From: a virus
Virus genome (UHGV): UHGV-1369436
DNA: 38,409 nucleotides
Reading direction: 5' to 3' (one strand)
Shown here: positions 1 to 38,409 of the stretch, piece after piece
How positions within the stretch are numbered: the stretch's first letter is position 1
How the letters are laid out: each line of letters starts with the position of its first letter
Made by a program: the position numbers and the translations under genes
Notes under the pieces: generated by a model
The model's database searches: none
What the model saw: only the letters and a program-made list of their open reading frames with translations
What the model was told of the DNA's origin: nothing

Positions 1-13
1 TTGCTAGGCTTAG

Positions 14-79
14 TATGCGCACGGGTGCGTAGGGGTATGCGCACGGGTGCGTAGGGGTATGCGCACGGGTGCGTAGGTA
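14..79. repeat. Three tandem copies (2.9x) of the 22-bp unit TATGCGCACGGGTGCGTAGGGG. Each unit contains a 5-bp inverted repeat (CGCAC-GG-GTGCG). An AT-rich stretch follows at 78-120. Putative iterons / origin or regulator-binding array.
   Basis: Direct repeats read in sequence at 14-35, 36-57 and 58-77. An (AT)n tract and A/T-rich DNA lie immediately 3'. The array sits upstream of the HTH replication-type genes. Confidence 0.8.
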
Positions 80-180
80 TATATATAGACAACATAAATT
101 AATAACATAACACTAACGCGCTCACTTCGTTCGCTTGTTGCGGCAAGCCGCGAATCGATAAAAAACACAACGAAAGACTC

Positions 181-209
181 TTGATTATGATTACTGTGTG
201 TGCTATTAT
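181..209 (+). promoter_or_regulatory. Sigma70-like promoter TTGATT-N17-TATTAT.
   Basis: The hexamers have exact 17-nt spacing. The promoter lies inside the first ATG-initiated ORF of the track (181), which argues for a later start codon. Confidence 0.45.
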
Positions 210-264
210 TAGAAGTACAGGCGGGTTGTTCAAAGCAAACAAGCATTTACGAGGACAACCACCG

Positions 265-687
265 ATGCCCGCCTATGCTCGGTGGTCGTGTCCTCGGGAC
301 ACGAAAGGAAATAGGAACATGAACCAAGAAGGGTACAAGCATGAAGTGCCAGCGTATCATCTGATGATGCTTTATCTTGCGGCATATAGTAGGGACATAG
401 AGCGAGCACAGGATGCTTTTAGAGTATATAAGTATCTAGTGGAGAGGCGTCGTGAACTTATCCCGGGCAAAGAAAAAGGCGTTATCTGTACATGGAAAGA
501 TGTTGCACGAGCATTGAAACTGGACACAAAAAGCGCTTTTCATGCTTTCAAAACACTAAGAGATTTGCGTTGGGTTACAAAAGAATATGTTGGAGGTAGT
601 CCAGTATATTACCGTGTCATATCACCAGATGAAACATTAGACATGGCAATTTTTATATTTGGCGGGGATATCAACAAATGGAGTTAG
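265..687 (+). CDS. Winged-helix/HTH DNA-binding protein. Alternative start at 319 (MNQEGYK).
   Basis: ORF track 181..687. C-terminal segment ...VICTWKDVARALKLDTKSAFHAFKTLRDLRWVTKE is HTH-like. The start was moved downstream of the promoter at 181-209. GAGGA lies 10 nt upstream of ATG 265. Confidence 0.45.
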   Translation: MPAYARWSCPRDTKGNRNMNQEGYKHEVPAYHLMMLYLAAYSRDIERAQDAFRVYKYLVERRRELIPGKEKGVICTWKDVARALKLDTKSAFHAFKTLRDLRWVTKEYVGGSPVYYRVISPDETLDMAIFIFGGDINKWS

Positions 688-1724
688 GAGATAAAAACCA
701 CCAGGCGGGCTGGACAGGCTACATAAATGCGGATGTACGATATGACAGGCGGCTGACTAATACAGCAAAGATAATAATGGTCGAAATATCAGCCCTTACT
801 AATATGAAGGGCTACGCGTGGTGCACTAATCAGTATCTCGCAGATGCATTTGATCTTTCAAGGTCGCAAGTATCACGTATTATTAGGAAGTTGGCAGAGT
901 GCGGCTACATCAATGTGTACCTTAACCCGGGCGGGGAGCGTTACATCACGATCACCAGCAATGACCGACCAGTACCTAGTGGTTTTAAAAAGGACTACAC
1001 GAAAAAAGCAGAGCCAGAGAACGAGCAAGACGATAAATTACTTAAAGTGGCTACCACTGTTGAAGAGGTTTTGCCAGAAGCAAAACCGATAGACATTAGC
1101 GAGACAGAATTGCGTGAACTTACCACAGCAGAGCAATGCGCCCTACAGACAAAAAATATCGAGGCCGACAACTACGACCGCCGCGGTGAGATTCTTGATA
1201 AGAATCTGTACGACAAGCTCAAGTTGGAGATTATTGCCGAATCAGATGCCACAGCCAAAGCAGAGGAGCAACCAGAGCAAGCTCCGGCAAAGCAAATCGA
1301 GGCCAGCGCACACCATAATGCTACCTCAACAGAGCTAGTAGCAGCATCAAATAACGCGCCAGAACAGCACAATACCCCATACGGTAAACTTGCAACACCC
1401 ATGACAAGTACGCGTAAGAACTATAACCCCGCTGAAAAGGCGTTTTATGACGCAGCAAAAGCCCTTGGGGTAAGTATTGCAAATCATAATCAAGCACGCA
1501 GCTGGGTTAAAGAAGTAGTAAGGACTAGAGGAATTGAGTCAACGGTAAACTACTTTGATTTTATGCGGCTCGTCTTCCCCAAATGGGAATATGAATATAA
1601 ACCAAACATTGACTCCGCACATGACCTTGCGATGAAAGCGGCTAAGATTGAGCAACTTATTCAAAGGCAGCAACGCGAGAATGCTCGTAAAATTAATTAC
1701 GACAATATTGACTTTTACGGCTAG
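678..1724 (+). CDS. Putative replication initiator / replisome organizer with an N-terminal HTH (…GYAWCTNQYLADAFDLSRSQVSRIIRKLAECGYI…).
   Basis: 348-aa ORF. The N-terminal helix-turn-helix resembles phage replication-initiation protein N-termini. The central region is acidic and low-complexity. It lies immediately after the iteron array. Confidence 0.5.
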   Translation: MELGDKNHQAGWTGYINADVRYDRRLTNTAKIIMVEISALTNMKGYAWCTNQYLADAFDLSRSQVSRIIRKLAECGYINVYLNPGGERYITITSNDRPVPSGFKKDYTKKAEPENEQDDKLLKVATTVEEVLPEAKPIDISETELRELTTAEQCALQTKNIEADNYDRRGEILDKNLYDKLKLEIIAESDATAKAEEQPEQAPAKQIEASAHHNATSTELVAASNNAPEQHNTPYGKLATPMTSTRKNYNPAEKAFYDAAKALGVSIANHNQARSWVKEVVRTRGIESTVNYFDFMRLVFPKWEYEYKPNIDSAHDLAMKAAKIEQLIQRQQRENARKINYDNIDFYG

Positions 1725-1736
1725 CAGCCTTACAAT
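1708..1736 (+). promoter_or_regulatory. Early promoter TTGACT-N17-TACAAT followed by the conserved leader AGAAACATAAGCAAAGAGAGGAGAA (1737-1770).
   Basis: Exact hexamers with 17-nt spacing. The leader matches five other copies in the window. Confidence 0.6.
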
Positions 1737-1770
1737 AGAAACATAAGCAAAGAGAGGAGAAAAATGCTTT

Positions 1771-2130
1771 ATGACAAAATATCAAATCACCACCTATGAT
1801 GGAACGGTACATACCATTGAGGGTAATACCCAACAAGAGGTGAAACGTATGGTTGAGTTTTTCAACCTTATGCCAGTAAAGATGGCAGATGGCACAACTG
1901 AAATGTTCGCCAAGGGCGCAGTGCAGCACATGAAAATGGTCAAGGATGATACTACACTCCCGCCAGAGCAACGCCTAGCCATGGGCGATCAGAAAGACAA
2001 CCGCAGCACAGGCCCAGAAGCTGAAGCAGCTAAAGCATGGCGAGAACACTGCGGTCACGACTTTAAGCTCATGGGGGATAAGGAAGCTCGCCAGCAATTC
2101 ATTGATAGCTATATGAGGAGCGACGCCTAA
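1771..2130 (+). CDS. Hypothetical protein (119 aa).
   Basis: ORF with SD AGAGGAGAA upstream. First gene behind the early promoter module. Confidence 0.7.
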   Translation: MTKYQITTYDGTVHTIEGNTQQEVKRMVEFFNLMPVKMADGTTEMFAKGAVQHMKMVKDDTTLPPEQRLAMGDQKDNRSTGPEAEAAKAWREHCGHDFKLMGDKEARQQFIDSYMRSDA

Positions 2131-2288
2131 TGGACAACCTACCACCAGTAACGGGCATCTCTAGTAGCGAGGCCGCCCTAGACGATCCAGACGACAAAGA
2201 CATATACGCAGAAACAAAAGTACGCCAGAAGCCACATACACCAGATGAAGACCTTGAGTCTATAGGAGCCCTAGAATATGAAGAATAG
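2130..2288 (+). CDS. Small, highly acidic hypothetical protein (52 aa; D/E-rich).
   Basis: ATG overlaps the upstream stop (TAATG). GAGGAG lies 10 nt upstream. Not on the ORF track because it is under 60 aa. Confidence 0.35.
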   Translation: MDNLPPVTGISSSEAALDDPDDKDIYAETKVRQKPHTPDEDLESIGALEYEE

Positions 2289-2496
2289 CCCACTAACTCG
2301 CGCTGAGCAACGTCTTGGCGCGAGAGTTGTATCATTAGCCATTCAAGCAAATCCAAGCTTACTTCGCACAATGTATTGTCACAAAAATGATCTAACCCTA
2401 TACCTCTGGCAAGATGACAAATGGATACCAGTTGGCCCTCATCTAAACGTTGTAAAAAAGACTCGAAAAAATCGTAAAAAAGTATTGCAATCGTAA
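2278..2496 (+). CDS. Hypothetical protein (72 aa).
   Basis: ORF track entry. Confidence 0.45.
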   Translation: MKNSPLTRAEQRLGARVVSLAIQANPSLLRTMYCHKNDLTLYLWQDDKWIPVGPHLNVVKKTRKNRKKVLQS

Positions 2497-2513
2497 GCAA
2501 CGAGGTGTATAGT
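2485..2513 (+). promoter_or_regulatory. Early promoter TTGCAA-N17-TATAGT plus conserved leader AGAAACATAACCAAAGGAAAGGAAGGAA.
   Basis: 17-nt spacing. The leader is similar to the other module copies. Confidence 0.5.
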
Positions 2514-2548
2514 AGAAACATAACCAAAGGAAAGGAAGGAACACAACA

Positions 2549-2701
2549 ATGGACAACGTAACTTACAAACTCGAGCAGATGGAAAACGAGGGCATGATCG
2601 AGCAGATGCACCACGACTGGTACGCATTTCGGATCAAGAACAGCTGGGCACGCAACATGAAGGCTCTCTGGCAGCGCTGGTTGATGAGTACAGTAAAATA
2701 A
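2549..2701 (+). CDS. Small hypothetical protein (50 aa).
   Basis: ATG at the end of the conserved leader with a GGAAGGAA SD. Under 60 aa, so absent from the track. Confidence 0.4.
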   Translation: MDNVTYKLEQMENEGMIEQMHHDWYAFRIKNSWARNMKALWQRWLMSTVK

Positions 2702-2751
2702 ACACACGAACACAATCAACAATAATGGTGGGCAGAAAGAGGAGAATAACA

Positions 2752-2931
2752 ATGTTCACTACAGCAATCGAAGGGTTACACGAAACCTACGAATACCGCC
2801 AGGCTAGCGTATTACGAAAACTATGGATGGATTTTATCACTACAGTATTCCTATCTGTACTATTCCTTAGCTTGCTATATTCGGTATATCTAGCTCTATC
2901 AGGACTAGTCTACCTAACAACGGGAGTTTAG
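2752..2931 (+). CDS. Small hydrophobic membrane protein (59 aa).
   Basis: Track ORF 2725..2931. Start moved to ATG 2752, which has AGAGGAG 8 nt upstream. The C-terminus is strongly hydrophobic. Confidence 0.55.
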   Translation: MFTTAIEGLHETYEYRQASVLRKLWMDFITTVFLSVLFLSLLYSVYLALSGLVYLTTGV

Positions 2932-3044
2932 TATGTTAGCAGATATTACATATCAATATCTAGAAAGCGATACAAAGGTAATTGAGGATATTATGGTTTA
3001 CAACGCACGAGAACGGATTATCCAATTAATTTTAGAGGAGAAGG

Positions 3045-3527
3045 ATGGAGAGAATCTATAGAGTGATAGCTATACGTCGCGACGGTGTGTGGCAGTATTG
3101 GGAACCGACACTGAGCCTATTCACATTCAAAGAAATACCAACAAATAGATACTACCAATACACAGAAGCACTCAGGGAATACCGAAGAGCGATAGACGAA
3201 TCAAGCCCTGATGATATATCGTGTGTTTCAATCAACGAGAAGATGGGTACCGATGGCACGTGGCACACACTCAAAGAGCGGCAATTTACCCAGAGTGAGC
3301 GATCAACAGAGTCAATCATGATAGATATTGGTACAGCTAGATTAAGCATGAAGACAACATCAGCAAAACTACGTGAGATTGCAGAATTGTCTAAACTCTC
3401 AAGAGAAACAAGGGAAGAGATTGAGCGTATTAGCAACAAGCTATACAGCCTCTCTCGACTCACATGGAATCTACAGAATAAAGTATTAAAGGAACTAGAG
3501 AATGATATACAAGACACAGAAGACTAA
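3045..3527 (+). CDS. Hypothetical protein (160 aa).
   Basis: ORF with SD GAGGAGAAGG. Confidence 0.65.
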   Translation: MERIYRVIAIRRDGVWQYWEPTLSLFTFKEIPTNRYYQYTEALREYRRAIDESSPDDISCVSINEKMGTDGTWHTLKERQFTQSERSTESIMIDIGTARLSMKTTSAKLREIAELSKLSRETREEIERISNKLYSLSRLTWNLQNKVLKELENDIQDTED

Positions 3528-3813
3528 ACAAGACCTACGAGAATCAGAAGAGACATTACAATTTGTCATGGCTGGTATCAAATGTCACCTTCCTAAAAAC
3601 CCAGCGACTCAAGTTATCCTTGAGCGCATAGAGAAAGACATTCGCCTATACGGAGACATTTGCAACATCGAAGGACGTGTTACAGAGTTTCTAGAGGAGG
3701 TAGGCGAGAATAAGCTCACCATGCTCCAGCGTGATTTTGATAACGTAAAATCAGGCAAAATGAGCTGTAAAGAAATTGCAAATAAAATCCGAAAAGAGTA
3801 TAATGAATGGTAG
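3502..3813 (+). CDS. Hypothetical protein (103 aa).
   Basis: ORF track entry. Overlaps the upstream gene. Confidence 0.55.
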   Translation: MIYKTQKTKQDLRESEETLQFVMAGIKCHLPKNPATQVILERIEKDIRLYGDICNIEGRVTEFLEEVGENKLTMLQRDFDNVKSGKMSCKEIANKIRKEYNEW

Positions 3814-3879
3814 ATGGAGGTAATACTTTCATAGCACATTTTGTAGCAGTGGTGTAGAATCTTTCTAACTACAACTATA

Positions 3880-4068
3880 GTATCTGTGCCTGGTTCCTCC
3901 TTGTTACGTGGTTAGGCACAGACACACAATACCTTTCTTCCCATGGAACAGTTTTCCCAGTTACCCGGCAAGACCACGAGACAACCCTCAACAATAGCAC
4001 GAAATGTGCTGTCTCGGTAACTGTGTTCCATGTAACACCCCACCATCTCCTCGGTGGGGTTTAACTTT
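3880..4068 (+). ncRNA. Candidate structured non-coding RNA or regulatory region ending in an intrinsic terminator.
   Basis: A 320-bp ORF-free gap. It contains a hairpin CTGTGCCT…AGGCACAG (3884-3921). Long-range complementary segments are present: CCATGGAACA at about 3950 with TGTTCCATG at about 4030, and AGCACATTT at about 3834 with AAATGTGCT at about 4008. A local hairpin AGCAC-GAAAT-GTGCT is also present. Confidence 0.25.
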
Positions 4069-4072
4069 GTCT
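4041..4072 (+). terminator. Rho-independent terminator CCCCACC-ATCTCCTC-GGTGGGG followed by TTTAACTTT.
   Basis: 7-bp GC stem, 8-nt loop and a U-rich tail, read directly. Confidence 0.6.
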
Positions 4073-4114
4073 ATACATGTTGTAAATTCTACCTGAGAAA
4101 ATAGCTAAAATCTA

Positions 4115-4143
4115 TTGCATCCCTCAACAATAAGATGTACAAT
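4115..4143 (+). promoter_or_regulatory. Early promoter TTGCAT-N17-TACAAT plus conserved leader ACAAACATAAACATAAGGCAAAGAGGAGAAG.
   Basis: 17-nt spacing. The -10 overlaps the ATG at 4135, which argues for the start at 4180. Confidence 0.55.
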
Positions 4144-4179
4144 ACAAACATAAACATAAGGCAAAGAGGAGAAGCCACA

Positions 4180-4443
4180 ATGTCAATCTACACACACTAC
4201 ACCATTGAAGCCACGACAAGGCTCGGAGAGGTATACGTATGGGATCCGCTCATCAGTGAGTATGAGTGCCAGAACAACCAGGAATCATCTGATATTAGCA
4301 CAGAGGACGAAGCTCTCGATGAATTTGGCTACGCAGTCGCAGCAGCAGACCTAGACGAGTTTATGAAAGTGAGTCTACTCCGTGTCACAGAGCTTAGCAA
4401 CGGCTCATCAGATGTATCAGTAGTAGAGTACAAGAATTTCTAG
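4180..4443 (+). CDS. Hypothetical acidic protein (87 aa).
   Basis: Track ORF 4135..4443. Start reassigned to ATG 4180, which has AGAGGAG 9 nt upstream and lies behind the promoter. Confidence 0.6.
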   Translation: MSIYTHYTIEATTRLGEVYVWDPLISEYECQNNQESSDISTEDEALDEFGYAVAAADLDEFMKVSLLRVTELSNGSSDVSVVEYKNF

Positions 4444-4451
4444 GAGGAGCG

Positions 4452-4676
4452 ATGCAAAACTGGAAAGTAAGAAAGAAACTCTATCAGGAGTCGTGGGAGC
4501 TAAAAGACATGAGGTACCGTCTCAACCTCCTCCGAGAGTTTGTAGACGACAAATACTACATCAACAACGCAACCGAATACCTCGACAAAGCCCTCAGCAA
4601 CATCGAGCTAGCAATGGATAGCAAGCAACTCAAGAAAGCATACGAACCACTAACCAAGCGAGAAAAGGAGAACTAA
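4452..4676 (+). CDS. Hypothetical protein (74 aa).
   Basis: SD AGGAGGAG 5 nt upstream. Confidence 0.65.
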   Translation: MQNWKVRKKLYQESWELKDMRYRLNLLREFVDDKYYINNATEYLDKALSNIELAMDSKQLKKAYEPLTKREKEN

Positions 4677-4678
4677 CA

Positions 4679-4846
4679 ATGTATCTATACACAATCGAGT
4701 ACAAAAGGCTCAGCCGAAGCCAAAAAGAGGAATATAAGACAGTAGCAGAAAATGCTCGTGTCGCACTCCGTAACCTCGAGCGTAATCGATGCAAACCATA
4801 CAGCTACCGTATCATCAACGTAGAGCGTGTAGGAGAGGATGACTAA
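4679..4846 (+). CDS. Small hypothetical protein (55 aa).
   Basis: SD AAGGAGAA upstream. Under 60 aa. Confidence 0.4.
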   Translation: MYLYTIEYKRLSRSQKEEYKTVAENARVALRNLERNRCKPYSYRIINVERVGEDD

Positions 4847-4847
4847 A

Positions 4848-5135
4848 ATGAAACCATACATGATCGTCTACCGCCGTAAAAGCATCAAAGGCACACTATC
4901 CCGCATAGTAAAAGCTAACAACCAAGACGAGGCAATCTACGCCTTAAAGCTGAAGTTCGACCCAGACGGCACAGAGAACCTATCAGTAAAAGATGTGCAT
5001 CTTCTAGATAAAGCACTCTCTGAACCATTCGTCACCCGACACACAGACGCCACCTCAAGCCTCGCTTTACATGATCAAGCCTACCAGCGCTACCGGCTCA
5101 TAAACAGACACCCAGGAAAAGGAGGAATAATCTAA
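4848..5135 (+). CDS. Hypothetical protein (95 aa).
   Basis: Track ORF 4839..5135. ATG 4848 has a better SD (AGGAGAGG). Confidence 0.6.
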   Translation: MKPYMIVYRRKSIKGTLSRIVKANNQDEAIYALKLKFDPDGTENLSVKDVHLLDKALSEPFVTRHTDATSSLALHDQAYQRYRLINRHPGKGGII

Positions 5136-5383
5136 TGTACCACTACCACCTACTCTACAAGCACAACCCTAGTGATAAATGGAGTATCTATACTACTACA
5201 GCATTAGATAATGGTACAGCTATCACTAATCTGCTAAAAGACAAAGAAGCAGTATATGACTATAGGATTATTAAACAAGAAAAGACAGAGAATAACGATA
5301 CCAATATAGCCCACAGTCTATTTAAACTATTCGTTTGGCTCTTTACTATAGCTATGGTGCTGTGGGTAGTACAGCAGAGATAG
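5135..5383 (+). CDS. Hypothetical protein with a C-terminal transmembrane helix (82 aa).
   Basis: SD AAAGGAGGAATAA. TAATG overlap with the upstream gene. Confidence 0.6.
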   Translation: MYHYHLLYKHNPSDKWSIYTTTALDNGTAITNLLKDKEAVYDYRIIKQEKTENNDTNIAHSLFKLFVWLFTIAMVLWVVQQR

Positions 5384-5469
5384 ACACAAACACACAAAAA
5401 CACACACTAGGAGAGGTTTGCGAGGCCTCTCCTCTTGTCATTCATAAGGGAAATGCTTATAATGAGTGC

Positions 5470-5946
5470 ATGGCTAAATCATCTTCTAGCAAGTCTGCAG
5501 ATAAGCTAGGCAGACCAAAAAGGAAATACAACGCTCCACCGGGCATGAATAACAACCCTACTGGCAAGGGCGGTTTTGGCGATAATCCACAAAACGGAGC
5601 GGGTGGTCGCTGGTCAAAAGACACCAGCATCTCGTACTGGTATAACAAGCTAGGCCGTATGACCCTCAAGGAGCTTGAAGAATTTGAGAAAAAGGGCGAT
5701 GAGCTTACTCCGTTCCAAAAGACAGCTCTCGTACGTGTTAAGCGCGCCTACAAGGGAGACTCTGAAGGCTTAGCAGAAGCTAAAGAGGTAGCAGACCGCA
5801 CAGAAGGCAAGGCCAAGCAGGATATATCTATCGACGCCAGCGATGATATGAAAACTATCATGAGAGGCTTTATTATACCAACACTACCAACGGATTGGAT
5901 CGATGAGCAAGTCGCATTGGCCCGTTCTAAACAAAGCAAAGTATGA
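5470..5946 (+). CDS. terS: Terminase small subunit (TerS). The track ORF begins at 5335; the likely start is MAKSSSSKSADKLGRPKRKY.
   Basis: Contains the motif GRPKRKYNAPPGMNNNPTGKGGFGDNPQNGAGGRWSKDT, characteristic of phage small terminase subunits. Lies immediately upstream of TerL. Confidence 0.6.
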   Translation: MAKSSSSKSADKLGRPKRKYNAPPGMNNNPTGKGGFGDNPQNGAGGRWSKDTSISYWYNKLGRMTLKELEEFEKKGDELTPFQKTALVRVKRAYKGDSEGLAEAKEVADRTEGKAKQDISIDASDDMKTIMRGFIIPTLPTDWIDEQVALARSKQSKV

Positions 5947-7504
5947 TGAGCTGCGAGAAAAGGGCTATTGGCTACCATTACCAGGCCCTCAGCAGCTCGC
6001 TATAGCGTTATCACGAGATAAGAGATTCCGTGAGATATTATTTGGTGGTTCTCGTGGTGGAGGCAAGACAGATGTGTCTATTGCTACTATTGGCGATCGC
6101 TTTGGCGACACTAGAGCCCGCCAGCTCGTCATTCGTAAAGACGCAGGAGACCTAGCGGACTTTGAGGAGCGTGCTGTAGCAGCTCTCCAGCCATTTGGAG
6201 CTAAGCTACGCCGCAATCCTATGGTGCTCTCCGCTAAAGGCTGTGGCCGTGTCATTGGTGGACACCTTCACGACGCTGAAGCTTACACAAAGTATCAAGG
6301 GCATGAGTACTGCCGTATCAATATCGAGGAGCTAACTCAGATACCAGACGAGGGACGTTATGAGAAGCTCATTAGCTCTGCTCGTAGCAAGTACAAAGAC
6401 CTATACCCTCAGGTATTCGCTACTACCAACCCAGGTGGCGCTGGCATGGGCTGGGTGAAGAAACGTTTCGTAGCACCAGACCCAGACAGGGCAGAAGTGC
6501 TCAAGATGGAGTATCCTTGGGTAGACATATACGGCAAGAAACAAGTCACACACTGGCAAATCGTTATAGATAAGCGTACAGGTATCTGGAGAGCCTATAT
6601 CCCAGCCACGATTGACTCTAACCCATTCTTGCTCGAGAATGACCCAGATTACGTGAAGTACCTCGACTCTCTCCAAGACTCAGACCCAGAGCTGTATCGT
6701 GCCTGGCGTTTTGGTGACTGGGACATTCAGTTTGGCGCTGTGTTTGAGGAGTTTCGGCAGAGTAAGCATACCTACGCCAAGTTCAGTGAGTGGGGTGTTA
6801 CAAAAGAAGCATTTGACAGCAATTACCGTGTCATGGGCATGGACTGGGGCTACAACGACGAGTGTGTACTACTGTGGGCTATGTTCGACAACATCACAGA
6901 GAAAGAGAACAGAGCGTTTATCTACCGTGAGCTACACGGTAACCACAAGCCTAAAGAGTGGTGGTGCGAGAGGATTGTGGAGATGTATCTCAAAGACCCG
7001 GTAGACTTGATAGCACTACCACATGACGCTTACAGCCACCTGGGAGGCTCTGAGACGATCGCTAAGGTGCTCAATGATACATTTGCCCGTCTTGCCCCAG
7101 ATGAGAAGCGTCCACGCATCGTACGGGCTGATAAGCTCATGAAAGATAGGAAACAGGCAGCAGTGCAGATGATTCACAGTGCTTTCGCTAACAAATCGGA
7201 TGGCAAACCTGGCCTGATATTCAGCAAATACTGCTCATACCTCATAGACACGCTACCTACCATCATCTACGCCAAGGAGTCTGGCGGTGAGGAGCTTGAC
7301 CCTAACAACGTAGACCACGCTCTAGACTCTCTCATGTACACGCTCATGACAGCCAACCGCGAGTATGGGTTCCTGGTGAATGAAGCAAAGAGAATCAACA
7401 AGCTCACCAAGCAGTCATTTACCATAAACCCAGGCGGCAGAGTAGAGGCAAAAGACATTGGAATTGATATTGCAACAGCGGTAGAGACAGATAAGCTCAC
7501 ATAA
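5903..7504 (+). CDS. terL: Terminase large subunit (ATPase plus nuclease).
   Basis: Walker A GGSRGGGKT and Walker B-like VIRKD/DE motifs. 533 aa. Positioned after TerS and before the portal. Confidence 0.8.
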   Translation: MSKSHWPVLNKAKYDELREKGYWLPLPGPQQLAIALSRDKRFREILFGGSRGGGKTDVSIATIGDRFGDTRARQLVIRKDAGDLADFEERAVAALQPFGAKLRRNPMVLSAKGCGRVIGGHLHDAEAYTKYQGHEYCRINIEELTQIPDEGRYEKLISSARSKYKDLYPQVFATTNPGGAGMGWVKKRFVAPDPDRAEVLKMEYPWVDIYGKKQVTHWQIVIDKRTGIWRAYIPATIDSNPFLLENDPDYVKYLDSLQDSDPELYRAWRFGDWDIQFGAVFEEFRQSKHTYAKFSEWGVTKEAFDSNYRVMGMDWGYNDECVLLWAMFDNITEKENRAFIYRELHGNHKPKEWWCERIVEMYLKDPVDLIALPHDAYSHLGGSETIAKVLNDTFARLAPDEKRPRIVRADKLMKDRKQAAVQMIHSAFANKSDGKPGLIFSKYCSYLIDTLPTIIYAKESGGEELDPNNVDHALDSLMYTLMTANREYGFLVNEAKRINKLTKQSFTINPGGRVEAKDIGIDIATAVETDKLT

Positions 7505-7560
7505 AGGCTAGTCTCTCTCACTCTATTTGCTGTATGATAGAGACAAACAGGAGACATAGC

Positions 7561-9690
7561 ATGCATGACGAAGACAAAGTATTTAAAGACCCAAGGGTAG
7601 ACGACATAACAACCAGCACTGGTGTGATTGATGAGCGTGATGCCCTATCTATTGATGAAGTAGATGACGCTACGCTTGTACGGCGTTTCAAGTATTGGGT
7701 AAACGACTCAGAAGCTTACTGGAATAGCAGAAGCGGTTTCAACCTACGCAACGTACGGGCACAGAATGAGCGCTACTACCTAGGCAAACAGGACAACGAC
7801 AGGCTTTACTACCACCAGGCAGACTACCGCGATAACCAGCTATTCGTTGGTATTCAAGCTGTTATAGCCTATGTCTCAGCTCGTGACCCAGGGTGTGAGA
7901 TTACTCCAGGTGATGACTCTCCAGCTAGCAAGACGCTCGCAGCACGTCTAGAAAGCGCTGTAGACCTTCACAGCCAGAAGGTACGTCTCTCACGCAAGAT
8001 CAAGGTAGCAGCCAAGAACCTCGCCCTGAAGCGTGTTGGCGTAATCAAGCTCATGTATAACCCATTCAGCAAGGAGATTGAAGCGAGGGCGCTCAACCCA
8101 GAGAAGGTTATTCTTGATCGTAACGCAGAGCTAGATGAGGAGCCACGCTTTATCTGCGAGGTATGTGAGGACACTGTAGATATTCTCATGTCTAAATTCC
8201 CAGAGAAAGAGAAGGAGATTATGAATGAGCTTGGCTTTGTGCGCAAGACCCAGAAGCTCCTCAGCACTGTTGTGGCCTACAACGAGATTTGGTTTACAGA
8301 TACTACCACTGGTGAACCACGTGAGTGTGTCGCTTGGTATTTCAACAACCTTATCTTAGATAAGAAGCTCAGCCCTATGTACGAGTACGACAACAAGGGT
8401 GTTGCTATCTGTAACTACACAGACAAGCCCACCAAGCCGTACGCCTTCTGCAATTACCTGAACGATGGTAGCCATATGATCGACCAAACATCACCTATCG
8501 AGCAGGCCATTCCTCTCCAGAACATCCTCAACCGTCGTGGTCGCCAGATCATTGACAACGCAGACACAGCTAACAGCATTAAGGTGTTCCGTGCCGGAGC
8601 TATCTCAGAGGATGACGCCAAGAAGCTCACAGGCAAGCCTAATCAGTCTGTTGTGCTCGATATTCGTGAGGACGAGCCTCTCAGCAACGCATATGGTGAA
8701 ATTCCAGCCCACTTGCTACCTAACTACGTACTACAAGACAAAGAGGACATTAAGAACAGCATCCACAACATCCTTGGTACGCCTTCTCAGTTCCGTGGCG
8801 ATGACTCGAAGCGTGACGTTGGTACACTCGGTGAAGCACAGATGATGCAGAGCCAAGCCTCTGGCCGGCAGGATGAGATTGTGCGTGAGATTGATAACAT
8901 GCTTGATCGCTACTTTAAGTTGCTCGTTCAGATGATGAAGGTGTACTACAGCAAGAACCACAAAATCTCTGGCCGTGACACTGATGGCAACTTCATCCAT
9001 GTAGAGCTATCTCGTGAGACTATCCCAGACAACGCTGTGATCGCTGTGTCACCAGGTAGCACCGTGAGTATGGACAAGAGCCGACGTGAGAACATCGCAG
9101 TGAAGCTGGCAGAGCTTGGTGTGATTGATCCATACAACCTGTTTAAGGATCTTGGCCTTAAGGACTCTAGTGAGCGTTACGAGAGCCTGGTTAAGTTCAA
9201 GACTGATCCGAACATGCTCGTGGATGAGGTGCGCAGTGAGGTACAAGATGAGGAAGCCTACATTGACTTTGCAGTCATCATGAACGGTTTCGACGCTAAG
9301 CCACGTGATGACGTGACACCGCAGCATATCCTAGCTCACAATAAGCAACTCCAGACAGACAAGTTCCTCATGGCTAACCCGAAGCTCCAGCAGAAGCTCC
9401 TGGCTCACATTGACCAAGAGGTGCTAAGTCTCAGCCAGCGTGAGAAGCTCCAACAAGCTAGCGACCAAGGCCTACTCGTAGACCCAACTATCCCTACAAG
9501 CCCAGAGATTCCAGAGCCTCAGCCACCAATGCCCGTAGACCCCTCTCAGATGCCACCAGAAGCGATGCAAGGCCAGCAGCCACCAGTAGATGGTCAACCC
9601 ATCCCTGAGCAGCCAGCACAGCCTGTAGGTGACCTAGGCGGCGTACAGGATCAAGGCACAAGCGGTATCCTCTCCGGCCTCGGGCTATAG
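7561..9690 (+). CDS. Portal protein with a Pro/Gln-rich C-terminal tail.
   Basis: 709 aa, immediately after TerL. Start set at ATG 7561, which has AGGAG 8 nt upstream (the track begins at 7534). C-terminus reads PEPQPPMPVDPSQMPPEAMQGQQPP. Confidence 0.65.
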   Translation: MHDEDKVFKDPRVDDITTSTGVIDERDALSIDEVDDATLVRRFKYWVNDSEAYWNSRSGFNLRNVRAQNERYYLGKQDNDRLYYHQADYRDNQLFVGIQAVIAYVSARDPGCEITPGDDSPASKTLAARLESAVDLHSQKVRLSRKIKVAAKNLALKRVGVIKLMYNPFSKEIEARALNPEKVILDRNAELDEEPRFICEVCEDTVDILMSKFPEKEKEIMNELGFVRKTQKLLSTVVAYNEIWFTDTTTGEPRECVAWYFNNLILDKKLSPMYEYDNKGVAICNYTDKPTKPYAFCNYLNDGSHMIDQTSPIEQAIPLQNILNRRGRQIIDNADTANSIKVFRAGAISEDDAKKLTGKPNQSVVLDIREDEPLSNAYGEIPAHLLPNYVLQDKEDIKNSIHNILGTPSQFRGDDSKRDVGTLGEAQMMQSQASGRQDEIVREIDNMLDRYFKLLVQMMKVYYSKNHKISGRDTDGNFIHVELSRETIPDNAVIAVSPGSTVSMDKSRRENIAVKLAELGVIDPYNLFKDLGLKDSSERYESLVKFKTDPNMLVDEVRSEVQDEEAYIDFAVIMNGFDAKPRDDVTPQHILAHNKQLQTDKFLMANPKLQQKLLAHIDQEVLSLSQREKLQQASDQGLLVDPTIPTSPEIPEPQPPMPVDPSQMPPEAMQGQQPPVDGQPIPEQPAQPVGDLGGVQDQGTSGILSGLGL

Positions 9691-9695
9691 ACATA

Positions 9696-9747
9696 ACCAC
9701 CTCCATTTAGATATAATCTAGGTATATATCAAACATAATGGAGGTGT
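9696..9747 (+). promoter_or_regulatory. 10-bp perfect inverted repeat CACCTCCATT…AATGGAGGTG. The right arm is the SD/start region of the downstream scaffold gene. The loop contains GATATAATC.
   Basis: Read directly. The left arm mimics the anti-SD sequence. Possible translational occlusion of the scaffold RBS and/or a promoter. Confidence 0.4.
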
Positions 9748-10793
9748 TTACATTGGCATCATCTAACACAGACCTATCAGAGATGGACTTTGACGCGCTG
9801 GTTGAGAAGGCAGAAGCCCAAGACCAGGACGACAAGGAAACGACTGACGAGGTAAAGGAACAACAAGACAACCCTACCACAGAGGAGGAAAAGAACGGTG
9901 AGGGTGAAGACACCACCGAAACGCAAGACGACGAGTCGGAAGAGACTCCAGAGGATGAATCAGACAAAGAAGAATCTGGAGAATCAAAGGAAGAGCCGAA
10001 AACACAAGGCTTATCTGACGAAGAGTTTCTAAAGGAGCTTGAGCGTCGCGGCCTTAAGGTGGCAGAAAACAAAAAGGAAGAGCCCAAAAAAGACGACAAA
10101 CCTCAGCCATGGGAAGAGCGCCCAGATGAGATTGACGAGAAGCTTTGGAACAAGTCCTCACCAGAGGAGAAGTTCATCTACAACAGCCTTGATTACATCA
10201 CTGTGAAGGGCAAGGACGGCGAGGAGCTGTCTATCAAACTGCCCACACAGCTGCCTGACGACTTTGAGTTTGCCAATAAGAAGGCAGAGGCTCAGTTCTA
10301 CAGTGCTATGAGCGCCCAAAGCTCCAAGGCAGAGAAGCTCATGAACAAGATCACCTCTGATCGTGAGCAGACGACCAAGGCAGAGAAGGAAAAGGCAGAG
10401 CTTGATGCTATTATTGCTGATGTGGATCGCCTCCAGGATGATGGTATCGTCCCAAAGATCAAGGCTAAGCCAGGTACAGAGGAATTTAACAGTGATCCTA
10501 GTGTGCAGCTAGTCAACAAGATCCTTGACTTTCGCGATGAGTACAACCGCAAGCACAAGGGTGAGAACATCAGCTCATACACAGCTGGCCTCATCTACAA
10601 GGCTAAGAACCCAAAAGAGTTTGAGACAGAGGACGACAAGCGACGTTCTAGCCAGGACAAATCACGGGAGAAAACTGCTAGCCGTGTAGCAAATAAAACA
10701 ACATCAGCCAATCGCCCAGAGTACAACCATAAGGCTTTTGGGAAGAATGTTAGTCTAACTGACATTGCAGATTACTACGCAGATCAACTATAA
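9738..10793 (+). CDS. Scaffolding protein (highly acidic, E/D/K-rich, helical). Alternative TTG start at 9753.
   Basis: Position directly after the portal. N-terminal 120 aa contain more than 40% D/E. Confidence 0.55.
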   Translation: MEVFTLASSNTDLSEMDFDALVEKAEAQDQDDKETTDEVKEQQDNPTTEEEKNGEGEDTTETQDDESEETPEDESDKEESGESKEEPKTQGLSDEEFLKELERRGLKVAENKKEEPKKDDKPQPWEERPDEIDEKLWNKSSPEEKFIYNSLDYITVKGKDGEELSIKLPTQLPDDFEFANKKAEAQFYSAMSAQSSKAEKLMNKITSDREQTTKAEKEKAELDAIIADVDRLQDDGIVPKIKAKPGTEEFNSDPSVQLVNKILDFRDEYNRKHKGENISSYTAGLIYKAKNPKEFETEDDKRRSSQDKSREKTASRVANKTTSANRPEYNHKAFGKNVSLTDIADYYADQL

Positions 10794-10811
10794 AGTGAAA
10801 GGAGAAAATAG

Positions 10812-11345
10812 ATGAATCTGGATCAAATCAATCAAGGGCTGACCGAGGATCAAATCCTTGGTAACAGCGTAACAACTCAGGCTGTAGACGGCGAGACGTT
10901 CCGTGACATTGTATACGGCATGTTTAAGCCAAACGATATGGTGGTGATTAAGAACAACGCGCCGTATCCATCAGGTTTTGCGTATATGCACATTGATGAC
11001 GAGGAGCACATCCAGCCTAACGAGTACACTAACACCACTATCCGTGGCAAGCAACGCGCTTTCCTCATCCACGCAGGTGAAGAGAAGGTTGTGCCAGGCT
11101 GGCTCGCCTACATGGCTCTCGAGCACATGTGGAAAGAGTACGCCCAGTACAGCAGCTCTGATGGCGCTCGTATGCTTGCAGACGTACAAGCTCGCACTAA
11201 GTGGCTCAACGAAGCGTACCGCGGCCCAGCTCAGTACACGACTGGCACTAAGGATACCGCAAAGGAAGAGGCAGAGAAGCCAGCACGACGTGGCCGTCAA
11301 GCTAAAGCGGAAAGTAAAGAGGAAGATCTAGGGTTTAGCGAGTAA
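10812..11345 (+). CDS. Hypothetical head-module protein (177 aa).
   Basis: SD AAAGGAGAAAA. Confidence 0.6.
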   Translation: MNLDQINQGLTEDQILGNSVTTQAVDGETFRDIVYGMFKPNDMVVIKNNAPYPSGFAYMHIDDEEHIQPNEYTNTTIRGKQRAFLIHAGEEKVVPGWLAYMALEHMWKEYAQYSSSDGARMLADVQARTKWLNEAYRGPAQYTTGTKDTAKEEAEKPARRGRQAKAESKEEDLGFSE

Positions 11346-11362
11346 ATAGCAACCCTATCTGT

Positions 11363-11413
11363 AGCCCGCCCGGGGTATAATCTCTAAAGAAGGAGAATAA
11401 CTGGGCGGGTTTT
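11363..11413 (+). promoter_or_regulatory. Hairpin CCCGCCC…GGGCGGG enclosing a 31-nt loop that carries TATAAT and AAGGAG. TTTT follows. Terminator-like element and/or regulated promoter.
   Basis: 9-bp GC-rich stem read directly. The loop motif TATAATCT is shared with the 9696-9747 element. Confidence 0.4.
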
Positions 11414-11434
11414 CGCCTGAAAGAGACAAACTGT

Positions 11435-11716
11435 ATGGATGACAAACCTCTAAACAAATGGCAAGTCAAAGAGATTATCGATGACGCCATCACCAAGCAT
11501 GAATTGCGCAAAGAAAATGACTTTGTGCCTATCTACGCGTTAGAAATATACAAAAAAGACATAGAATCACGCCTCAAAGACCTTGAGACAGACTCAGCAG
11601 AGGCTAAAGACCGTAACAAATGGCTATTTCGCCTAGTTGTGGGTGCAGTTATCACCTCATTTGTGCCAATTGTCATTGCATTGCTGTCCAACAGCAGGGG
11701 AGGGTTGCTAAGATGA
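11435..11716 (+). CDS. Hypothetical protein with a C-terminal transmembrane helix (93 aa).
   Basis: ORF track entry. ATGA overlap with the next gene. Confidence 0.5.
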   Translation: MDDKPLNKWQVKEIIDDAITKHELRKENDFVPIYALEIYKKDIESRLKDLETDSAEAKDRNKWLFRLVVGAVITSFVPIVIALLSNSRGGLLR

Positions 11717-12465
11717 GAAAGAATCGTGTCATTCGATGGTTTAAAAGAGAAACACTACTAAAAATCCTATCAATCATGATGATTTTAAGCCTTTTATTCA
11801 GTGGCTACACTATCTACAAGGTATTTACGCTCAAACCAGGCCAAGCAGTGACCATATCTGGCGGCACGAAGGTAGAAAAACCCATTACAAACATCACTAA
11901 CGCTCAAATAGACAAGGACGGCAACCTTGTACTCACTTATTCAGACGGAGAGGCACGCAATGTAGGCTCTATCGTAGGCTCTAACGGTAAAGATGGCGCT
12001 GATGGCAAGACACCAACTAACTCAGAGATAGCATTAGCCATCAAGACGTACTGTCTCACCAACAAATGTTCAGATAACCCCACGAGCGCCCAGGTAATGA
12101 GTGCTGTTGCTGCTTATTGCTCAGGTGGTATATGTAACGGTACGAACGGTAAGAACGCATCAGACGAGCAAATAGCGACTGCTGTGGCTAAATACTGTGC
12201 AGCAGGACTGTGTAGGGGAGATAAAGGCGCTACGGGTGCGACAGGGGCTACAGGAGCGGCAGGAGCTAATGGCATCAATGGTGTTGATGGCAAAGACGGT
12301 AAGGACGGCAAAGACGGCGCGTCTCCACAGCTATCATGTGTCAACATCAAGGACAATTCAGGTAACCAAACATCATGGGTAGCATGGAAGTACGAAGGTG
12401 AAGTAAACACCGCGTACCGTAGGCTATACAAGATCGCTGGTGACAGTAACTGTATTAATATTTAA
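11713..12465 (+). CDS. Collagen-like (Gly-X-Y) repeat protein with an N-terminal membrane anchor and Cys-rich repeats.
   Basis: Start at ATG 11713, which has a GGGGAGGG SD. N-terminal TM segment LLKILSIMMILSLLFSGYTIY. Three CxxxxC repeats (YCLTNKC, YCSGGIC, YCAAGLC). GDKGATGATGATGAAGANGINGVDGKDGKDGKDG. Confidence 0.65.
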   Translation: MRKNRVIRWFKRETLLKILSIMMILSLLFSGYTIYKVFTLKPGQAVTISGGTKVEKPITNITNAQIDKDGNLVLTYSDGEARNVGSIVGSNGKDGADGKTPTNSEIALAIKTYCLTNKCSDNPTSAQVMSAVAAYCSGGICNGTNGKNASDEQIATAVAKYCAAGLCRGDKGATGATGATGAAGANGINGVDGKDGKDGKDGASPQLSCVNIKDNSGNQTSWVAWKYEGEVNTAYRRLYKIAGDSNCINI

Positions 12466-12475
12466 GGAGGTATAA

Positions 12476-13513
12476 ATGGCGTACAACTACATTACGCAGT
12501 ATGACTCGCCAAACTACACTGCTGGCCGGCAAGGCAACAACATCAGCAGTATCACAATCCACTGGTGGGGGGATCCTAACCAGAACCCTACGTTTGAGGG
12601 TGTCACAGCCTGGCTGTGCAACCCAGCAGCGCAGGTAAGCGCTCACTACGTCGTTACGGGTACAGACCGGCGTGTAGCCTGTATTGTAGACCCTGCTAAC
12701 ATCGCTTGGCACGCAGGCAACTGGGTAGGCAACCAGACGAGCATTGGTATCGAATGCGATCCACGGTGTCGTGATGAGGACTATGACGTTATTGCTGAAC
12801 TGGTAGCAGAGCTACGTAAAACTTACGGAGACCTACCACTCCGCCCGCATAACTCATGGACGAGCACAAGCTGCCCTGGCAACTATGACCTTGGCCGTAT
12901 CGATCGTATGGCTCGTGAGAAGGCTGGCCAGACCGTGCAGCGCGACCGGACTGACGAGATTAACTATCTCAATGGCTTGTACCAGCAGATTCTTGACCGC
13001 AACGTAGACGAAAACGCTATTGGTCACTACCTATCTCAGATCGACAAGGGCTGGAACTGGGATCAGATCCGTGAGGACTTGGCTAACAGCGCAGAAGGTA
13101 AGGCTGTGGCAGAGCGACGTAACGCACGTAATAATGAGCTACGAGCAGCCTACGACAGTGAGACTAACGAGATTCAGCGCCTCTACCGGGAAGTGCTTGA
13201 GCGTGATGCAGACGAGGCTGGCATTGAGCATTACCGGAATCAGATCCGTAACGGCTGGAGCTGGGGTATGGTAGCAGATGACCTACGCCGTAGTGATGAG
13301 TACAAGGAATTGCAGCGCATCAAGAACGCACCAACGCCAGAGATTCAGCATGTAGACCCAGAGCCACCGACAGAGCCAGAGAAACCGCAGGAGAGGGCCG
13401 CAGAAGCACCTCAGGAAGCGCCAAAGGCAGAGGACACTACAACTATCCTTGGAGATATTCGACGTATCCTACAGGCGATTCTAGACGCTATCACAGGTTT
13501 GTTTAAAAAATAA
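12476..13513 (+). CDS. Endolysin. N-acetylmuramoyl-L-alanine amidase (Amidase_2/PGRP-type) with two roughly 45-aa C-terminal repeats and a Pro/Glu-rich tail.
   Basis: Motifs …ITIHWWGDP…SAHYVV…IAWHAGNWVGNQTSIGIEC…HNSWTSTSCPG. The repeats LYQQILDRNVDENAIGHYLSQIDKGWNWDQI and LYREVLERDADEAGIEHYRNQIRNGWSWGMV are putative cell-wall-binding units. Confidence 0.7.
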   Translation: MAYNYITQYDSPNYTAGRQGNNISSITIHWWGDPNQNPTFEGVTAWLCNPAAQVSAHYVVTGTDRRVACIVDPANIAWHAGNWVGNQTSIGIECDPRCRDEDYDVIAELVAELRKTYGDLPLRPHNSWTSTSCPGNYDLGRIDRMAREKAGQTVQRDRTDEINYLNGLYQQILDRNVDENAIGHYLSQIDKGWNWDQIREDLANSAEGKAVAERRNARNNELRAAYDSETNEIQRLYREVLERDADEAGIEHYRNQIRNGWSWGMVADDLRRSDEYKELQRIKNAPTPEIQHVDPEPPTEPEKPQERAAEAPQEAPKAEDTTTILGDIRRILQAILDAITGLFKK

Positions 13514-13525
13514 AGGAGAAGTAAA

Positions 13526-13762
13526 ATGGAAGCACTAAACGTTCTCATCGTACCAGCAATCGTAAAGCTGTTCGACATGTTCAACAAGAAGGAGTGGGGC
13601 GGCATCGCTAAGGTGTTCCTCGCTATCGCAGCAGGCATTGGTTACTACTTTGTGACCGGGCACTTTGTCTTTACTGACAAGACTGTCTACGAAGGTATTG
13701 CCTTCGGCCTCCAGGCTGCTGGTCTTGTGACTGTGGCTGCTAAAGCTGGCGCAACCAAATAG
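13526..13762 (+). CDS. Holin-like small membrane protein (78 aa, two TM segments).
   Basis: Two hydrophobic segments with a charged C-terminus. Adjacent to the endolysin. SD AAAGGAGAAG. Confidence 0.5.
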   Translation: MEALNVLIVPAIVKLFDMFNKKEWGGIAKVFLAIAAGIGYYFVTGHFVFTDKTVYEGIAFGLQAAGLVTVAAKAGATK

Positions 13763-13784
13763 CTCATAATCAGCTGTTGTATTA

Positions 13785-13814
13785 TTGACCCCTAGGTATC
13801 CTGGGGGTTATAAT
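13785..13814 (+). promoter_or_regulatory. Promoter TTGACC-N18-TATAAT with a GC hairpin (CCCCTAGG-TAT-CCTGGGGG) in the spacer. The hairpin plus U-rich tail may also terminate the lysis transcript.
   Basis: Read directly. Confidence 0.45.
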
Positions 13815-13822
13815 ATTAGCGT

Positions 13823-14155
13823 ATGCAAGATAGCTTAATGATCGAGTGGAGAAACGGCGAGGTGACCATCACCCCACCCGAGGATTTTCAGAAAGTAATA
13901 AAGCCACGGTATATACCACGGGGGGCGAGTCGTGGGCTGTATATTAATCGCATGTCTGTGACTAAGAATGGCCAGACAACAGTGGTGACGTTCGAGAAGG
14001 ATGGGGACGCGTACATCACTGCCCCGACTGGCAAAGTGTACTTTACAGAGTACAAGATCGTAAGCGCCCAGCCTGTTTTGCTATCTAAAGAGTTTGTTGG
14101 TTTCTCTGGTGTAAATACTGTCGGGGAATTTGATGAATTACTGTTGCCTATTTGA
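13823..14155 (+). CDS. Hypothetical protein (110 aa). No SD, so possibly translated leaderless or with a short leader.
   Basis: The ORF lies about 9 nt after the TATAAT. Confidence 0.5.
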   Translation: MQDSLMIEWRNGEVTITPPEDFQKVIKPRYIPRGASRGLYINRMSVTKNGQTTVVTFEKDGDAYITAPTGKVYFTEYKIVSAQPVLLSKEFVGFSGVNTVGEFDELLLPI

Positions 14156-14256
14156 TCTAGTAGGAGTATAATGCTTTATGCAGCGTGATCCGGAGTCCGG
14201 ACGCCGTGTGAGCGACTGTACAAGTATAATTAATTAATTTACTGTGGTTATGCATA

Positions 14257-14283
14257 GCACCCTTGGTCAAAAGCCAGGGGTGC
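14257..14283 (+). terminator. Hairpin CACCCTTGG-TCAAAAG-CCAGGGGTG (first of two consecutive hairpins).
   Basis: 9-bp stem with one mismatch. Confidence 0.4.
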
Positions 14284-14305
14284 TGTGTTATTATAGAGGT
14301 GCACG

Positions 14306-14346
14306 ACCAGCCTACCAAGCTATCTTGGTGAGGGCTGGTTTTTGTT
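14306..14346 (+). terminator. Rho-independent terminator ACCAGCC…GGCTGGT followed by TTTTTGTT. TATAAT follows at 14356-14361.
   Basis: Nested stem (CCAAGC/GCTTGG inside CAGCC/GGCTG) followed by a T-run. Confidence 0.6.
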
Positions 14347-14390
14347 ATGTACGTGTATAATGAGAGGTAGAATTAAACGGAGAAAATACT

Positions 14391-14750
14391 ATGACAAAAT
14401 GGATCAACAATGATGCTTGGAACGCCTTGCTCAATAAGGTAAAGACGGCGGATCAGATTTGGCTGCTATCTACTTACGTAGAGAACTATAGCGCGGCACA
14501 AGCTAATAAGATCGGTGGCAAAGCTTATTCGCTCGGTAGTATTTCATTCCCAGCTAGTGGTGAAAAGAAGGTTTCCTTGCCAAATGTCACAGACATACCT
14601 ATAGATAAAAGTGGTACAGTCAACCACGTAGCGCTTGTTCGCACTGGCGGTAGCGATCTAATCATGGTTGTTGATGTTACAAGCCAAGCTGTTGCTCAGA
14701 ACGGTAAGGCTGATATATCTGGTATCGAACTGAAGGCAGAGGTGGCGTAG
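14391..14750 (+). CDS. Hypothetical structural protein (119 aa).
   Basis: SD ACGGAGAAAA. Confidence 0.6.
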   Translation: MTKWINNDAWNALLNKVKTADQIWLLSTYVENYSAAQANKIGGKAYSLGSISFPASGEKKVSLPNVTDIPIDKSGTVNHVALVRTGGSDLIMVVDVTSQAVAQNGKADISGIELKAEVA

Positions 14751-14751
14751 T

Positions 14752-15243
14752 ATGGAGAACAATAAAAGAGTACGGCGCATCGCAGACATAGCAGAGGAGC
14801 TTGGTTTTCGTGTATGGTTTAGCTTCGCGGTTTGCCATATTCATAGAATGTATGGTCCAGAGGTCGCTCATTTTGAGCTGGATGACCAGCAGCGGTATTG
14901 GGTATCATCTGAATTTCTAAACGCTACTGCCGGTAAGTATTTCCGCGAGATAGTTGATCATATTGGCTACTTAGCGGCCAATAAGGGTAGCCAGTCGAGA
15001 GGTGTCCTATATTCACCGAAGGACGGGCGCACTAGTTGGTGGTCGTTGAAAGAACTTGAGGATGGTAGCGGTGTTAAGACTATAGGGAATGAGAGCATGG
15101 ACTCACTGTTCACGAAAAAAGGCGTCGAACGGATCATGAAACGATACGACGTAGGTCATAACTGCTACATACAAGAAATAGACCAGGACGGCACAGCTGG
15201 CAAGAAAATAGAATGGGAAGGTGGAACTGATAGGAGTTGGTAA
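14752..15243 (+). CDS. Hypothetical protein (163 aa).
   Basis: ORF track entry. Tightly packed with neighbouring genes. Confidence 0.6.
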   Translation: MENNKRVRRIADIAEELGFRVWFSFAVCHIHRMYGPEVAHFELDDQQRYWVSSEFLNATAGKYFREIVDHIGYLAANKGSQSRGVLYSPKDGRTSWWSLKELEDGSGVKTIGNESMDSLFTKKGVERIMKRYDVGHNCYIQEIDQDGTAGKKIEWEGGTDRSW

Positions 15244-16059
15244 ATGAACGAGAATCTAGCATCAGCAGTATTAACTAGCAATATAAACACGACACAAACA
15301 ACTATACCCGTTAAAAGCGCTAATGACTTTCCGGTATCTGGCTATTACTACGCAACTATTACCCCCACCAATGCATTCCCCAGTACTGAAAACTCGGAGA
15401 TAGTCCTAGTGAAGGCTCGCGCAAACAACATATTCACAGTAGAGCGTGGCGCTCGGCGCACGATAGCAAAGTCATTTCAGGCTGGCGCGCTTATCTACAT
15501 ATCAGTATATGGCGAGAGAACACTCAAGGTTGGTGATATTATCATGACAATGAATAATAGCCCGGCCTATGGTCGGTTGTTTATGGATGGTGGCCAGTAC
15601 CAAGAAGAGGATTACTCTCTGTTAGCTGAGCACATAAGGTATAATCCGGCACTAGGAAGTGTTAGTGGCGGAATTATCACATTAAAAAATATGCGGCAAA
15701 AATTTCCACTGGGGAAAGCGCCGTCCGGTACGGGTAGTACTCTCGGTGAGTCTGGTGGGGAGATAGACCACAAACATGGCATGTCTACCTACACTGGAGC
15801 TGGAGTCGGTTTTGGCACAGGCGACGTCCGTGCGGCTATTGGCGCTACCCACGACGACGCTAAGCGTATAGGTTACGCAGCGTTGGATGCAACTATGCCG
15901 GCCGGCGGCACACGCCCGAATTATAAGTACTCGATCAACTCGAGAGACAGCCAAGAGAATGAGGGCAGTAGATGGAATCACTTCACCCCGGTGTTTGGAT
16001 ACACAAACTCGAATAACCCTCCATTTATTGTAGTAAACTTTGAAGTTGTAGCGAGGTGA
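15244..16059 (+). CDS. Tail fiber / receptor-binding protein with a phage tail-collar-like domain.
   Basis: GDIIMTMNNSPAYGRLFMDGGQYQEEDYSLLAEHI…ITLKNMRQKFPLG matches the tail-collar pattern (G.I….P.G.L..DG..…Y..L……F.LP.LRG.F..G). Confidence 0.5.
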   Translation: MNENLASAVLTSNINTTQTTIPVKSANDFPVSGYYYATITPTNAFPSTENSEIVLVKARANNIFTVERGARRTIAKSFQAGALIYISVYGERTLKVGDIIMTMNNSPAYGRLFMDGGQYQEEDYSLLAEHIRYNPALGSVSGGIITLKNMRQKFPLGKAPSGTGSTLGESGGEIDHKHGMSTYTGAGVGFGTGDVRAAIGATHDDAKRIGYAALDATMPAGGTRPNYKYSINSRDSQENEGSRWNHFTPVFGYTNSNNPPFIVVNFEVVAR

Positions 16060-16063
16060 TGTA

Positions 16064-17470
16064 GTGTCCACAGCTCTTTATTTTCCGGCAAGAGACGGGC
16101 TAAAAAACTGGACAGGGGAGTTGATACACAACGGAACACTATCAATAGTAGATAACCAAGTGTTGAAGCTGCGCCGGGCCAGCGACGGTACCGACAACGA
16201 CCGGTTTGCCGGATATATTCCGTTCGATTCCATAGATGGTGAGTTGTATGCCGTGTTCAATACCCTGCCACTTGCGGGCGCCGACGGGTTGATGGGGATA
16301 TTCGCCATGCGGTGGAAAGACCCGTCTGTTAGGGGTAGTGAGCCTTCGGGATACACGCTATCGATAATCCCCGACCAGTCGGCCGCTTCCGGCTACTCGC
16401 TTTGGCTCGAGAACGGTATTAAAAAACTGTCTAGCTTTCCTCTTCCGTATTACAAACACACAAATGATTACTGTGCTAGATTTAGTGTTACCGGCAGTAT
16501 TATAAAGGCAAAGGTGTGGCCATCAGCTGATAGTGAACCTGGATGGCAGATAGTGCTAAGCGATTCATCTGTGCAGGGCAGCCAAGACAGGAAGCGAAAC
16601 GGCGTATTCACCCACGGCGGTGGTTCGGTGGACTACCGTTTTATATCATTTGGCTTTAATAGCTCGTCCGCTCCGTCGATGCAAGACTTAACGCCAGCGT
16701 CTGTAGCGTCAAAGCAGCTAGATAATACGGGGTTTATAGCTGGGCCGCTAGGCGGCTTCCCGGCTGGCGGTGCATATGTCCCTATGAAAGCCAAGGCGAA
16801 CTACGATGTTGTCGGCGACACATCAACAGCCAAAGTAACTATCAAGCAGCCGGCGTTATCTCATAGATATTCCCTCCGAGGCAACAGAGGCTTCCCGTGG
16901 GTCGCCATCAAGCTACCAAAAGTAACATACAAAGAGCCCGGTAAACTCTATATTTTACCCTCAACAGAGGTAGCGAGAGTCAAAATAAGCCAGCCGACGC
17001 TAAACTACAAAGCACCGCCCAATGTAAATGTTGTTGGTGGCACAACGAAAGCCAGAATAACAACCAATCTACCGTCGATTACCTTCAGTTCAAAGCACGC
17101 CATTATAGCTGATGGGACTGTAGCACGTATTGAGATACCACAGCCGACTATCATATTTAAGGATGTTGAGCGATATACGTTTTATGTAGGTCCTGTAACG
17201 GCTCGTATCCGCACCACGACGCCACTTATTCGCTTTAAACGTGTACAAATCAACCCTGACGTATGGAAAACTCCACAAACCGAGATAGAGCACGAGTGGC
17301 GCAAGCTACCATACACCAGCGAGACTACCGGAGCGTGGCGAAACCATCAATATTACCGTAGCGATGACCAAGTTTGGCGCAATAACCGCAAAGAGGACAC
17401 GTCACAGTGGAGAAAACCGGTATCTACCACGAGAGATGAGCAAGAGTGGCGGCGTGTAGTGTATGATTAG
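16064..17470 (+). CDS. Tail fiber/spike-like protein with two internal repeat arrays (GTG start).
   Basis: Five copies of a motif of about 28 aa, (T/V)A(R/K)(V/I)xIxQP(T/A)Lx(Y/F). Five C-terminal WR repeats spaced about 13 aa apart (HEWR, GAWR, QVWR, SQWR, QEWR). Confidence 0.55.
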   Translation: MSTALYFPARDGLKNWTGELIHNGTLSIVDNQVLKLRRASDGTDNDRFAGYIPFDSIDGELYAVFNTLPLAGADGLMGIFAMRWKDPSVRGSEPSGYTLSIIPDQSAASGYSLWLENGIKKLSSFPLPYYKHTNDYCARFSVTGSIIKAKVWPSADSEPGWQIVLSDSSVQGSQDRKRNGVFTHGGGSVDYRFISFGFNSSSAPSMQDLTPASVASKQLDNTGFIAGPLGGFPAGGAYVPMKAKANYDVVGDTSTAKVTIKQPALSHRYSLRGNRGFPWVAIKLPKVTYKEPGKLYILPSTEVARVKISQPTLNYKAPPNVNVVGGTTKARITTNLPSITFSSKHAIIADGTVARIEIPQPTIIFKDVERYTFYVGPVTARIRTTTPLIRFKRVQINPDVWKTPQTEIEHEWRKLPYTSETTGAWRNHQYYRSDDQVWRNNRKEDTSQWRKPVSTTRDEQEWRRVVYD

Positions 17471-17488
17471 AGTAAAGGAGAATAAGAC

Positions 17489-18379
17489 ATGCTGACATTT
17501 TCGCAATTAAAACAAGATGTGATTAGCCTCATCAACGTAGATGAGGACAACATCACAGAGGTACGCAAAGCCGTATCAGATATAAACACAGGGATAAAGC
17601 TATTCCAAAACGCCGTGAGACGTTACTGGGTGCGCCAGGAGCGTGAGACTAACCTAATCCAGGGCAAATCACTGTATCGCTTCCCAAGGGACATGGTACG
17701 GGTTGTAGACGTACGTATAAAGGACGGAGATAACTACTATCCTATCACTCCAGTGCACAATATCGAGGAATGGCACAAAATCACGAGCGGGCAATCCACT
17801 GGAAGGCCTGAATGTTTCATCATCAAGAATGGTACAGAGATGGAATTGTTCCCGACACCAGCAGAGGATGTACCAAGCGGCATGATTGTGACGTTTGAGC
17901 CCCGTATGCAGGACTTAGGACTGGCTGACAAGGAGTTTAGCGTGTCTCTTACGGAGAATAGCCCGCGGGTCACAGCCTCACAGGATAGTTTTGTGCGCAG
18001 TATGGAGAATAATGGTTGGCTACAGGTCACAGATGGCAGTGACGGCAACTGGTACAAGGTAGCTAAGGTTGTAAACGCTCGGGAGATACGCCTTGAGACG
18101 CCATATCAGGGCCTCACAGCGACAACACGAGTCAAAATAGGTCAATGCCCACAATTCCCCGAGGAATACCACCAAGCGCCCGTATATTACGCCGCACAGC
18201 AATACTTTTTGATGCGTAAAGATCTAGACAGCGCCAATATGTACAAGCAATTGTTTGACAACATGGTGCAAGAGTACAAGACAGTGTACGGTATCACGAC
18301 AAGCTCTGGTTTTGTCCAGGGCGGTAGTAGTATGATGGGGCGAGAACGGATCACTGATCCAGTAAGGAGTATCTGGTAA
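17489..18379 (+). CDS. Hypothetical structural protein (296 aa).
   Basis: SD TAAAGGAGAATAA. The same 17-mer context occurs at 23173. Confidence 0.6.
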   Translation: MLTFSQLKQDVISLINVDEDNITEVRKAVSDINTGIKLFQNAVRRYWVRQERETNLIQGKSLYRFPRDMVRVVDVRIKDGDNYYPITPVHNIEEWHKITSGQSTGRPECFIIKNGTEMELFPTPAEDVPSGMIVTFEPRMQDLGLADKEFSVSLTENSPRVTASQDSFVRSMENNGWLQVTDGSDGNWYKVAKVVNAREIRLETPYQGLTATTRVKIGQCPQFPEEYHQAPVYYAAQQYFLMRKDLDSANMYKQLFDNMVQEYKTVYGITTSSGFVQGGSSMMGRERITDPVRSIW

Positions 18380-20379
18380 TGGCGGCAGGCAACACAGGCG
18401 ATACAATCATCAGCCAAACGTCGTTTTATGGTGGTTTCGGCACGGATGGGAAGATTGGTATTAAGAATAGCTATGGCGACTCAGAGTGTATGGACGGGCG
18501 CAAGAACCCGAGCCGGCTTTCTGTACTACCTGGGGCTCGCAATTTAGGCGACGGTGATATACGAGGCTTGATTGTAAATATGACGCAAACCCCAGACGGT
18601 GTAAGGTGGGGAATTGACAGGTTTGGCACACTATACAGGATCGACGTAAACAACGACGTTACAGTTGCAGCTTTTCTCCCAGGCTGGACTGATGGAACGT
18701 TTGGAGACCTCACCTACTGGAGATTAAAGGATGCTATCTACATTACCGGGAATGACCGTATCTACGCGTACACTAACGCCACGTCACCAAATCAGTCTTT
18801 TATTGATACTATTACCGGTAAGGCCAGTTCGTATCCTACAGTAGCCCAGATCCTCGTAAAAGACCGTGATGGCAAGTGGATTGGTGGCGGTACGAACCGG
18901 TGGAGTAGTATCAACGGCCAAGCTCAGAGTGATGGGCTGCCTACCTCTATTATCGAGAATGAGGAGAATACCTGCATTTTCTTACCAGACCAATCGCCTA
19001 TGACGCGTATCTCTGTGCGATTCCATGCTAAGGGTAGTGGGCAAGTGCACCTTGTCGTGCATGATGCTCAGAACAAAGAGATTGCTCACGCTACTAAAAA
19101 TGCCAGTGATGTGCAGACGGGACAAATCACTTACTTCGACTTCCCAGAGACTAAGGTTGGTGACTACGCTAACTTCGGTACGGAGTACCATATCCACATG
19201 TATGCTAGCGACGGCAACTGGCGTGTAGAAACATATGAACAGGATAAGATGTATGGCCTACACTTCCAGTATTTCGCCTCGCTGCTTACCAGTACGACAC
19301 GTAAGAGCCACCCAATCATCAACTGGGGCGGTAGCAAGCTATTTATTGGCAACGATCAGTACCTAGTCGACTGGCTTCCTTCTGGACTAACACAGGTAGA
19401 CGAGACCGAGTTTAACCGCCACCGTGTGATTGTAGAGAACGGCATGGAGGTGACAACGCTCACTAGTAACGACGAGTATGTCGTATTAGGTTGCGAGAAG
19501 GTGAGTACAGTACCAGGTCGCTCCTTCCAAGAGGGGATGCTCGGCTTTTGGGATGGGTTTGCAGACGGGCTGAACTTTAAGATTGATACGCCAATGGGTG
19601 AGCCAAAGAGCCTATTCACTTACCAGAACATTACTTACACGATCATCGACGGTGCTATGTACGCATACACAGGGGCTAAACAGCTCACCAAAGTGCGTAC
19701 GCTCAATGATAGCCATAGCGAGTACTCAGAGCGACGAGACACGACTGATATTTATCCGCACTGTATGACAGTGAGACGCGGCATCATGCTGTTTGCCTTC
19801 CCAAGTAAAACCAGTCTTTATACGATGAGGCACGGTATCTATTCATGGGGTGCAGTGGATAAGAACTACCCAGAGTCATTCTACTACTCGTACAATATGC
19901 CAGAGGTAAGCGGGAACTATAATACCTCTGACGTGACATATGAGCTTGGTGGGTGTTGGAACTTTGGAGACACGTTATACTTTAGCTACCAGATGCAAAC
20001 AAGGAACGGTACACGTTACGATCTAGCTGTTGTAGACAATAACAGTAGGCCAGCTAAAAAGTTTAGCTACCAGTCACTCATGTATGATGGCGGTGTGCCA
20101 TGGGCAGATAAGCAGGCCCTTCGTATGGGGGTGACATTCCGTGCACTACCTAAGGGCGCTACTATCCGTCCAAAGTACAAGATAGACGCTAAACCATGGG
20201 TATATGGCCAGAAGACAGCGACAGAGGGCGACGTGAGTGTCCGCATGGAGATAAATAAGCGTTTTAAAGAGATTACGTTTGGCTTTGACGGAACGACTAC
20301 AGACGCCACGCCAGAGCCCCCTACAATCGTATCCGTACAACTTAACGCCCGAACACTCGGGGAGGAGATGAAACTATAA
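18379..20379 (+). CDS. Large beta-rich structural protein (666 aa). Putative tail, baseplate or spike component.
   Basis: TAATG coupling. Composition rich in Y/W/G/T/N, typical of tail-fiber or baseplate proteins. Confidence 0.55.
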   Translation: MAAGNTGDTIISQTSFYGGFGTDGKIGIKNSYGDSECMDGRKNPSRLSVLPGARNLGDGDIRGLIVNMTQTPDGVRWGIDRFGTLYRIDVNNDVTVAAFLPGWTDGTFGDLTYWRLKDAIYITGNDRIYAYTNATSPNQSFIDTITGKASSYPTVAQILVKDRDGKWIGGGTNRWSSINGQAQSDGLPTSIIENEENTCIFLPDQSPMTRISVRFHAKGSGQVHLVVHDAQNKEIAHATKNASDVQTGQITYFDFPETKVGDYANFGTEYHIHMYASDGNWRVETYEQDKMYGLHFQYFASLLTSTTRKSHPIINWGGSKLFIGNDQYLVDWLPSGLTQVDETEFNRHRVIVENGMEVTTLTSNDEYVVLGCEKVSTVPGRSFQEGMLGFWDGFADGLNFKIDTPMGEPKSLFTYQNITYTIIDGAMYAYTGAKQLTKVRTLNDSHSEYSERRDTTDIYPHCMTVRRGIMLFAFPSKTSLYTMRHGIYSWGAVDKNYPESFYYSYNMPEVSGNYNTSDVTYELGGCWNFGDTLYFSYQMQTRNGTRYDLAVVDNNSRPAKKFSYQSLMYDGGVPWADKQALRMGVTFRALPKGATIRPKYKIDAKPWVYGQKTATEGDVSVRMEINKRFKEITFGFDGTTTDATPEPPTIVSVQLNARTLGEEMKL

Positions 20380-20639
20380 TGGCAGACTCAGTATACAACC
20401 CTAACACAGCTAGCCTTGAAACGTCGTTTTCTCAGATTAAAGAGACAAAGCTCAGTACGAAGTTTGAAGAGATAGACAACACTGTAGTGGGGAATATAGC
20501 GCAGCAGCAACAGATTACACCACGCCAGGTGCGTACGGGGGAGACACGGGGTGACACACAGCTCCGTGGGCTCATCAAGGTTGAAGATCGCTCAGGGCGT
20601 ATTGTAGCGATGTTTGGGTACTCTAAAGGAGCTTTTTAG
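20379..20639 (+). CDS. Hypothetical protein (86 aa).
   Basis: ORF track entry. TAATG coupling. Confidence 0.5.
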   Translation: MADSVYNPNTASLETSFSQIKETKLSTKFEEIDNTVVGNIAQQQQITPRQVRTGETRGDTQLRGLIKVEDRSGRIVAMFGYSKGAF

Positions 20640-21553
20640 TGGTAAAGATAGACAGGCGAGACTACGGCCTGAAGGTTGCTATGCCTGGGTATGATGTACA
20701 GACCGCTCCAGACAATAAGCTGCTCTTTAACTCGTCGTTTCCTATACTACAAGCGAAGATACTAGCCATATTAGGAATAAACGCGCAGCATACGCTTCCT
20801 GGTGCATTACACACCGCTAATTTTGGCGGTGAGTTTCTAGAGGCGAAGAATACCGGCTTCTCTACTATCTACAAGTTCAGGTGGAGGCATGAGTTAGGTT
20901 ATGTGCCGTTCATGATGCCTATTGATCCATCGTATTTTGGCTCTGGGTCTCCATGGTATGTTGATGAGCAATACATCTATTACATTAACTCAGTGCCACC
21001 GTTCTACAACACGACAACAGGAGAGAGAAACCCTATTAACCTTATTTTCTGTAGCCCCACCCCTGTTACTGATGATATAGAGTATCCGTATATTGCTACT
21101 CCGTTGTCGTTCTCTAAAGAGCATATAGCCTACCTACACGATTACGGGATAAAAACATCACGGTATGGCTTCATAGAGAAGAACAAAGAACTGGCTTTTG
21201 GGGACGCTGGTATAGATCTACGCTTGCAACCTCAGATGATACTCGGGGTGAAGACGAACAAAGAGTTTGGCAATAAGGCTGGAGATATAACGTACTGGGT
21301 GCCCAACACGCTTGATATGACTGACGTGACACCGTATGGCTTTGTGCAGAGTAAGATAGATATTGGCAACGGCAACACCGTGATGGCGTGGAGTATGATA
21401 GCTAACAGCGATCAAAAGAAGTGGATAACAATGGACGTTGGCACCAGGTCATATAAGCTCACGTACGGTGCAGACGATCCATCGGCGGCACGGGCCTTAG
21501 TAGCTGTGCGCTCACCAATGGTGTCGCCCTCAAGTGATACAATATACATATGA
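20639..21553 (+). CDS. Hypothetical structural protein (304 aa).
   Basis: ORF track entry. GTG start overlaps the upstream stop. Confidence 0.55.
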   Translation: MVKIDRRDYGLKVAMPGYDVQTAPDNKLLFNSSFPILQAKILAILGINAQHTLPGALHTANFGGEFLEAKNTGFSTIYKFRWRHELGYVPFMMPIDPSYFGSGSPWYVDEQYIYYINSVPPFYNTTTGERNPINLIFCSPTPVTDDIEYPYIATPLSFSKEHIAYLHDYGIKTSRYGFIEKNKELAFGDAGIDLRLQPQMILGVKTNKEFGNKAGDITYWVPNTLDMTDVTPYGFVQSKIDIGNGNTVMAWSMIANSDQKKWITMDVGTRSYKLTYGADDPSAARALVAVRSPMVSPSSDTIYI

Positions 21554-22317
21554 CCAGAAGCGATCATGGATATGGCAATTACGATTACGGGGTAAAAGTA
21601 CTAGACCCTGTTACAAAGTATGAGATATTCAATGCAAAGTACCCCATATTCGGTTCAGACGTTACCAACAAGATGCCTCAGATCGTCACTAGACGTGTTG
21701 TCATAACTAACTCTAGTCATATTTTCAACGAACCAAACCACCCAAACCTGAACTTCAACTATTCGGGAGAGTGGACAAATGTACCTATCATGCAATTCCA
21801 GGACGTAGATATACTCAAGGTACCGCACGGGCAAGGAAAGGTTCCTATATTCATGTCTATGGCTCGCTCTCACTTGGTAAATCGCATGTATGCTCGCTGG
21901 TTTCAGGCTGATGGCAATTTTACCGTTGAGTATAACATGCTCGTGACGCCAGCAGCGCCTGGATCTGGTTATTATTCAGAGGATGTGCCTTTTATGCCGA
22001 CACAGGGGCGTGCGCTAATAGATCCTATATCGGGTAAAGCTTTTGATTTTGTTGTGCCGCTCGGCAATGGCAACACCCGAAACATCACAAACAACTTTGT
22101 GCGGTGGAAAAACCTGCGTATTTTCGCCGACAATGAGAATATCTACGCTAGAATGTCTCTCGGGTCATTGGTTTCACACCGTTCATCGCGTTGGGGGCCT
22201 GGGGCCAGCGCAGTGCATCAATTTATAAAACTATGGACAGACTTGAGTGGCTCTTGGTTTGACTTTACGTTTTATATTTTCCCTTATGACCCTAAAGATG
22301 ACATATTTGTGAGGTAA
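21550..22317 (+). CDS. Hypothetical structural protein (255 aa).
   Basis: ORF track entry. 4-nt overlap with the upstream gene. Confidence 0.55.
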   Translation: MTRSDHGYGNYDYGVKVLDPVTKYEIFNAKYPIFGSDVTNKMPQIVTRRVVITNSSHIFNEPNHPNLNFNYSGEWTNVPIMQFQDVDILKVPHGQGKVPIFMSMARSHLVNRMYARWFQADGNFTVEYNMLVTPAAPGSGYYSEDVPFMPTQGRALIDPISGKAFDFVVPLGNGNTRNITNNFVRWKNLRIFADNENIYARMSLGSLVSHRSSRWGPGASAVHQFIKLWTDLSGSWFDFTFYIFPYDPKDDIFVR

Positions 22318-22319
22318 TT

Positions 22320-23138
22320 ATGGATTTTCAGCAACGATTAGCAGACGCAACACGATATAGGGACCAAACACGCGAGTCTTGGCACCGTGCTCAGCGTGAA
22401 GCGGACGCGGCAAAGGCTTCCTACGACGCCGCAACGTCTACAATGCCGAACTTCGGCGATGAGTTTGAGAAACGTCGCAAAGAATACCTGGAATCTGACG
22501 AATTGCGCAACCTCAAGGCTGATGTAGACGCCTCCAAGGCTAACGTAGACCGCACAAAGACGATGATTGACAAGCTGCCTGAGTCTATTAGACAGCAGTT
22601 TGGTGGTACAGCTATCACACAGGCTCAGCGAGACCTAGCTAAGCAGCAACAGCTACGAGGCCTCAGCCAACAGATGGCAGGGTACCAGGCTACATACATG
22701 ACAACCAACAATACGTACCAGAAACGCGTTGAGGACGCTTTCAGCCGCTCCATAGACGTGGCAAACAAGCATTATGACTCTATATGGGACGGCATCAGAC
22801 GACGCTACAATGACTGGCAAACCTCGCTACAGAACGTGAAGGCATGGGACAAGATGACAACAGTTGCCAACCGTAATCTCTTATCTGTCCAATCTGCTAT
22901 TGATACATACAGGTTTCAGCAGCGCCAGATGGCAGAGGAGAAGGCTCATATTGCCCGTATGAACGCGATCGATAATAGCTATATGTGGCGAGGTATCGCT
23001 ACCCAGCAGCGCCTCATCAACGAGAAAGCCGAAATTAACGAGCGTTACATGCGTGATGAGGCTAATAAAAAGCTCATTATCCAGAATTACCGCGCCGGCA
23101 ATGGTTCGTTCGGCGAATTGGAACGCAAGTACTCGTAA
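22320..23138 (+). CDS. Alpha-helical, Q-rich protein; paralog A. Shares an N-terminal domain of about 110 aa with the next gene.
   Basis: MDFQQRLADA… and shared block KLPESIRQQFGGTAITQAQR. Confidence 0.6.
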   Translation: MDFQQRLADATRYRDQTRESWHRAQREADAAKASYDAATSTMPNFGDEFEKRRKEYLESDELRNLKADVDASKANVDRTKTMIDKLPESIRQQFGGTAITQAQRDLAKQQQLRGLSQQMAGYQATYMTTNNTYQKRVEDAFSRSIDVANKHYDSIWDGIRRRYNDWQTSLQNVKAWDKMTTVANRNLLSVQSAIDTYRFQQRQMAEEKAHIARMNAIDNSYMWRGIATQQRLINEKAEINERYMRDEANKKLIIQNYRAGNGSFGELERKYS

Positions 23139-23191
23139 CGCCAGGCTTATCTACGCCTAGCGGTGTTAAATTAGAGTAAAGGAGAATAATT

Positions 23192-24127
23192 ATGGACTTT
23201 GGAGCAAGAATAGCAGACGCACAAGGTACGAAAAACGCCAGTAAAGCGGCTTTTAATAATTACCAAGCCCAATCCGACCAGGCCAAGTCGAACTACGACG
23301 CACACCTGCAAAACAGGCGGACTTATGGCGATATTTACGACCAAGCGCGTGATAAGTACATGAATACCGACGAGATTAACAAAGCTCGCGGCGTTTACCA
23401 CACTGCTCGTGACGCAGTAAACCAAATCAACACTACCATCAACAAGCTGCCAGAGAGCATCCGGCAGCAATATGGTGGCACAGGCCTCACAGAGGCTCAG
23501 AGGCAGCGTGCTTTGCAGGGCCAGCTTGGTAGTATGCAGAATACGCAGAACTATCTCAACACCAACTACCAAAACGCATCGACCGACTACAACGAGTTAG
23601 TCAACCGTGCGATGAATGAGGTGAATAATGTTGCGGCTGGCAACTACAAGACCCAGGAAGACACGACAAACATCCTCCAGGGCATCTGGAACACCTTGCT
23701 CGGGCAGCGAAACAGTGCCTACAGCCAGTACCAGCAAGATGAAAACGCTCTCGCTAATATCTATGGTGCACGAGACAACTGGGAGCTTAACCAGCAGAAG
23801 ATGGCCCTTGAGCGATGGAAGGAACAACAGGCTAGCGCACGACAAGCAGCAGCTAATGCCGCTAACTTTGGTTTGCAGAAGTACATGCTTGACCGACAAG
23901 ACGCTTCTAACGCCTCAGCTCGTGCTTGGCAAGAGAAGATTGCAGCCGCTCAAAACGCAGCTCGTGCTGAAGCTAGTCGCCTCGGCCGTGTGCAAGCTGA
24001 TCACAACCGTATTAACAACCATAACTACTTTGGCGACATCGGGAACAACCTCTCGCAAGGTTTCCGTAACGTAGCTAAATGGGGGCCGCTCGCGCTATTC
24101 GGCGGTGGCTCACTGTGGGGGAGATAA
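23192..24127 (+). CDS. Alpha-helical, Q/N-rich protein; paralog B.
   Basis: MDFGARIADA… and KLPESIRQQYGGTGLTEAQR. SD TAAAGGAGAATAA. Confidence 0.6.
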   Translation: MDFGARIADAQGTKNASKAAFNNYQAQSDQAKSNYDAHLQNRRTYGDIYDQARDKYMNTDEINKARGVYHTARDAVNQINTTINKLPESIRQQYGGTGLTEAQRQRALQGQLGSMQNTQNYLNTNYQNASTDYNELVNRAMNEVNNVAAGNYKTQEDTTNILQGIWNTLLGQRNSAYSQYQQDENALANIYGARDNWELNQQKMALERWKEQQASARQAAANAANFGLQKYMLDRQDASNASARAWQEKIAAAQNAARAEASRLGRVQADHNRINNHNYFGDIGNNLSQGFRNVAKWGPLALFGGGSLWGR

Positions 24128-24130
24128 AGT

Positions 24131-25093
24131 ATGTTTGATTGGTTATTCGGTAAAACAAAGGATCAAGCGTTGGCTAAATACCAGGACGCCGCTGATCAGC
24201 AGCAAATCAACCAGAAGGTTAACGACTTTTACAAGGAGCAGCTCAATGGTATCTACAACGATCCGGCCAACGCTGGTCTGCTTGCAGACATGCGCAAGAC
24301 TACTCCTGGGTTTGATGACGCCTGGAAAAGCCAAATGTCATCTCTAGACAGTAAGAGTGAACAACTGAAAGGAGCAGCCAGTGATGCTAACGCTGAACTT
24401 GAAAAGCAGAAAAAGAAGCAAAAGAACAATGTATTTGGCGACGGTCTTCTTGGTTCCTTTCTTAACCCTATTGCTCAAACAGTCGGTGCAGTAAGCGACC
24501 TAGCCACAGGCAACTACAAGGATCGTGACGTAGGTAGTGACCTGGCTGCCGCTGGAGAGACACTGCTCACCGCTCTGCCTGGTATCGGCGCTGCCGCTAA
24601 GGCCGCTAAGCTCGGTAAAGTAGCTGAAGGGCTTGGCGCTGTGAATAAGGCCCTATACACGATTCCTGGCTCAGCCGCTACCGGTGCTGCTATGGGTGGT
24701 CTAGACAAGATTCGCACGGGCGAGACAGATGACGCGCTGAATGGTGCACTACTTGGTGGCGTCATGGGAGGTGCTATACCGGGCGCTATGAAGGTTGGCG
24801 GTAACTTTCTCAAGAACCGTGGGCAAAACGCTATCACTCGGGCTGTGAACGGTGCTGGAGGCGATTCTGCCGCAGTGTTGGAAGCTCTACCGTCACGAGC
24901 ACTATACCAAGAAGGTTTGCGTAGCCTCGTACCTAAGAGCGCAGTAGGTAAGCTCGCTCTCGGGGGCGGTGCTCTGTATGGCGGTTCCCAGCTTATGGGC
25001 GCTCTCAACCCACAGCAAGGCGTACCGGATGAGGACGAGCAAGCTAACACACTAAATGAGTTATATAAACGACGACAAGGGGGTATGTTCTAA
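24131..25093 (+). CDS. Gly/Ala-rich hypothetical virion protein (320 aa).
   Basis: ORF track entry. GxxG-rich C-terminal half. Confidence 0.55.
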   Translation: MFDWLFGKTKDQALAKYQDAADQQQINQKVNDFYKEQLNGIYNDPANAGLLADMRKTTPGFDDAWKSQMSSLDSKSEQLKGAASDANAELEKQKKKQKNNVFGDGLLGSFLNPIAQTVGAVSDLATGNYKDRDVGSDLAAAGETLLTALPGIGAAAKAAKLGKVAEGLGAVNKALYTIPGSAATGAAMGGLDKIRTGETDDALNGALLGGVMGGAIPGAMKVGGNFLKNRGQNAITRAVNGAGGDSAAVLEALPSRALYQEGLRSLVPKSAVGKLALGGGALYGGSQLMGALNPQQGVPDEDEQANTLNELYKRRQGGMF

Positions 25094-27135
25094 TGTTCGG
25101 TGGAGTATTAAATAAATTGTTCTCTAAGGGGGCAGCAAAGTACGGCGACGACATTGTCGCCCGGCTTGCTAGTAACTACGGTGACGACATTGCTCGTTCA
25201 GCTGGTAGCGGCGTGCTCAATAATCTTATGCGGAATGAAGCAGATGACATTGCAGCTAAGGCTGTAGCTAGTGCCGCTCCAGAGGTGGTGGAAGCTGCGG
25301 CACCTAAGGTGGCTAACGTAGCTGATGATGTAGTTGAGGCGGCTGTACCGAAGGTTTCTGTTGATGATGTTCTAGAGGCTGCTGCGGCACCTAAGAATGA
25401 CATTGTACGCCAGCTCACAGATGGTGTGGACAAAGTCGCTCCTATAAACCCAAATATTGCAGATAACTATGCTGTGGAAGGGGCTACGAACAAAGCGCTG
25501 GCAGACAACAACACTCTAGCATCTAAGCTGAATAAGATCGGTGAGGCTGTAGAAGATTCTGGTAGCAACCTACGCAATAATCAGATCATTGGTGCTGTGA
25601 AAGACAAGAAGGTATTGCAGCGCGCCCCAGACGCCATTAAGTATGCAGACAAGTACGGCTTTACTGACGGGCAGTATGAAGATTTGGCGAATATCATGAC
25701 CGGCAACGAGGGTATCTTGTCGAACTTTAACAACAACGCCCTTAAAAACGCTCAGGTTAGCGCCTTAGTCCCAGATGAAGCCCGTACGAAGGCTCTGAAG
25801 GCTATCGAGAATAGTATTGCTCTTGAGCCTCATCAGAAGAAGACACTCACAAATATCATCAACACCGCTAATGATGTGCCACAGGGGAAGATAGCAGAGC
25901 GCCTAGCAGAGCGTGGAGAGAATCGTGCAGCAGCTATTGGTGAAGCCGATATTTACGACCTACATAAGGCTGTTCAGGAGCTTGAGGGTAAGGCGTACGA
26001 CATGACAGGCAAGGGCGCAGATGCTGCTCGGAAGATTGTACGTGATTATGCTGGCGACCTGAAGAAGAGCATCAACGCCGCCTCGAAGGACGTATACAAC
26101 AACCCAGACAATATCCAGGAGCTTTCAGAGGCGCTCGTAGGAGCTAACCTTTCGCCCCGTCTCACGCAGGATATTGTGAAACAACTACGAGATGGTGTAG
26201 ATTACACAACACTCCGTAGTATGCAATCACCGTTTGTCACATTGGGCCAGATCGCTAAACAGCAGAAAATGGCACCGCTCGCTGGTGGTGTAGGCGGCCA
26301 ATCGTTCAACAACCCACTCGCGCAGGTGGCAGAGGAAGTTGTAGGTAAGCCTCTAGCAGCAGCTACAGGGAAAGCTCTCCAGACGGGTGGCCGTGCGCTA
26401 CAGCTTGCATCTAAGAACAGCGACAAGATAGCTAACGGCACTAAAAACGCAGCATTGGCTGGAGCGGGGCTTCTCGCATTAGGTCAAATGAATGGTGGCC
26501 AACAGCAGGGCACTGATCAACTATCCGGAAATTCCGGACAAATCGGCGGGGCGCAGGGTGCTCAGGCTCAACAGAAAGAATTACAGCAAGCTCAACAACT
26601 CCAAGCTATGCAACAGTTGATGCAACCATCGAAGTTCGCCGGTAAAGACCGTGACCAGATTGAGCAAGCCTACATGGCAGCAGCCGCAGACAACAACCCG
26701 AAAGCCGTACAATTCTACGCCTCAATGCTCGAGCAGCTCGACAAAAAAGACGCGATGAACCAGAAACAGCTCGCAGCGTTGCAGAAGGCAAGTAGCAGTA
26801 AAACGTCGAAAGATGACCAAAAGAAGGCTGACGCAGCAAAGAAGGCAGCTAGTATTGAGACTATGTATAAGCAAGCTGGCGGTGCACAAGGCCCTGTAGG
26901 GGTGCTAAACAACCTCTTGAACAGCGCTACACTCGGTATGTTCAACCCTGGTGCATCGGCATACGAGGCTAACCAGCAAGCTCTAGCAGTCGCCCTAGCC
27001 CGCGCAGCAGGTGACAGTGGCGCTCTGTCTAACCAGGATATTCAAGGCTATAAGTCTATGTTGCCGCTCACTACAGATAGCCCACAGGCCGCAAAGCTGA
27101 AATTGCAGAACATTTACGCGCAATTAGGCCAATAA
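25093..27135 (+). CDS. Large Ala/Gln-rich helical protein (680 aa). Tape-measure-like or internal/ejection protein.
   Basis: N-terminal short tandem repeats (DDVVEAAxPKV). Q-rich segment QQKELQQAQQLQAMQQLMQ. Predicted largely alpha-helical. Confidence 0.5.
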   Translation: MFGGVLNKLFSKGAAKYGDDIVARLASNYGDDIARSAGSGVLNNLMRNEADDIAAKAVASAAPEVVEAAAPKVANVADDVVEAAVPKVSVDDVLEAAAAPKNDIVRQLTDGVDKVAPINPNIADNYAVEGATNKALADNNTLASKLNKIGEAVEDSGSNLRNNQIIGAVKDKKVLQRAPDAIKYADKYGFTDGQYEDLANIMTGNEGILSNFNNNALKNAQVSALVPDEARTKALKAIENSIALEPHQKKTLTNIINTANDVPQGKIAERLAERGENRAAAIGEADIYDLHKAVQELEGKAYDMTGKGADAARKIVRDYAGDLKKSINAASKDVYNNPDNIQELSEALVGANLSPRLTQDIVKQLRDGVDYTTLRSMQSPFVTLGQIAKQQKMAPLAGGVGGQSFNNPLAQVAEEVVGKPLAAATGKALQTGGRALQLASKNSDKIANGTKNAALAGAGLLALGQMNGGQQQGTDQLSGNSGQIGGAQGAQAQQKELQQAQQLQAMQQLMQPSKFAGKDRDQIEQAYMAAAADNNPKAVQFYASMLEQLDKKDAMNQKQLAALQKASSSKTSKDDQKKADAAKKAASIETMYKQAGGAQGPVGVLNNLLNSATLGMFNPGASAYEANQQALAVALARAAGDSGALSNQDIQGYKSMLPLTTDSPQAAKLKLQNIYAQLGQ

Positions 27136-27202
27136 TAGCCACGGTTATCGACCAATAGTGTCGTAAAATCAGATTAGTAACAACTATAAGGAGATGGAAG
27201 CA

Positions 27203-28282
27203 ATGAAGTTTTCAGAAACAGTGCAAAACATCACAAAGGACGAGTTTCTACCTCGCGTTGTTGACTTTGTTAACAACTCGAACGTTTTGACCGCTCGCGT
27301 GATGAGCAACACCAAGAAGTGGACTGGGCCAAAGGTTCAAAGTCCTACACAAACCAAGAACAGCACGACTGGTAAGTCGATCACCGACATGGAGCAGTTT
27401 GCTGTTTCTAACACCGACAACGTTAAGAACCTGAAGTGGGAACCAGCCACGGTTGTCCAGAGCGTTGTTGTGAGCCAGCTTGAGAAGGCTGTCAACCAAG
27501 CATCGAACGACAACCAGGTTGTCCGCTTGGTTGCTCAAAAGCTCGAGGAAGCTCAAAACAGCCTCGCAAACCTCATCGGTACTCAGCTTTACGGTACTGG
27601 TGCTGGCAACGACCTTGATGGTCTGGGCTTGATCGTTGACAACGGTACGGCATCTACCACTTACGCTGGTATCACCCGTGCTACGATGCCTTCGGTCAAC
27701 GCTGACGTTACAGCTGCTGCTAACGGCCTCTTGACTCTCGGCCTTATGGCTAAAGAGTTTGACGCTGTCTCAGCTGCTGGTAGCGCAAAGCACAGCCCAA
27801 CGATGATCCTCAGCGACAAGGCAACTTGGAGCCTATACGAGGAGCTGATGGGTGACAAGCTCAGCGTCCAATACAACGCTATGACTGCTCGTGGTTACAA
27901 CCGTGTTAGCGGTGGTACTCCAATGGGTACTTCTGTGCCTGCTAGCGAGTTGCACGGCTCGGCTGGGTTCGTATCGCTCGACTTTCGTGGCAAGCCATGT
28001 GTGGCAGACGACAAGGCTCCTATGGGCAAGATGTTCTTCCTCAACGAGAACTACCTGGAGTTTCGTGACCTGACCATTCCTGGCCTTGAGCGTGTGAAGC
28101 AGAAGCAGGAGGCTATCGACAGCGCTATCAGCGAGGATCAGCCTACCTGGATGCAGTTCCGCGGTTTCATGAACCCAACGAACCAGCTCGCAGAGATTGG
28201 TGCAATGGTTGTATCGGGTAACTTTATCTGTACTCAACCTCGCCGCCAGGGTGTTATCACAGGCATCACCAAGATTCGGTAG
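27203..28282 (+). CDS. Major capsid protein (HK97-like fold).
   Basis: Blocks LIGTQLYGTGAGNDLDGLGLIVDNG, SPTMILSDKATWSLYEEL and GKMFFLNENYLEF resemble the Phage_capsid family. Strong bias for GTT/GGT/GCT/CGT/AAC codons unlike neighbouring genes. Strong terminator downstream. Start at 27203 with AAGGAG spaced 9 nt. Confidence 0.6.
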   Translation: MKFSETVQNITKDEFLPRVVDFVNNSNVLTARVMSNTKKWTGPKVQSPTQTKNSTTGKSITDMEQFAVSNTDNVKNLKWEPATVVQSVVVSQLEKAVNQASNDNQVVRLVAQKLEEAQNSLANLIGTQLYGTGAGNDLDGLGLIVDNGTASTTYAGITRATMPSVNADVTAAANGLLTLGLMAKEFDAVSAAGSAKHSPTMILSDKATWSLYEELMGDKLSVQYNAMTARGYNRVSGGTPMGTSVPASELHGSAGFVSLDFRGKPCVADDKAPMGKMFFLNENYLEFRDLTIPGLERVKQKQEAIDSAISEDQPTWMQFRGFMNPTNQLAEIGAMVVSGNFICTQPRRQGVITGITKIR

Positions 28283-28306
28283 TCTAGCCTCTAGATTATC
28301 CAAGAA

Positions 28307-28330
28307 CCCCACTCCGGTGGGGTTTTATTG
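28307..28330 (+). terminator. Rho-independent terminator CCCCAC-TCCG-GTGGGG followed by TTTTATTGTT.
   Basis: Read directly downstream of the major capsid gene. Confidence 0.7.
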
Positions 28331-28354
28331 TTGTAAATAAAACTCAGAAAAGTG

Positions 28355-28383
28355 TTGACTCTATTCTTTAGATGGTGTACTAT
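28355..28383 (+). promoter_or_regulatory. Promoter TTGACT-N17-TACTAT plus conserved leader AGAGACATAGCAAACATAAGCAAGAGAGGAGATAA.
   Basis: 17-nt spacing. Member of the conserved promoter/leader family. Confidence 0.55.
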
Positions 28384-28425
28384 AGAGACATAGCAAACAT
28401 AAGCAAGAGAGGAGATAATACTTGC

Positions 28426-28689
28426 ATGGCTAAAGAAAGTAAAACTAATAAGAAAAGCCAAGACGTAATCTTTGGGGCAAACGAAGAGATTCGCCGCGCC
28501 GTAGATAAGCTCTATGTAAAAAAGACAAGCGCTATCATGACGGCAGCGATCTTTGCAGTAATGCTCTCGCTGATCGCAGCAGGTGTAGCTTTCGCGGCAG
28601 GCCTCAACACAGGCCGTACACAGGTTGAGAAGTACAACACTATCAAGGTTGTGACGAGCGAAACCGCGGGAAAAGAAAAAGCCCAGTAG
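28426..28689 (+). CDS. Small membrane protein (87 aa, one TM segment).
   Basis: Track ORF 28372..28689. Start reassigned to ATG 28426 behind the promoter, with a GAGAGGAG SD. TM segment IMTAAIFAVMLSLIAAGVAFAAGL. Confidence 0.55.
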   Translation: MAKESKTNKKSQDVIFGANEEIRRAVDKLYVKKTSAIMTAAIFAVMLSLIAAGVAFAAGLNTGRTQVEKYNTIKVVTSETAGKEKAQ

Positions 28690-28730
28690 CGAAACCAGTT
28701 GTTAAAGTAGAGCAACCTCCAGTAGCTATA

Positions 28731-29063
28731 GTGGCGCAACCAATAAAGACAGGATGCGACGCTGTGCGTGAGGAGGCCTCGAAATACAGCGGGTGGGACG
28801 TAAACACCATGGTCGCTATCGCTACCGCCGAGAGCCATTGTAGGACAGGCGCAAAAGGCGACCAAACACTAACATTTACACAAAACAATAGGGTATACGG
28901 GTATAGTCTAGGAGCTTTTCAGGTAAGGATACTCCCAGGACGAGAACACTGCGACACGTTCGACGTAGGGACTAACGTAAAATGCGCGTACGATGTGTGG
29001 AGGTCACAGGGGTACAAAGCATGGTCTGTCTACTTGAGCGGTAAATATAAAGAGCACCTGTAG
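28731..29063 (+). CDS. Transglycosylase-like (Rpf/lysozyme-like) domain protein (GTG start). Possible second peptidoglycan hydrolase.
   Basis: SGWDVNTMVAIATAESHC…GYSLGAFQV…AYDVWRSQGYKAWSVY resembles the transglycosylase-like/Rpf domain pattern (W…CES…G..Q…W…GW). Confidence 0.45.
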   Translation: MAQPIKTGCDAVREEASKYSGWDVNTMVAIATAESHCRTGAKGDQTLTFTQNNRVYGYSLGAFQVRILPGREHCDTFDVGTNVKCAYDVWRSQGYKAWSVYLSGKYKEHL

Positions 29064-29096
29064 TGGGTGCTCTTATCTTTGGGTTTATATTTTTTA
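29050..29096. terminator. Bidirectional terminator at the convergence point of the two arms. AAGAGCACC-TGTAGTG-GGTGCTCTT followed by a T-rich tract.
   Basis: 9-bp stem. TATATTTTTTATATT lies 3' of it. Confidence 0.6.
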
Positions 29097-29315
29097 TATT
29101 AGGCCGCGCTTCTTAGCTTCTTCTGGGTAGTACTCGATAAAGTCATCGTTTACTGTCCCATCTGGGTTATGCGACTGGATTAGGTCGGCCGCAAACTCCT
29201 CACGCTGTCTGTCTTTACTGTTTGTGTCTGCTATGCCCGTGACAGTGCTTGAGACGCGCTGTGATGCGTCTTTTGGTGTTTCACGGTAATATATACCATC
29301 TATGATTACACCCAT
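29094..29315 (-). CDS. Hypothetical protein (73 aa).
   Basis: ORF track entry. Last gene of the - arm. Confidence 0.5.
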   Translation of the reverse strand: MGVIIDGIYYRETPKDASQRVSSTVTGIADTNSKDRQREEFAADLIQSHNPDGTVNDDFIEYYPEEAKKRGLI

Positions 29316-29594
29316 CTATTTCACGTCCTTCATAAAGTCTAACGGGTCTTTTTCTGTTTGCCCTGTCTCATCGCGCCATTGAGCATTGATAGTCACAGGA
29401 TCGGCGGCTTCAATGATGCCGCTATGTTTTTTGTCTTTGTTTTTATTTATGTATTGTTCCTCCGCGCCCGCGTATTTCTCCAGCCAGGAGAGGCCTGCCC
29501 GTCGTACCGTAGTAGGTACAACCGGGTCATGGCGGTTATTTAGCAAAGCGACTAGGAGGGCACAAATTGAGATGACAAGAGCTACAATATCCAT
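29316..29594 (-). CDS. Hypothetical protein with an N-terminal transmembrane helix (92 aa).
   Basis: MDIVALVISICALLVALL…. Confidence 0.5.
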   Translation of the reverse strand: MDIVALVISICALLVALLNNRHDPVVPTTVRRAGLSWLEKYAGAEEQYINKNKDKKHSGIIEAADPVTINAQWRDETGQTEKDPLDFMKDVK

Positions 29595-31072
29595 TATTCT
29601 TGATCCTTCTCAAATGGCAGAGCCACGTTAATCGATAGGAGCTGCGCAGCGACGCTGTGGCTATTTATGATTGCCTCCTCGATAGATTTAGCGCTATCTA
29701 CAATACCAGCCTCTAGAACGTCTGTGTGGTACGTCTCAGAATAAATATCGTAACCGGCCTTTGGTGTGTACGGCTTGTCCTCAGTCGTCTCCTTAGCCAT
29801 ACTACCTACAAGCATTGTGTATGGCTGTGTGAGGTAACTAGGCATATTAGTGGTGTCGCCTTCGTATACGTCGCGTAGGAACGTACCACCACCAGGGAGC
29901 ACTCCATAGTCTTTTGCAATCTGGGTAGCTGCTACAGCGTCCTCAATACGGAGCTTTAGCTCTTGCCGCTCAACCTGTGTAGCTGCACCAACGCTAATCT
30001 CAACAGTCTTACCATTCAAGGCATCACGCCGGTAATCGTCCTTGATACCTTCGATGTATTGATCCAGCTTCTCGCGGTTACCTGGGCCAGATAGGATTGT
30101 CTTTGTAGTGGTGATATGAGCGCGCTCAACCTTACCGATATTGGCATCTGTAAAGTCTGATACGCGTGGTGATACGAACACCTCAGCGCCAGCATAGGCT
30201 GCTACGTCACGAAGGAATAGCTCGCGTGCTTGACTCGATGGCTCTACTACGACAATGTTCAGTTTGCCGTTCATCTTATTGGTAGCGAGAGTCTCCAGGG
30301 CTTGGCCTGATACGTCTGCTACGAGTACGATGCTCTCTGCACCCGCCTTGAGAACTGCGTCGATAATAGGTACAATGTCATCGTTCTTGCTGATGATGCG
30401 AGACATGACAATAACGGTTGGGTTGTCGTATTTAGTCTGGATAGATTGCATATCGTCTGCGAAGGCAATGGACGACATACCTTTTTTAAATGTGAACCCT
30501 TGGACGATTTTACTCTCGATCTTATTCTCTGGTGTTTCTACCACTGTTACTGCGCCATTAGCACCAGCATCGTTAATAGCATCAAACACTAGATGGCCGA
30601 TAGCCTCATCACCTGATGACGTGTGTGCGACGCTATAGAGTAGCTCGTCTGTGGCTTTGATCTTAGTGTCTTTGATAGCCTTGATGATAGCCTTCTTATT
30701 TTGCTCAATCTGCTTTTGTACGGCTCGTGGCTTATCCTTCGCCATCTCCTTAAAGTAGTTATAGACGAGGTAGGTCATTACGATAGTAAGAGTTGTAGAG
30801 TCGCCAGCTGAACGGTTCGTTTTCTCGCTGGCCTGGCGTACAAGGGAGATTGCCATATTCTCTACTGGATCTGCTACTACGAGGCGGCCAATATTAGTAA
30901 TACCGTCATGAGATACGAGAGGCTCGCCGTAGCGGTGTTCGATCATGATATTACCAGAGTTTGCGCCATATGAGGAATATGCTACGTCGAAGGCCTTCTC
31001 AACGCCCATACTGATCTTTTTTTGTAGCTCATCACCACGTATTACATTACGTACTGAGGTTTGTTTAGGCAT
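29594..31072 (-). CDS. GroEL-like chaperonin (Cpn60 family, about 492 aa). It lacks the GGM tail.
   Basis: Alignable by eye to GroEL. AGDSTTLTIVM resembles AGDGTTTATVL. VGAATQVERQELKLRIEDAVAATQIAKDYGVLPGGG resembles [36 protein letters not shown]. C-terminal GIVDSAKSIEEAIINSHSVAAQLL resembles [23 protein letters not shown]. Start at ATG 31072, which has a GGAGGT SD. Confidence 0.7.
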   Translation of the reverse strand: MPKQTSVRNVIRGDELQKKISMGVEKAFDVAYSSYGANSGNIMIEHRYGEPLVSHDGITNIGRLVVADPVENMAISLVRQASEKTNRSAGDSTTLTIVMTYLVYNYFKEMAKDKPRAVQKQIEQNKKAIIKAIKDTKIKATDELLYSVAHTSSGDEAIGHLVFDAINDAGANGAVTVVETPENKIESKIVQGFTFKKGMSSIAFADDMQSIQTKYDNPTVIVMSRIISKNDDIVPIIDAVLKAGAESIVLVADVSGQALETLATNKMNGKLNIVVVEPSSQARELFLRDVAAYAGAEVFVSPRVSDFTDANIGKVERAHITTTKTILSGPGNREKLDQYIEGIKDDYRRDALNGKTVEISVGAATQVERQELKLRIEDAVAATQIAKDYGVLPGGGTFLRDVYEGDTTNMPSYLTQPYTMLVGSMAKETTEDKPYTPKAGYDIYSETYHTDVLEAGIVDSAKSIEEAIINSHSVAAQLLSINVALPFEKDQE

Positions 31073-31361
31073 CCAGTAAACCTCCATTTACAGCGTCTAC
31101 AGGGACAAAGATAAACATTTTACTGTCTACTTCAATCTCCTCACTGTCGTTATACTTCGTAAAATATATTTTGTTGCCAAGGAATTTCGAGAGTGTGTCC
31201 TCCTTGTCTGTAGACACACCAGAAGGGTGAATATATACAGCCTTTAGTGTGCCGCTCGTATGACTGCCGTGATCCCCTTGTGAGATAGACAGACTCGAGC
31301 CATATTTGTTAGTTACCTCTACCAGGCAAAACCCTGGCATGACGTGTAACTGTGTGCTCAT
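31065..31361 (-). CDS. GroES-like co-chaperonin (Cpn10 family, 98 aa).
   Basis: Mobile-loop-like SSLSISQGDHGSHTSGTLKAV resembles [22 protein letters not shown]. The C-terminal block …GNKIYFTKYNDSEEIEVDSKMFIFVPVDAV resembles …[35 protein letters not shown]. Lies directly upstream of and overlapping the GroEL-like gene. Confidence 0.6.
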   Translation of the reverse strand: MSTQLHVMPGFCLVEVTNKYGSSLSISQGDHGSHTSGTLKAVYIHPSGVSTDKEDTLSKFLGNKIYFTKYNDSEEIEVDSKMFIFVPVDAVNGGLLDA

Positions 31362-31413
31362 TGTTGTGCTCCTATTTAGTTATTGCTTGTGTATCCATTA
31401 TAGCATTAGGCTA

Positions 31414-31446
31414 GAAACCAAAAAAGAGGCCGAAGCCTCTCTCTTG
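31414..31446 (-). terminator. Rho-independent terminator (- strand): AGAGGC-TTCG-GCCTCT followed by TTTTTT.
   Basis: Read on the reverse complement. An A-run on the + strand makes it partly bidirectional. Confidence 0.65.
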
Positions 31447-31462
31447 GTTTGGTGTAGTTATA

Positions 31463-31945
31463 CTATACTTCGCACCAGAAATAGTGGCCGGCTGGCACAG
31501 CACTACGGGTGTAAACCTTAGCGCCCGCTGTAACCTTCTTGAGGTTATCATAGTCATTGGGGCGAACCTGGCAGCCAGTGTTGGCTGCTACGTCCTCGAG
31601 GATTTGGTCGCGGAGGTAGACGTAGTCACCCGAAACCTGAATAAACTCAAGGAGTTGCTTGTTGTTGATAAGGATGGTGCCATCTTGCCAACCATCAGCT
31701 TGGTGACCAGGCTTCAACTGGATAACAGTGTCTCCAGTTTTAGCATCAGCTGCCAACCCGCCGTTTTTGTTTGTGGCGTCGTTTTTCATCCCAGTCCAAT
31801 ATGGCTGAGCGTCGGTGTCTGCCGACTTACAATAACGGAACTGCCGCCCCGTATCTGTAAATGCAATTTGGCCGATCACGCCACGCTTATCTGGAGTCGT
31901 GGTAAATTGTGATTCTGGCACTGCTACGCCGTAGTTTACTAGCAT
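31463..31945 (-). CDS. Hypothetical protein (160 aa). Apparently a monocistronic unit between two terminators.
   Basis: Own TATAAT and SD AGGAGA upstream (31946-31990). Terminators on both sides. Confidence 0.6.
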   Translation of the reverse strand: MLVNYGVAVPESQFTTTPDKRGVIGQIAFTDTGRQFRYCKSADTDAQPYWTGMKNDATNKNGGLAADAKTGDTVIQLKPGHQADGWQDGTILINNKQLLEFIQVSGDYVYLRDQILEDVAANTGCQVRPNDYDNLKKVTAGAKVYTRSAVPAGHYFWCEV

Positions 31946-31993
31946 AATTGTCTCCTATTATTAAAGATTATACTAGCTTAATACTAACATATA

Positions 31994-32021
31994 AGGAGGG
32001 CTTTTCGCCCCCCTATTTTTT
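31994..32021. terminator. GC hairpin GGAGGGC-TTTT-CGCCCCCC followed by TATTTTTT.
   Basis: Read directly. Separates the VRR-NUC operon from the downstream monocistronic unit. Confidence 0.4.
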
Positions 32022-32032
32022 CTAGTGTTGTT

Positions 32033-32485
32033 CTAGAAAATTTGATCGTTTGGTGTTTGTTTTCGTCTTTCCTTATAGTCTGTCATAGCCATGTATTTAT
32101 CTATTTGGTCTTTTGCATCGTCGAACCCCACCGCAAATGTGCATCGATAACCTCGCTCGCTCAGACGCTTCATGTAGGCGTGTTGCTCTGCAAAGTGTTC
32201 GTTCGCCCAGCTGCCATCTTTTTTCATGAGGCGTACCCCATCACGCTTCAGCTCGAGGTACAGCCCATGATACCACTCACCCGCTAGTTGTGCTGGTTCA
32301 GCGATAAATAGGTCTGGGTATCCTCTACCTTCCTGTAGTGCCTTATGTTTGATAGCCTGCCCCATTGTCATCTTAACGCCAGCGCTAAAGTCTGTGCGGA
32401 ATATGACTCCTGGATACTGTAGCTTTAAATAGTCCACCACCATCTGGTGGATGGTGGACTCTTTTGCGGTTCTAACTCTCGCCAC
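32033..32485 (-). CDS. VRR-NUC domain nuclease (PD-(D/E)XK superfamily). GTG start.
   Basis: VVDYLKLQYPGVIFRTDFSAGVKMTMGQAIKHKALQEGRGYPDLFI…GLYLELK matches the VRR-NUC pattern (E…G.PD..…LE.K). Confidence 0.55.
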   Translation of the reverse strand: MARVRTAKESTIHQMVVDYLKLQYPGVIFRTDFSAGVKMTMGQAIKHKALQEGRGYPDLFIAEPAQLAGEWYHGLYLELKRDGVRLMKKDGSWANEHFAEQHAYMKRLSERGYRCTFAVGFDDAKDQIDKYMAMTDYKERRKQTPNDQIF

Positions 32486-32894
32486 GGTACATACCCTCTA
32501 CGATCATGACCTTGAGCGTCTCTAGGACAGCCACATCTTTCGTAGCCATCACCCGGCCAGATAGGTCATCTCGTGGCACAGCCTTCTTGATACGTCCGTT
32601 GTAGCGTGGGATAATCGAGAGAATTGAGCCGTTCATTGTAACCTCGTAGCGACTTTTCTCCTCTTTTACCTTGAACTTCTCATTTTTAAGGAGCACCCGT
32701 TGGATATTGTCCGCAGCCGCAAATGATAGTTCTGCGTACGGTGTAGCGCGTCCGCCCTTTTTGCCGGCGATAGATGCTAGTTGCGGGTTCTTGCCAAATC
32801 CCTTCTTTACCTTAGCAGACCCGCCTAGCTTGCCAATTTTTTTGTAGTAGTCATCACCATGCGTTAGGCGTTTGTCATATTTGCTTTGTTTCAT
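32472..32894 (-). CDS. Protein with an N-terminal KGG-type repeat region (GKLGGSAKVKKGFGKNP…AGKKGGRA). Function unknown.
   Basis: KGG/GG-K repeats resemble the KGG stress-protein repeat. C-terminal domain of unknown function. Confidence 0.4.
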   Translation of the reverse strand: MKQSKYDKRLTHGDDYYKKIGKLGGSAKVKKGFGKNPQLASIAGKKGGRATPYAELSFAAADNIQRVLLKNEKFKVKEEKSRYEVTMNGSILSIIPRYNGRIKKAVPRDDLSGRVMATKDVAVLETLKVMIVEGMYRGES

Positions 32895-33063
32895 TAAACT
32901 TCTCCAATTCTTCCTTTTGTATTCTTGCGCTCTCTTTACGTATAAACGCTATCGCTGATTTGAACCCTTGCTTTAGATTTATCTTTAATGCCTCGTCTAT
33001 CATAGCGTTGAGCCGATAGTCAATACGGTCATCAACACCGTCTACATCGTTGGGTGTCATCAC
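32875..33063 (-). CDS. Hypothetical protein (62 aa).
   Basis: ORF track entry. Overlapping in-operon gene. Confidence 0.4.
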   Translation of the reverse strand: MMTPNDVDGVDDRIDYRLNAMIDEALKINLKQGFKSAIAFIRKESARIQKEELEKFNETKQI

Positions 33064-33503
33064 ATTTTTACCTGTTTGGTAATCGCGCTACGCACACCGC
33101 GTGTGTATTGCTTAGCTTGCACAGTATCAAGCCGCCGGTTGATGGCGTCAACGATAACTTCGCGGTCGCTAATCTCTGCGAGCATCTGATACTTGTAGGT
33201 TTGTAGCTCACTCTCTGGTAGGCCGTCTACCACCTCTTGTATTTCAAACAGTGCGGGCTGGACAGCCTCAGCTTCTGGCGTCTCCCAGTCGTGTGGCTCT
33301 ACAGTGTTACCATTGAATACATCACGTGGCAATGCCAACTGGTCAACCATCATGTCGTTGCCTTGCCCGATATGTTTCTTATATTCGCTCATACTCTCCT
33401 CCGTTTGGTGTTTACAATGTCCGCGCAAGTGATCGCTTAGTGTGTCGAACTGTGCCCACTTGTCGTTAGTCTCTTGGTTTAATTTTGGTGTGTTGTAGTT
33501 CAT
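33060..33503 (-). CDS. Hypothetical protein (147 aa).
   Basis: ORF track entry. Start and stop overlap the neighbouring genes. Confidence 0.55.
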   Translation of the reverse strand: MNYNTPKLNQETNDKWAQFDTLSDHLRGHCKHQTEESMSEYKKHIGQGNDMMVDQLALPRDVFNGNTVEPHDWETPEAEAVQPALFEIQEVVDGLPESELQTYKYQMLAEISDREVIVDAINRRLDTVQAKQYTRGVRSAITKQVKM

Positions 33504-33784
33504 TTGTTCTCCTTTCTTTTATAATAATCTACTATTCTAGTACCGTTCATTATCTCTCGACGATCAGGTGGTGTGTCGTTATATAGCTTTACCAACTCTA
33601 GCACAGTGTCTTTGACTAAATCGATCATAAACGCGCCGTTATACACTTTGTACCCTCCGTTCGCTTCATTGATGATGATAGTGCCATCGTGTATATTAGA
33701 GAATATATATGTCTCTCCTGGCCTTAAAATGTCTATTCTATAATTGAGCATTTCAACGGCTTCTTTTAGTTCTCTTTGTTTCAT
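33500..33784 (-). CDS. Hypothetical protein (94 aa).
   Basis: ORF track entry. Confidence 0.5.
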   Translation of the reverse strand: MKQRELKEAVEMLNYRIDILRPGETYIFSNIHDGTIIINEANGGYKVYNGAFMIDLVKDTVLELVKLYNDTPPDRREIMNGTRIVDYYKRKENK

Positions 33785-33975
33785 GACAGCCTCCCTACTT
33801 CATCTACAATTTTTTCTTTTAACATCTCGATCGCTGTGTATACTAGAGTCACGCCACTCTCATCAATCTCGGTAATAGCCGCACGCTTCTCTAGTTCATC
33901 TAGGTCAATCTTGGTGTTTTCAACTATCTCTTGTACTTTGTATTTAGTCAGTAGCATTTTTAACTTCCTTTGCAA
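33781..33975 (-). CDS. Hypothetical protein (64 aa).
   Basis: ORF track entry. Confidence 0.45.
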   Translation of the reverse strand: MQRKLKMLLTKYKVQEIVENTKIDLDELEKRAAITEIDESGVTLVYTAIEMLKEKIVDEVGRLS

Positions 33976-34387
33976 ACGCGGTTACGCCACGCTCTTTTAG
34001 TGAGTCGATAATGTCGTATGCCCTCGCCCCTCTATAGGCCTTGGCGGCCTTTTCGTTAACGGTCGCTGTTATCTCTTTATCGTTGATACGTAAGAGATAT
34101 AGCGCAGCACCTTTGATGCCAATTTTATACAGTGGCTCATCTCGCTTATCTAGTGGTGTTGATGCGTACCTATATAGTGTATCAAGCACGTACTTCCGAT
34201 GGTCTGGCGCTGTATCAGTTGTTACTCTCATGCTATATATCTCATCTACTCGCACACTACCAACACCCCAGCTTCCATCATATACGTTCACAAACGTACC
34301 ATAAGCCTCATTTTGTATGCGCGCTTGAAACCCAGCAGCTGCTAGCTCGTCGATCAACTCTAGTGTTGTTATATAGTTTTCACTCAT
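33944..34387 (-). CDS. Hypothetical protein (147 aa).
   Basis: ORF track entry. Confidence 0.55.
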   Translation of the reverse strand: MSENYITTLELIDELAAAGFQARIQNEAYGTFVNVYDGSWGVGSVRVDEIYSMRVTTDTAPDHRKYVLDTLYRYASTPLDKRDEPLYKIGIKGAALYLLRINDKEITATVNEKAAKAYRGARAYDIIDSLKERGVTAFAKEVKNATD

Positions 34388-34643
34388 ACATCGCCACCTT
34401 TGTTGCTAAGATACCCATACGCTCACGTGGTGTAAGCCCGCCTCGCATACCGTACTCTACATCTCCAGTCATCAGAGCATCTGCTAGGCACTCGCCTTTT
34501 ACTGGACACTCAGCACAAATCTTACGTGCATCGTTGTAGTTGTTGTACCCGTTATACTCATCAGCGTATGCTTTGTTGACCGGGAAAAACGCTTCCGGGT
34601 CTGTCTGTGCGCACAGTGCGCTGCCTCGCCATTTATTCTCCAT
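34380..34643 (-). CDS. whiB: WhiB-like (Wbl) 4-Cys Fe-S transcription factor.
   Basis: ALCAQTDPEAFFP…ARKICAECPVKGECLADAL…GGLTPRER. Compare the WhiB pattern C…DPE.FFP…C..CPV…CL..AL…GvWGG..e.ER. Confidence 0.7.
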   Translation of the reverse strand: MENKWRGSALCAQTDPEAFFPVNKAYADEYNGYNNYNDARKICAECPVKGECLADALMTGDVEYGMRGGLTPRERMGILATKVAMYE

Positions 34644-34874
34644 ATATATACCTCATGCTATGTGTTACTTATATATTCTTTGGCTATATCAAGGACTGCT
34701 TTTACTGAGCGTATTGCCCCAATAGAAGGTTTGAGTATACTTCAGTATAAGTCATCGTTCTCATATTCCAAAAGTCAATTGATAGAATCCTCTGTGTATA
34801 TTAGACTATTTTTTGCTGAGTTTATTTCTCCCTTTAAAATTGCTTTTTCAGCAACCGTCGTGTTACCTCGTCGT

Positions 34875-35096
34875 TTACTCCCCATTGTCTAACCTCCCAA
34901 ATAGTCTATTTTTTATCATTGCAACCGCCCAGTCTGTAGCAGCGGTTGATGGGGTGTCGCGGTTCTTATGTTGCTCCTCCCACATATCGTACTGCGCTTG
35001 GATAATACCCATCTGGATAAGGCCTATAATCTCCTTAGCCTTCATACCGTTGTTGGTTGATTTATCAAGAATTTCTAGAATTTTCTGTTTCATCAA
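34875..35096 (-). CDS. Hypothetical protein (73 aa).
   Basis: ORF track entry. Confidence 0.5.
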   Translation of the reverse strand: MMKQKILEILDKSTNNGMKAKEIIGLIQMGIIQAQYDMWEEQHKNRDTPSTAATDWAVAMIKNRLFGRLDNGE

Positions 35097-35330
35097 TTAA
35101 TCATCCTTGCATGTTACCGCTATTGTGATAAATGAGATTGTCTCAATCGCTTTGCTCACTGTCCATAGAATCATGACTATAGACAATAAACCCCACCAGA
35201 ACCCGCTATCAAACCCTTTTGTGCTGAGTAGCCATGCTGTGAGTACACCTAATACTGTCACATACATGATGCGTGCAAAAGCAACTACAACCATCGCTTT
35301 ATGATAATCGTTATTATTTTGTTGTTCCAT
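35097..35330 (-). CDS. Small membrane protein (two TM segments, 77 aa).
   Basis: Track ORF extends to 35372. Start moved to ATG 35330 because the promoter -10 (35359-35364) lies inside the longer ORF and the conserved leader ends at this ATG. Confidence 0.55.
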   Translation of the reverse strand: MEQQNNNDYHKAMVVVAFARIMYVTVLGVLTAWLLSTKGFDSGFWWGLLSIVMILWTVSKAIETISFITIAVTCKDD

Positions 35331-35358
35331 GAGTTTCTCCTCTCTATTGTTTATGTTT

Positions 35359-35387
35359 CTATTGTAACGCAAGCATTAGCTAAAGTC
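35359..35387 (-). promoter_or_regulatory. Early promoter (- strand) TTGACT-N17-TACAAT plus conserved leader AGAAACATAAACAATAGAGAGGAGAAACTC.
   Basis: Reverse complement read directly. Confidence 0.55.
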
Positions 35388-35404
35388 AACGCTTTTACTC
35401 AACT

Positions 35405-35674
35405 TTATTTATCTCGTAGTCCCCACCGCCTAATATACCGGCCATTCATCTCTAGCCGTGTACTTCGTCCCCATCCAACACACTCAAAGTCTAACGTGCG
35501 GAACACTCCGCCAATAGTATTGTGGTGTAGAAACTTCGGTAGTGGTTTTCTCTTAAGGACGTCCTCGATTGTCACATATTGCTGTGTCTTGAGGAGGCAG
35601 CGAGCCGTAGCCCGCGCTTCCTCTAGCCATTTGATCTTTTCAGCCTTGAACATATCATTTACTGTACGTGCCAT
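35405..35674 (-). CDS. Hypothetical protein (89 aa).
   Basis: ORF track entry. Confidence 0.5.
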   Translation of the reverse strand: MARTVNDMFKAEKIKWLEEARATARCLLKTQQYVTIEDVLKRKPLPKFLHHNTIGGVFRTLDFECVGWGRSTRLEMNGRYIRRWGLRDK

Positions 35675-35688
35675 GTTTATTATCCTTT

Positions 35689-37650
35689 CTAGATATACAG
35701 GCCCTGTAGGCGCTGTAATGATTTTGCTGTTGGGTCGCTATAGAGTAGGTCACCCTTGCCAGTGAGAGCCTCAGCCCCTACCTCGTCTAGGATAATCTTA
35801 CTGTTGAGCGAGTTTGTGACACTAAAAGCGATCTTGGTTGGGATATTCGCCTTAATAAGCCCTGTCACAACGTCTGCTGATGGGCGCTGTGTTGCTAGTA
35901 TGAGGTGTATACCAACCGCCCGTGCTTTCTGCGCTAGTCTAATTATAGACTCCTCAGCAGAAGGCGGCGTGTTATCGTTGACGCGCTTCACGGCGGCTTT
36001 GAGTGCGGCCTTTGTGAGCTTACCACCTGTGAGCGTGACCTCGTCCAGGATAGCATCCTTAAGGCCTTCGTAGTCCACATTCGATAGTGGGTTTTTCTTG
36101 CTCGTCATCATAAGATCAGCAAACTCATCCACTACAACTACGATACGCGGCATCTCTCCTGGGTAGTCTGCAATGTCTCGGACGCGCTTCTCGCGTAGCT
36201 CCTTGTACCGTCTCCCCATCTCCTTTACGAGCCAGTGAAACGTCTCCGCCGCCTCCTTGGGTGAGGTGATAATATCGTTTGCAAGATGATCATCACCCTC
36301 GTACATAGCAAGCTCAACCTCTTTAGGATCGATGAGCACGAGCTTCATTTGCTCCGGTGTGAGCTGCTTCGTGAGACAGTCCAGGATTACGTTTATCATA
36401 ACAGACTTACCTGCGCCGGTCTGACCAGCGATCAAGAGGTGAGGTGTCTTTACAACGTCACAGTAGTGAACTTTACCGAAGGCGTCCATGCCGATAGGGA
36501 ATTTGAACGTGCCAGGATTAAGGCACTCATCTGTAAGAGGAACAACCTTACGATCTTTATTTGGTATTTCGATACCTACAAGGTTTGTACCTGCAATAGG
36601 GGCTTCGATACGTACAGACTCGCTCTCGAGGGCAATAGCAAGGTCGTTAGCCTTGTCTGCGATACGTTTCATACTCACGCCTCGGTTAGGCTGCATCGTG
36701 TACTTGATTACCTGCGGCCCGACGTATGTCTCACCCATCTTACCACCAATGCCAAACTCGATAAGCTTACGGAGGATCTTCTCCTCGTCTGTACCTGTGC
36801 CGTCATCGATGACAACGTTCTGTTGCTCAAAGGTATCAGCTACTCGTACTTGTCGCTTGATCTTGGCGGCGTCAAAGCCTTCTTGCTGGTTGGCGATAAT
36901 GTCCATGCTGTTCGCGCCGTTCATCCGATCGTTCATGTTGGGGAAGAACTTCGACCGGTCATCGTTTACATATTCAAATACGTTTGTGATGATTTTCTTT
37001 GCGATAGGTGCGAAAGCAAGGACAGATTGGCGATCAAAAGCAACGTCACGGCACTGTGGCGAACCATCCCGGTTGATCGTTTTCTTTATTTCTTTAAATA
37101 CTACCTCTGTTACTTTCTGATTATATTCCGCTTCTGCTAATACGAGGTAGATATAAGCTTGCATAAGGTACTTGTAACTCTCCTCGTCATCTGGGCTGTA
37201 AGCAGTAACTGTCTTGTAGTCGATAAGCCGTAGCCCATTGTCGCGCACCACCATGTCGATCACACCAACCATTGGCACGTTAGCGATACTCGCCTCGAGA
37301 CGTTTCTCAACATCTACTACCTCGTCGTAGTGTGGTGCTTCCTCAAAGTATTTATTTACGAGGCGAGTGTAGTCTTGCATCATCTTTTCACGGCTACCCG
37401 TCTTGCCAAAGTCAATCTCAGAGTCGCTTACATAGCTCATCTCCTCTAGGCCGGCCTCAATGGCAGCCTGCACGTCGCCACCGTCCTTACCGTAGAAGGT
37501 CTCCATAGCCTTGTGAAAGCTCGTACCTACTACTAGTGATGGTGTTTTAGGGTTATCGTAGATCTTTGCTATGTAGCGCTTCTGAAACTCAACTTGGTTA
37601 TTCAAGAACGTTACGATCGCTGAATACGACAGGTGGTTAACTCTACTCAT
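35689..37650 (-). CDS. Fusion protein. The N-terminal domain is a Cas4/RecB-like PD-(D/E)XK nuclease. The C-terminal domain is an FtsK/SpoIIIE-family ATPase.
   Basis: N-terminus: LSYSAI…GTSFHKAMETF…GVIDMVVRDNGLRLIDYKT…QAYIYLVL (SxS, GxxxH, D…DYK and QxxxY nuclease motifs). C-terminus: Walker A IAGQTGAGKS, Walker B VVVVDEFADL, and FtsK signature VGIHLILATQRPS. Start at ATG 37650, which has a GGAGAGGAG SD. Confidence 0.7.
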   Translation of the reverse strand: MSRVNHLSYSAIVTFLNNQVEFQKRYIAKIYDNPKTPSLVVGTSFHKAMETFYGKDGGDVQAAIEAGLEEMSYVSDSEIDFGKTGSREKMMQDYTRLVNKYFEEAPHYDEVVDVEKRLEASIANVPMVGVIDMVVRDNGLRLIDYKTVTAYSPDDEESYKYLMQAYIYLVLAEAEYNQKVTEVVFKEIKKTINRDGSPQCRDVAFDRQSVLAFAPIAKKIITNVFEYVNDDRSKFFPNMNDRMNGANSMDIIANQQEGFDAAKIKRQVRVADTFEQQNVVIDDGTGTDEEKILRKLIEFGIGGKMGETYVGPQVIKYTMQPNRGVSMKRIADKANDLAIALESESVRIEAPIAGTNLVGIEIPNKDRKVVPLTDECLNPGTFKFPIGMDAFGKVHYCDVVKTPHLLIAGQTGAGKSVMINVILDCLTKQLTPEQMKLVLIDPKEVELAMYEGDDHLANDIITSPKEAAETFHWLVKEMGRRYKELREKRVRDIADYPGEMPRIVVVVDEFADLMMTSKKNPLSNVDYEGLKDAILDEVTLTGGKLTKAALKAAVKRVNDNTPPSAEESIIRLAQKARAVGIHLILATQRPSADVVTGLIKANIPTKIAFSVTNSLNSKIILDEVGAEALTGKGDLLYSDPTAKSLQRLQGLYI

Positions 37651-38320
37651 CGTCGCTCTCCTCTCCATTATTAGCGTTAGCGGTTAGTTCTTCCTCTACG
37701 TAGATACCTGCAATGTCGAAGCCTGCACGTAGAGCGTTTGCCTCAGCACACTTAGTGAGCATCACTATAGGCATGGTTTTCCAGTTGCTTATCGGCTGAC
37801 CTTCACGGTTAGTGCGTACAAACTCATCGTAGTAGGCTGTATATCGTGTAACCTCGATTGGCGTACTCGTGTTGTCCCAGCGGCCAAATACAGGCACCGT
37901 GACGCTCAGGAGCTTATCGCCATCTTTCTTAACTTCTGCTGCACCTGTGTGAGTGTACACGCCACCCTTCCGCGCTAGCTTACGCAAACCGTGGATACTC
38001 ACGATTGGCATTAGCTCCTCGCCCCGTCGGTTCGAGTCCCAGATATATGTAGCGTAAATCTCCTTTTTAAACGGGTTCAGGCCGTACTGGTTGGCGATAG
38101 CCATAAATACCCGTAAGTCACCGATTGGACGCATCTCGCCCGTCTTGGTGAGCCCTAGGACGCTTTTATGCAAGGTGGCGATCAAGCTCAGCGTCTGCTT
38201 TTCATTCTCAGCGTTGCTGATCATACCCTTAGCGAGTGGGACGACAGGCTCATACTGGTTTTTCAGCGCAAGCTGCATAGCCCTCTTCTCGTCACGTTTT
38301 GTAATTTCTTGCTGTGTCAT
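37643..38320 (-). CDS. recT: RecT-family single-strand annealing protein.
   Basis: C-terminal MLTKCAEANALRAGFDIAGIYVEEE matches the RecT signature. Start at ATG 38320 behind the conserved leader (the track extends to 38362). Confidence 0.65.
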   Translation of the reverse strand: MTQQEITKRDEKRAMQLALKNQYEPVVPLAKGMISNAENEKQTLSLIATLHKSVLGLTKTGEMRPIGDLRVFMAIANQYGLNPFKKEIYATYIWDSNRRGEELMPIVSIHGLRKLARKGGVYTHTGAAEVKKDGDKLLSVTVPVFGRWDNTSTPIEVTRYTAYYDEFVRTNREGQPISNWKTMPIVMLTKCAEANALRAGFDIAGIYVEEELTANANNGEESDDE

Positions 38321-38350
38321 GCAAGTTCTCCTCTCTTTGCTTATGATTCT

Positions 38351-38379
38351 ATTGTAGCTCATATGGCAAGCAAAAGCAA
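38351..38379 (-). promoter_or_regulatory. Early promoter (- strand) TTGCTT-N17-TACAAT plus conserved leader AGAATCATAAGCAAAGAGAGGAGAACTTGC.
   Basis: Reverse complement read directly. Confidence 0.55.
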
Positions 38380-38409
38380 GAGGTTTTTAGGAGATTCTCA
38401 AACCGGCCG

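Follow-up and report, generated by a model that had tools for sequence, protein, structure and literature searches.

Organization of the Early Control Region

The window analyzed in this study, that is, the whole stretch of 38,409 bases, carries at its two ends the halves of an early control region from which the genes of the whole genome read away (table 1). At the left end, Tandem Repeats Finder identified an array at 13-77 with a period of 22, 3.0 copies, and 100% matches, and a pattern search of the window located the 22-mer exactly at 13-34 and 35-56 and with one mismatch at 57-78, the third unit deviating from the first two at its last base only. The three 22-bp direct repeats that the initial annotation had placed at 14-79 therefore exist, but one base to the left of that position, at 13-78. 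The unit GTATGCGCACGGGTGCGTAGGG is confined to the array: no further copy with up to three mismatches was found in the 38,409 bases, the same search revealed no second control array elsewhere in the window, and 100 shuffles of the sequence gave 0 matches to the 22-mer, indicating that the array is not expected by chance. Each unit contains the internal 5-bp inverted repeat noted previously, in the form of the dyad CGCAC-GG-GTGCG, and two half-sites, TGCGCA and TGCGTA, at a distance of 10 bp from each other; the units follow each other at about two helical turns. Iteron origins have at least two tandem repeats of about 17-22 bp in helical phase, and the array shows all of these properties. It is intergenic, with the start codon of the initiator-like gene about 600 bp downstream.

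Table 1. Features of the Putative Origin Region and Its Flanking Genes
Feature	Position	Strand	Description
Putative iterons	13..78	.	Three tandem 22-bp units: GTATGCGCACGGGTGCGTAGGG x2 + GTATGCGCACGGGTGCGTAGGT
AT-rich tract, putative DNA unwinding element	78..111	.	(TA)5, then A-rich AACATAA-type 13-mer-like repeats
Invariant 29-nt box	112..140	.	ACTAACGCGCTCACTTCGTTCGCTTGTTG; GC-richer segment after the AT tract
Short GC dyad	140..151	.	GCGGC-AA-GCCGC; dyad conserved across relatives
Rightward early promoter	181..209	+	Sigma-70-like TTGATT, 17 nt, TATTAT; extended -10 TG
Structured leader RNA	217..318	+	5' pseudoknot arm 219-225/267-273; long hairpin 251-264/280-295; alternative hairpin 288-302
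Small ORF, 122 aa	319..687	+	No family match
Initiator-like protein, 348 aa	678..1724	+	N-terminal winged helix (residues ~18-92, HTH_36), disordered linker, C-terminal helical part
RecT-family annealing protein	37643..38320	-	First gene of the leftward operon; Pfam E = 1.8e-18
Leftward early promoter	38351..38379	-	TTGCTT (38379-38374), 17 nt, TACAAT (38356-38351)

The repeats are followed by AT-rich DNA, in agreement with the initial annotation. Specifically, no 33-mer of the genome is less stable than TATATATATAGACAACATAAATTAATAACATAA (78-110), which has a nearest-neighbor dG of -30.5 kcal/mol (mean -44.2, sd 3.5), and the A+T content at 79-111 is 85%. Iteron origins also include an unwinding element, and the segment at 78-110 has the properties of one. 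In four relatives (L006, L007, L011, and L012), the 13-mer AACATAAATTAAT is present 2.5 times. No DnaA box was detected within 5 kb of the array when TTATCCACA was searched with up to one mismatch; such boxes are common in plasmid origins, but they are not obligatory. A minus-strand ORF of 78 aa (10-246) spans the whole region and was rejected as a gene, since the relatives carry unrelated repeats and indels not divisible by 3 at this position, such as a 13-bp duplication in L006.

On the rightward side, the early promoter is conserved in L001, L002, L004, L005, and L010, and an A-run downstream of the GC dyad (160-167) may be its UP element. In the leader RNA, the alternative hairpin lies directly before the ribosome-binding site and is mutually exclusive with the long hairpin. 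An alignment of seven leader sequences had 96% of cells paired, with six pairs changed on both sides compared with 2.9 in shuffles. The leader had no Rfam match, and no RNA genes were found in the whole window with Rfam at gathering thresholds or with a tRNA/tmRNA scan.

At the other end of the window, the RecT early promoter firing in the opposite direction was confirmed, both by the TTGCTT-17-TACAAT elements on the minus strand and by the Pfam assignment of RecT. The likely start of RecT is the ATG at 38320, which is preceded by a GGAGAA ribosome-binding site, and the gene callers gave a protein of 225 aa in L045 and L046. The leader of this promoter, TACAATAGAAWCATAAGCAAAGAGAGGAGAA, recurs at 1731, 2508, and 4138 on the plus strand and at 35347 on the minus strand, these recurrences being drawn from repeat families D4, D20, I1, I4, and I6. 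Besides RecT, the leftward arm encodes a resolvase-like nuclease and a fusion of a PD-(D/E)XK nuclease with an FtsK-like ATPase. None of the approximately 46 ORFs scanned was recognized as a gene for a polymerase, helicase, primase, or integrase or as a partition gene, and the ORFs downstream of the initiator-like gene had no family match, with no P-like helicase loader recognized among them. A nucleotide search of window positions 1-6000 against 50,697 phage records returned no match.

The Window Is a Complete Circular Genome

The window represents a complete closed circular phage genome of about 38.4 kb from the human mouth, because its ends abut exactly in independent assemblies. L047, which comes from a human oral metagenome, and L046 encode an identical initiator protein in other assemblies, and both cross the joint base for base, with CAAACCGGCCG running directly into TTGCTAGGCTTAGTATGCGC. 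L001 and L002, which are 90-92% identical to the window, also read through the joint; the last and first 1,500 bases are colinear with the 90% identical L002 over 2,999 of 3,000 bases, and alignments to L003 and L008 span the joint as well. The earlier suggestion that the window is a whole genome opened at this point was hence borne out, all the more as the opening point varies greatly among the relatives of 33-40 kb. One of them has a terminal direct repeat of 380 nt (379/380 identical), which lies about 3 kb into the rightward operon and away from the array. Flanking bacterial genes, which would have indicated a prophage context, were not encountered, as no relative was found inside a bacterial contig and the longest contigs were phage-sized.

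The initial annotation had also considered that more iterons could lie across the junction, but there are none: the array begins 12 nt past the joint, with three copies in L047, L001, and L002 and two in L046. Five relatives (L013 and L018-L021) are more than 90% identical to the window until 11 nt before its end and then diverge, and the assemblies of L006 and L030 also break in or at the array. Since such breaks are best explained by the tandem repeats together with a mosaic breakpoint, we infer that the window ends are break points of the assembly graph and not physical termini. Physical termini, or the edge of a longer array, were rejected because the other assemblies read through the joint.

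The Initiator-Like Protein and the Small ORF

The initial annotation had described the genes immediately downstream of the array as HTH initiator-like, which held for the gene at 678-1724 but not for the small ORF at 319-687. The N-terminus of the 348-aa protein matched Pfam HTH_36 (E = 2.4e-9), and among the PHROG families its best match was a replication initiation protein (E = 2e-16), with further matches to DnaD-like families and weak ones to O-like families (E = 7e-6 to 3e-4). These family matches are limited to the generic winged-helix N-terminal domain, so that the linked gene for a DNA-binding protein, which belongs to an iteron origin, is recognized here by homology of the N-terminal domain only. 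No Pfam Phage_rep_O match was obtained at E <= 0.01, and a PDB sequence search and the NCBIfam models gave nothing. The AlphaFold model has a single winged helix, predicted with a pLDDT of 75-86 in a protein with a mean of 57.8 overall, and the Foldseek matches of this model (E >= 0.012) were uninformative beyond 'winged helix'; plasmid RepA_N initiators were among the weak structural matches (E about 0.04-0.1), no higher than MarR-type regulators. More than 100 variants of the initiator were observed on contigs of 33-40 kb, and the C-terminal part of about 200-235 residues is common to all of the classes described below, with 50-79% identity.

The small ORF was replaced in L004, L005, L010, L007, and L011, and classes 2-5 lack it; the repeat class remained unchanged with these swaps. 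Because it is exchanged independently of the repeat class, the small ORF was rejected as the repeat binder.

Repeat Classes and Initiator N-Termini Vary Together

To compare the array across the phage family, we considered about 30 related phage contigs of 33-40 kb, which carry an array of 21-23-bp units in 2-7 copies at the same place between the divergent promoters. The repeats fall into five classes with mutually unrelated unit sequences. Class 1, with a unit of the type GTATGCGCAC..GTGCGTAGGG and an initiator N-terminus beginning MELGDKNHQAGWTGY, comprises the window and L001-L012. Class 2 (L014, L015, L017, L025, L026, L028, and L029) has the unit ATAAACGGGGGGTTTAT and the N-terminus MLKSINIDLF; L030 has the same N-terminus, on a contig that begins after the array. 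Class 3 (L016, L023, L024, and L027) combines the unit TAGGGTAAGTTTGGGGACTATA with an N-terminus containing FYRNGYQPMIG, and class 4 (L013 and L018-L021) combines TATAGGGCCAGCAGTGGCCC with an N-terminus beginning MESNNKYIRFYRTTY. The repeat class corresponded to the class of the initiator N-terminus in 29/29 informative genomes (the window and 28 related loci). As a test, a fifth N-terminal type (P0094) was picked among the protein matches ahead of any inspection of its DNA, and a new 21-bp repeat in two copies, GGGGGGTGTTACGTACATAAC, was found in the same place.

The architecture of the units was maintained within the classes. The class 1 consensus is GTAT-R-CGC-A-NNNN-TGCG-Y-AGGG, in which the center varies but positions 1-8 and 14-20 do not, and the units repeat every 22 bp in 12 relatives and every 23 bp in L005. 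The dyad was kept or improved in class 1, where it reads TACGCAT-AA-ATGCGTA in L005 and L010, and dyads were also present in other classes, namely, GGGCCA-N4-TGGCCC in class 4 and ATAAA-N7-TTTAT in class 2. As the small ORF is swapped or missing without any change of repeat class, the N-terminal domain of the initiator is the sole coding sequence that accompanies the array in every case. The pairing of repeat and N-terminus, in conjunction with the common C-terminus, agrees with a protein in which a domain for DNA specificity is joined to a shared effector domain. The covariation is based on module exchanges that occurred independently about five times, and only 250-650 bp separate the array from the N-terminal coding region; simple linkage could account for part of the pattern.

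A Conserved Box and a Compensated Dyad beside the Array

Between the AT-rich tract and the rightward promoter lie two further elements. The 29-nt box is identical in nine loci (L014, L015, L017, L025, L026, L028, L029, L030, and L045) despite their differing repeats, initiator N-termini, promoters, and leaders, and the identical box spans classes 1, 2, and 5; in the class 1 relatives L006-L012, it is found in a diverged form. Among 185,579 species genomes, copies of the box were found in phage-size or short contigs, together with three matches in high-GC genomes (L039-L041), which is, by our own estimate, about the number expected by chance. The box was rejected as an attP core, given that a copy in a host chromosome was absent from these species genomes and that no integrase was found.

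The GC hairpin that had been assigned to about 143-160 is a genuine dyad, although it was placed too far to the right and is situated at 140-151. Six different arm sequences, all at a constant distance from the box, preserve its symmetry, the 5-6-bp arms including GCGGC/GCCGC, CGCGGC/GCCGCG, GGCGAC/GTCGCC, GCCGGC/GCCGGC, and GCCGG/CCGGC. As a single-stranded hairpin, it has ordinary stability (z = -0.1), and its weight therefore comes solely from the conservation of the dyad across relatives. An intrinsic terminator was rejected for the window, as no T-run follows the dyad on either strand and the stability is ordinary. The element of classes 3 and 4 is a different one: it has two hairpins, and a T-run comes after the second, GCCAGC/GCTGGC. 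In classes 2 and 5, a 12-mer repeat, AGGATTGGATAT, which is less AT-rich, adjoins the array instead of strongly AT-rich DNA.

The box could be bound by a host factor, act as a signal for priming or loading, give rise to a small RNA, or serve as a conserved linker favoring the exchange of modules. We tentatively raise the further idea, which we consider rather doubtful, that the box and the compensated GC dyad would form a separate origin component independent of initiator specificity, serving as a loading or priming signal for a host replisome factor or as a template from which a short primer or a regulatory RNA is copied. Shared by phages with unrelated iterons and unrelated initiator DNA-binding domains, this component might, together with one iteron-initiator pair, make up a compact portable replicon for the host group, probably Saccharibacteria. 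To our knowledge, there is no replicating vector for Saccharibacteria.

A Probable Iteron-Type Origin and Its Alternatives

We proposed, with a probability of roughly 0.7, that the segment 13-151 and the gene at 678-1724 constitute an iteron-type origin module, in which dimers of the initiator on the dyad-symmetric repeats would melt the AT-rich tract for the host replisome. The iteron origin suggested by the initial annotation at the junction of the divergent promoters gained support from the conserved position of the array, its 21-23-bp spacing, the least-stable tract beside it, and the match between repeat class and N-terminal class, including the predicted class. The replication-initiator family matches of the protein, its winged-helix fold, and the orientation of all genes away from the region also favor it. 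The probability is limited because the covariation derives from about five exchanges of closely linked segments and because the family evidence concerns a generic winged helix. The lack of DnaA boxes near the array, the less AT-rich 12-mer tract of classes 2 and 5, and the lack of a comparable array in the closest named phage also count against the proposal. The GC skew reaches its maximum at 29,188, where the convergent genes meet, and has a broad minimum extending from the joint to about 10 kb; it is compatible with an origin at the array, but gene orientation confounds the signal, and the skew does not single out the site.

We infer binding of the repeats by the initiator, melting, helicase recruitment, and roles of the box and the dyad, with the following sequence of events. 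The initiator would be expressed from the rightward early promoter (181-209), and its N-terminal winged helix would bind each 22-bp repeat, probably as a dimer, through its two TGCG(C/T)A half-sites. With one helical turn between the half-sites and about two turns between the units, all of the bound protein would be located on one face of the DNA. The resulting nucleoprotein complex is predicted to melt 78-111, helped by the negative supercoiling between the divergent early promoters, and the C-terminal part of the initiator, common to the classes, may then recruit the host helicase and replisome. RecT and the PD-(D/E)XK nuclease of the leftward operon would support later recombination-dependent replication, a role proposed by analogy with lambda Red and SPP1.

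An unlikely alternative is that the array is a transcription control site and that the HTH_36 protein is an activator or repressor balancing the two divergent early promoters, with no role in replication. The array does lie between two promoters; the sole significant domain of the protein is a generic winged helix with matches to the MarR, IclR, and Crp families as well, transcription regulators rank first among its structural matches, its homologs were labeled transcriptional regulators by the JGI annotators, and covariation is compatible with any cognate pair of protein and site. However, the array overlaps neither promoter, with a gap of 42 bp to the -35 of the leftward promoter and of 102 bp to that of the rightward one, so that it lacks the arrangement of an operator array, in which sites overlap or flank the -35 and -10 elements, and no unit-like half-site was found in the leftward or the rightward promoter. 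Moreover, an easily melted or repeat-rich tract always follows the array, the strongest family matches of the protein are phage replication initiators, DnaD-like and O-like proteins, and a C-terminal part of about 235 residues conserved in all classes would be unusual for a simple regulator. Finally, the genome yielded no second candidate for either the initiator or the origin.

We regarded it as quite improbable that the array is instead a centromere-like partition site or a packaging (pac/cos) site for another phage protein. Tandem repeats bearing dyads do occur in ParR- and ParB-type centromeres and at sites of the terminase small subunit, the lack of any integrated copy would be compatible with an episomal life style, and three assemblies (the window, L006, and L030) break in or beside the array. 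Against partition, no member of the ParA, ParB, ParM, or ParR families was present among the approximately 46 ORFs scanned. Against packaging, the terminase genes are located 5-7 kb from the array and are common to different repeat classes, whereas the repeats change with the N-terminal domain of the initiator; in addition, assemblies of the same phage cross the joint, and the terminal repeat of the relative lies elsewhere. That the array is a nonfunctional, fast-evolving minisatellite or an assembly artifact, as its copy number of 2 to 7, with 2 versus 3 among assemblies of the same phage, might suggest, is hardly credible, because it occupies the same position in 29/29 informative genomes from many samples and assemblers, its unit length stays at 21-23 bp while the sequence changes completely, and the internal dyad and the fixed outer positions are kept in each class.

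If the iteron-type origin is confirmed, the replication origin and its specificity determinant would be located for a large family of uncultured human-oral phages. Judging by the closest named phage and the MAG bin labels, the host is probably a member of the Saccharibacteria (TM7); some copies of the family were binned with Atopobium. The five DNA-binding domains of the initiator, paired with five repeats on a common C-terminal scaffold, would amount to a natural experiment from which specificity swaps are easily designed, and the fragment of about 1.8 kb containing the origin and the initiator gene is a candidate minimal replicon for hosts that at present have no plasmid tools. The combination of iterons, an AT-rich tract, and a winged-helix initiator is a textbook design, and the result extends known biology and does not change it; the design is familiar, and only its presence in an uncultured phage family of the human mouth is new.

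Comparison with Known Replication Systems

The closest named phage is the TM7 phage DolZOral124_53_65 (MG269973), which is circular, 38.8 kb in length, and 61% identical in the terminase large subunit, and which, like the window, encodes a Cpn60-like chaperonin and an exonuclease. It has no nucleotide similarity to the window, and nowhere in its genome is there a comparable tandem array; of the 79 phage records matching the initiator, the best 12 did not include it. Among the papers searched, none links iterons with Saccharibacteria, and a survey of Saccharibacteria phages (mBio 2023) does not mention origins.

With respect to the initiator, the same PHROG families are represented in Firmicutes phages with HTH_36/DnaD-like initiators (Lactobacillus phages J-1, PL-1, and c5 and Staphylococcus phages). 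The N-terminal region of about 120 residues is 31-38% identical to the annotated replication initiation proteins of these phages; however, the likeness is confined to this domain, and the C-terminal two-thirds is specific to the phage family of the window. The origins described in such Firmicutes phages are usually found inside the initiator gene or downstream of it.

The window also resembles iteron plasmids and plasmid-prophages (R6K, pPS10, pSC101, RK2, F, and P1 oriR), which have phased repeats, an unwinding element of the 13-mer type, and an adjoining rep gene. In RK2, a GC-rich segment is located beyond the AT-rich tract. Iteron plasmids have 3-7 iterons of 17-22 bp and an unwinding element with 13-mers (PMC4980987), and the 22-bp unit and the three copies of the window are within these ranges. 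The window differs from plasmid origins in that it has no DnaA boxes, no iteron-like operator at the rep promoter, and no second control array. Furthermore, plasmid iterons are typically asymmetric and are bound by Rep monomers with two winged helices, whereas the units of the window are dyads and the model of its initiator has one winged helix.

In phage lambda, the N-terminal part of the O protein determines origin specificity, the C-terminal part contacts the helicase-loading machinery, and a further dyad (palindrome) lies beyond the AT-rich tract of the origin. The site in the window is situated upstream of the initiator gene between divergent promoters, and not within that gene as in lambda, and it has three units of 22 bp compared with four of 19 bp. 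Strict membership in the lambda family was rejected, because the site is outside the gene, the HTH_36 initiator has no Phage_rep_O match, and no P-like loader was recognized. Each iteron of lambda is a 19-bp imperfect inverted repeat, the set adjoining an AT-rich tract, and two iterons with this tract are enough for unwinding (PMC7466680); the repeats of the window and of its relatives are likewise imperfect inverted repeats. The lambda origin is the closest functional analog of the module described here, for both have tandem inverted repeats, in the window as putative initiator sites, beside an AT-rich tract, a dyad beyond it, and early transcription nearby.

Conserved and Exchangeable Elements beside the Tandem Repeats

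A 29-nt box was found with the same sequence throughout genomes that have unrelated flanking repeats, promoters, and initiator domains, and the GC dyad directly after it was represented by arm pairs of six different sequences, all of which were self-complementary. The box showed no match to a known motif, and no host copy was found in a scan of 185,579 species genomes beyond three matches in high-GC genomes, about as many as estimated for chance. In repeat classes 3 and 4 (related phage contigs L013, L016, L018-L021, L023, and L027), each class pairing one repeat sequence with one type of initiator N-terminal domain, a two-hairpin element with a terminal T-run was present instead of the box and dyad. 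In classes 2 and 5, the AT-rich tract was replaced by four to five copies of a C-poor 12-mer (AGGATTGGATAT), which may represent another kind of unwinding or binding element. The tandem array at 13-78 also varied: the related contig L046 carried two copies of the 22-bp unit and L047 and the window carried three, with otherwise the same sequence and a difference of exactly one unit, which reflects either true copy-number variation or a repeat collapsed in assembly. In addition, alignment of homologues (A2) revealed that the initiator encoded at 678-1724 is mosaic beyond the N-terminal swap, in that its middle segment (residues ~150-195) and its C-terminal end each exist in two versions, variously combined.

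Coordinates of the features described, in the window unless a contig is named
Feature	Position	Strand	Remark
29-nt box and GC dyad	112-151; equivalent place in L014, L015, L017, L025-L030, L045		Sequence comparison
C-poor 12-mer repeats	L014, L015, L017, L025-L029, about 4896-4993; L045, 2094-2146		
Leader of rightward early operon	217-318	+	Conserved predicted RNA fold with compensatory changes
~30-nt -10/leader/RBS unit	1731-1761, 2508-2536, 4138-4159	+	Repeat families within window
~30-nt -10/leader/RBS unit	35338-35371, 38326-38361	-	Repeat families within window
Cpn60/GroEL-like chaperonin	29594-31087	-	Phage-encoded
WhiB-like transcription factor	34380-34643	-	Pfam E = 7e-19
PD-(D/E)XK nuclease/FtsK-type ATPase fusion	35689-37668	-	659 aa, directly downstream of RecT

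Early Leaders and Promoters

The rightward early operon has a leader that could serve as a switch regulating the replication genes. A predicted pseudoknot links a long hairpin, by way of its loop, to the 5' arm AGGCGGG, and a second hairpin, just 5' of the ribosome-binding site, competes with the base of the long one. Across an alignment of seven sequences, 96% of cells were paired, and six pairs had changed on both sides, compared with 2.9 in shuffles; an Rfam search of the leader returned no match. A unit of ~30 nt (TACAATAGAAACATAAGCAAAGAGAGGAGAA), which combines a -10 box and leader with a ribosome-binding site, recurs ahead of at least five early genes on the two arms, and this pattern suggests a common early promoter and leader cassette.

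Host and Recombination Genes

WhiB-like proteins typically occur in Actinomycetota and in the phages that infect them. Related contigs were binned with metagenome-assembled genomes of Saccharibacteria as well as Atopobium, so any host assignment is tentative. In the 659-aa protein, an N-terminal Cas4/RecB-like nuclease is joined to an FtsK/SpoIIIE-type DNA translocase ATPase in one chain, and it is unusual to find such a fusion paired with a RecT recombinase.

Follow-up and report, generated by a model that had tools for sequence, protein, structure and literature searches.

Phage T5 (Demerecviridae; genome of 121 kb, host E. coli) has many copies of an early promoter of the host sigma-70 type. 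An A/T block precedes its -35 box, the spacer is 17 nt long, and the initial transcribed sequence is rich in purines/GA and holds the Shine-Dalgarno (SD) sequence of the first gene. At the T5 promoter PN25 the transcript starts with A, and both this start site and the initial transcribed sequence are used here alongside the T5 genome record. The T7 A1 transcript starts with AU and runs into a purine-rich initial transcribed sequence of the GAGAGG type, and T4-type phages carry mobile regulatory cassettes termed promoter-early stem-loops (PeSL), which are repeated early-promoter units located between gene modules. In T5, the region from +3 to +20 controls promoter escape (PMC12464699), and when this region of N25 was swapped the amount of full-length RNA went down about 10-fold (PMC12464699; PMC5961368). 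Escape is favoured by purine-rich non-template initial transcribed sequences and by GG/GA dinucleotides (PMC12464699; PMC5961368), and T7 A1 shows facile escape (PMC12464699).

The window, that is, the whole stretch of DNA analysed here, is 38,409 nt long (UHGV-1369436) and comes from an uncultured oral phage of about 38 kb whose predicted host is Saccharibacteria. A near-identity search found no near-identical phage in GenBank, and the closest relative by protein was TM7 phage DolZOral124_53_65. No tRNA was found in a tRNA scan of the genome, and neither the endolysin nor the GroEL homologue gave a named cellular relative; the phage GroEL shares only about 30% identity with cellular GroEL and belongs to a lineage of the phage clade. 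The genome carries six near-identical promoter/transcription-start/ribosome-binding-site (RBS) cassettes on both strands, each of which opens a short non-structural operon, the genes being recombination genes (RecT, exonuclease), small ORFs and, in one operon, a membrane-protein gene paired with a lysozyme-like one:

1708-1773, plus strand: cassette 1, with -35 TTGACT (1708-1713), -10 TACAAT (1731-1736), discriminator AGAAAC (1737-1742), predicted transcription start site (TSS) A1743, extended SD AGAGAGGAG (1751-1759) and ATG at 1771, with another ATG, out of frame, at 1764; small ORFs occupy 1771-2496.
2485-2551, plus strand: cassette 2, with -35 TTGCAA, TG-extended -10 TATAGT (2508-2513), discriminator AGAAAC, predicted TSS A2520, SD AAAGGAAAGGAAGGAA and ATG at 2549; phased A-tracts lie upstream.
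4115-4182, plus strand: cassette 3, with -35 TTGCAT, TG-extended -10 TACAAT (4138-4143), discriminator ACAAAC, predicted TSS A4150, ATAA and a second copy ACATAAG, SD AAAGAGGAG and ATG at 4180; a terminator (4037-4060) precedes it, and its operon (4180-5383) ends at a terminator (5409-5433).
28355-28428, plus strand: cassette 4, with -35 TTGACT, TG-extended -10 TACTAT (28378-28383), discriminator AGAGAC, predicted TSS A28390, ATAGCAA and a second copy ACATAAGCAA, SD GAGAGGAG and ATG at 28426; a terminator (28303-28326) precedes it, and the genes behind it encode a membrane protein and a lysozyme-like protein (SLT_3).
35328-35389, minus strand: cassette 5, with -35 TTGACT (35389-35384), -10 TACAAT (35366-35361), discriminator AGAAAC, predicted TSS A35354, SD AGAGAGGAG and ATG at 35330, opening a leftward small-ORF operon.
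38318-38379, minus strand: cassette 6, with -35 TTGCTT (38379-38374), -10 TACAAT (38356-38351), discriminator AGAATC, predicted TSS A38344, SD AGAGAGGAG and ATG at 38320, followed by a RecT-like gene and an exonuclease/FtsK-like gene.

The order of elements is the same in all six: A-tract, -35, 17-nt spacer, -10, AGAAAC-ATAA(G/A/C)CAA-AGAGAGGAG and ATG. The hexamers are of the sigma-70 type, with TTG in the -35, a TAnnnT -10 (TACAAT, TATAGT or TACTAT) and the 17-nt spacer in 6/6 copies, while the -10 is TG-extended in three (2, 3 and 4) and the A-tract lies directly 5' of the -35 in five. Adjacent to the -10 stands AGAAAC, AGAATC, ACAAAC or AGAGAC; then comes ATAA(G/A/C)CAA, or ATAGCAA at 28355, so that -10-N5-CATA(A/G) spacing holds in 6/6, and then the GA-rich SD and the ATG. 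From the predicted 5' end to the start codon there are 24-36 nt. A preliminary description of this DNA had listed the same six sites, and all are present, with -35 boxes starting at 1708, 2485, 4115 and 28355 on the plus strand and at 35389 and 38379 on the minus strand; its coordinate for the fifth, 35387, was 2 nt off. It had also moved four start codons. Because the first-ATG ORF starts (4135, 28372, 35372 and 38362) fall within the promoters, and the SD-positioned ATGs (4180, 28426, 35330 and 38320) are conserved in relatives, these relocations are justified. The start of cassette 1 at 1771 is confirmed by N-terminal homology (MTKYQ.../MQKYQ...) with the relatives L010 and L007.

A matrix covering the -10 and the following 14 nt (20 nt in total) gave 22.5-29.8 bits for the six cassettes and 17.2 bits for the next-best site in the window, compared with a best score of 18.9 bits (mean 13.4) on 200 shuffles. 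An exact 25-mer with at most 3 mismatches gave 2 matches, versus 0 in 100 shuffles. Generic matches to the sigma-70 hexamers alone were not enriched (30 vs 26.5 and 31 vs 25.1 expected), and therefore the signal lies in the common downstream block and its intergenic placement. The six cassettes are real and under selection. Two further sites, both absent from the preliminary description, resemble them:

31359-31404, minus strand: degenerate family member, with extended -10 TGcTATAAT (31402-31397) and without a -35, directly after a terminator; its leader is GGATACACAAGCAA..TAGGAG, its ATG is at 31361 and its operon contains GroEL.
9688-9755, plus strand: tentative relative, TAGACA-18-TATAAT, then 15 nt, ACATAA-tGGAGGtg and TTG at 9753.

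The site at 31402(-) scores 17.2 bits with the 20-nt matrix and is conserved in all close relatives. The site at 9688(+), with ACATAAtGGAGG 15 nt past the -10, was judged in the window only. A site at 181 that had been taken for a weaker relative (TTGATT-17-TATTAT with an upstream TG) is a plausible promoter whose downstream region does not rank with the family, being off the top list of the matrix and so below 10.2 bits. Its leader is 110 nt long and structured.

Conservation was followed in about 20 IMG/VR genomes of 72-95% nucleotide identity. These close relatives retain the -35, the -10 and the leader, whereas their spacers of 17 nt are scrambled and both the upstream DNA and third codon positions show variation. 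Within orthologous groups the leader and discriminator are nearly or fully invariant while the adjoining non-coding DNA diverges. Thus the earlier claim of conservation beyond the SD is borne out, with purifying selection acting on the leader in relatives. The leader is unchanged in relatives with a different regulator gene (region 319-687 swapped), and it is also present in clade members that have other, genome-specific motifs in their promoter spacers; this constancy points to conserved host machinery, rather than a phage-specific regulator, as the probable reader. The cassette was absent from an unrelated phage of about 40 kb with the same endolysin cell-wall-binding domain and from MW202566, a more distant relative. 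When genome contigs were scanned for the exact leader, only a phage-like 37.9 kb contig (in an 'Atopobium' MAG bin) and chance matches were found, and therefore the exact leader is not carried by host genes.

The wider clade comprises divergent members whose TerL is 38-66% identical. There, CATAA lies exactly 5 nt past the -10 in 19 distinct promoters, versus about 2-3 at other offsets, and TATAA lies at the same 5-nt offset in 17 promoters, with a secondary peak 6 nt further; besides +5, the motif offset from the -10 peaks at +11 and +15. Clade-wide, YATAA lies anywhere between about 8 and 30 nt from the SD. Since YATAA is fixed to the -10 at single-nucleotide resolution and its distance to the SD is variable, it behaves like a -10-anchored DNA/start-site signal. 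The run of A (A-run) that separates the motif from the SD changes by +/-1 nt among close relatives. From sequence comparison, the conserved block would fit better as a start-site motif (-10-N5-YATAA) plus a separate extended SD than as one RNA motif. Cassettes 3 and 4 and the relatives L001, L087 and L100 have a second (A)CATAA copy next to the SD, and three of the four L001 promoters have the motif 11-12 nt from the -10 instead of 5; both hint that there may be an SD-linked role at the RNA level as well.

The start site itself is indicated by a promoter of another kind:

5435-5472, plus strand: leaderless promoter of the packaging operon, TTGTCA-17-TATAAT, N6 and ATG at 5470; not a family member.

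In the same genomes, the histogram of ATG offsets from the -10 reaches 34 at exactly 6 nt, versus about 10 elsewhere. With this leaderless -10-N6-ATG spacing as a ruler, the start would fall on the 7th nucleotide, which puts the predicted start site of the cassettes on the A of ATAA. The 6-nt discriminator of the leaderless packaging promoter varies freely in close relatives, with a mean pairwise difference of 0.31 and 9 variants in 17 sequences, whereas that of the cassettes, with figures taken per orthologous group, is almost invariant. It seems that basic promoter function does not need an invariant discriminator, which leaves room for a bound factor or for tuning of open-complex lifetime.

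The T5 promoters used for comparison were those of AY587007.1 ('putative early promoter T5P22-38' and 'repeat b/c'), including PN25, P25, P26, P28 and others. Like the cassettes, they have -35 boxes of the TTGC(T/A) type; their A/T-rich block lies near -43. The -10-N5-YATAA layout is found in 8 of the 17 annotated T5 promoters and is common to the cassettes. PN25 reads TATAAT AGATTC ATAAATTTGAGAGAGGAG and cassette 6 reads TACAAT AGAATC ATAAGCAAAGAGAGGAG, about 24 of 31 positions being identical from the -10 to the SD. However, phage and host are unrelated to T5 and E. coli, and the T5 copies are far more diverse past +5, whereas the block is nearly identical among the copies here. With the window matrix PN25 scored 9.9 bits on T5, below the shuffle maximum of 20.6, and therefore the T5 parallel is one of architecture and not of a common motif. 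The cassette would work like the T5 family but is not a member of it, and the comparison suggests that the PN25-like layout may be a general, convergent design of strong phage promoters. T7 A1 and the T4 early promoters, likened here by description, are near-consensus and conserved outside the hexamers as the cassettes are, but in T7 A1 the GA-rich initial sequence does not serve as the first gene's SD.

The conserved 5' UTR before a first cistron also resembles structured leaders such as riboswitches, thermometers and ribosomal-protein leaders. Unlike these, the UTR of the cassettes is only 24-36 nt long and unstructured. RNAfold z-scores of the leaders ranged from -1.9 to +1.65 (MFE -0.7 to -6.6 kcal/mol), none being significant against shuffles; RNAalifold on 14 leader variants gave 0 pairs and no covariation, and the Rfam scan gave 0 matches at the gathering threshold. 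A 3-5 bp stem around the SD, seen by eye in 4/6 copies, was rejected, as neither the z-scores nor RNAalifold supported it. The idea of a discrete regulatory RNA element in the leader is not sustained by these results or by the fixed position of YATAA relative to the -10. Purines make up 15-18 of the 20 positions from +1 to +20 in the leaders, versus 11.2 +/- 2.3 in the background, where 0.75% of 20-mers have at least 17. About 50 other genes carry an AAAGGAG(A/G) RBS, while the cassettes share GAGAGGAG, so that the motif is more than the SD consensus. The extended SD AGAGAGGAG could pair, with one G-U, with a 16S rRNA tail that we assume for the host to end in ...CUCCUUUCU, and the clade consensus AAGAAAGGAG could pair with it perfectly. 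A search for antisense partners in trans found nothing but the opposite strands of the cassettes themselves. The region 3811-4070 holds a candidate structured ncRNA with CU-rich, anti-SD-like loops, whose duplexes with the leaders rank by energy within the top ~1% of the genome (for cassette 2, within the top 0.04%); it pairs with the generic GA-rich SD and not with ACAUAA, and we judged this not exceptional.

We favour, with a probability of roughly 0.6, the explanation that each site is a strong sigma-70-type promoter/initiator/RBS cassette of the known, T5-like kind and not a new RNA element. Each compact cassette would be read by host RNA polymerase with its primary sigma factor. The proximal A-tract would be UP-like and the 17-nt spacer free sequence; an A-rich 6-nt discriminator, AGAAAC, would be followed by a start at the A of C|ATAA, and a purine-rich, unstructured initial transcribed sequence would lead into the extended SD. 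The discriminator, start site and initial transcribed region would then make up most of the part conserved beyond the SD, and together they may set the choice of start site and efficient promoter escape, and the GA-rich stretch would serve also as a strong, accessible ribosome-binding site. From this layout we infer that host RNA polymerase is used, where exactly transcription starts, how escape and translation are affected, and that timing is early. As judged from gene content, early timing is plausible: cassettes open recombination genes and small-ORF clusters, and the packaging operon has the leaderless promoter. Against it, the cassette at 28355 opens the membrane protein and lysozyme-like gene.

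The idea put forward in the preliminary description, that ACAUAA(G)CAA (leader segment ACAUAAGCAA) is a linear mRNA recognition site coordinating translation or stability of the first cistron, is unlikely. Such a site might be bound by a ribosome-associated factor or be an S1-type enhancer, or its partner might be an RNase, an RNA-binding protein of the phage or a CU-rich phage sRNA. The second ACATAA at fixed spacing from the SD in the cassettes and relatives named above would suit it, as would the offset peaks at +11 and +15 beside +5, the CU-rich loops and duplex energies of the candidate ncRNA and, judging by the leaderless promoter, a constraint on the leader that seems to go beyond what a promoter needs. 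Yet the leaders have no conserved structure, covariation or Rfam family, the motif has its most frequent and most sharply defined position relative to the -10 and not to the SD, and the motif-SD distance, which shifts by 1 nt through the A-run in close relatives, differs by more than 20 nt clade-wide; the pairing of the ncRNA is with the generic SD. Alternatively, the region from -6 to about +12 may be a DNA operator through which a phage or host factor switches the cassette class and spares the leaderless class. One genome does contain two classes of promoter that differ in their downstream regions, one class has an invariant discriminator and the other a free one, and overlap with +1 is the classic position for a repressor. 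We nevertheless find this distinctly improbable, given that the region has neither dyad symmetry nor operator-type repeats, the motif is kept across genomes with different regulator genes, and the T5 layout is alike without a known operator role; the likely operators are genome-specific motifs in the -35/-10 spacer and not in the leader, ATGCGCTCGTG in L001 and GCTTATGG in L115, L117 and L121. Wider in scope is a two-class promoter code of this clade of predicted Saccharibacteria phages, in which class 1 (-10, AGAAN, one or two C|ATAA, SD) would be switched as a group by some factor using AGAAACAUAA as its handle, and class 2 would consist of -10, N6 and ATG. Candidates for the factor are a protein on the DNA or on the RNA 5' end, sensing of the initiating nucleotide, and the ncRNA at 3811-4070. 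We regard this code as unlikely.

The similarity could also be purely historical, with a recently duplicated, gene-converted or mobile (PeSL-like) unit that is functionally an ordinary promoter and SD only. Cassettes 3 and 4 and the relative at 31402(-) directly follow a hairpin/terminator, as in PeSL (likened from description), and some orthologues of cassette 5 carry the leader variant of cassettes 1 and 6, suggesting exchange between copies. Unlike in PeSL, what is conserved is a region downstream of the -10 and not a flanking stem-loop. The mosaic-junction test, which covered 7 relatives and part of the genome, placed one junction at a cassette, directly after the leader of cassette 1 at its 3' end (L012), but the junctions at 301/700, 3045/3501, 4842/5024 and 34643/34866 are away from cassettes. 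The leader is invariant in each orthologous group while adjacent non-coding DNA diverges, and the start-site motif survives at 38-60% protein identity in unalignable DNA, which makes a purely historical origin very improbable.

In the literature that we searched, no mapped promoter, TSS or RBS was found for phages of Saccharibacteria/Patescibacteria, and genetic tools for Saccharibacteria are just emerging (PMC10633639). The cassettes correct four gene starts and, together with the leaderless packaging promoter, help to define the transcription units of this genome. They predict how the host polymerase chooses its start, at the 7th nucleotide after the -10 and at C|A. The 65-bp cassette, which an oral phage clade of high prevalence has kept intact, is a candidate strong and compact expression signal. 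If the two-class code is true, it would provide temporal control for a phage without its own polymerase or sigma factor.

All six promoter-leader sites claimed in the preliminary description, here called cassettes, were found where it had placed them, except that the -35 of the fifth starts at 35389 and not at 35387. The genome is partitioned into units by terminators and promoters, and the cassettes head the following units:

Cassettes (start of the -35, strand) and the units they head
1708 (+), cassette 1: unit 1771-2496
2485 (+), cassette 2: unit 2549-3813
4115 (+), cassette 3: unit 4180-5383, ending at terminator 5409-5433
28355 (+), cassette 4: unit 28426-29063, a membrane protein and an SLT_3 lysozyme-like protein
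35389 (-), cassette 5: unit from 35330 leftward
38379 (-), cassette 6: unit from 38320 leftward, RecT and exonuclease/FtsK genes

The timing label "early" seems reasonable for most cassettes and is questionable for the one at 28355. In every copy the -35 (TTGACT or TTGC(A/T)(A/T), with an A-tract just 5' of it in five of the six) and the -10 (TA(C/T)(A/T)(A/G)T) are separated by exactly 17 nt, the spacer sequences being unrelated. Then come a discriminator (AGAAAC, AGAATC, ACAAAC or AGAGAC), ATAA(G/A/C)CAA (ATAGCAA in the 28355 copy), a GA-rich Shine-Dalgarno sequence (SD) and the ATG. A matrix built on the -10 and the next 14 nt of the six copies scored them at 22.5-29.8 bits; the next-best site in the window reached 17.2 bits and the best score in 200 shuffles was 18.9 bits. 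Because the matrix separates the six copies, whereas sigma-70-like hexamer pairs alone were no more frequent in the window than in shuffles, the signal is the shared downstream block. Two degenerate relatives were identified, at 31402 (-) and 9688 (+). The proposed relocation of four start codons, to 4180, 28426, 35330 and 38320, was correct: the longer ORFs open inside the promoters, and the SD-positioned ATGs are conserved. In cassette 1, an out-of-frame ATG at 1764 (1764-1799, +) has better SD spacing than the genuine start codon, at 1771. The 11-codon mini-ORF that it opens is kept in the related phage genomes L009, L016 and L017 (L numbers denote such genomes throughout) and might be a short uORF, or its ATG a decoy.

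The window (38,409 bp, 47.7% G+C) is essentially a whole phage genome. Its two ends are contiguous in relatives, and in L010 the six cassettes follow one another as expected for a circle, so the window is either a circular genome cut open or a permuted one. Its genes form two arms:

About 1-29,090 (+): rightward genes, including a DnaD-like replication initiator, terminase, portal, amidase and major head protein
29,094-38,320 (-): leftward genes, including a GroEL-like chaperonin, an exonuclease/FtsK-like protein and a RecT-like annealing protein

A search of GenBank phages for near-identical DNA found none; the nearest record is TM7 phage DolZOral124_53_65 (terminase 61% and head protein 53% identical). 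In IMG/VR the close relatives numbered about 20, each 38-40 kb long, and around them lay a large clade of 36-40-kb genomes (terminase identities of 57-66%, 48% and 38-41%). The group fits a clade of 344 predicted Saccharibacteria phages, with a mean size of 35.5 kb, that is highly prevalent in oral metagenomes (PMC9160773), and a Saccharibacteria host is predicted. The sole cellular-genome association found is at odds with this prediction: L040 (CAUUHE010000012.1, 37,876 bp), a complete relative, was deposited within an "uncultured Atopobium sp." MAG, probably a binning artefact. The lineage of the GroEL-like chaperonin (29594-31087, -) is almost confined to 36-40-kb phage contigs, with 44-55% identity inside its clade versus only about 30% to cellular GroEL; it is therefore a hallmark gene of this phage group.

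Orthologous groups of the cassettes were drawn from about 20 relatives with 72-95% identity around the sites. Diversity per column was near zero from the discriminator through the SD, while the spacers, the DNA 5' of the -35 and third codon positions varied. Variants tolerated in the block were A/T at discriminator position 5, G/A/C after ATAA, and one A more or fewer in the A-run before the SD. Cassette 1 of L007 and L010, where the spacer differs and the downstream gene is strongly diverged, retains TTGA, TACA(A/C)T and AGAAACATAAGCA..AGAGAGGAG. The C-rich 17-nt spacer of cassette 3 (4121-4137) is almost wholly rewritten among relatives, being near-completely different in each of L007, L010, L017 and L040, and the non-coding DNA on either side is about 100% identical. 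Nor is the motif merely an SD consensus: about 50 other genes in the window have AAAGGAG(A/G)-like SDs, from which the cassettes stand apart by their common SD form, (A)GAGAGGAG(A)A, and by the upstream block that goes with it. Conservation thus extends beyond the SD, as had been claimed, and the cassettes are real, selected, multi-copy promoter/initiator/RBS units.

The same promoter layout recurs in clade members with protein identities of only 38-66%:

Promoters of divergent clade members, from the -10
L121: TAAGAT AGAAC CATAAGCAATTAAAACGCAAGAAAGGA
L115: TATACT TAAAC CATAAGCAAAGCAAGAAAGGA
L117: TACAAT AGAGA CATAGGG...GAGAAAGGAG
L085: TATAAT TAAAG CATAAGATAAGAAAGGA
L001: TACAAT GGGAG CATAACATAAAAGAAAGGG

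Divergent loci totalling 829 kb yielded 1,734 distinct hexamer-pair sites, of which 19 had CATAA exactly 5 nt past the -10, versus about 1-6 at other offsets; TATAA at the 5-nt offset added 17 sites, and control pentamers were flat. Secondary CATAA peaks at offsets 11 and 15 came from second (A)CATAA copies. Across the clade the motif lies about 8 to 30 nt from the SD. Given this fixed offset from the -10 and variable distance to the SD, the block splits into two parts, which seem a single 25-nt element because they abut in the window's lineage. Judged from sequence, one part is an initiator, Y(-1)A(+1)UAA, anchored to the -10 and preceded by an A-rich discriminator; the other is the SD, whose clade consensus AAGAAAGGAG would be perfectly complementary to the rRNA tail ...CUCCUUUCUU that we assume for the host. 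The start site can be gauged from a different promoter:

5409-5472 (+): leaderless packaging operon promoter; terminator 5409-5433, TTGTCA, 17 nt, TATAAT, exactly 6 nt, ATG 5470

With this start the TerS-like ORF has 158 aa, in place of the 203-aa ORF that would open at the TTG at 5335. All close relatives keep the layout, with a variable N6, and it recurs in divergent members (seen in L049-L071, L102, L107 and L109, and also in L117, L119, L121, L123 and L124); the offset histogram has a peak of 34 versus about 10 elsewhere. A second leaderless case is possible at 13785-13825 (TTGACC, 18 nt, TATAAT, 8 nt, ATG 13823). A leaderless mRNA necessarily starts at its AUG, here 6 nt past the -10, so the host polymerase would start at the 7th nt. 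This internal ruler supports a cassette start at the A of C|ATAA, likewise the 7th nt past the -10, with predicted starts at 1743, 2520, 4150, 28390, 35354 (-) and 38344 (-) and predicted 5' UTRs of 24-36 nt.

The conservation had been taken to suggest a distinct regulatory leader RNA, a reading that gains only partial support here. RNA-level searches revealed neither a structure nor an RNA partner. The six leaders with about 30 nt of coding sequence folded no better than shuffles (z -1.9 to +1.65), RNAalifold predicted no pairs in 14 distinct leader variants, an Rfam scan of the window gave no match, and a genome scan for leader-pairing sequences returned nothing but the antisense strands of the cassettes themselves. 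From the predicted +1 to +20, the cassettes have 15-18 purines of 20, versus 11.2 ± 2.3 in sense-strand 20-mers.

That the leader is the site of a phage-specific regulator is less likely, given that it is unchanged in relatives in which a different winged-helix gene replaces 319-687 (junctions near 301 and 700). Moreover, in other clade members the motifs common to promoters within one genome, likely operators, sit in the -35/-10 spacer (ATGCGCTCGTG in L001; GCTTATGG in L115, L117 and L121). Yet relatives that share the AGAAAC of the cassettes differ freely from one another in the discriminator of their leaderless promoter, and cassettes 3 and 4, like L001, L087 and L100, have an extra (A)CATAA copy adjoining the SD; the constrained discriminator, or the second copy, might be due to a bound factor or to a role at the RNA level.

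Between the divergent promoters 38379 (-) and 181 (+), a 22-bp unit, GTATGCGCACGGGTGCGTAGGG, occurs in three perfect tandem copies (13-77). It resembles ATGCGCTCGTG, which four promoters of TM7 phage MG269973 (L001) carry in their spacers, and is swapped in relatives along with the adjoining winged-helix gene; the repeats may act as iterons, or as the operators of a cognate regulator that is itself exchangeable. Promoter 181 (181-318, +), described earlier as a weaker cassette relative, is plausible as a promoter (TG-extended TATTAT), but its leader is unlike those of the cassettes, having 110 nt and a long hairpin (MFE -34.3 kcal/mol, z -1.9). Conserved to about 301, just 5' of the exchangeable regulator gene, this leader may be autoregulatory.

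Two candidate ncRNAs were also observed. One, structured and about 260 nt long (3776-4070, +; promoter TTGCAA-17-TATAAT at 3776-3804, terminator 4037-4060; MFE -82.8 kcal/mol, z -4.5), had no Rfam match, and over the portion compared, about 3965-4110, its conservation in L007, L010 and L017 is close to 100%. Its loops or linkers hold CU-rich, anti-SD-like stretches (UUCCUCCUUGUUA, CCUUUCUUCCC, AUCUCCUC), and its pairing with the cassette leaders ranks only in the top ~1% genome-wide. The other, of about 170 nt (14144-14348, +; MFE -72.3 kcal/mol, z -6.0), follows TTGCCT-17-TATAAT, has a strong terminator at 14305-14345, and showed no ORF inside and no Rfam match.

The cassette layout matches the early promoter family of phage T5. 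The 17 annotated early promoters in one 40-kb T5 segment have an A/T block, TTGCT, N17, TATAAT and a GA-rich SD, and N5 then YATAA follows the -10 in eight. PN25, a T5 early promoter whose sequence matched T5 at 100% and is annotated there as "promoter" and "repeat c copy 6", reads TATAAT AGATTC ATAAATTTGAGAGAGGAG, and cassette 6 reads TACAAT AGAATC ATAAGCAAAGAGAGGAG. Transcription from PN25 begins at the A of CATAAA. The phages are unrelated, however, and the matrix misses the T5 promoters (9.9 bits); the resemblance is architectural and probably convergent. Studies of PN25 and allied promoters showed that promoter escape is the limiting step at PN25, that replacement of +3 to +20 cuts full-length RNA about 10-fold, and that escape is favoured by GG/GA steps and by an initial transcribed sequence whose non-template strand is rich in purines (PMC12464699; PMC5961368). 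Because of the layout match and this published behaviour, we take the cassette to be a strong primary-sigma promoter, whose discriminator, start site and initial transcribed sequence would have been optimised and retained, the same GA-rich stretch doubling as an extended, accessible SD in what would be a short, unstructured UTR. Mechanistically, the cassette joins a known class, that of strong phage promoters which serve the host polymerase and conserve their initial transcribed region, as those of T5 do.

Follow-up and report, generated by a model that had tools for sequence, protein, structure and literature searches.

A conserved structured RNA confined to one clade of oral phages, with candidate anti-Shine-Dalgarno loops

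A ~38 kb phage genome from an oral metagenome carries, at the junction of two gene modules, a conserved RNA secondary structure on the + strand that is bracketed by promoter and terminator motifs. The window analyzed here is this whole stretch of 38,409 nt; its replication module, with an initiator gene at 678–1724, lies upstream of the structured region, and downstream, on the same strand, comes a module of small, terminase and structural genes. It is well supported that the region represents a new RNA family confined to one phage clade. As to its role, we tentatively propose a stand-alone gene for a ~255-nt structured non-coding RNA (ncRNA) of the + strand, which may pair in trans with purine-rich ribosome-binding regions. 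To our knowledge, the regulatory RNAs of phages come mainly from a few Proteobacteria and Firmicutes model phages, and almost nothing has been learned of such RNAs in phages of uncultivated or hard-to-culture oral lineages such as the Saccharibacteria and Atopobiaceae.

Fold, covariation and conservation

From 5' to 3', the ncRNA comprises hairpins H1–H3, a CU-rich linker that is single-stranded, an irregular hairpin of 91 nt, and a terminator (Table 1). Its minimum free energy is -83.7 kcal/mol versus -62.1 ± 4.7 kcal/mol in 200 dinucleotide shuffles (z = -4.63), and none of the shuffles folds as well (0/200). A protein search reached roughly 90 relatives in ENA/Logan, ample diversity for comparison. 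Across 31 distinct homologues the proportion of paired cells is 98.5% versus 31–42% in slid controls, in an alignment that was fitted to the model; a MAFFT-only alignment still yields 5 compensatory pairs and 97.2% paired cells. Compensatory double changes occur at 15 pairs, well beyond the 0–3 seen in register-shifted controls and as expected of a conserved structured RNA, and shuffles match the observed covariation values in 0/500 trials; these controls consist of register shifts and shuffles, with relatedness and recombination not fully corrected. RNAalifold recovers the same helices independently. G·U cells number 97 (at 16 pairs) versus only 4 A·C cells, an asymmetry that identifies the + strand as the one that folds, and covariance model R1 matches the window and the searched clade members on the + strand with 243–347 bits. 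The initial annotation had described a discrete structured RNA, not a spacer, and had named conservation and covariation among relatives as its test. Compensation at 15 pairs and the presence of the region in the whole clade found now bear that description out, together with the strand asymmetry, the promoter P1, and the terminator.

Table 1. Features of the ncRNA region and of the element that follows it, in window coordinates
Feature	Position	Strand	Description
Promoter P1, predicted sigma-70-type	3776..3804	+	TTGCAA, 17-nt spacer, TATAAT; within the final 12 codons of the ORF upstream
ncRNA transcript, predicted	3811..4069	+	~255-260 nt; both ends predicted
H1, 5'-terminal hairpin	3814..3832	+	7 bp, variable 5-nt loop
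H2 hairpin	3850..3878	+	9 bp plus apical extension AGAA/UUCU
H3 hairpin	3883..3922	+	9-bp stem 3883-3891/3914-3922, conserved 22-nt loop GGUUCCUCCUUGUUACGUGGUU
Single-stranded linker, conserved	3923..3941	+	CACACAAUACCUUUCUUCC
3' domain	3942..4032	+	91-nt irregular hairpin, helices P4-P7
P4	3942-3950/4024-4032	+	9 bp
P5	3958-3965/4016-4023	+	8 bp
P6	3978-3982/4011-4015	+	helix of the 3' domain
P7	3996-4000/4006-4010	+	loop GAAAU
Intrinsic terminator	4037..4069	+	ACCCCACC, loop AUCUCCUC, GGUGGGGU, then UUUAACUUU
Neighboring element	4078..4182	+	conserved box TGTTGTAAAT, promoter P2, invariant 5' UTR and SD AAGGCAAAGAGGAGAAGCC, gene start 4180
Promoter P2	4115-4120 and 4138-4143	+	TTGCAT, 17-nt spacer, TACAAT; hexamers conserved round a hypervariable spacer

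The individual helices differ in how they have evolved. Compensatory changes affect 5 of the 7 pairs of H1 (AUGGAGG/CUUUCAU vs AUAAGG/CCUUAU), in which 98.6% of cells are paired. H2 is paired in 100% of cells, with double changes at 2 pairs and a conserved G·U pair in 30 of the 31 sequences, and in a second haplotype its apex has been rebuilt with a different sequence (UUUC...GAAA) and an indel. H3, previously noted as a 38-nt hairpin at 3884–3921, exhibits compensation at 5 of 9 pairs and at least three stem haplotypes, with 99.6% of cells paired. Within the 3' domain all bulges lie on the 5' side, namely the variable J4/5, J5/6, and J6/7 CCCUCAAC; P5, P6 and P7 each contain one compensatory pair, and P4 exhibits one-sided changes of the G·U type only, with 94% of cells paired. 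P4 and P5 together account for the complementarity first noticed at about 3950/4030, which is conserved.

Several further pairings possible in the window do not persist among relatives. The long-range pairing initially placed at about 3834/4008 exists as 3833–3844/3999–4010 (11 of 12 bases) and lacks comparative support: most relatives have a C·A mismatch, and in L107 a G-C to U-A change within the local hairpin 3996–4010 leaves position 3834 unchanged. The nested arrangement proposed with it also fails, as this helix would cross the 3942–4032 helices rather than nest with them. The H3 loop could pair with 4028–4037 (10 bp in the window), but L025, L055 and the second haplotype disrupt this helix at several points and do not compensate; it could also pair with J6/7 (4+5 bp), a helix that L133, L136 and L055 break, again with no compensating change.

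Sequence conservation is distributed unusually, with the loops and one strand frozen and the stems drifting. The 3' half of the ncRNA has a pi of 0.00–0.08 versus ~0.16 in the flanking genes, and the continuous 3' strand at 3996–4032 is almost invariant (pi 0.00–0.08). The 5' arm of P4 reaches 0.18, and J4/5 accumulates indels of 1–5 nt. Among the unpaired segments, the terminator loop (0.00), the H3 loop (0.08) and the linker (0.09) are conserved versus the H1 loop (0.51) and J4/5 (0.56); the H3 stem, at 0.24, is more variable than its loop, which contains CCUCCUU.

Transcription signals and coding potential

The predicted promoter P1 matches the consensus at 10 of 12 positions. Synonymous sites of its -10 hexamer TATAAT (codons Tyr-Asn) and of the GAG before it are invariant in all aligned relatives (24 sequences, 20 distinct), the -35 hexamer is TTGCAA or TTGCCA in relatives, and the spacer is constant in length with several of its bases variable. 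Promoter-like sites are not commoner in the whole window than in shuffles, and support for P1 therefore comes from its conservation and position. The transcript would begin at ~3811, 7–8 nt past the -10 hexamer and just ahead of the first hairpin, and would end in the T-tract of the terminator. There, on the transcribed strand, a G+C-rich hairpin runs straight into a U-rich tract, the form of a Rho-independent terminator: an 8-bp stem (4037–4044/4053–4060) with 6 G-C pairs closes an 8-nt loop, and the terminator scan places the tail TTTAACTTTG to ~4069, with an interrupted U-tract (UUUAACUUU). Across 30 distinct sequences neither stem nor loop varies, and the stem has a pairing probability of ~0.99 in the full-length ensemble. 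Thus, a conserved promoter upstream and an invariant terminator at the end frame a predicted ~255-nt transcript, and we infer both its expression as a discrete RNA and its exact ends. This terminator is the clean intrinsic terminator noted earlier at the end of the region (as 4041–4072). The limits then drawn, 3814–4100, fit the RNA only in part, with P1 lying outside them and 4070–4100 belonging to the next promoter region.

As first reported, no ORF of 60 aa or longer lies inside 3814–4100, the longest being 44 aa (3912–4046, - strand) and 41 aa. Upstream, a spurious antisense ORF of 76 aa (3609–3839) extends 26 nt into the ncRNA region. That the region codes for one or more small proteins is hardly credible. 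Short ORFs are present, the candidates being 4004–4096 (30 aa, Cys-rich) and 3943–4020 (25 aa), and a TAG-readthrough extension could be imagined, as all four stops in the upstream gene's frame from 3811 to 4017 are TAG with no other stop until 4018. However, the ORF at 4004–4096 lacks an SD, starts inside the P7 loop, and has lost its ATG in L011, which has ACG; J4/5 indels of 1, 3, 4 and 5 nt break the 3943 and antisense frames; and substitutions in the ncRNA track base-pair compensation, not codon periodicity. Moreover, the upstream gene is terminated by TGA and then TAG in L016 and L017, indicating that its stops are real. The loss of the L011 start codon, the L017 TGA-TAG and the indels that are not multiples of 3 lead us to reject both the protein-coding and the TAG-recoding readings.

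The element immediately downstream is separate from the ncRNA. Here pi falls from 0.35 at 4120–4139 to 0.03 at 4140–4199, and the consensus scan missed P2 because its -35 hexamer matches the consensus at only 3 of 6 positions. An early promoter had been noted at this place; a promoter is plausible, although nothing marks it as early. A paralogous cassette of terminator, box, promoter and UTR occurs at 28303–28430.

Such a layout raises the question of whether the structure serves in cis, as a structured 3' UTR and terminator that closes the upstream (replication/early) operon and insulates the next one, or as a leader of the lambda PR'-tR'/6S or put kind, where antitermination would override the terminator and let transcription into the downstream genes. 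Lambda 6S RNA has a length of ~194 nt. Precedent is provided by lambda 6S and the 74-nt StxS, a short RNA that begins at the late promoter PR' and is terminated at tR' (PMC7547250). Similar to these RNAs, the ncRNA would be a phage-encoded short terminated RNA directly 5' of a large same-strand operon, situated at the boundary of regulatory/replication and morphogenesis genes, and it could be both by-product and trans regulator. Its position between the replication module and the small-gene, terminase and structural module, a strong terminator with a promoter directly after it, and the recurrence of a similar cassette at 28303–28430 all suit a cis role, as does the same terminator-then-promoter layout, in unrelated sequences, in the equivalent slot of distant relatives. 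However, unlike lambda 6S and StxS, the ncRNA is far larger and more structured, with no detected homology to them, and the downstream genes, provided with a conserved promoter (P2) of their own, can dispense with read-through. No Q-like or other antiterminator protein is recognized among the upstream proteins (Pfam, PHROG), and no qut-like element in this phage. The sole pairing that could compete with the terminator, 3812–3820/4040–4048 between the 5' end and the terminator's 5' arm, is lost in relatives of the AUAAGG type; there is thus no conserved antiterminator, and the high pairing probability of the terminator stem also speaks against one. For insulation alone, 220 nt of covarying structure and conserved loops would be superfluous. 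On balance a cis role is unlikely, and a riboswitch or attenuator is rejected, given the missing conserved antiterminator, the conserved promoter of the downstream gene, and the absence of any riboswitch model match.

Distribution and relation to known RNAs

Searches for known families place the ncRNA outside all of them. An Rfam scan, which the initial annotation had proposed as a check, returns no match at the gathering threshold across the whole window (Rfam 15, 4227 covariance models), and a permissive scan of 3600–4300 gives three chance-level matches only (8.9–17.3 bits versus thresholds of 40–55, E = 2–10). ARAGORN finds no tRNA or tmRNA in the window or in four RNA-bearing relatives, and BLASTN of the region against 50,697 GenBank phages gives no match. 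With nhmmer and model R1, no homologue is found in relatives whose TerL is 54–67% identical or in the TM7 phage DolZOral124; the equivalent slot in these phages holds unrelated RNAs or gaps. A literature search for ncRNAs of TM7 or Saccharibacteria phages found nothing relevant.

Within the clade, which consists of phages of 38–39 kb, the region is found in every member recovered, always together with two clade-specific small proteins (103 and 87 aa) that flank it. An exact-pattern scan finds a 22-nt core of the ncRNA on phage-sized contigs of the clade only (IMG/VR n=24, GTDB species genomes n=4); the four GTDB contigs are binned with Saccharibacteria or Atopobium MAGs, making Saccharibacteria or Atopobiaceae the candidate hosts. 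Host DNA never flanks the core in genome representatives, and a 22-mer of the terminator occurs once per phage contig in IMG/VR, never as an array, which bears on a conceivable RNA anti-CRISPR that would mimic a solitary host CRISPR repeat. This restriction to the clade's phage-sized contigs indicates that the core is neither host sequence nor attB, and that it forms no array.

The same distribution bears on the very improbable reading that the element acts as DNA, its hairpins forming in single strands, and serves as an origin or site of single-strand initiation, in packaging (pac/cos), or in attP-like recombination. Single-stranded DNA tolerates G·T pairs, and strand-specific covariation alone therefore does not exclude such a site; in addition, the replication initiator gene lies 2 kb upstream, and very high sequence conservation is typical of protein-recognized DNA sites. 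Against this, the region contains no iterons, direct repeats or tandem structure; it does not adjoin terS/terL (terL, 5903–7504, is 1.8 kb away); no integrase occurs among the scanned ORFs; and the 22-nt core does not border host DNA. Instead, a promoter on one side and a Rho-independent terminator, complete with U-tract, on the other neatly bracket the element, which argues for a transcription unit.

Other phage-encoded regulatory or structural RNAs include the P4 CI RNA, P1 c4, HK022 put and phi29 pRNA. Like these structured RNAs of 70–200 nt, the ncRNA sits in an intergenic control region. Unlike the P4 and P1 RNAs it has no repeated seq/target boxes; unlike put it does not separate a promoter from a gene that lacks one of its own; and unlike pRNA it matches no pRNA model, the phage using a terminase-type packaging motor. 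The closest functional analogy may be found among bacterial RNAs. RsaE/RoxS and RNAIII of Firmicutes are chaperone-independent base-pairing sRNAs with C/U-rich loops. The 6C sRNA of Actinobacteria likewise acts independently of a chaperone, through C-rich loops (PMC6486639). Similar to RNAs of the 6C/RsaE type, the ncRNA is a predicted stand-alone transcript with an intrinsic terminator at its end, it displays, on stable hairpins, conserved loops rich in pyrimidines that complement purine-rich ribosome-binding sites, and its loops are more conserved than its stems. However, it has no sequence or covariance-model similarity to them (no Rfam family reaches threshold in the window), is 2–4 times longer, carries CU-mixed, anti-SD-like motifs (CCUCCUU, CCUUUCU) rather than C-runs, and is phage-encoded, with an additional invariant 91-nt hairpin domain and with trans targets that are putative.

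Candidate modes of action

The conserved unpaired parts of the ncRNA are pyrimidine-rich and resemble an anti-Shine-Dalgarno sequence, so trans base pairing is its likeliest mode of action. We infer the whole mechanism as follows. Transcription would start at P1, inside the 3' end of the upstream ORF, and stop at the intrinsic terminator, which would also insulate the next promoter and operon. Phage and/or host mRNAs may then be bound in trans, at their purine-rich ribosome-binding regions, through base pairing with three conserved unpaired surfaces (UUCCUCCUU in the H3 loop, CCUUUCUUCC in the linker and UCUCCUC in the terminator loop). This pairing would modulate the translation or stability of the targets, with the stems and the 3' domain serving as putative scaffold and stabilizer.

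Several observations are consistent with this mechanism. First, 259 nt contain 5 pyrimidine runs of at least 7 nt, where the sense strand leads one to expect 0.26 (Poisson 8e-6); this statistic was picked after the data were seen, and it sets a non-coding segment against coding sequence that is rich in purines. Second, four of the five runs lie in mostly unpaired regions; the linker contains an 11-nt pyrimidine run, and its CU run has an unpaired probability of 0.78 in the full-length fold. Third, the phage SDs are long and purine-rich (AAAGGAGGAA, AAAGGAGAA, GAGGAGA) and complementary to the CU motifs; UUCCUCCUU is complementary to the SD of the gene at 5135 at 9 of 9 bases, a complementarity to SD sequences that is generic. 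A duplex scan of six unpaired segments against all phage transcripts has its best matches inside coding regions and reveals no outlier target. Loops and candidate target UTRs are both invariant, and the sole loop variant (UUCAUCC, in L020) is accompanied by no matching change in the adjacent UTR.

The base-pairing model leaves one feature unexplained: the paired 3' strand at 3996–4060 is essentially invariant and its partners drift, which hints at protein contact or a second function. It is conceivable, if rather doubtful, that the ncRNA binds or sequesters a phage or host protein as decoy or scaffold, the invariant 3' hairpin and terminator forming a recognition platform. Its partner could be one of the 103-aa and 87-aa neighbors, a nuclease or defense protein, or one that binds pyrimidines, for example S1 or a cold-shock protein. 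The paired 3' strand and the terminator (3996–4060) are invariant (pi 0.00–0.08), their 5' partners change in G·U-compatible ways, and the H1 and H3 stems, by contrast, evolve freely through compensation; this suggests that the sequence itself is constrained there, beyond pairing. The asymmetric bulges J5/6 and J6/7 are also conserved, and the ncRNA constantly co-occurs with the two flanking proteins. However, neither of these proteins has a Pfam or PHROG match, AlphaFold2 models the upstream protein of 103 aa with low confidence (pLDDT 62, pTM 0.38), too poorly for a structure search, and repeats of a binding motif, as in CsrB or ToxI, are absent from the region.

A distinctly speculative extension of trans pairing, with little probability in our judgment, is that the ncRNA is a phage-made mimic of the 16S rRNA 3' end. 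CCUCCUU of the H3 loop, CCUUUCU of the linker and UCUCCUC of the terminator loop would jointly spell the anti-SD tail of Gram-positive bacteria, with protein recruitment falling to the invariant 3' hairpin. If so, the RNA could titrate Shine-Dalgarno leaders or a factor that recognizes the anti-SD tail, and would reprogram translation during infection, for example between SD-led and leaderless mRNAs, in an actinobacterial or Saccharibacteria host.

The ncRNA is common enough in human oral metagenomes to be traced in metatranscriptomes. Even if its anti-SD-like loops are not functional, it still marks the clade and offers a clean alignment from which to seed a new Rfam family. If the loops are functional, it would represent an example of a phage RNA that interferes with translation initiation.

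Structure and covariation of the predicted RNA

The initial annotation placed an ORF-free segment here, and this is borne out: the longest ORF within the region has 44 aa. When 3814-4075 is folded as RNA, the + strand reaches an MFE of -83.7 kcal/mol, versus -62.1 ± 4.7 for 200 dinucleotide shuffles (z = -4.63), of which 0/200 are as good; the - strand folds less well (z = -3.2). The 38-nt hairpin (3884-3921), the ~3950/4030 complementarity and the intrinsic terminator that had been described are all present (Table). A further complementarity, ~3834/4008, exists in the sequence but fails the comparative test.

Features of the RNA and its genome, with nucleotide diversity (pi) per element from the relatives' alignment
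Feature	Position	Strand	Details
Gene block	181-29063	+	incl. replication initiator, then small ORFs, terminase, SU10-type portal, amidase, structural genes
Replication initiator	678-1724	+	HTH_36/DnaD-like
Third similar -10/UTR	2485-2522		GTGTATAGTAGAAACATA, at 2505
Upstream ORF	3502-3813		103 aa
Predicted promoter P1	3776-3804	+	TTGCAA (TTGCCA in some relatives), 17-nt spacer, TATAAT; within last codons of upstream ORF
H1 arms	3814-3832		pi 0.31-0.39
H1 loop	3821-3825		pi 0.51
H2	3850-3878		arms pi 0.07-0.08; loop pi 0.31
H3 stem	3883-3891/3914-3922		pi 0.24
H3 22-nt loop	3892-3913		GGUUCCUCCUUGUUACGUGGUU; pi 0.08
Linker	3923-3941		CACACAAUACCUUUCUUCC; pi 0.09
3' domain, P4 5' arm	3942-3950		pi 0.18
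3' domain, J4/5	3951-3957		pi 0.56
3' domain, J6/7	3983-3995		CCCUCAAC; pi 0.08
3' domain, continuous 3' strand	3996-4032		pi 0.00-0.08
Terminator stem and loop (3' end of RNA)	4037-4060, then UUUAACUUU	+	AUCUCCUC; pi 0.00-0.01 over 30 distinct sequences
Conserved box, 3' of RNA	4078		TGTTGTAAAT
Promoter P2	4115-4143		TTGCAT-17-TACAAT; hypervariable spacer
Downstream ORF	4180-4443		87 aa
Second terminator-promoter junction	5409-5463		
Large terminase (TerL)	5903-7504		61% identity to TM7 phage DolZOral124_53_65 (MG269973)
Paralogous cassette (terminator-box-promoter-UTR)	28303-28430		AACCCCAC-UCCG-GUGGGGUUUU, box TGTTGTAAAT, TTGACT-17-TACTAT, UTR AAACATAAGCAAGAGAGGAGA
Gene block	29316-38362	-	incl. 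Cpn60-like protein, FtsK/PD-(D/E)XK fusion, RecT, WhiB-like protein
Cpn60/TCP-1 homologue	29594-31087	-	497 aa
WhiB-like protein	34383-34643	-	
PD-(D/E)XK/FtsK fusion	35689-37668	-	659 aa
RecT	37643-38362	-	

The region is common to 23 IMG/VR loci at 79-92% nucleotide identity, and a search with the upstream-ORF protein returned 90 clusters (69-97% identity), most of them on ENA/Logan contigs 38-39 kb long. With seven of these clusters and four MAG-binned contigs added, a covariance model built on the proposed structure takes in 34 copies, of which 31 are distinct. Standard pairs fill 98.5% of pair cells in this fitted alignment of distinct sequences, a cell count that overstates the number of independent events because recombination has shuffled stem types: those of H1, H3, P5 and J5/6 occur in differing combinations in four relatives' loci (L006, L137, L135 and L136) versus the others. 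These mosaics indicate that recombination within a few hundred bases is frequent among co-circulating members of the clade. Pair-keeping changes on both sides occur at 15 of 60 pairs; the covariation score is 0.190, and column shuffles equal the observed values in 0/500 trials. With the 3' partners slid by 1-3 columns as a control, pairing falls to 31-42% of cells and double changes to 0-3 pairs. Compensatory pairs number 5/7 in H1, 2/9 in H2, 5/9 in H3 and one each in P5, P6 and P7; P4 changes through G·U only, and the terminator shows no variation, its diversity over 30 distinct sequences being zero. H3 by itself comes in three or more versions that are mutually compensated (UCUGUGCCU, CCUACGCC(C)U and CCUGCAUCU). 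Two checks bear on alignment bias. First, a plain MAFFT alignment, not fitted to structure, retains 97.2% paired cells and five compensatory pairs. Second, RNAalifold alone recovers the same helices from the fitted alignment. The covariation in related phages that had been proposed as a check is thus found, confirming the observation and supporting its interpretation as a discrete structured RNA; its function we can only infer.

Pairs of the G·U or U·G type fill 97 cells, spread over 16 different pairs, versus 4 cells with A·C. As A·C in + strand pairs equals G·U on the opposite strand, the folded molecule has + polarity, the strand of the flanking genes. A coding role is scarcely credible, and comparison of the sequences excludes it on four counts: J4/5 carries indels of 1-5 nt; the ATG at 4004, the one start that is plausible, reads ACG in one relative (L011); the upstream gene is closed by TGA then TAG in two others (L016 and L017); and substitutions track pairing, not codons. 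Read on in the frame of the upstream ORF (3811-4020), the first four stops are all TAG (3811, 3832, 3844 and 3913), the first TAA lying at 4018; amber recoding of that ORF was rejected on account of the L016/L017 double stop and the frame-shifting indels.

Transcription signals

In the relatives' alignment neither the -10 hexamer of P1 nor the GAG before it varies at synonymous positions, while several spacer bases do. The position of P1 predicts a start at ~3811, 2-3 nt 5' of H1, as in stable sRNAs with a 5' hairpin, whose classic layout has the start just before the hairpin. The 5' UTR and SD after P2 are invariant, and box, P2 and UTR serve the next gene; the RNA would therefore be a separate unit, with a downstream operon that needs no read-through. 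A caveat on these promoter calls is that consensus matches show no enrichment across the window.

Resemblance of the post-RNA cassette to its paralogue and to the third -10/UTR points to a common promoter class that may be co-regulated, with the TGTTGTAAAT box as a possible regulator site. The second terminator-then-promoter junction, just 5' of the probable small terminase, comprises an 11-bp hairpin, AGGAGAGGTTTGCGAGGCCTCTCCT, followed directly by TTGTCA-17-TATAAT (11/12 matches); given this junction, the small genes at 4180-5383 would make up a short operon of their own. The listed TTG start (5335) is probably incorrect.

Conserved surfaces and candidate functions

Flanking coding sequence has a mean pi of ~0.16. 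Conservation is far higher in the H3 loop, linker and terminator loop than in the compensating stems, which makes these three predicted recognition surfaces. These conserved unpaired surfaces are pyrimidine-rich: the RNA holds five pyrimidine runs of at least 7 nt in 259 nt, where the sense strand predicts 0.26 (Poisson 8e-6, for a statistic picked post hoc). In the ensemble, four of the five are predominantly single-stranded; the run in H2 is paired in part, and the one in J4/5 lacks conservation. With those two set aside, three motifs are both conserved and exposed: UUCCUCCUU, CCUUUCUUCC and UCUCCUC. They resemble CCUCCUUUCU, which is the anti-SD tail of 16S rRNA of the Gram-positive type, and hence are complementary to the long purine-rich SDs of phage genes (AAAGGAGGAA, AAAGGAGAA and GAGGAGA). 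The same design is seen in 6C, a chaperone-independent sRNA working through C-rich loops (PMC6486639). Because of this match, a trans-acting regulator is our tentative first choice, in which the CU-rich motifs would pair with purine-rich SDs and occlude ribosome-binding sites. Weighing against this choice, SD complementarity is a generic property, and a duplex scan over all phage transcripts gave no outlier target.

In the long hairpin one strand is frozen and its partner drifts; judged from the alignment, constraint on the frozen strand exceeds pairing. A protein-binding or decoy role, itself rather doubtful, accounts for that strand better than a base-pairing regulator does. Ranked next, and also improbable, is a role in cis, as a structured 3' UTR plus insulator or a leader like lambda 6S/StxS (PMC7547250). 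Both the genomic position and the unrelated terminator-then-promoter gaps in the same slot of distant relatives agree with it, but it leaves P2 and 220 nt of covarying structure unexplained, and no conserved antiterminator was found. A site acting at the DNA level is very unlikely.

Positions 3900-3909 of the H3 loop, CCUUGUUACG, are complementary to CGUAACAAGG, the universally conserved 16S rRNA segment used as the 1492R primer site. Chance alone would give roughly 0.15-0.4 such 10-mer matches to a 16S rRNA, and in about half of the relatives the match is down to 9 nt or interrupted; it is probably a coincidence.

The phage and its relatives

At ~38.4 kb, the window represents a phage genome that is complete or nearly so; its TerL is 97-99% identical to those of ~25 IMG/VR contigs (38-39 kb), several of which bear HMP-style sample ids. 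No integrase was seen among its genes, and neither ORF neighbouring the RNA has a Pfam or PHROG match. Pointers to the host differ: the nearest named relative is labelled TM7, yet the phage encodes WhiB, a protein characteristic of Actinomycetota and of the phages that infect them. Of the four MAG-binned copies, three fall in Atopobium/Atopobiaceae bins and the fourth in a Saccharibacteria bin. Given the WhiB-like protein and these three copies, the host may not be TM7, its nearest named relative notwithstanding. The WhiB-like protein is 93% identical to an ORF of L135 carrying PF02467. The phage also encodes a Cpn60/TCP-1 chaperonin homologue (PF00118, E = 2.9e-33), uncommon in a 38-kb phage, and a single ORF fusing a PD-(D/E)XK nuclease domain to FtsK alpha and FtsK/SpoIIIE ATPase domains, which RecT adjoins.

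Two relatives with TerL 62-64% identical (L028 6486-6814 and L032 3495-3877) carry a different, strongly folding ORF-free segment in the slot 5' of the terminase module, with the common motif AAACUGGGGGCG...CUGAUGAGC...GUAGACCAGA, a terminator at the end and then a TATAAT promoter; neither segment matches Rfam. Unrelated ncRNAs seem to have a hotspot in this slot across the phage group. In MG269973, the syntenic ORF-free gap (6421-6816) holds a 66-nt minihelix (6643-6708) that aligns with the two ends of the Rfam tmRNA model (acceptor stem and T-arm, CCACCA end), with 21 nt replacing the 328-nt body (34.9 bits against a gathering score of 47, E = 1.7e-12, local search). Its third acceptor pair is G·U, the alanine identity element; ARAGORN makes no call there. 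On its sequence, the minihelix could be a mimic of the tmRNA tRNA-like domain or what is left of an attachment site of the ssrA type.

No Rfam family matches the RNA itself, a tRNA/tmRNA scan found none, and no homologue turned up in GenBank phages or more distant relatives; the core sequence occurs only in this clade. It would work like a C-rich-loop sRNA of the 6C type and is placed like lambda 6S/StxS, yet lies outside both families, and we class it as a new family among phage-encoded structured sRNAs. As a candidate it is solid and well delimited, comes from a phage/host group that has been little studied, and has an anti-SD-like design that is intriguing, if not yet surprising to a specialist.

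Follow-up and report, generated by a model that had tools for sequence, protein, structure and literature searches.

The stretch of DNA analysed here, referred to as the window (UHGV-1369436; 38,409 nucleotides), is a genome of ~38.4 kb, in essence complete, from a podovirus-like phage that has not been cultured. Its podovirus toolkit is ordinary and stands in a rearranged order specific to the clade, with the gene for the major capsid protein (MCP) as the final cistron of the operon for tail and internal proteins. Relatives with the order TerL-portal-scaffold-MCP are termed canonical below, and the gene that follows the MCP in them is termed the partner gene. The features of the region are as follows:

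5409-5463, plus strand: start of the late region, with a terminator-like hairpin (5409-5433; dG -17.5, z -3.6) and a promoter-like site, TTGTCA-17-TATAAT (5435-5463)
5470-5946, plus: probable TerS, by its position upstream of TerL, which it overlaps; weak PHROG match
5903-7504, plus: TerL (phrog_2, E 5.7e-36; Pfam Terminase_3)
7534-9690, plus: portal, SU10 type (phrog_156, E 4.8e-13; PF23899, SU10_portal, 34.1 bits, cut-off 30)
9688-9717, plus: promoter-like site, TAGACA-18-TATAAT, just 5′ of the scaffold gene
9738-10793, plus: putative scaffolding protein, acidic/charged (E 15, K 12, D 11%)
10812-11345, plus: conserved 177-aa protein; in canonical relatives its gene lies 1.5-6 kb 3′ of the MCP
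11435-13762, plus: lysis cassette of four ORFs
11435-11716, plus: holin-like ORF of the cassette
11713 (probable start)-12465, plus: membrane-anchored collagen-like ORF with a G-X-Y run; Pfam Collagen score below the curated cut-off
12476-13513, plus: endolysin, Amidase_2 (E 1.6e-17) and DUF4214
13526-13762, plus: holin-like ORF (weak match, phrog_1299, E 3.5e-4)
14156-14390 (235 nt), plus: operon boundary with hairpins, between the packaging/scaffold/lysis block and the tail block
14391-17470, plus: variable tail-fibre/receptor-binding region, poorly conserved among relatives
15244-16059, plus: tail-fibre N-terminal domain (phrog_8469, E 1.4e-8)
17489-18379, plus: head-to-tail adaptor, SU10 type (PF24175, E 9.9e-15, 55.9 bits, cut-off 27)
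18379-20379, plus: nozzle/tail hub, β-propeller (AlphaFold2, pLDDT 81; Foldseek)
20379-22317, plus: three conserved small to medium tail-associated proteins (86, 304 and 255 aa), their position after the nozzle being kept
22320-27135, plus: four Q/A/G-rich proteins (phrog_37153; composition), namely the paralogues 22320-23138 and 23192-24127, then 24131-25093 and 25093-27135
27141-27169, plus: candidate MCP-proximal promoter, ACGGTT-N17-TAAAAT
27203-28282, plus: MCP, HK97 fold (PHROG profile and predicted fold)
28303-28337, plus: intrinsic-terminator-like hairpin (28303-28326) with a 10-bp GC-rich stem, then UUUUAUUGUUG, directly 3′ of the MCP stop codon
28355-29074, plus: small terminal unit of promoter-like site, membrane protein, SLT_3 protein and hairpin
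28355-28383, plus: promoter-like site, TTGACT-17-TACTAT, downstream of the MCP
28426 (probable start)-28689, plus: membrane protein
28731-29063, plus: SLT_3 lysozyme-like protein
29050-29074, detected on the minus strand: terminator-like hairpin at the convergence point
29094-31945, minus: convergent operon of partner gene, GroES-like ORF, GroEL and two small ORFs
29594-31087, minus: GroEL (phrog_5725, E 1.7e-99; PF00118)
31065-31361, minus: GroES-like ORF, by position and a homologue beside GroEL in locus L002
31463-31945, minus: partner gene, by hhalign

Packaging, lysis and tail genes

The initial annotation had read terminase, portal, scaffold, lysis, tail-fibre-like, Q/A-rich and capsid genes in this order, and the order and identities stand at the positions given. 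The labels TerS, scaffold, GroES and ejection protein are putative and were assigned by position and composition. Homologues of TerS lie upstream of TerL in loci L001 and L051, and a homologue of the scaffold-like protein adjoins the 5′ side of the MCP in all canonical relatives. PHROG and Pfam returned zero matches for the scaffold-like protein and for 10812-11345. The lysis cassette follows the holin-endolysin pattern of a hydrolase beside a small multi-transmembrane protein, with weak matches of the holin-like ORFs flanking the amidase to phrog_689 (E 2e-5) and phrog_1299. These lysis genes had been described as lying mid-module. Their position is real, but they close a separate packaging/scaffold/lysis block, which is inverted in loci L059-L067, where the inversion ends at the homologue of 13823-14155.

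The gap between this block and the tail genes contains a 13-bp hairpin (14255-14285; dG -22.6, z -4.5), followed by a second hairpin with a U-run and then by TATAAT-like elements. The genes initially described as tail-fibre-like do include a fibre domain, but the SU10-type adaptor and the nozzle are also found among them. With PF23899 and PF24175 both above their cut-offs and a β-propeller nozzle, the neck and tail are of the SU10 type. The top Foldseek matches of the nozzle (E 4e-12 to 2e-8) are tail-complex chains of E1004, P-SCSP1u, T7, SU10, P22, Pa223 and Sf6, podovirus chains which we take to be nozzle or tail-hub proteins. This fold rules out 18379-20379 as a capsid protein, an alternative that the initial annotation had named as the one that would overturn its reading. 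PDB sequence searches with the nozzle and the adaptor were uninformative.

The products of 22320-27135 are probably internal (ejection) proteins, by analogy with T7 gp14-16 and P22 gp7/20/16, internal proteins which are likewise encoded after the nozzle. A canonical relative has Q/A-rich counterparts at this position. There were zero PHROG and Pfam matches for 20379-22317 and 24131-27135.

Promoter calls in the window are consensus matches, and only intergenic, correctly oriented, top-scoring sites were taken, as candidates; the genome-wide count of sigma-70 matches is not above shuffled expectation. The promoter-like site at 5435-5463 stops 6 nt short of the TerS ATG, so that its transcript may lack a leader. 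An Rfam scan of the window gave zero family matches, and no tRNA genes were found.

To judge from its proteins, the window sits in the clade that contains the TM7 (Saccharibacteria) phage DolZOral124_53_65 (MG269973). Synteny and protein similarity with this reference extend genome-wide: the genome is ~38-39 kb, the late region is wholly collinear, and both phages have the amidase in mid-region, an MCP gene that follows those for the internal proteins, and GroEL in convergent orientation. Core proteins (TerL, portal, adaptor, nozzle and MCP) are 46-61% identical. The window is nonetheless a different species-level lineage, with an early region otherwise arranged and different fibre genes. In the GenBank record the MCP is mis-annotated as a “homeodomain-like protein”, and no published comment on the gene order was found. 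The Oral Virus Database catalogue holds 344 predicted Saccharibacteria phage genomes with a mean of 35.5 kb (PMC9160773).

Megablast of 5000-29500 against 50,697 phage records gave zero matches. A tblastn search with the MCP, the portal and 23192-24127 recovered just two related GenBank records, so there is no cultured relative to supply proteomic evidence. One Saccharibacteria MAG and three Atopobium/Atopobiaceae MAGs contain near-identical contigs, the bin names being ambiguous on the host. The phage also encodes a WhiB-like regulator; such regulators are a hallmark of Actinobacteria and their phages.

The major capsid protein gene and its signals

The product of 27203-28282 is predicted to be an HK97-fold MCP, as had been proposed from the letters. 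It matches phrog_9953 over residues 9-357 (E 6.6e-66), and its AlphaFold2 model (pLDDT 72, pTM 0.71) has the HK97 fold. Foldseek against the PDB gave 165 matches at E <= 1e-3, the best being 7f38_A (E 8.2e-11, TM 0.61); the best 50 of the 165 are mostly HK97-fold capsid and encapsulin shell proteins. A PDB sequence search with the MCP profile was uninformative. The gene has a strong Shine-Dalgarno (SD) sequence, AAGGAG, at a spacing of 9 nt. Its GGAG (27190-27193) suits the ATG at 27203 and not that at 27194, in agreement with the start chosen initially.

The MCP had also been placed between a strong terminator and a fresh promoter; in fact both elements (28303-28326 and 28355-28383) are downstream of its stop codon. 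The 67-nt spacer upstream of the gene is unstructured (z +0.6) and lacks a terminator-like element, and an upstream terminator was therefore rejected. For the downstream hairpin z is -3.76, none of 200 shuffles folding equally well, and hairpins of different sequence stand at the same position in L001 and in many window-type and inverted-block relatives. No terminator was seen after the MCP in canonical relatives, which have a terminator-like hairpin in the MCP 5′ leader, 3′ of the best promoter-like site. The regulatory signals of the MCP vary with the arrangement, a 5′-leader hairpin being present in some and a 3′ terminator in others. The candidate promoter at 27141-27169 scores poorly against the sigma-70 consensus and aligns with a positionally conserved element of the relatives (A-tract, cAGGGTT, N17, (TGn)TAnnAT; 16 upstream regions aligned).

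The codon usage of the MCP had been called distinct and apparently optimised. Its effective number of codons (ENC), at 36.1, is indeed the lowest among 40 ORFs (next lowest 44.2), and among them its A3 (0.10) is also the lowest and its GC3 (0.60) the highest. As a mark of relocation, however, this trait fails, for it is general in the MCP family: in most relatives, across all three arrangements described below, the strongest codon bias is that of the MCP. The bias thus reflects expression level and is neither a sign of foreign origin nor a signature of relocation.

Three late-gene arrangements among relatives

A survey of 81 loci gave three arrangements of the late genes:

Window type: L001, L003-L049, L052-L058 and L070
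Canonical: L002, L050, L051, L068, L069 and L071-L081
Packaging block inverted: L059-L067

The comparison with relatives suggested in the initial annotation shows that the order of the window departs from that of the canonical relatives and matches MG269973 and many IMG/VR genomes. It is not peculiar to the window, being already present in that GenBank genome and in many metagenomic ones; it is found in ~20 near-identical genomes from at least nine different metagenomes, and dozens of independently assembled IMG/VR genomes are collinear with the window. Canonical relatives, with an MCP identity of 44-50%, have the order TerL-portal-scaffold-MCP, and so does a more distant outgroup. This head-module adjacency is absent from the window, where the interval from 10793 to 27203 separates the end of the scaffold-like gene from the start of the MCP. 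The late region does depart from the order TerL-portal-scaffold-MCP-tail-lysis, as first proposed, but is made up of several blocks and not of one module.

Profile-profile comparison links 31463-31945 to the post-MCP family of the canonical relatives (hhalign probability 99.5%, E 4.9e-23) and supersedes a pairwise BLASTP against one post-MCP protein, which was not significant. In each canonical relative a homologue is the next gene after the MCP. A subgroup of the window-type loci retains the partner gene 3′ of the MCP at the operon end, and in the sub-clade of the window the partner gene shares an operon with GroES/GroEL. PHROG and Pfam searches for the partner family, and PDB sequence searches with 31463-31945 and the family profile, gave nothing informative.

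All trees are simple neighbour-joining (NJ) trees without support values. With L002 as its root, the portal tree has the canonical lineages at the base as a paraphyletic set and unites the window with L001 and the inverted group in one derived clade. When TerL, portal and nozzle are compared with those of the window, their identities all rank alike, with L001 and the inverted group above the canonical group and the latter above L002.

It is likely, in our assessment, that the ancestral order was portal-scaffold-MCP-partner, that the late genes form separable blocks, and that the MCP and its follower moved to the end of the tail operon with expression signals that are local to the gene. The first block would comprise TerS, TerL, portal, scaffold, the 177-aa protein, the holin/amidase lysis cassette and one small gene. 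Following the hairpin-rich 235-nt gap, the second would comprise the fibres, adaptor, nozzle, three small proteins, four probable internal/ejection proteins and the MCP, and would be closed by the intrinsic terminator. From the canonical order, the MCP and the follower gene would have been translocated, in the common ancestor of the lineage, from the scaffold side to the permissive 3′ end of the adaptor-nozzle-internal-protein operon, an end that converges on the phage GroES/GroEL operon. Later, in the sub-clade of the window, the partner gene would have come to lie on the other strand, as the first gene of the chaperonin operon. High MCP output would no longer be tied to the neighbourhood of the scaffold gene; it would depend instead on gene-local features, namely the strong SD, extremely optimised codons, the 3′ hairpin, which would end the transcript and probably stabilise it, and possibly a separate MCP promoter.

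As the MCP, in its probable new place, is beside a phage chaperonin operon, it may be asked whether its product is folded by that chaperonin. The relocation may have been selected and not neutral, bringing the MCP and the partner gene beside GroES/GroEL such that the shell and a folding machine dedicated to it are inherited, and perhaps regulated, as a linked unit within a mosaic phage population, although this is rather unlikely. In the window a span of 4.7 kb takes in the MCP (27203-28282) on one side of the chaperonin genes and the partner gene (31463-31945) on the other. The partner gene lies in the chaperonin operon in the sub-clade of the window, and the distance between MCP and GroEL is 1-3 kb in most window-type loci. 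In T4, folding of gp23 requires GroEL plus the phage co-chaperonin gp31. However, one canonical relative, pieced together from L069 and L092, already has a late operon whose end is convergent on GroEL/GroES, which makes the adjacency automatic for any insertion at the operon end. Moreover, L059-L067 have the MCP last with GroEL absent within 10 kb, and in L002 the GroES/GroEL pair is upstream of TerL. Somewhat more doubtful again is the proposal that the MCP and the partner gene are a self-contained two-gene “shell cassette”, able to shift its place in the genome and, in this lineage, captured beside GroES/GroEL because the MCP is an obligate chaperonin client. If true, this would be a linked capsid-plus-foldase unit, a head-assembly organisation so far unreported for small phages.

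It is improbable that the MCP-last order is ancestral and that the canonical order in L050, L051 and L068-L081 arose by secondary reversion or recombination. An NJ tree of the MCP alone, rooted on L002, does place the canonical group as a single clade nested among window-type sequences, but this root is unreliable because the L002 outgroup branch is long. The portal tree gives the opposite picture, the outgroup L002 is itself canonical, and chance re-creation of the exact scaffold-MCP-partner adjacency is unlikely. The order portal-scaffold-MCP is also the general rule in Caudoviricetes. As the MCP tree disagrees, the polarity of the move is drawn from the portal tree, from the gradients of identity and from the outgroup, and does not have the backing of all markers.

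A horizontally acquired, foreign MCP would explain both the odd position and the codon usage, and the ENC and third-position composition of the gene are outliers within the genome. This origin is most improbable and was rejected: the identity of the MCP to that of L001 (53%) is similar to the values for portal (55%), nozzle (58%) and TerL (61%), the MCP of canonical relatives comes from the same family, and strong bias across the three arrangements is what one would expect of the late gene with the highest expression. There is a negligible probability that the order stems from faulty assembly or from permutation of a circular metagenomic contig: the window is without a terminal repeat and looks like a permuted circular genome, so that “last” partly depends on the opening point, but wherever the circle opens, 16 kb separate the MCP from the scaffold gene and the MCP stands where the block of plus-strand genes ends, and misassembly was rejected as the order is repeated in MG269973 and ~20 independent assemblies.

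Comparison with known systems

The components described here are all standard tailed-phage parts, and the view of capsid assembly is unchanged. For annotation, the gain is that the MCP, scaffold, adaptor, nozzle and probable ejection proteins can be named, the scaffold putatively, for a widespread, uncultured, Saccharibacteria-linked clade. Within one family the late genes can be compared in canonical, block-inverted and, on the likely reading given above, translocated form. Canonical-order relatives (IMG/VR; L050, L051, L068-L081; Caudoviricetes sp. MW202566) share the MCP, partner, portal, scaffold-like, adaptor, nozzle and GroEL families with the window. They differ in the order TerL-portal-scaffold-MCP-partner and in having a hairpin in the MCP 5′ leader instead of a post-MCP terminator.

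T7-like and P22-like modules resemble the window in the sub-order of adaptor, nozzle, small tail proteins and internal/ejection proteins, and in an HK97-fold MCP with scaffold-based assembly; no protease gene was detected in the window. T7 also has a strong terminator (T-phi) after its capsid gene. The window differs in that the MCP is apart from portal and scaffold, the lysis cassette stands between head-assembly and tail genes, and the terminase comes first. It does not show the Autographiviridae-type synteny of portal-scaffold-MCP-adaptor-nozzle-core-fibre-terminase with an RNA polymerase, for which there were zero matches among the ORFs scanned, a set that includes part of the small early ORFs. 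The initial view that the order is unlike T7-like synteny is thus correct overall, although the stretch from adaptor and nozzle through the small and internal proteins follows the T7/P22 order.

SU10 (Kuravirus) is similar to the window in its portal (PF23899) and adaptor (PF24175), Pfam families built on SU10, and in the nozzle fold. Sequence identity is ~10%, and the window genome is about half the size. The SU10 genome is ~77 kb. With a genome of ~38.4 kb and not the Kuravirus-like ~77 kb, the window is a distant structural relative of SU10 and not a member of its group.

Identities of the late genes

The initial late-gene calls are upheld, and the identities are listed below.

Late genes of the window other than the capsid gene
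5903-7504, +, TerL (PHROG and Pfam)
7534-9690, +, SU10-type portal (PHROG and Pfam)
11435-11716, +, second holin-like ORF
from probably 11713, +, collagen-like ORF, which with this start would have an N-terminal membrane anchor
12476-13513, +, endolysin, Amidase_2 and DUF4214 (PHROG and Pfam)
13526-13762, +, holin-like ORF (weak PHROG match)
17489-18379, +, SU10-type adaptor (PF24175, E 1e-14)
18379-20379, +, nozzle (predicted fold; directly after the adaptor gene)

The gene at 27203-28282 (+) had been called an HK97-like major capsid protein (MCP), and this holds. It matches the "major head protein" family phrog_9953 (E 6.6e-66). Of the top PDB matches listed for its AlphaFold2 model (built from 37 homologues; pLDDT 72, pTM 0.71), most are capsid proteins with the HK97 fold or encapsulin shell proteins. 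The best match is to cyanophage A-1(L) (E 8e-11, TM 0.61), with the HK97 and SU10 capsids matched too. The initial annotation had named 18379-20379 as the alternative capsid candidate. This is rejected, as the model of its product (pLDDT 81) has a nozzle-type fold, matching podovirus tail-complex chains of E1004, P-SCSP1u, T7, SU10, P22, Pa223 and Sf6 that are presumably nozzle or tail-hub proteins; the MCP remains at 27203-28282. With this nozzle fold and an SU10-type adaptor, and with neither sheath nor tube nor tape-measure genes detected in the window, the virion is predicted to be podovirus-like.

At the extreme end of the late strand, 3′ of the MCP gene, 28426-29063 (+) encodes a small membrane protein followed by a 110-amino acid SLT_3 lysozyme-like protein. 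This pair may provide a second function in lysis or cell-wall penetration, placed canonically at the end of the module.

Late-gene arrangements and the direction of the move

A tblastn survey of the window proteins against 81 related loci (handles L001-L081) revealed three late-gene arrangements.

Late-gene arrangements among the 81 loci
Window type: adaptor, nozzle, small proteins, four Q/A-rich proteins, MCP, (SLT), convergent GroEL; MG269973 (L001) and most loci with MCP identity of 49-100%
Canonical: TerL, portal, 9738-10793 homologue, MCP; L050, L051, L068, L069 and L071-L081 (MCP identity 44-50%) and MW202566 (L002)
Inverted block: tail block ending in the MCP unbroken, with TerL, portal, scaffold, 10812-homologue, amidase and 13823-homologue on the opposite strand, converging on the MCP; L059-L067

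The unusual order reported initially is real. The late genes form at least two separable blocks, the first closed by the lysis cassette, rather than one module. The same arrangements show that the position of the MCP gene varies inside one family, and that 9738-10793 is the probable scaffold gene by position as well as composition. In the window, the block boundary is a 235-nt gap (14156-14390) containing two hairpins, one of 13 bp (dG -22.6, z -4.5) and another followed by a U-run.

The direction of the move was read from a neighbor-joining portal tree rooted on the outgroup MW202566. Canonical lineages are basal and paraphyletic in this tree; the inverted-block group joins the window and MG269973 in a single derived clade, whose sister is the canonical pair L050/L051. 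Identity gradients of TerL, portal and nozzle agree with it. The MCP-only tree has a different root; this is treated as a long-branch problem, yet it is the main caveat on direction.

A conserved protein of ~238 amino acids lies directly 3′ of the MCP in every canonical relative. The window gene at 31463-31945 (-) belongs to the same family (profile-profile comparison, hhalign probability 99.5%, E 4.9e-23). In a subgroup of window-type loci, e.g., L026, L029, L041, L046-L048, L052, L053 and L055, this partner is still found after the MCP at the end of the operon; in the window's sub-clade it is on the opposite strand, heading the GroES/GroEL operon. The simplest history has two steps, in which a cassette of MCP plus partner was transposed to the operon end and the partner moved again later. 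Searches of PHROG, Pfam and PDB gave no match to the partner family, for which a capsid accessory role is possible, given its constant proximity to the MCP.

The operon that the partner now heads includes, at 29594-31361 (-), a phage GroEL (497 amino acids; phrog_5725 E 1.7e-99, PF00118) and, just upstream of it, a possible GroES-like ORF (31065-31361, -). It runs convergently into the end of the late operon and is kept in MG269973, MW202566 and most relatives. Such an operon is unusual in phages of ~38 kb. In a canonical relative reconstructed from L069 and L092, the late operon ends with Q/A/G-rich proteins converging on GroEL/GroES, so the chaperonin operon was probably in place first, with the MCP inserted beside it at the end of the tail operon. 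For this reason, the adjacency of MCP and chaperonins is more likely incidental than functional.

The same L069/L092 composite carries an HNH endonuclease-like ORF (9426-9896) between the scaffold and MCP genes; homing endonucleases located there may have facilitated the rearrangement. Separately, 20639-21553 and 25093-27135 each occur as two sharply different alleles when compared with L003-L022, genomes otherwise 93-100% identical (~57% vs 97% and ~75% vs 96%, respectively). Such a pattern suggests that alleles of tail-associated and internal proteins have been replaced locally.

Signals and codon usage around the capsid gene

The MCP gene had been described as lying between a terminator and a promoter. 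Both elements, namely the strong hairpin and its U-run at 28303-28326 (z -3.8) and the promoter-like site at 28355-28383, are in fact downstream of its stop codon, and the 67-nt spacer 5′ of the gene is unstructured. An intrinsic-terminator-like hairpin just 3′ of the MCP is found in those relocated lineages whose operon ends with the MCP itself, i.e., in the window's sub-clade and in the inverted-block group, with sequences that differ among lineages; none was found at this position in any canonical relative.

In canonical relatives and the partner-retaining subgroup, a terminator-like hairpin and its U-run are instead located in the MCP leader, 24-62 nt 5′ of the start codon. The best promoter-like site precedes this hairpin, and in the partner-retaining subgroup it often matches TTGACA-N16-18-TATAAT at 10-12 of 12 positions. 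This leader hairpin is absent from the window's sub-clade, where a promoter-like element occupies a conserved position (A-tract, cAGGGTT, N17, TAnnAT). The window version, ACGGTT-N17-TAAAAT at 27141-27169, is a candidate element. A layout of promoter-like site (up to 12/12), GC-rich hairpin with U-run, Shine–Dalgarno (SD) sequence and MCP start is shared ~25-100 nt upstream of the start by L026, L033, L041, L044-L049 and L052-L055 and by canonical L002 and L068-L081; the stems vary among loci yet pairing is kept. The hairpin could stabilise the mRNA at its 5′ end, or it could be a leader terminator needing antitermination, as exemplified by lambda PR'-tR'.

Within the first 20 kb, the three top sigma-70-like sites (11/12 matches) are all intergenic and correctly oriented; one precedes TerS, one precedes the scaffold gene and one follows the holin gene. 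They fit a multi-promoter late region but remain candidates, as promoter-like matches across the genome do not outnumber those in shuffled sequence. Two of them (within 5435-5470 and 13785-13823) end 6-8 nt before the next ATG, which suggests leaderless transcripts for TerS and 13823-14155. Between 10812-11345 and the first holin-like gene, 11363-11412 forms an 11-bp GC-rich stem followed by UUUU, with a loop of ~28 nt holding TATAAT and an SD-like GGAG (region dG -27, z -2.4).

The distinct, optimised codon usage initially ascribed to the MCP is confirmed in the window, where its ENC is 36.1 vs 44-61 in the other 39 ORFs, with the lowest A3 and highest GC3, but it is not a mark of relocation. 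In most relatives, in each of the three arrangements, no gene is more codon-biased than the MCP. The bias therefore reflects demand for the most abundant virion protein and is no evidence of foreign origin.

Relatives, host and comparison with known systems

The window has the character of a permuted phage genome that is essentially complete: its 38,409 bases lack a terminal repeat, plus-strand genes start at ~180 and extend to 29063, and those on the minus strand occupy 38362 to 29094. A perfect 22-nt tandem repeat in three copies (GTATGCGCACGGGTGCGTAGGG, 13-77) could represent iterons or operator sites; it is part of the divergent early control region and is found 5′ of a DnaD/replication-initiator-like gene (678-1724). 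On the minus strand, a 659-amino acid ORF (35689-37668) joins an N-terminal PD-(D/E)XK-type exonuclease part (phrog_1218, phrog_69) to a C-terminal FtsK/SpoIIIE-like ATPase part (phrog_1358), adjoining a RecT-like annealing protein (37643-38362).

Megablast against 50,697 GenBank phage records gave no match, and two of these records are related at the protein level: MG269973, the 38,840-bp TM7 (Saccharibacteria) phage DolZOral124_53_65 (MCP identity 53%), and MW202566, a Caudoviricetes genome from spring water (32%). In IMG/VR, at least nine metagenomes contribute ~20 near-identical genomes (38-39 kb), besides many more distant relatives, and the protein database lists 222 MCP homologues. In MG269973, the MCP homologue (18550-19626) is labeled "homeodomain-like protein" in GenBank, and the portal, adaptor and nozzle are labeled hypothetical proteins. 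A published catalogue (PMC9160773) includes a clade of 344 predicted Saccharibacteria phages that is prevalent in the mouth, with a mean length of 35.5 kb. No published discussion of gene order in this clade was found.

The window encodes a WhiB-like transcription factor (34380-34643, -; phrog_472 E 1e-19), and the near-identical contigs fall in one Saccharibacteria and three Atopobium/Atopobiaceae MAG bins. WhiB-like factors are a hallmark of Actinobacteria and their phages. Given this gene and the mixed binning, the host could be Saccharibacteria or its actinobacterial partner.

The proposed particle would have an ordinary scaffold-assisted HK97-type head and a short tail like that of T7, P22 and SU10. 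Separation of the MCP from the portal and scaffold genes would be tolerated because its output would be set by gene-local features: a strong SD (AAGGAG, 9-nt spacing), optimised codons, a 3′ terminator hairpin that would end the long tail transcript and probably protect the MCP-proximal end, and possibly the gene's own promoter. The results are of value for the annotation of an uncultured phage clade with a putative link to Saccharibacteria, and as a compact example of late-gene rearrangement with regulatory rewiring. All parts belong to known families, and the order is a clade-specific variant already present in public genomes, where it is unremarked and partly mis-annotated. Non-canonical placement of head or lysis genes is known in other phage groups, such as T4, phi29 and T7, and the present case is not a new kind of system.

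Follow-up and report, generated by a model that had tools for sequence, protein, structure and literature searches.

A phage-encoded GroES-GroEL pair with a highly divergent co-chaperonin in a 38-kb genome related to Saccharibacteria (TM7) phage

The window analyzed here, a stretch of 38,409 nt, is the 38-kb genome of a tailed phage related to Saccharibacteria (TM7) phage and associated with oral or host-associated metagenomes, and it carries on its minus strand a chaperonin operon of four genes in the order cpn10-like, cpn60, orf92 and orf73 (Table 1). The 492-aa product of the second gene is shown to be a full-length GroEL homologue. The 98-aa product of the first is likewise shown to fall within the Cpn10/GroES family, on a divergent branch, on the strength of profile homology through intermediates, of predicted fold and synteny, and of the UniProt name of an orthologue. 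We consider it probable that the first two genes of this operon constitute a cognate, phage-specific group-I chaperonin system. The phage GroES-GroEL pair is genuine, although gene pairs of this kind have been documented before. An initial annotation had placed on the minus strand a 98-aa open reading frame preceding and overlapping one of about 492 aa and had read them as a phage Cpn10/Cpn60 pair; its coordinates were right and its assignment stands, for Cpn60 through direct HMM matches and for the smaller protein along the indirect route described below. Neither tRNA genes nor terminal repeats were found in the window.

Table 1. Coordinates of the chaperonin operon and of neighboring features in the 38,409-nt window
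Feature	Position	Strand	Basis
Terminator-like hairpin, AGAGGC-TTCG-GCCTCT followed by six T	31420..31440	-	Read from sequence
Extended -10-like promoter element TGCTATAAT	31397..31405	-	Consensus match; candidate
Cpn10/GroES-like co-chaperonin gene, 98 aa	31065..31361	-	ORF
Cpn60/GroEL-like chaperonin gene, 492 aa	29594..31072	-	HMM matches, functional residues, start-codon comparison
orf92, N-terminal hydrophobic helix	29316..29594	-	ORF
orf73, last operon gene	29094..29315	-	ORF; clade conservation
Terminator-like hairpin, 9-bp stem, 5 G-C pairs	29050..29074	-	Consensus scan and sequence
Major head (capsid) protein gene	27194..28282	+	PHROG 9953 'major head protein', E=6.6e-66

The upstream boundary of the operon is probably set by the first hairpin of Table 1, which is terminator-like, lies directly after the upstream gene orf160 and was listed by the consensus scan as the same stem on the plus strand. 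For orf160 itself, just 9 of 1.84 billion representatives matched, and the distant matches, to MAM and TAL repeats, look spurious. The candidate promoter element TGCTATAAT precedes the start codon of the Cpn10-like gene by about 35 nt, and an AGGAG sequence precedes the same ATG by 7 nt. At the other end, the second hairpin closes the operon between its last gene and a convergent SLT lysozyme gene (28731-29063). An amidase gene is located at 12476-13513. The major head protein gene is also convergent with the operon, approximately 0.8 kb from its end, an arrangement kept in the related genomes L001, L003 and L005. Since the operon sits within a minus-strand block carrying recombination and nuclease genes, its location suggests expression before or alongside the late structural genes.

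The mechanical open reading frame of the large gene spans 497 aa (29594-31087), a start that we rejected because the ATG at 31087 is missing in several near-identical genomes (AAC vs AAT) and the corresponding product is absent from public gene calls, which contain the exact 492-aa product. The second ATG (31072), preceded by GGAGG or GGGGG, is invariant in 22 close genomes and in L003 and L005, and is replaced by GTG in L001; judged from these comparisons, the true length of Cpn60 is therefore 492 aa. With this start, cpn60 shares 8 nt with the end of the 98-aa gene (ATGCCTAA). The protein matches Pfam PF00118 (E=2.9e-33, 115.7 bits, cut-off 34.3), PHROG 5725 (E=1.7e-99, covering 12-495) and the GroEL of PDB entry 9c0d (E=1.4e-54 across residues 24-488), and falls under the NCBIfam GroEL equivalog cut-off (TIGR02348, 225.5 bits vs 582.1); by sequence, it is related to cellular GroEL as a divergent homologue rather than as an equivalog. 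Its identity is 26-27% to E. coli GroEL and about 27-30% at most to any cellular GroEL, and it is under strong purifying selection (dN/dS 0.027). This high divergence had been noted in the initial annotation together with the absence of a GGM tail, which is likewise confirmed, the protein ending in ...PFEKDQE with no counterpart of E. coli residues 524-546 in the alignment. C-terminal Gly-Gly-Met repeats are common in bacterial GroELs and not essential to the family.

At the nucleotide site, D52, D87, T89, T90, S151, D398, G414-G416 and D495 (E. coli numbering) are all kept in the Cpn60 of the window and of its clade, D398 corresponding to D378 of the window protein. The initial annotation had proposed to look for D87, D398 and GDGTT; both aspartates are retained, though the motif reads GDSTT due to G88S. 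The GGG block that it had reported is present as well, but it was mislabeled as the apical hinge, since residues 414-416 are equatorial and form part of the nucleotide pocket. Other deviations at this site are T91L, also present in two other viral GroELs, P33A and K51H, and the phosphate loop is GDSTTL where E. coli has GDGTTT. The apical groove remains hydrophobic at positions 199 (M), 204 (F), 234 (V), 237 (I) and 259 (L), and is weakened at 203 (Y to A), 263 (V to A) and 264 (V to T). The salt bridges D83-K327, R197-E386 and E257-R268 are missing, and the acidic patch of the cavity is lost through an E255S substitution and a 14-residue deletion (352-365, including D359/D361/E363) not present in the two other viral GroELs examined (L034, L035). 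In contrast to E. coli GroEL, the residues expected at the inter-ring contacts are mostly not conserved (A109K, R452T, S463T, V464E), which hints at a single-ring assembly.

The 98-aa open reading frame is a real gene, since its 22 distinct alleles contain no internal stops and its dN/dS is 0.097, which places it, like cpn60, under strong purifying selection. The HMM searches proposed in the initial annotation were only half successful: Cpn60 was recognized as described above, but the 98-aa protein itself displayed no Pfam match at E<=1, including the Cpn10 model, nothing significant in PHROG and PDB sequence searches, and E-values of only 0.04-0.14 against the NCBIfam GroES models, far under their cut-off. 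The connection was established through intermediates. A profile of the window clade and TM7 phage (A1) reached the proteins P0042, P0052 and P0065 at E-values of 2.4e-19, 6.3e-17 and 3.4e-14, and these three match Pfam Cpn10 (PF00166) with 25.6-27.6 bits (cut-off 21.1) over positions 2-91/93. Within the family of the 98-aa protein, 30 of the 36 members match Pfam Cpn10 at E<=1, and an orthologue 85% identical to it is already named accordingly in UniProt. Likewise, the AF2 model displays the GroES beta-barrel fold with moderate confidence (pLDDT 70.5), and residues 20-32, at the position of the mobile loop, are predicted to be disordered (pLDDT <50), with Y20, S22, L24 and S25 invariant across the family. 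When hhalign compares the family with E. coli GroES as one sequence, the score is weak (E 0.065, probability <1%), and K19-Y-G-S-S-L24-S-I26 aligns with E. coli K20-S-A-G-G-I25-V-L27, which places L24-S25-I26 on I25-V26-L27. The putative binding tripeptide L-S-I has a polar middle residue, a feature reported in 23% of viral GroES sequences, and as in other viral GroES Ser/Asn stands in place of the mobile-loop glycine and the roof is variable or absent (PMC5649160), the variable 'roof' region of the window protein lying at residues 41-55.

Downstream of cpn60, the initial annotation had correctly seen two small genes, one with a transmembrane helix. The start of orf92 overlaps the Cpn60 stop (TAATG at 29594) and orf73 abuts orf92 (TAG-ATG at 29316/29315), both genes being translationally coupled. 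The N-terminal hydrophobic helix of orf92 resembles a membrane anchor (Kyte-Doolittle 2.48 over residues 1-19); open reading frames of similar size with a hydrophobic N-terminus occupy this position in relatives, their sequence being poorly conserved, and no family match was found in Pfam, PHROG or NCBIfam. The product of orf73 is conserved across the clade at 41-51% identity, on a par with Cpn60, carries the motif LIQ-x3-PDG-x-N-x2-F-x2-YYPE-x-A and has a dN/dS of 0.077. All of its 136 homologues belong to the phage clade of the window; no PDB sequence match was obtained, and its low-pTM model gave no fold match.

The initial annotation regarded the joint presence of GroES and GroEL in a phage of roughly 38 kb as unusual, a view that published and deposited genomes do not support. 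Of 337 virome contigs with a GroEL gene, 133 also have a co-chaperonin gene, and in 63 of these the order is GroES>GroEL (Marine et al. 2017, ISME J, PMC5649160). Among 50,697 deposited phage records, 211 have a GroEL match and 123 a GroES match; the two genes lie side by side in Bacteroides phages DAC19/DAC22, Flavobacterium phage vB_FspM_immuto and Caudoviricetes sp. MW202828, and GroEL is also encoded in other genomes of ~39-43 kb (MW202566, MW202497, TM7 phage). The window resembles these operons in that, in a tailed phage, a divergent GroEL gene directly follows that of the co-chaperonin. It differs in the divergence of its Cpn10, too great for direct HMM detection, in its genome size at the small end, in the two additional conserved small genes of the operon and in the G88S substitution and 352-365 deletion of its GroEL; moreover, unlike the virioplankton operons, its clade is oral or host-associated and kin to Saccharibacteria phage, not marine. 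No match was found by megablast of the chaperonin region against deposited phages. The nearest named relative is TM7 phage DolZOral124_53_65 (MG269973, 38.8 kb), which shares the gene order (CQ476_26 to CQ476_29) with identities of 50% in Cpn60, 29.5% in the Cpn10-like protein, 51% in orf73 and 53% in the capsid protein. It has three small downstream genes where the window has two, a 14-nt overlap, a GTG start and a Cpn60 with a larger deletion in the equatorial region, and in its record Cpn60 alone is annotated, the Cpn10-like gene being a 'hypothetical protein'. Literature searches on the TM7 phage and on chaperonins of Saccharibacteria phages returned nothing relevant among the papers covered.

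With E. coli GroEL/GroES (e.g. PDB 1AON) the window pair shares the groES-groEL order, a three-domain Cpn60 aligned over nearly its full length and a predicted GroES-fold lid with a putative mobile loop. Based on the established mechanism of that system, we hypothesize that Cpn60 would assemble into heptameric rings and bind a non-native phage protein in its hydrophobic apical groove, and that upon ATP binding a Cpn10 heptamer would cap it by way of the loop residues L24-S25-I26, so that the client could fold in a closed chamber. Since the salt bridges, most inter-ring contact residues, the acidic patch and the GGM tail are lost, the cycle of Cpn60 probably differs from that of E. coli GroEL and may involve single rings, as in mitochondrial Hsp60 or phage chaperonins. 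In view of the polar L-S-I tripeptide, the Y203A, V263A and V264T replacements and GDSTTL in place of GDGTTT, neither lid binding nor a normal ATPase rate would be guaranteed. In the E. coli system, GroES lowers the ATPase rate of GroEL by about 50%. By analogy with T4 gp23/GroEL/gp31, the most likely client would be the major capsid protein encoded beside the operon, and a dedicated capsid-folding module is plausible; an alternative client, after gp146/gp188 of phage EL, may be a lysin. A bolder and rather doubtful extension is a self-contained, co-evolving single-ring chaperonin of a phage with an ultra-small Saccharibacteria host, in which a remodeled cage and a lid with an S-L-S-I loop would serve one phage client, e.g. 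the adjacent capsid protein, with orf73 and the membrane-anchored orf92 as new accessory factors acting, for instance, in cage targeting or in the timing of client release.

The two proteins might also not be partners at all, Cpn60 acting as a lidless ATP-dependent holdase in the manner of EL gp146 or OBP gp246 and the Cpn10-like protein redirecting the host GroEL as T4 gp31 or RB49 CocO do. Cpn60 is indeed, like EL gp146 (PDB 6TMT) and OBP gp246, a phage-encoded and highly divergent GroEL homologue, and gp146, the best-studied phage GroEL homologue, needs no co-chaperonin, falls into single rings with ATP and has the phage endolysin as its putative client (PMC7185714). Nevertheless, we regard this explanation as unlikely. 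Unlike the gp146 type, the window cpn60 has a translationally coupled Cpn10-family gene upstream, whereas the EL-type phages are described without an adjacent cpn10 gene in the publications consulted. The EL and OBP phages have genomes above 200 kb. The 8-nt overlap is kept in 22 close genomes and in L003 and L005 (14 nt in L001), and the two genes occur together in every relative examined, even where Cpn10 identity is as low as 23-30%. Cpn60 moreover matches cellular GroELs, which depend on a lid, much more strongly (E 1e-54) than it matches gp146 (E 1.1e-19), and phages known for gp31-type lids do not encode GroEL: gp31 partners the host protein and T4 has no GroEL of its own, whereas the window encodes its own Cpn60. 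Compared with gp31 and CocO, the 98-aa protein of the window is demonstrably tied to Pfam Cpn10 by profile searches.

It appears improbable that the 98-aa protein has no more in common with co-chaperonins than the widespread GroES-like beta-barrel, found also in the N-terminal domains of alcohol dehydrogenases, and has another role, e.g. structural or regulatory. Least probable of all is that the pair represents cellular groESL DNA, mis-assembled, mis-binned or very recently captured, and not a bona fide phage function. Entire contigs with the operon are found in MAG bins carrying the contradictory labels Saccharibacteria and Atopobium, and some GenBank 'phage' GroEL records, e.g. short unannotated ones, resemble bacterial contamination. 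However, the MAG contigs are whole phage-sized contigs and not insertions, and the identity to cellular GroELs is merely about 27-30%, far below that which cellular GroELs share among themselves. Bacterial contamination was rejected because the operon is flanked on both sides by phage genes, the capsid/lysozyme block and the recombination block of a tailed-phage genome, and because this ~38-39 kb genome is represented by more than 20 IMG/VR entries and by cluster members numbering in the hundreds.

In most records, that of the reference TM7 phage included, the 98-aa protein is called 'hypothetical'; its annotation as Cpn10 is now possible. To our knowledge, the characterized phage chaperonins are either lidless (EL, OBP) or lids only (T4 gp31), and we know of no phage GroEL/GroES pair characterized biochemically. 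The clade described here is compact and, with near-identical sequences numbering in the hundreds in public collections, abundant. Its minimal pair of lid and cage, naturally co-evolved and devoid of many of the allosteric features specific to E. coli, could prove useful for comparative work. If the host is truly a Saccharibacterium, phages of ultra-small epibionts would devote about 5% of their genome to a folding machine of their own.

The cpn10 and cpn60 genes are real, selected and linked, since no internal stops occur among 22 distinct alleles and dN/dS is 0.097 for cpn10 and 0.027 for cpn60 (0.077 for orf73, one of the two small genes downstream in the operon). Their order is shared with the TM7 phage DolZOral124_53_65 (L001) and with 38-40 kb ENA/Logan contigs, in which Cpn60 is about 50% identical and Cpn10 only 23-30%: a gene for ~165 aa comes before the Cpn10-like gene, which the Cpn60 gene overlaps; small ORFs follow, and beyond them lie the SLT lysozyme gene, in convergent orientation, and the genes for a small membrane protein and the major capsid protein. 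The coordinates, sizes, overlap and strand in the initial annotation all agree with the ORF list, start-codon conservation and public gene calls. The first ATG of cpn60 (31087) is not kept, an AAC codon being found there in several near-identical genomes. The second (31072), with GGAGG/GGGGG ahead of it, is invariant in 22 of 22 close genomes and in the distant L003 and L005, is GTG in the TM7 phage, and overlaps the cpn10 stop codon (ATGCCTAA). The exact 492-aa product is present among public gene calls; the 497-aa start, absent from them and with an ATG that varies between near-identical genomes, was rejected. Of the genome, 4.6% is taken up by cpn10 and cpn60 together and 5.9% by all four genes of the operon.

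Features of the chaperonin operon and its genome context; promoter and terminators of the operon are consensus matches only.
Feature	Position	Strand	Basis
large terminase	5903-7504	+	
portal	7534-9690	+	
amidase endolysin	12476-13513	+	
major head protein	27194-28282	+	PHROG 9953, E=6.6e-66
105-aa ORF	28372-28689	+	
SLT lysozyme	28731-29063	+	
terminator-like hairpin	29074-29050		consensus match only
orf73 (73 aa)	29094-29315	-	ORF list
orf92 (92 aa)	29316-29594	-	ORF list
cpn60, longest form 497 aa	29594-31087	-	ORF list
cpn10 (98 aa)	31065-31361	-	ORF list
junctions TAATG (cpn60/orf92), TAG-ATG (orf92/orf73)		-	sequence
AGGAG	7 nt 5' of cpn10 ATG	-	sequence
candidate promoter element TGCTATAAT	31405-31397	-	sequence; consensus match only
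hairpin + T-run after upstream gene	31440-31420	-	sequence; consensus match only
orf160	31463-31945	-	
150-aa nuclease	32033-32485	-	PHROG 824, E=4e-17; PHROG 5702, E=4e-8
140-aa protein	32472-32894	-	KGG stress repeat, weak, E 0.01
659-aa ORF	35689-37668	-	
RecT	37643-38362	-	

The proposed Cpn60-like identity of the large protein is borne out by significant HMM matches to Pfam Cpn60_TCP1 (E=2.9e-33, 115.7 bits, cut-off 34.3) and PHROG 5725 'chaperonin groEL' (E=1.7e-99, residues 12-495), and solved GroELs are matched with a best E of 1.4e-54 (residues 24-488). Because the NCBIfam GroEL equivalog scores 225.5 bits, far under its 582-bit cut-off, and the protein shares 26-27% identity with E. 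coli GroEL, in keeping with the high divergence initially noted, it is judged by its sequence to be a divergent GroEL homologue and not an orthodox GroEL. Functional positions of the E. coli protein were transferred through a multiple alignment. At the ATP site, whose conservation had been proposed as a check, D52, D87, T89, T90, S151, D398, G414-G416 and D495 (E. coli numbering) are retained, but GDGTT has become GDSTT, the phosphate loop reading GDSTTL (G88S, T91L), with T91L shared with two unrelated viral GroELs. The GGG formerly placed at the apical hinge belongs to the nucleotide pocket of the equatorial domain, a minor mislabel. The hydrophobic apical groove keeps M199, F204, V234, I237 and L259 and is weakened by Y203A, V263A and V264T. 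In contrast to E. coli GroEL, the salt bridges D83-K327, R197-E386 and E257-R268 are gone, segments 352-365 (with D359, D361 and E363, acidic residues of the cavity) and 423-432 are missing, E255 is replaced by S, inter-ring contacts are mostly lost (A109K, R452T, S463T, V464E) and, as previously observed, the GGM tail is absent. GroEL homologues encoded on two further contigs from IMG/VR, 32-40 kb long (L034, 1452-2996; L035, 4001-5530), are only 26-27% identical to the window Cpn60 and nearer to E. coli GroEL (38-40%); they keep GDGTTL and the 352-365 segment, with GGE replacing GGG416, and small phages have thus gained GroEL more than once.

For the 98-aa protein, the Cpn10-like identity was not recovered by direct matches, none being found in Pfam, PHROG or PDB, but the Cpn10 family was reached via intermediates. 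Three GroES models were its only NCBIfam matches (E 0.04-0.14), with the C-terminal part in register, and a first homologue search reached no further than close relatives, 73-93% identical and located on contigs of 38-39 kb. A profile of these and the 29.5%-identical TM7-phage orthologue yielded ~30 more members (E 1e-14 to 1e-20) from a 5.8-billion-sequence database, and three members (P0042, P0052 and P0065) exceed the Pfam Cpn10 gathering threshold (25.6-27.6 bits vs 21.1, positions 2-91 of 93). Cpn10 is matched at E<=1 by 30 of the 36 aligned family members, and at E<=10 the family profile retrieved from PDB three GroES chains only, with non-significant E of 0.57-0.77. A statistically weak hhalign alignment (E 0.065) places K19-Y-G-S-S-L24-S-I26 onto K20-S-A-G-G-I25-V-L27 of E. 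coli GroES, where I25-V-L27 is the GroEL-binding tripeptide. Residues invariant family-wide sit in this loop (Y20, S22, L24, S25) and in the barrel core, and variation within the close clade is concentrated at 41-55, the 'roof' region. On these comparisons the small protein is assigned as a divergent Cpn10.

The rarity initially attributed to such genes is borne out only in part. Among deposited phage records, a GroEL match is found in 211 of 50,697 and a GroES match in 123. Adjacent GroES>GroEL genes are present in Caudoviricetes MW202828, Flavobacterium phage immuto and Bacteroides phages DAC19/22, GroEL was found in further ~39-43 kb genomes, and a co-chaperonin is carried by 133 of 337 GroEL-bearing virome contigs, 63 in GroES>GroEL order (Marine et al. 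2017, PMC5649160). The viral GroES described in that study show Ser or Asn for the mobile-loop Gly, a tripeptide that contains polar residues, and a roof that varies or is lacking, and the window Cpn10 has like peculiarities in its putative mobile loop, its putative tripeptide and its roof region. Since such pairs are already on record from phages and viromes, and a near-identical orthologue of each protein is already correctly named in at least one public database, the pair is a divergent new member of known viral GroES/GroEL operons, correctly identified.

From what is established about the biochemistry of GroEL and GroES, together with the conserved ATP site and the features of the lid, we hypothesize that the pair would form a folding cage that is powered by ATP and capped by a lid of its own. 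That allosteric and inter-ring residues of the E. coli type, the acidic cavity patch and the GGM tail have been lost suggests that the cycle is regulated in another way and possibly runs on single rings; in this it would be similar to phage EL gp146, which comes apart into single rings when ATP is present (PMC7185714). The preferred candidate client is the capsid protein encoded next to the operon, on the model of T4 gp23/gp31; the alternative is a lysin, on the model of EL gp146/gp188.

The genome in the window is that of a tailed phage, in which the chaperonin operon shares a minus-strand block with RecT, a PD-(D/E)XK-FtsK fusion and a VRR-NUC-like nuclease. Some 17 kb separate the portal from the major head protein gene, which closes the structural block of the plus strand and converges on the chaperonin operon; its TM7 phage orthologue (L001, 18550-19626, 53% identical) is annotated 'homeodomain-like protein', probably a misannotation. 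Between the capsid and SLT lysozyme genes, the 105-aa ORF, with a central hydrophobic helix (58-76, Kyte-Doolittle 2.41), resembles a holin gene in its position, which in relatives is occupied by an 87-aa ORF. The 659-aa ORF, adjoining RecT, is an unusual fusion of an N-terminal PD-(D/E)XK nuclease domain (12-202) to FtsK-alpha and FtsK/SpoIIIE ATPase domains. The gene for the 140-aa protein, a KGG-repeat protein being present in the TM7 phage too, overlaps that of the 150-aa VRR-NUC/Holliday-junction-resolvase-like nuclease. The phage is common, with 21 near-identical genomes entered in IMG/VR (Cpn60 identity 89-99%); the Cpn60 cluster has 419 members, where any name given is 'chaperonin GroEL', and the Cpn10 cluster 158, where it is 'hypothetical protein'. 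Of its named relatives, a Saccharibacteria (TM7) phage is the closest, and whole phage-sized contigs (L007, L008 and L009; 24.8-39.1 kb) lie inside MAGs labelled Candidatus Saccharibacteria and Atopobium/Atopobiaceae, which reflects either contaminated binning or ambiguous host assignment.

Of the operon partners, orf92 is predicted by a hydrophobic helix to be membrane-anchored, and orf73, with the motif LIQ-x3-PDG-x-N-x2-F-x2-YYPE-x-A, equals Cpn60 in its conservation across the clade (41-51%). The 136 homologues of orf73 all fall within the window's phage group, and no family, PDB sequence or fold match was recognised (AF2 model pLDDT 72, pTM 0.39). The conserved upstream neighbour orf160, flanked by hairpins on both sides, gave no family match and only 9 matches among 1.84 billion representatives; across the window and L009, L015, L021, L023 and L027 it falls into two allele classes (93-100% vs 47-49% aa identity) despite Cpn60 and capsid being 96-99% identical, a pattern suggestive of a cassette that is swapped or diversifying. 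The novelty of these findings is modest, and comprises the Cpn10 assignment of a protein that most records, that of the reference TM7 phage among them, call hypothetical, the list of GroEL features dropped by this clade, and two conserved, unexplained partners in the chaperonin operon.

Follow-up and report, generated by a model that had tools for sequence, protein, structure and literature searches.

A RecB/Cas4-like nuclease fused to a soluble FtsK motor beside a phage RecT gene: a candidate ATP-driven exonuclease partner of an annealing protein

We have analysed a gene of 653 codons, located directly after a RecT gene on the minus strand of a 38,409-nt virus genome (UHGV-1369436; the whole stretch is referred to as the window), in which an N-terminal RecB/Cas4/RecE-like PD-(D/E)XK nuclease is joined in a single uninterrupted reading frame to an FtsK motor. 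The catalytic motifs of both halves are intact, the gene is under purifying selection and its tight linkage to RecT is conserved. On balance, we favor the interpretation that the fusion protein serves RecT as an ATP-driven exonuclease, the two proteins probably chewing back DNA ends using ATP. The pair would thus form what we consider a probable phage recombination module, of the type combining a single-strand annealing protein (SSAP) with an exonuclease, in which the exonuclease is motorised.

Organisation of the RecT-fusion locus

The fusion gene is the second gene of an early operon (Table 1). The product of the first gene passed both SSAP cut-offs, scoring 67.3 bits (1.8e-18) against a cut-off of 24 for PF03837 in a Pfam HMM search and 81.5 bits against a cut-off of 76.95 for NCBIfam TIGR01913, 'phage recombination protein Bet', and also matched PHROG 252 and 2780. 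Its start was placed at the ATG at 38320 because of a Shine-Dalgarno sequence, AAAGAGAGGAGA, 6 nt upstream; an alternative longer ORF from 38362 would begin within a promoter-like TTGCTT-N17-TACAAT. This tentative element was read by eye and received no call in a consensus promoter scan, since its -35 hexamer fits at just 3/6 positions. The first in-frame ATG of the fusion gene is at 37668 (659 codons). The start was assigned to the ATG at 37650 because it is preceded by the Shine-Dalgarno sequence GGAGAGGAGAG and because ATGAGTAG overlaps the RecT stop codon TAG (37645-37643), an overlap of 8 nt that recurs in relatives. The resulting length of 653 aa equals that of the homologues. An earlier note on this DNA had placed the pair at 35689-38320 and described a single uninterrupted 653-aa frame; both boundaries are exact, corresponding to the final base of the fusion stop codon and the RecT ATG, respectively, the frame is as described, and every motif read there (SxS, GxxxH, D…DYK, QxxxY, Walker A, Walker B and GIHLILATQRPS) is present.

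Table 1. Positions in the window of the RecT-fusion locus and associated features
Feature	Coordinates	Strand	Basis
RecT/Bet-family SSAP, 225 aa, first gene of the operon	37643..38320	-	PF03837, TIGR01913, PHROG 252 + 2780
Nuclease-FtsK fusion gene, 653 aa + stop	35689..37650	-	HMMs, relatives, translation
RecT-fusion coupling junction, with Shine-Dalgarno GGAGAGGAGAG (37656-37666) within the RecT 3' end	37643..37666	-	
RecB/Cas4/RecE-like PD-(D/E)XK nuclease domain, aa 1-230	36961..37650	-	HMM, fold, catalytic residues
Tether, aa 231-284, ~55 aa, conserved PN-x2-D-x3-G motif	36799..36960	-	low-confidence structure
FtsK alpha domain, aa 285-365	36556..36798	-	PF17854, translation
FtsK beta (RecA-like ATPase) domain, aa 366-653, C-terminal end LQGLYI	35692..36555	-	PF01580, solved FtsK motors
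Walker A GQTGAGKS, aa 409-416	36403-36426	-	
Walker B DEFADL, aa 508-513	36112-36129	-	
Variable helical insertion, Walker B to sensor-1, aa ~515-565	35956..36108	-	alignment, model, elevated dN
TQRP arginine-finger motif	35881-35892	-	
Promoter-like element TTGCTT, 17-nt spacer, TACAAT, before the leftward early operon (tentative)	38351..38379	-	read by eye
Resolvase/endonuclease-like protein, 150 aa, same operon (possible third module member)	32033..32485	-	PHROG 824 4e-17

The nuclease domain matched PF12705 (PDDEXK_1) at 2.6e-20, scoring 73.8 bits against a cut-off of 22 over aa 12-202 of the 659-aa ORF. The motifs LSYS (aa 7-10), GTSFH (42-46), D132, D144-Y-K146 and QAYIY (164-168) are present and supply the catalytic residues H46, E115, D132, D144-x-K146 (37213-37221) and Q164; H46, E115, D132, D144, K146, Q164 and K189 were 100% conserved in 173 fusion proteins. 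PDB sequence searches with this domain, either as a single sequence or as a profile, returned nothing meaningful and matches were obtained by fold comparison alone. The fold is of the RecB/Cas4 type, the nearest solved structures being AdnA, Dna2, MGME1, RecE, Cas4 and AddB, so that the modelled domain is nearest to DNA-end-resection enzymes. The nearest viral models were stand-alone phage 'RecB/Cas4 family exonucleases' and the closest sequences were 79 nuclease-only proteins of 230-339 aa, at least one of which is a code-25 truncation artefact. The previous designation as Cas4/RecB-like therefore holds as a fold-level resemblance and does not extend to Cas4 proper, as the domain scores 24.7 bits against the NCBIfam TIGR00372 cut-off of 65 and the four-Cys Fe-S cluster is absent, with one Cys in the window's N-terminal domain and 0-2 in most members. 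No cas family was detected in any scan of the neighbours of the fusion, which are RecT, small ORFs, WhiB and a resolvase-like gene.

In the C-terminal half, PF17854 (FtsK_alpha; 1.5e-20, 73.7 bits against a cut-off of 22.9) covers aa 286-364 and is accompanied by PF01580 (FtsK_SpoIIIE; 4.1e-43, 147.8 bits against a cut-off of 24). Residues 285-653 matched the solved FtsK motors of P. aeruginosa (2IUU, E 3.8e-72) and E. coli (2IUS, 7.4e-69), and a weak HerA/DUF87 match (28.5 bits) is nested within the FtsK match. The Walker A, Walker B and TQRP motifs are invariant or nearly so in 22 diverse family members and the GIHLILATQRPS signature is located at aa 580-591. The helical insertion, with modelled helices at 527-540 and 547-560, is missing from some members. 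No match to FtsK_gamma was observed in the fusion at E up to 0.1, all family members stop just past the RLQG motif, and the N-terminus is occupied by the soluble nuclease domain, with no membrane anchor or long linker. Thus, as judged from its sequence, the C-terminal half is a genuine soluble FtsK alpha-beta motor and is distinct from full-length cellular FtsK (NF007615, 244 bits against a cut-off of 1566); what had been called a complete FtsK motor domain is complete in its alpha-beta motor, without the gamma domain and membrane anchor of the whole protein. A packaging motor was also considered and rejected; the phage encodes its own terminase large subunit and portal and hence does not need the fusion motor for packaging. 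The domain-HMM searches proposed in the earlier note thus supported both halves of the fusion, and fold and PDB comparisons agree for the two domains.

The tether between the halves has a pLDDT of <50 over residues 233-284 in the monomer AF2 model (pTM 0.47), and carries a PN-x2-D-x3-G motif that is present also in stand-alone nuclease relatives. Its dN/dS of 0-0.014 indicates that it is under constraint. Both enzyme halves look active, judging from the fully conserved nuclease residues, the invariant Walker A/B and TQRP motifs and the low dN/dS (0.008-0.06 in all segments).

Conservation of the fusion and its linkage to RecT

Full-length relatives of the fusion range from 97% down to ~40% identity. 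PF12705 and PF01580 occurred together, both at full length, in 114 of the 120 best database clusters (96-99% query coverage, identity down to 40%), the nuclease was fused to FtsK in all 78 IMG/VR loci compared, and an identical 653-codon frame is retained in three independent assemblies at dS 0.3-1.3, with dN/dS <=0.06 in every segment and <=0.014 in the linker. These observations refute the suspicion that an exonuclease gene and an FtsK-like ATPase gene were wrongly joined by a frameshift, sequencing or assembly error, an explanation to which we give practically no credence and for which no evidence was found, the sole apparent split being that of L057. There, a 317-aa product (P0150) and a 232-aa FtsK call proved to be one in-frame gene containing three TGA codons, two of which occupy conserved Gly positions, and the ORF stops at TAA. 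This pattern of codons indicates that L057 is a genetic code 25 phage with an intact 624-aa fusion. Given this case, some of the other 'stand-alone' nuclease calls may also result from truncation. Nuclease relatives that truly stand alone are present in L052 and L056, on contigs too short to reveal whether RecT lies nearby.

Adjacency to RecT is widely conserved in the family. A RecT-like gene, confirmed with PHROGs, abuts the fusion in 71 of the 77 IMG/VR loci informative for adjacency, which represent roughly eight lineages and are not phylogenetically independent, lying upstream of it in 46 loci and downstream in the other 25, with the two genes separated by -4 to 0 nt. The two gene orders indicate that the adjacency survived gene-order inversion. 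Loci from genome collections and metagenomes, in which the fusion is as little as 40% identical, likewise have flanking RecT-like genes, as does one code-25 phage. Thus, as in a two-component recombinase, an SSAP gene lies next to a PD-(D/E)XK exonuclease gene, in the same orientation, across lineages, and the original suggestion that the exonuclease partner of RecT is here coupled to a translocase is backed by the abutting RecT-like gene in both orders. In the L104-L109 lineage, a RecT-like gene is absent from the flanks (0.7-4.9 kb upstream and <=5 kb downstream), which suggests that the fusion may work without a phage SSAP or may serve another role.

Clustering at 50% identity divides the family into at least 44 clusters. 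Many relatives belong to phages or prophages of reduced-genome Saccharibacteria and another to a code-25 phage; at least one of the prophages has an integrase, and the gene is found at a prophage edge beside host genes. A resolvase/endonuclease-like gene in the same operon, whose functional assignment is weak, is, from its profile matches, a possible third member of the module. Its product matched PHROG 5702, 'Holliday junction resolvase', at 4e-8 and no Pfam family, and the gene is co-conserved downstream of the fusion in Saccharibacteria prophage loci and in L107. No second exonuclease was detected among 37 scanned of the window's 58 ORFs. Isolate phages provided little related material: megablast of the locus against 50,697 deposited phage records gave no relative, tblastn matches of the whole fusion protein to phage isolates were confined to the FtsK half, and the nuclease domain gave one weak match, to a Cas4-like gene. 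A BFVD match, A0A3Q9JJK9 (609 aa), may be a deposited relative of fusion size. Public labels for the family include 'DNA segregation ATPase FtsK/SpoIIIE', 'RecB family exonuclease/... EcfA2' and 'hypothetical protein'.

Proposed mechanism and alternative roles

If the fusion is the partner of RecT, its FtsK alpha-beta half would assemble a hexameric ring around duplex DNA, which would be driven through the ring at the expense of ATP, entering at the beta face and leaving at the alpha face. With a RecB/Cas4/RecE-like nuclease on every subunit, held by a tether of ~55 residues at the N-terminus of the alpha domain, up to six nucleases, their action now dependent on ATP, would be placed at the face of DNA exit. 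FtsK moves DNA from beta to alpha (PMC7321959) and the alpha face would bear the N-terminal nucleases, which supports this placement. One strand, presumably the 5' strand, would be cut or degraded by these nucleases, and the 3' single-stranded tail that remains would be handed to, and annealed by, the co-translated RecT. A precedent is provided by NurA-HerA, in which a HerA/FtsK-class pump and a nuclease perform translocation-dependent 5' strand resection (PMC9960219). The phage would be likely to use the module for recombination-dependent replication, for mending broken phage genomes and for generating genome mosaicism.

The model contains a geometry problem, as an end-loaded ring pumping beta-to-alpha travels away from the DNA end, so that simple resection from the end would work only if the DNA looped or if the duplex were cut endonucleolytically as it emerges. 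PD-(D/E)XK exonucleases usually act on single-stranded ends, FtsK, to our knowledge, does not unwind DNA, and no wedge or pin element was identified in the fusion. At a pTM of 0.47, the monomer model is uninformative on docking of the nuclease onto the ring.

The motor could instead run along concatemeric or branched phage DNA while the nuclease and the resolvase-like protein trim flaps, branches and stalled structures, yielding packageable DNA rather than recombinogenic ends. Co-conservation of the resolvase-like gene in the operon is consistent with such processing, as are the resemblance of the nuclease fold to Dna2 and MGME1, which process flaps and ends, the position of Mycobacterium phage Thibault gp178, the nearest isolate FtsK-like protein, two genes from a Ku-like end-binding protein, and the ability of FtsK-family pumps, which work on duplexes, to strip off or move past obstacles. 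We nonetheless regard this role as unlikely, since the fusion has neither a gamma domain nor a Xer-type recombinase partner and its tightest conserved neighbour is the SSAP rather than the resolvase-like gene. It may overlap with partnership with RecT, the two being non-exclusive.

Alternatively, the soluble motor might drive the tethered nucleases along the host chromosome, degrading it early in infection for nucleotide salvage that would feed phage replication where host nucleotide synthesis is poor, adjacency to RecT then reflecting shared early expression only. Saccharibacteria and other CPR bacteria are regarded as having poor nucleotide synthesis and as salvaging nucleotides, and many relatives come from phages or prophages of reduced-genome Saccharibacteria and one from a code-25 phage. 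The L104-L109 lineage, moreover, had no RecT-like gene in the flanks covered. The fusion is second in an early operon and PHROGs classes phage FtsK-like proteins as 'host takeover'. Co-timing alone is, however, hard to credit for an abutment found in 71 of 77 loci and kept through inversion, an unregulated chromosome shredder would be risky in prophages, at least one of which has an integrase, and the nearest nuclease folds are those of resection and recombination enzymes. Degradation of host DNA is therefore judged quite unlikely.

Very unlikely, in our estimation, is a nuclease of the 'HerA/FtsK capture' type, encoded by the prophage for defence or superinfection exclusion, that intercepts and cuts incoming or replicating foreign DNA. 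A restriction-endonuclease fold combined with HerA/FtsK recurs in DndH (PMC10853773) and DUF4297-HerA (PMC11291478), the motor is similar to PADLOC SspH models (5e-49) and the gene has been found at a prophage edge beside host genes. The SspH match is limited to the shared FtsK module (positions 1536-1659 of the 1766-position model), the fusion is without sensor, methylase or target-recognition domains, and it resides in the phage's own RecT operon, not in a moron island, so that RecT coupling would be unexplained.

Returning to the RecT-partner interpretation, the protein could represent, and we advance this tentatively, a third, independently evolved design for ATP-driven DNA-end resection. 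Six RecB-like nucleases, covalently tethered to a homo-hexameric FtsK dsDNA pump at its DNA-exit face, would act as the dedicated exonuclease of a RecT recombinase. The phages concerned would form a large uncultured clade, many members of which infect Saccharibacteria or other CPR bacteria. Equipping the RecT partner with a dsDNA pump of its own would amount to a new design of phage recombinase, and the fusion, as a covalent single-gene analogue of NurA-HerA and RecBCD/AddAB, would be attractive for structural work. If true, a large family left unnamed or named after one domain would gain a function, and soluble phage FtsK-like proteins a role in recombination, versus segregation, packaging or host takeover. 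Recombineering rests on RecT plus a cognate exonuclease, and a RecT-fusion pair taken from phages of Saccharibacteria, Actinobacteria or code-25 bacteria could aid the engineering of these hosts, which are difficult to engineer at present.

Comparison with known systems

All characterised partners of phage annealing proteins known to us (lambda Exo, RecE and stand-alone Cas4/RecB-like exonucleases) are ATP-independent. The earlier note was not aware of a description of the architecture. For the specific nuclease-FtsK fusion and its RecT linkage, none was found in the full texts covered, a set without the 2004 FtsK-HerA superfamily survey of Iyer et al.; the theme of a nuclease with a HerA/FtsK-class pump does have precedent in NurA-HerA (PMC9960219) and in DndH and related defence systems (PMC10853773).

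The same alpha-beta motor is found in cellular FtsK/SpoIIIE and in stand-alone phage FtsK-like proteins (Thibault gp178, Bacillus SPO1-like phages), the fusion motor being 39-40% identical to those of cluster J phages. The fusion lacks the membrane anchor, the linker and the gamma (KOPS/XerD) domain of cellular FtsK, and its N-terminal nuclease was present in none of the isolate phage FtsK-like proteins examined. Fold and catalytic motifs of the nuclease are common to Cas4 and stand-alone phage 'Cas4/RecB family exonucleases', from which the fusion differs in being joined to a motor and in lacking the Cas4 Fe-S cluster and a cas context. Pairing of an SSAP with an exonuclease is shared with lambda Red (Exo + Bet) and Rac RecET, whereas in the fusion the exonuclease is motorised.

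DndH/SspH and DUF4297-HerA likewise combine a restriction-endonuclease-fold nuclease with a HerA/FtsK ATPase. DndH is built from an inactive helicase C-domain, target-recognition domains, an inactive methylase, a restriction endonuclease and HerA/FtsK, some clades including the FtsK alpha domain (PMC10853773). The DndH/SspH class functions in host defence, is ~1,500-1,700 aa in length, has numerous additional domains besides its type-II-like endonuclease domains and lacks an SSAP partner. In contrast, the fusion protein is encoded by a phage, is compact at 653 aa, carries a RecB/Cas4-like exonuclease domain and is coupled to RecT; its small size and an SspH match confined to the FtsK module exclude it from this class.

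NurA-HerA of archaea and Deinococcus is similar in function, a hexameric HerA/FtsK-class dsDNA pump and a nuclease resecting ends to a 3' tail for recombination (PMC9960219). It is a non-covalent 6:2 complex in which NurA is not PD-(D/E)XK and HerA is without the FtsK alpha domain, and it acts in cellular repair with Mre11-Rad50 and RecA/RadA, with no phage SSAP. As the fusion has a PD-(D/E)XK nuclease and a motor of the FtsK clade with an alpha domain, the likeness is functional only. RecBCD, AddAB and AdnAB resemble the fusion in carrying an ATP-driven motor and a RecB-family PD-(D/E)XK nuclease in one polypeptide for processive resection, and the best fold matches of the fusion nuclease include the nuclease domains of AdnA and AddB. 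Their motors are SF1 helicases that act on single strands and unwind DNA, their nuclease is C-terminal, and an Fe-S cluster, absent from the fusion nuclease, is present in those of AddB and AdnAB, whereas the fusion is predicted to be a ring-forming dsDNA translocase with its nuclease at the N-terminus.

One gene for a nuclease and an FtsK motor

The gene following RecT encodes a single polypeptide in which Pfam detects PDDEXK_1 (2.6e-20), FtsK_alpha (1.5e-20) and FtsK_SpoIIIE (4.1e-43), confirming the nuclease-FtsK fusion proposed in the earlier note, all of whose named motifs are found at the expected positions. In the full-length model two modules are well folded (aa 1-230 and aa 285-653); a ~55-residue low-confidence tether links them, with module orientation undefined (pTM 0.47). 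Sequence matches to crystallised FtsK motors cover the C-terminal 374 residues: that of P. aeruginosa at E 4e-72 and that of E. coli at E 7e-69. Description of this region as a complete FtsK motor holds for the motor domains and motifs but not for the FtsK gamma domain, which is missing, the protein ending ...RLQGLYI; no membrane anchor is present in the fusion protein. Similarly, the Cas4/RecB-like designation of the nuclease is upheld by PDDEXK_1 and by Cas4/RecE-type fold matches, but the domain contains one Cys and thus lacks the Cas4-type four-cysteine cluster. The fusion is not placed in a narrower family because gamma domain, membrane anchor and cysteine cluster are all missing.

Fold comparison of the nuclease gave values of 17.0 for 3L0A, an E. 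rectale 'putative exonuclease', 16.6 for the AdnA nuclease, 15.8 for Dna2, 15.2 for MGME1, 14.5 for RecE, 13.9 for Cas4-Cas1, 13.6 for ACE1, 9.1 for lambda Exo and 8.8 for RecB, in agreement with Foldseek. The nearest predicted viral structures are ordinary stand-alone phage exonucleases of the 'RecB family', 'Cas4 family' and 'Exo VIII-like' types. A nearly invariant (F/L)PN-x2-D-x3-G motif lies immediately after the nuclease core in a low-confidence AlphaFold stretch; it is also found in stand-alone relatives and is therefore part of the nuclease module, not of the fusion junction, and it may serve in docking or in binding DNA ends. The motor contains a helical insertion of ~50 residues between Walker B and sensor-1 that is variable in length, is missing in some members (P0111, P0112, P0118 and P0119) and has a dN above that of the rest of the protein.

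Among 5.8 billion proteins searched, relatives matching over the full length (about 610-710 aa, coverage 96-99%) have identities from 97% to ~40%, and PF12705 and PF01580 are both present in 114 of the 120 best clusters. When the nuclease domain alone was run with HMMER, exhaustively, against 1.84 billion cluster representatives, 436 matches had an E of 1e-3 or lower; of the best 150, all 44 proteins of at least 560 aa contain the FtsK motor, and 79 are nuclease-only proteins of 230-339 aa. An alignment of 22 diverse members shows no or almost no variation at nuclease residues H46, E115, D132, D144-x-K146 and Q164 or in the motor motifs Walker A, Walker B (DEFADL) and TQRP, and conservation of the nuclease catalytic residues is 100% in 173 fusion-length proteins. 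Relative to three close relatives (dS 0.3-1.3), dN/dS is 0.008-0.03 in the nuclease, 0-0.014 in the tether and 0.04-0.06 in the motor, indicating that even the 'linker' is constrained. Low values in every segment exclude a sequencing error, and this purifying selection, together with the depth of full-length conservation, settles the concern in the earlier note that two genes might be involved.

One fusion relative, L057:4001-5875 on a 28.9-kb Logan contig (SRR25490540), is annotated as two genes of 317 and 232 aa but reads as one gene of 624 codons in a single frame, with internal TGA at three positions, two of which are family-conserved Gly, and TAA at its end. The RecT call upstream (211 aa) is likewise shortened by an in-frame stop. 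These codons indicate a genetic-code-25 (TGA=Gly) phage, code 25 having been reported for Gracilibacteria and Absconditabacteria. Since this gene is split by internal TGA, some 'stand-alone' nuclease calls are truncation artefacts.

Operon organization and linkage to RecT

At ~38.4 kb, the window is a near-complete genome from an uncultured tailed phage. In the minus-strand operon RecT and the fusion come first, followed by small ORFans, a WhiB-like regulator, a resolvase-like protein and a GroEL-like chaperonin. The genes are arranged in a way unusual for tailed phages: that for the major head protein closes the rightward block, ~17 kb away from those for terminase and portal, with the endolysin gene in between. 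PHROG or Pfam matches are missing for most window ORFs, no tRNA genes or terminal repeat were found in the window, and no integrase was detected among the 37 window ORFs scanned.

Positions of the principal features in the window
Feature	Position	Strand	Remarks
Rightward gene block	181-28282	+	
Replication-initiator/DnaD-like gene	678-1724	+	
Terminase large subunit	5903-7504	+	
Portal	7534-9690	+	
Endolysin	12476-13513	+	
Major head protein	27194-28282	+	
Operon headed by RecT and fusion	~38380 down to ~28500	-	
GroEL-like chaperonin	29594-31087	-	PHROG 5725 at 1.7e-99; NCBIfam GroEL 225 bits, under cut-off
Resolvase-like protein	32033-32485	-	PHROG 824 and 5702 ('Holliday junction resolvase', weak)
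WhiB-like regulator	34380-34643	-	PF02467 at 7e-19
Fusion	35689-37650	-	653 aa; second operon gene
Helical insertion in fusion	35956-36108	-	aa ~515-565
(F/L)PN-x2-D-x3-G motif in fusion	36900-36945	-	aa ~236-250
RecT	37643-38320	-	225 aa; first operon gene; PF03837 at 1.8e-18

RecT is a RecT/Bet-family annealing protein that scores above the NCBIfam cut-off for 'phage recombination protein Bet'. Its start is set by the Shine-Dalgarno sequence AAAGAGAGGAGA, an alternative ATG at 38362 falling inside a promoter-like TTGCTT-N17-TACAAT. Ahead of the fusion ATG is a Shine-Dalgarno sequence of its own, GGAGAGGAGAG; an 8-nt overlap of this start with the RecT stop codon (ATGAGTAG) couples the two genes translationally, and no terminator-like site is present between them on the minus strand.

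In a species-representative genome collection, close relatives (94-95%) reside on ~38-kb contigs with RecT immediately before the fusion, an arrangement found in all 56-57%-identity relatives, which lie inside large Saccharibacteria-type contigs (up to 666 kb). On a ~1-Mb contig the order is host housekeeping genes, RecT, fusion, small ORFs, Cpn10/Cpn60 and portal; this locus is a prophage with the RecT-fusion module as its first genes. Even at 40-45% identity the gene upstream of the fusion is a RecT-like SSAP, detected by PHROGs only in some loci. The usual tight pair is broken at one of these loci, L011: a gene for a GIY-YIG protein, probably of the homing-endonuclease type, has inserted at 1852-2508, directly before the fusion (2562-4601) and after the RecT-like gene (185-1066).

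Of 80 IMG/VR loci retrieved with the nuclease-domain profile, the nuclease ORF is complete in 78 and, in every one of these, fused to FtsK. A RecT-like ORF adjoins the fusion upstream in 46/78 and downstream in 25/78, the latter with gaps of -4 to 0 nt and belonging by PHROGs to the same RecT/Bet families as the window RecT. It is missing from seven loci: one offers just 92 bp upstream of the fusion, and six constitute a single lineage (L104-L109). An SSAP adjoins the fusion in seven of the about eight lineages into which the loci fall, in two opposite gene orders. That the genes stayed adjacent, with start and stop overlapping, despite an inversion is the strongest evidence here that RecT and the fusion cooperate.

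In L104-L109 the fusion is the first gene, beside a divergently oriented host-like region with a topoisomerase-I-like 799-aa ORF; the nuclease domain is ~55% identical and the longest ORF, 727-728 aa, has an N-terminus ~40 residues longer than in other members. A resolvase-like protein (137-150 aa) with no Pfam match is retained downstream of the fusion in different lineages, the RecT-less one (L107:8079-8492) among them, and lies ~1 kb downstream in L005-L009. Cpn60 is also encoded by distant fusion-bearing relatives (L049:11115-11914; L059:15034-16907, the latter also with Cpn10), so that the chaperonin travels with the phage group. In the inverted-order lineage (fusion then RecT), a tyrosine-integrase-like gene (L117:3420-4310; PHROG 1 at 1.6e-43) ~0.7 kb upstream of the fusion implies that these phages are temperate.

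The WhiB-like regulator suggests an actinobacterial host. Among the loci considered for host (L001-L009, L025, L045 and L059), the bins that hold the closest contigs are Atopobium/Atopobiaceae MAGs and one Saccharibacteria MAG, and WhiB was not detected in the 56-57%-identity prophages. Candidate hosts are Actinobacteria, their Saccharibacteria epibionts, or both.

Proposed function and alternatives

RecT and the fusion look like a phage SSAP-plus-exonuclease recombinase whose exonuclease gained a motor, and the fusion is probably an ATP-driven nuclease partner of RecT. FtsK is a hexamer around duplex DNA. We propose, more tentatively, a ring-and-crown resection mechanism in which an FtsK-type hexamer of the fusion would encircle the duplex and, since the nuclease is joined to the alpha-domain N-terminus, show up to six nucleases at the DNA-exit face. 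The fusion would depend on ATP to resect the duplex at its ends or as it emerges, and would pass the 3' tail to RecT. One difficulty is that FtsK is not a DNA-unwinding enzyme, and a wedge element was not seen in the fusion protein. A ring pumping beta-to-alpha leaves its loading end, so that cutting of emerging DNA may be endonucleolytic. The lineage without RecT is a further difficulty.

The least unlikely alternative, processing of branched or concatemeric intermediates jointly with the resolvase-like protein, overlaps this explanation in part. Marginally less likely again is degradation of the host chromosome for nucleotide salvage, attractive for reduced-genome hosts, against which the RecT coupling speaks. 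The same coupling argues against a third alternative, in which the prophage would carry a defence nuclease of 'HerA/FtsK capture' type, an improbable reading given that sensor and specificity domains are absent and that the PADLOC match is confined to the shared FtsK module. An artefact is scarcely conceivable.

Relation to known systems

Neither a compact RecB/Cas4-like exonuclease-FtsK alpha-beta fusion, an architecture of which the earlier note knew no description, nor its role as a conserved RecT neighbour is described in the full-text literature searched, to which the 2004 FtsK-HerA superfamily survey did not belong. NCBIfam has no model for the fusion, and database source names for its relatives are missing or generic. 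Against 50,697 deposited phage genomes the nuclease domain gave no match except one weak Cas4-like one, and it is absent from the nearest isolate FtsK-like proteins. The nearest, gp178, has alpha and beta domains only (442 aa); in the region 3604-6296 of Mycobacterium phage Thibault (L053, JN201525.1) it lies two genes downstream of gp181, a Ku-like dsDNA-break-binding protein, another hint that soluble phage FtsK-like proteins act at DNA ends.

RecBCD, AddAB and AdnAB reach the same end as that proposed for the fusion, using SF1 helicases fused to RecB-family nucleases; the fusion has an FtsK motor. The 2017 Cas4-family survey describes pfam12705 fused to UvrD-like and other helicases, with FtsK and HerA unmentioned. 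The closest working precedent is NurA-HerA, in which a HerA/FtsK-class pump supports translocation-dependent 5'-strand cutting that leaves a long 3' tail (PMC9960219). In DndH a restriction-endonuclease-fold domain precedes a HerA/FtsK domain, with an FtsK alpha domain in some clades (PMC10853773), and DUF4297-HerA (PMC11291478) is another such pairing. Each domain singly and the pairing of a nuclease with a HerA/FtsK-class pump were already known; what appears to be new here is the compact exonuclease-FtsK fusion and its conserved adjacency to RecT.
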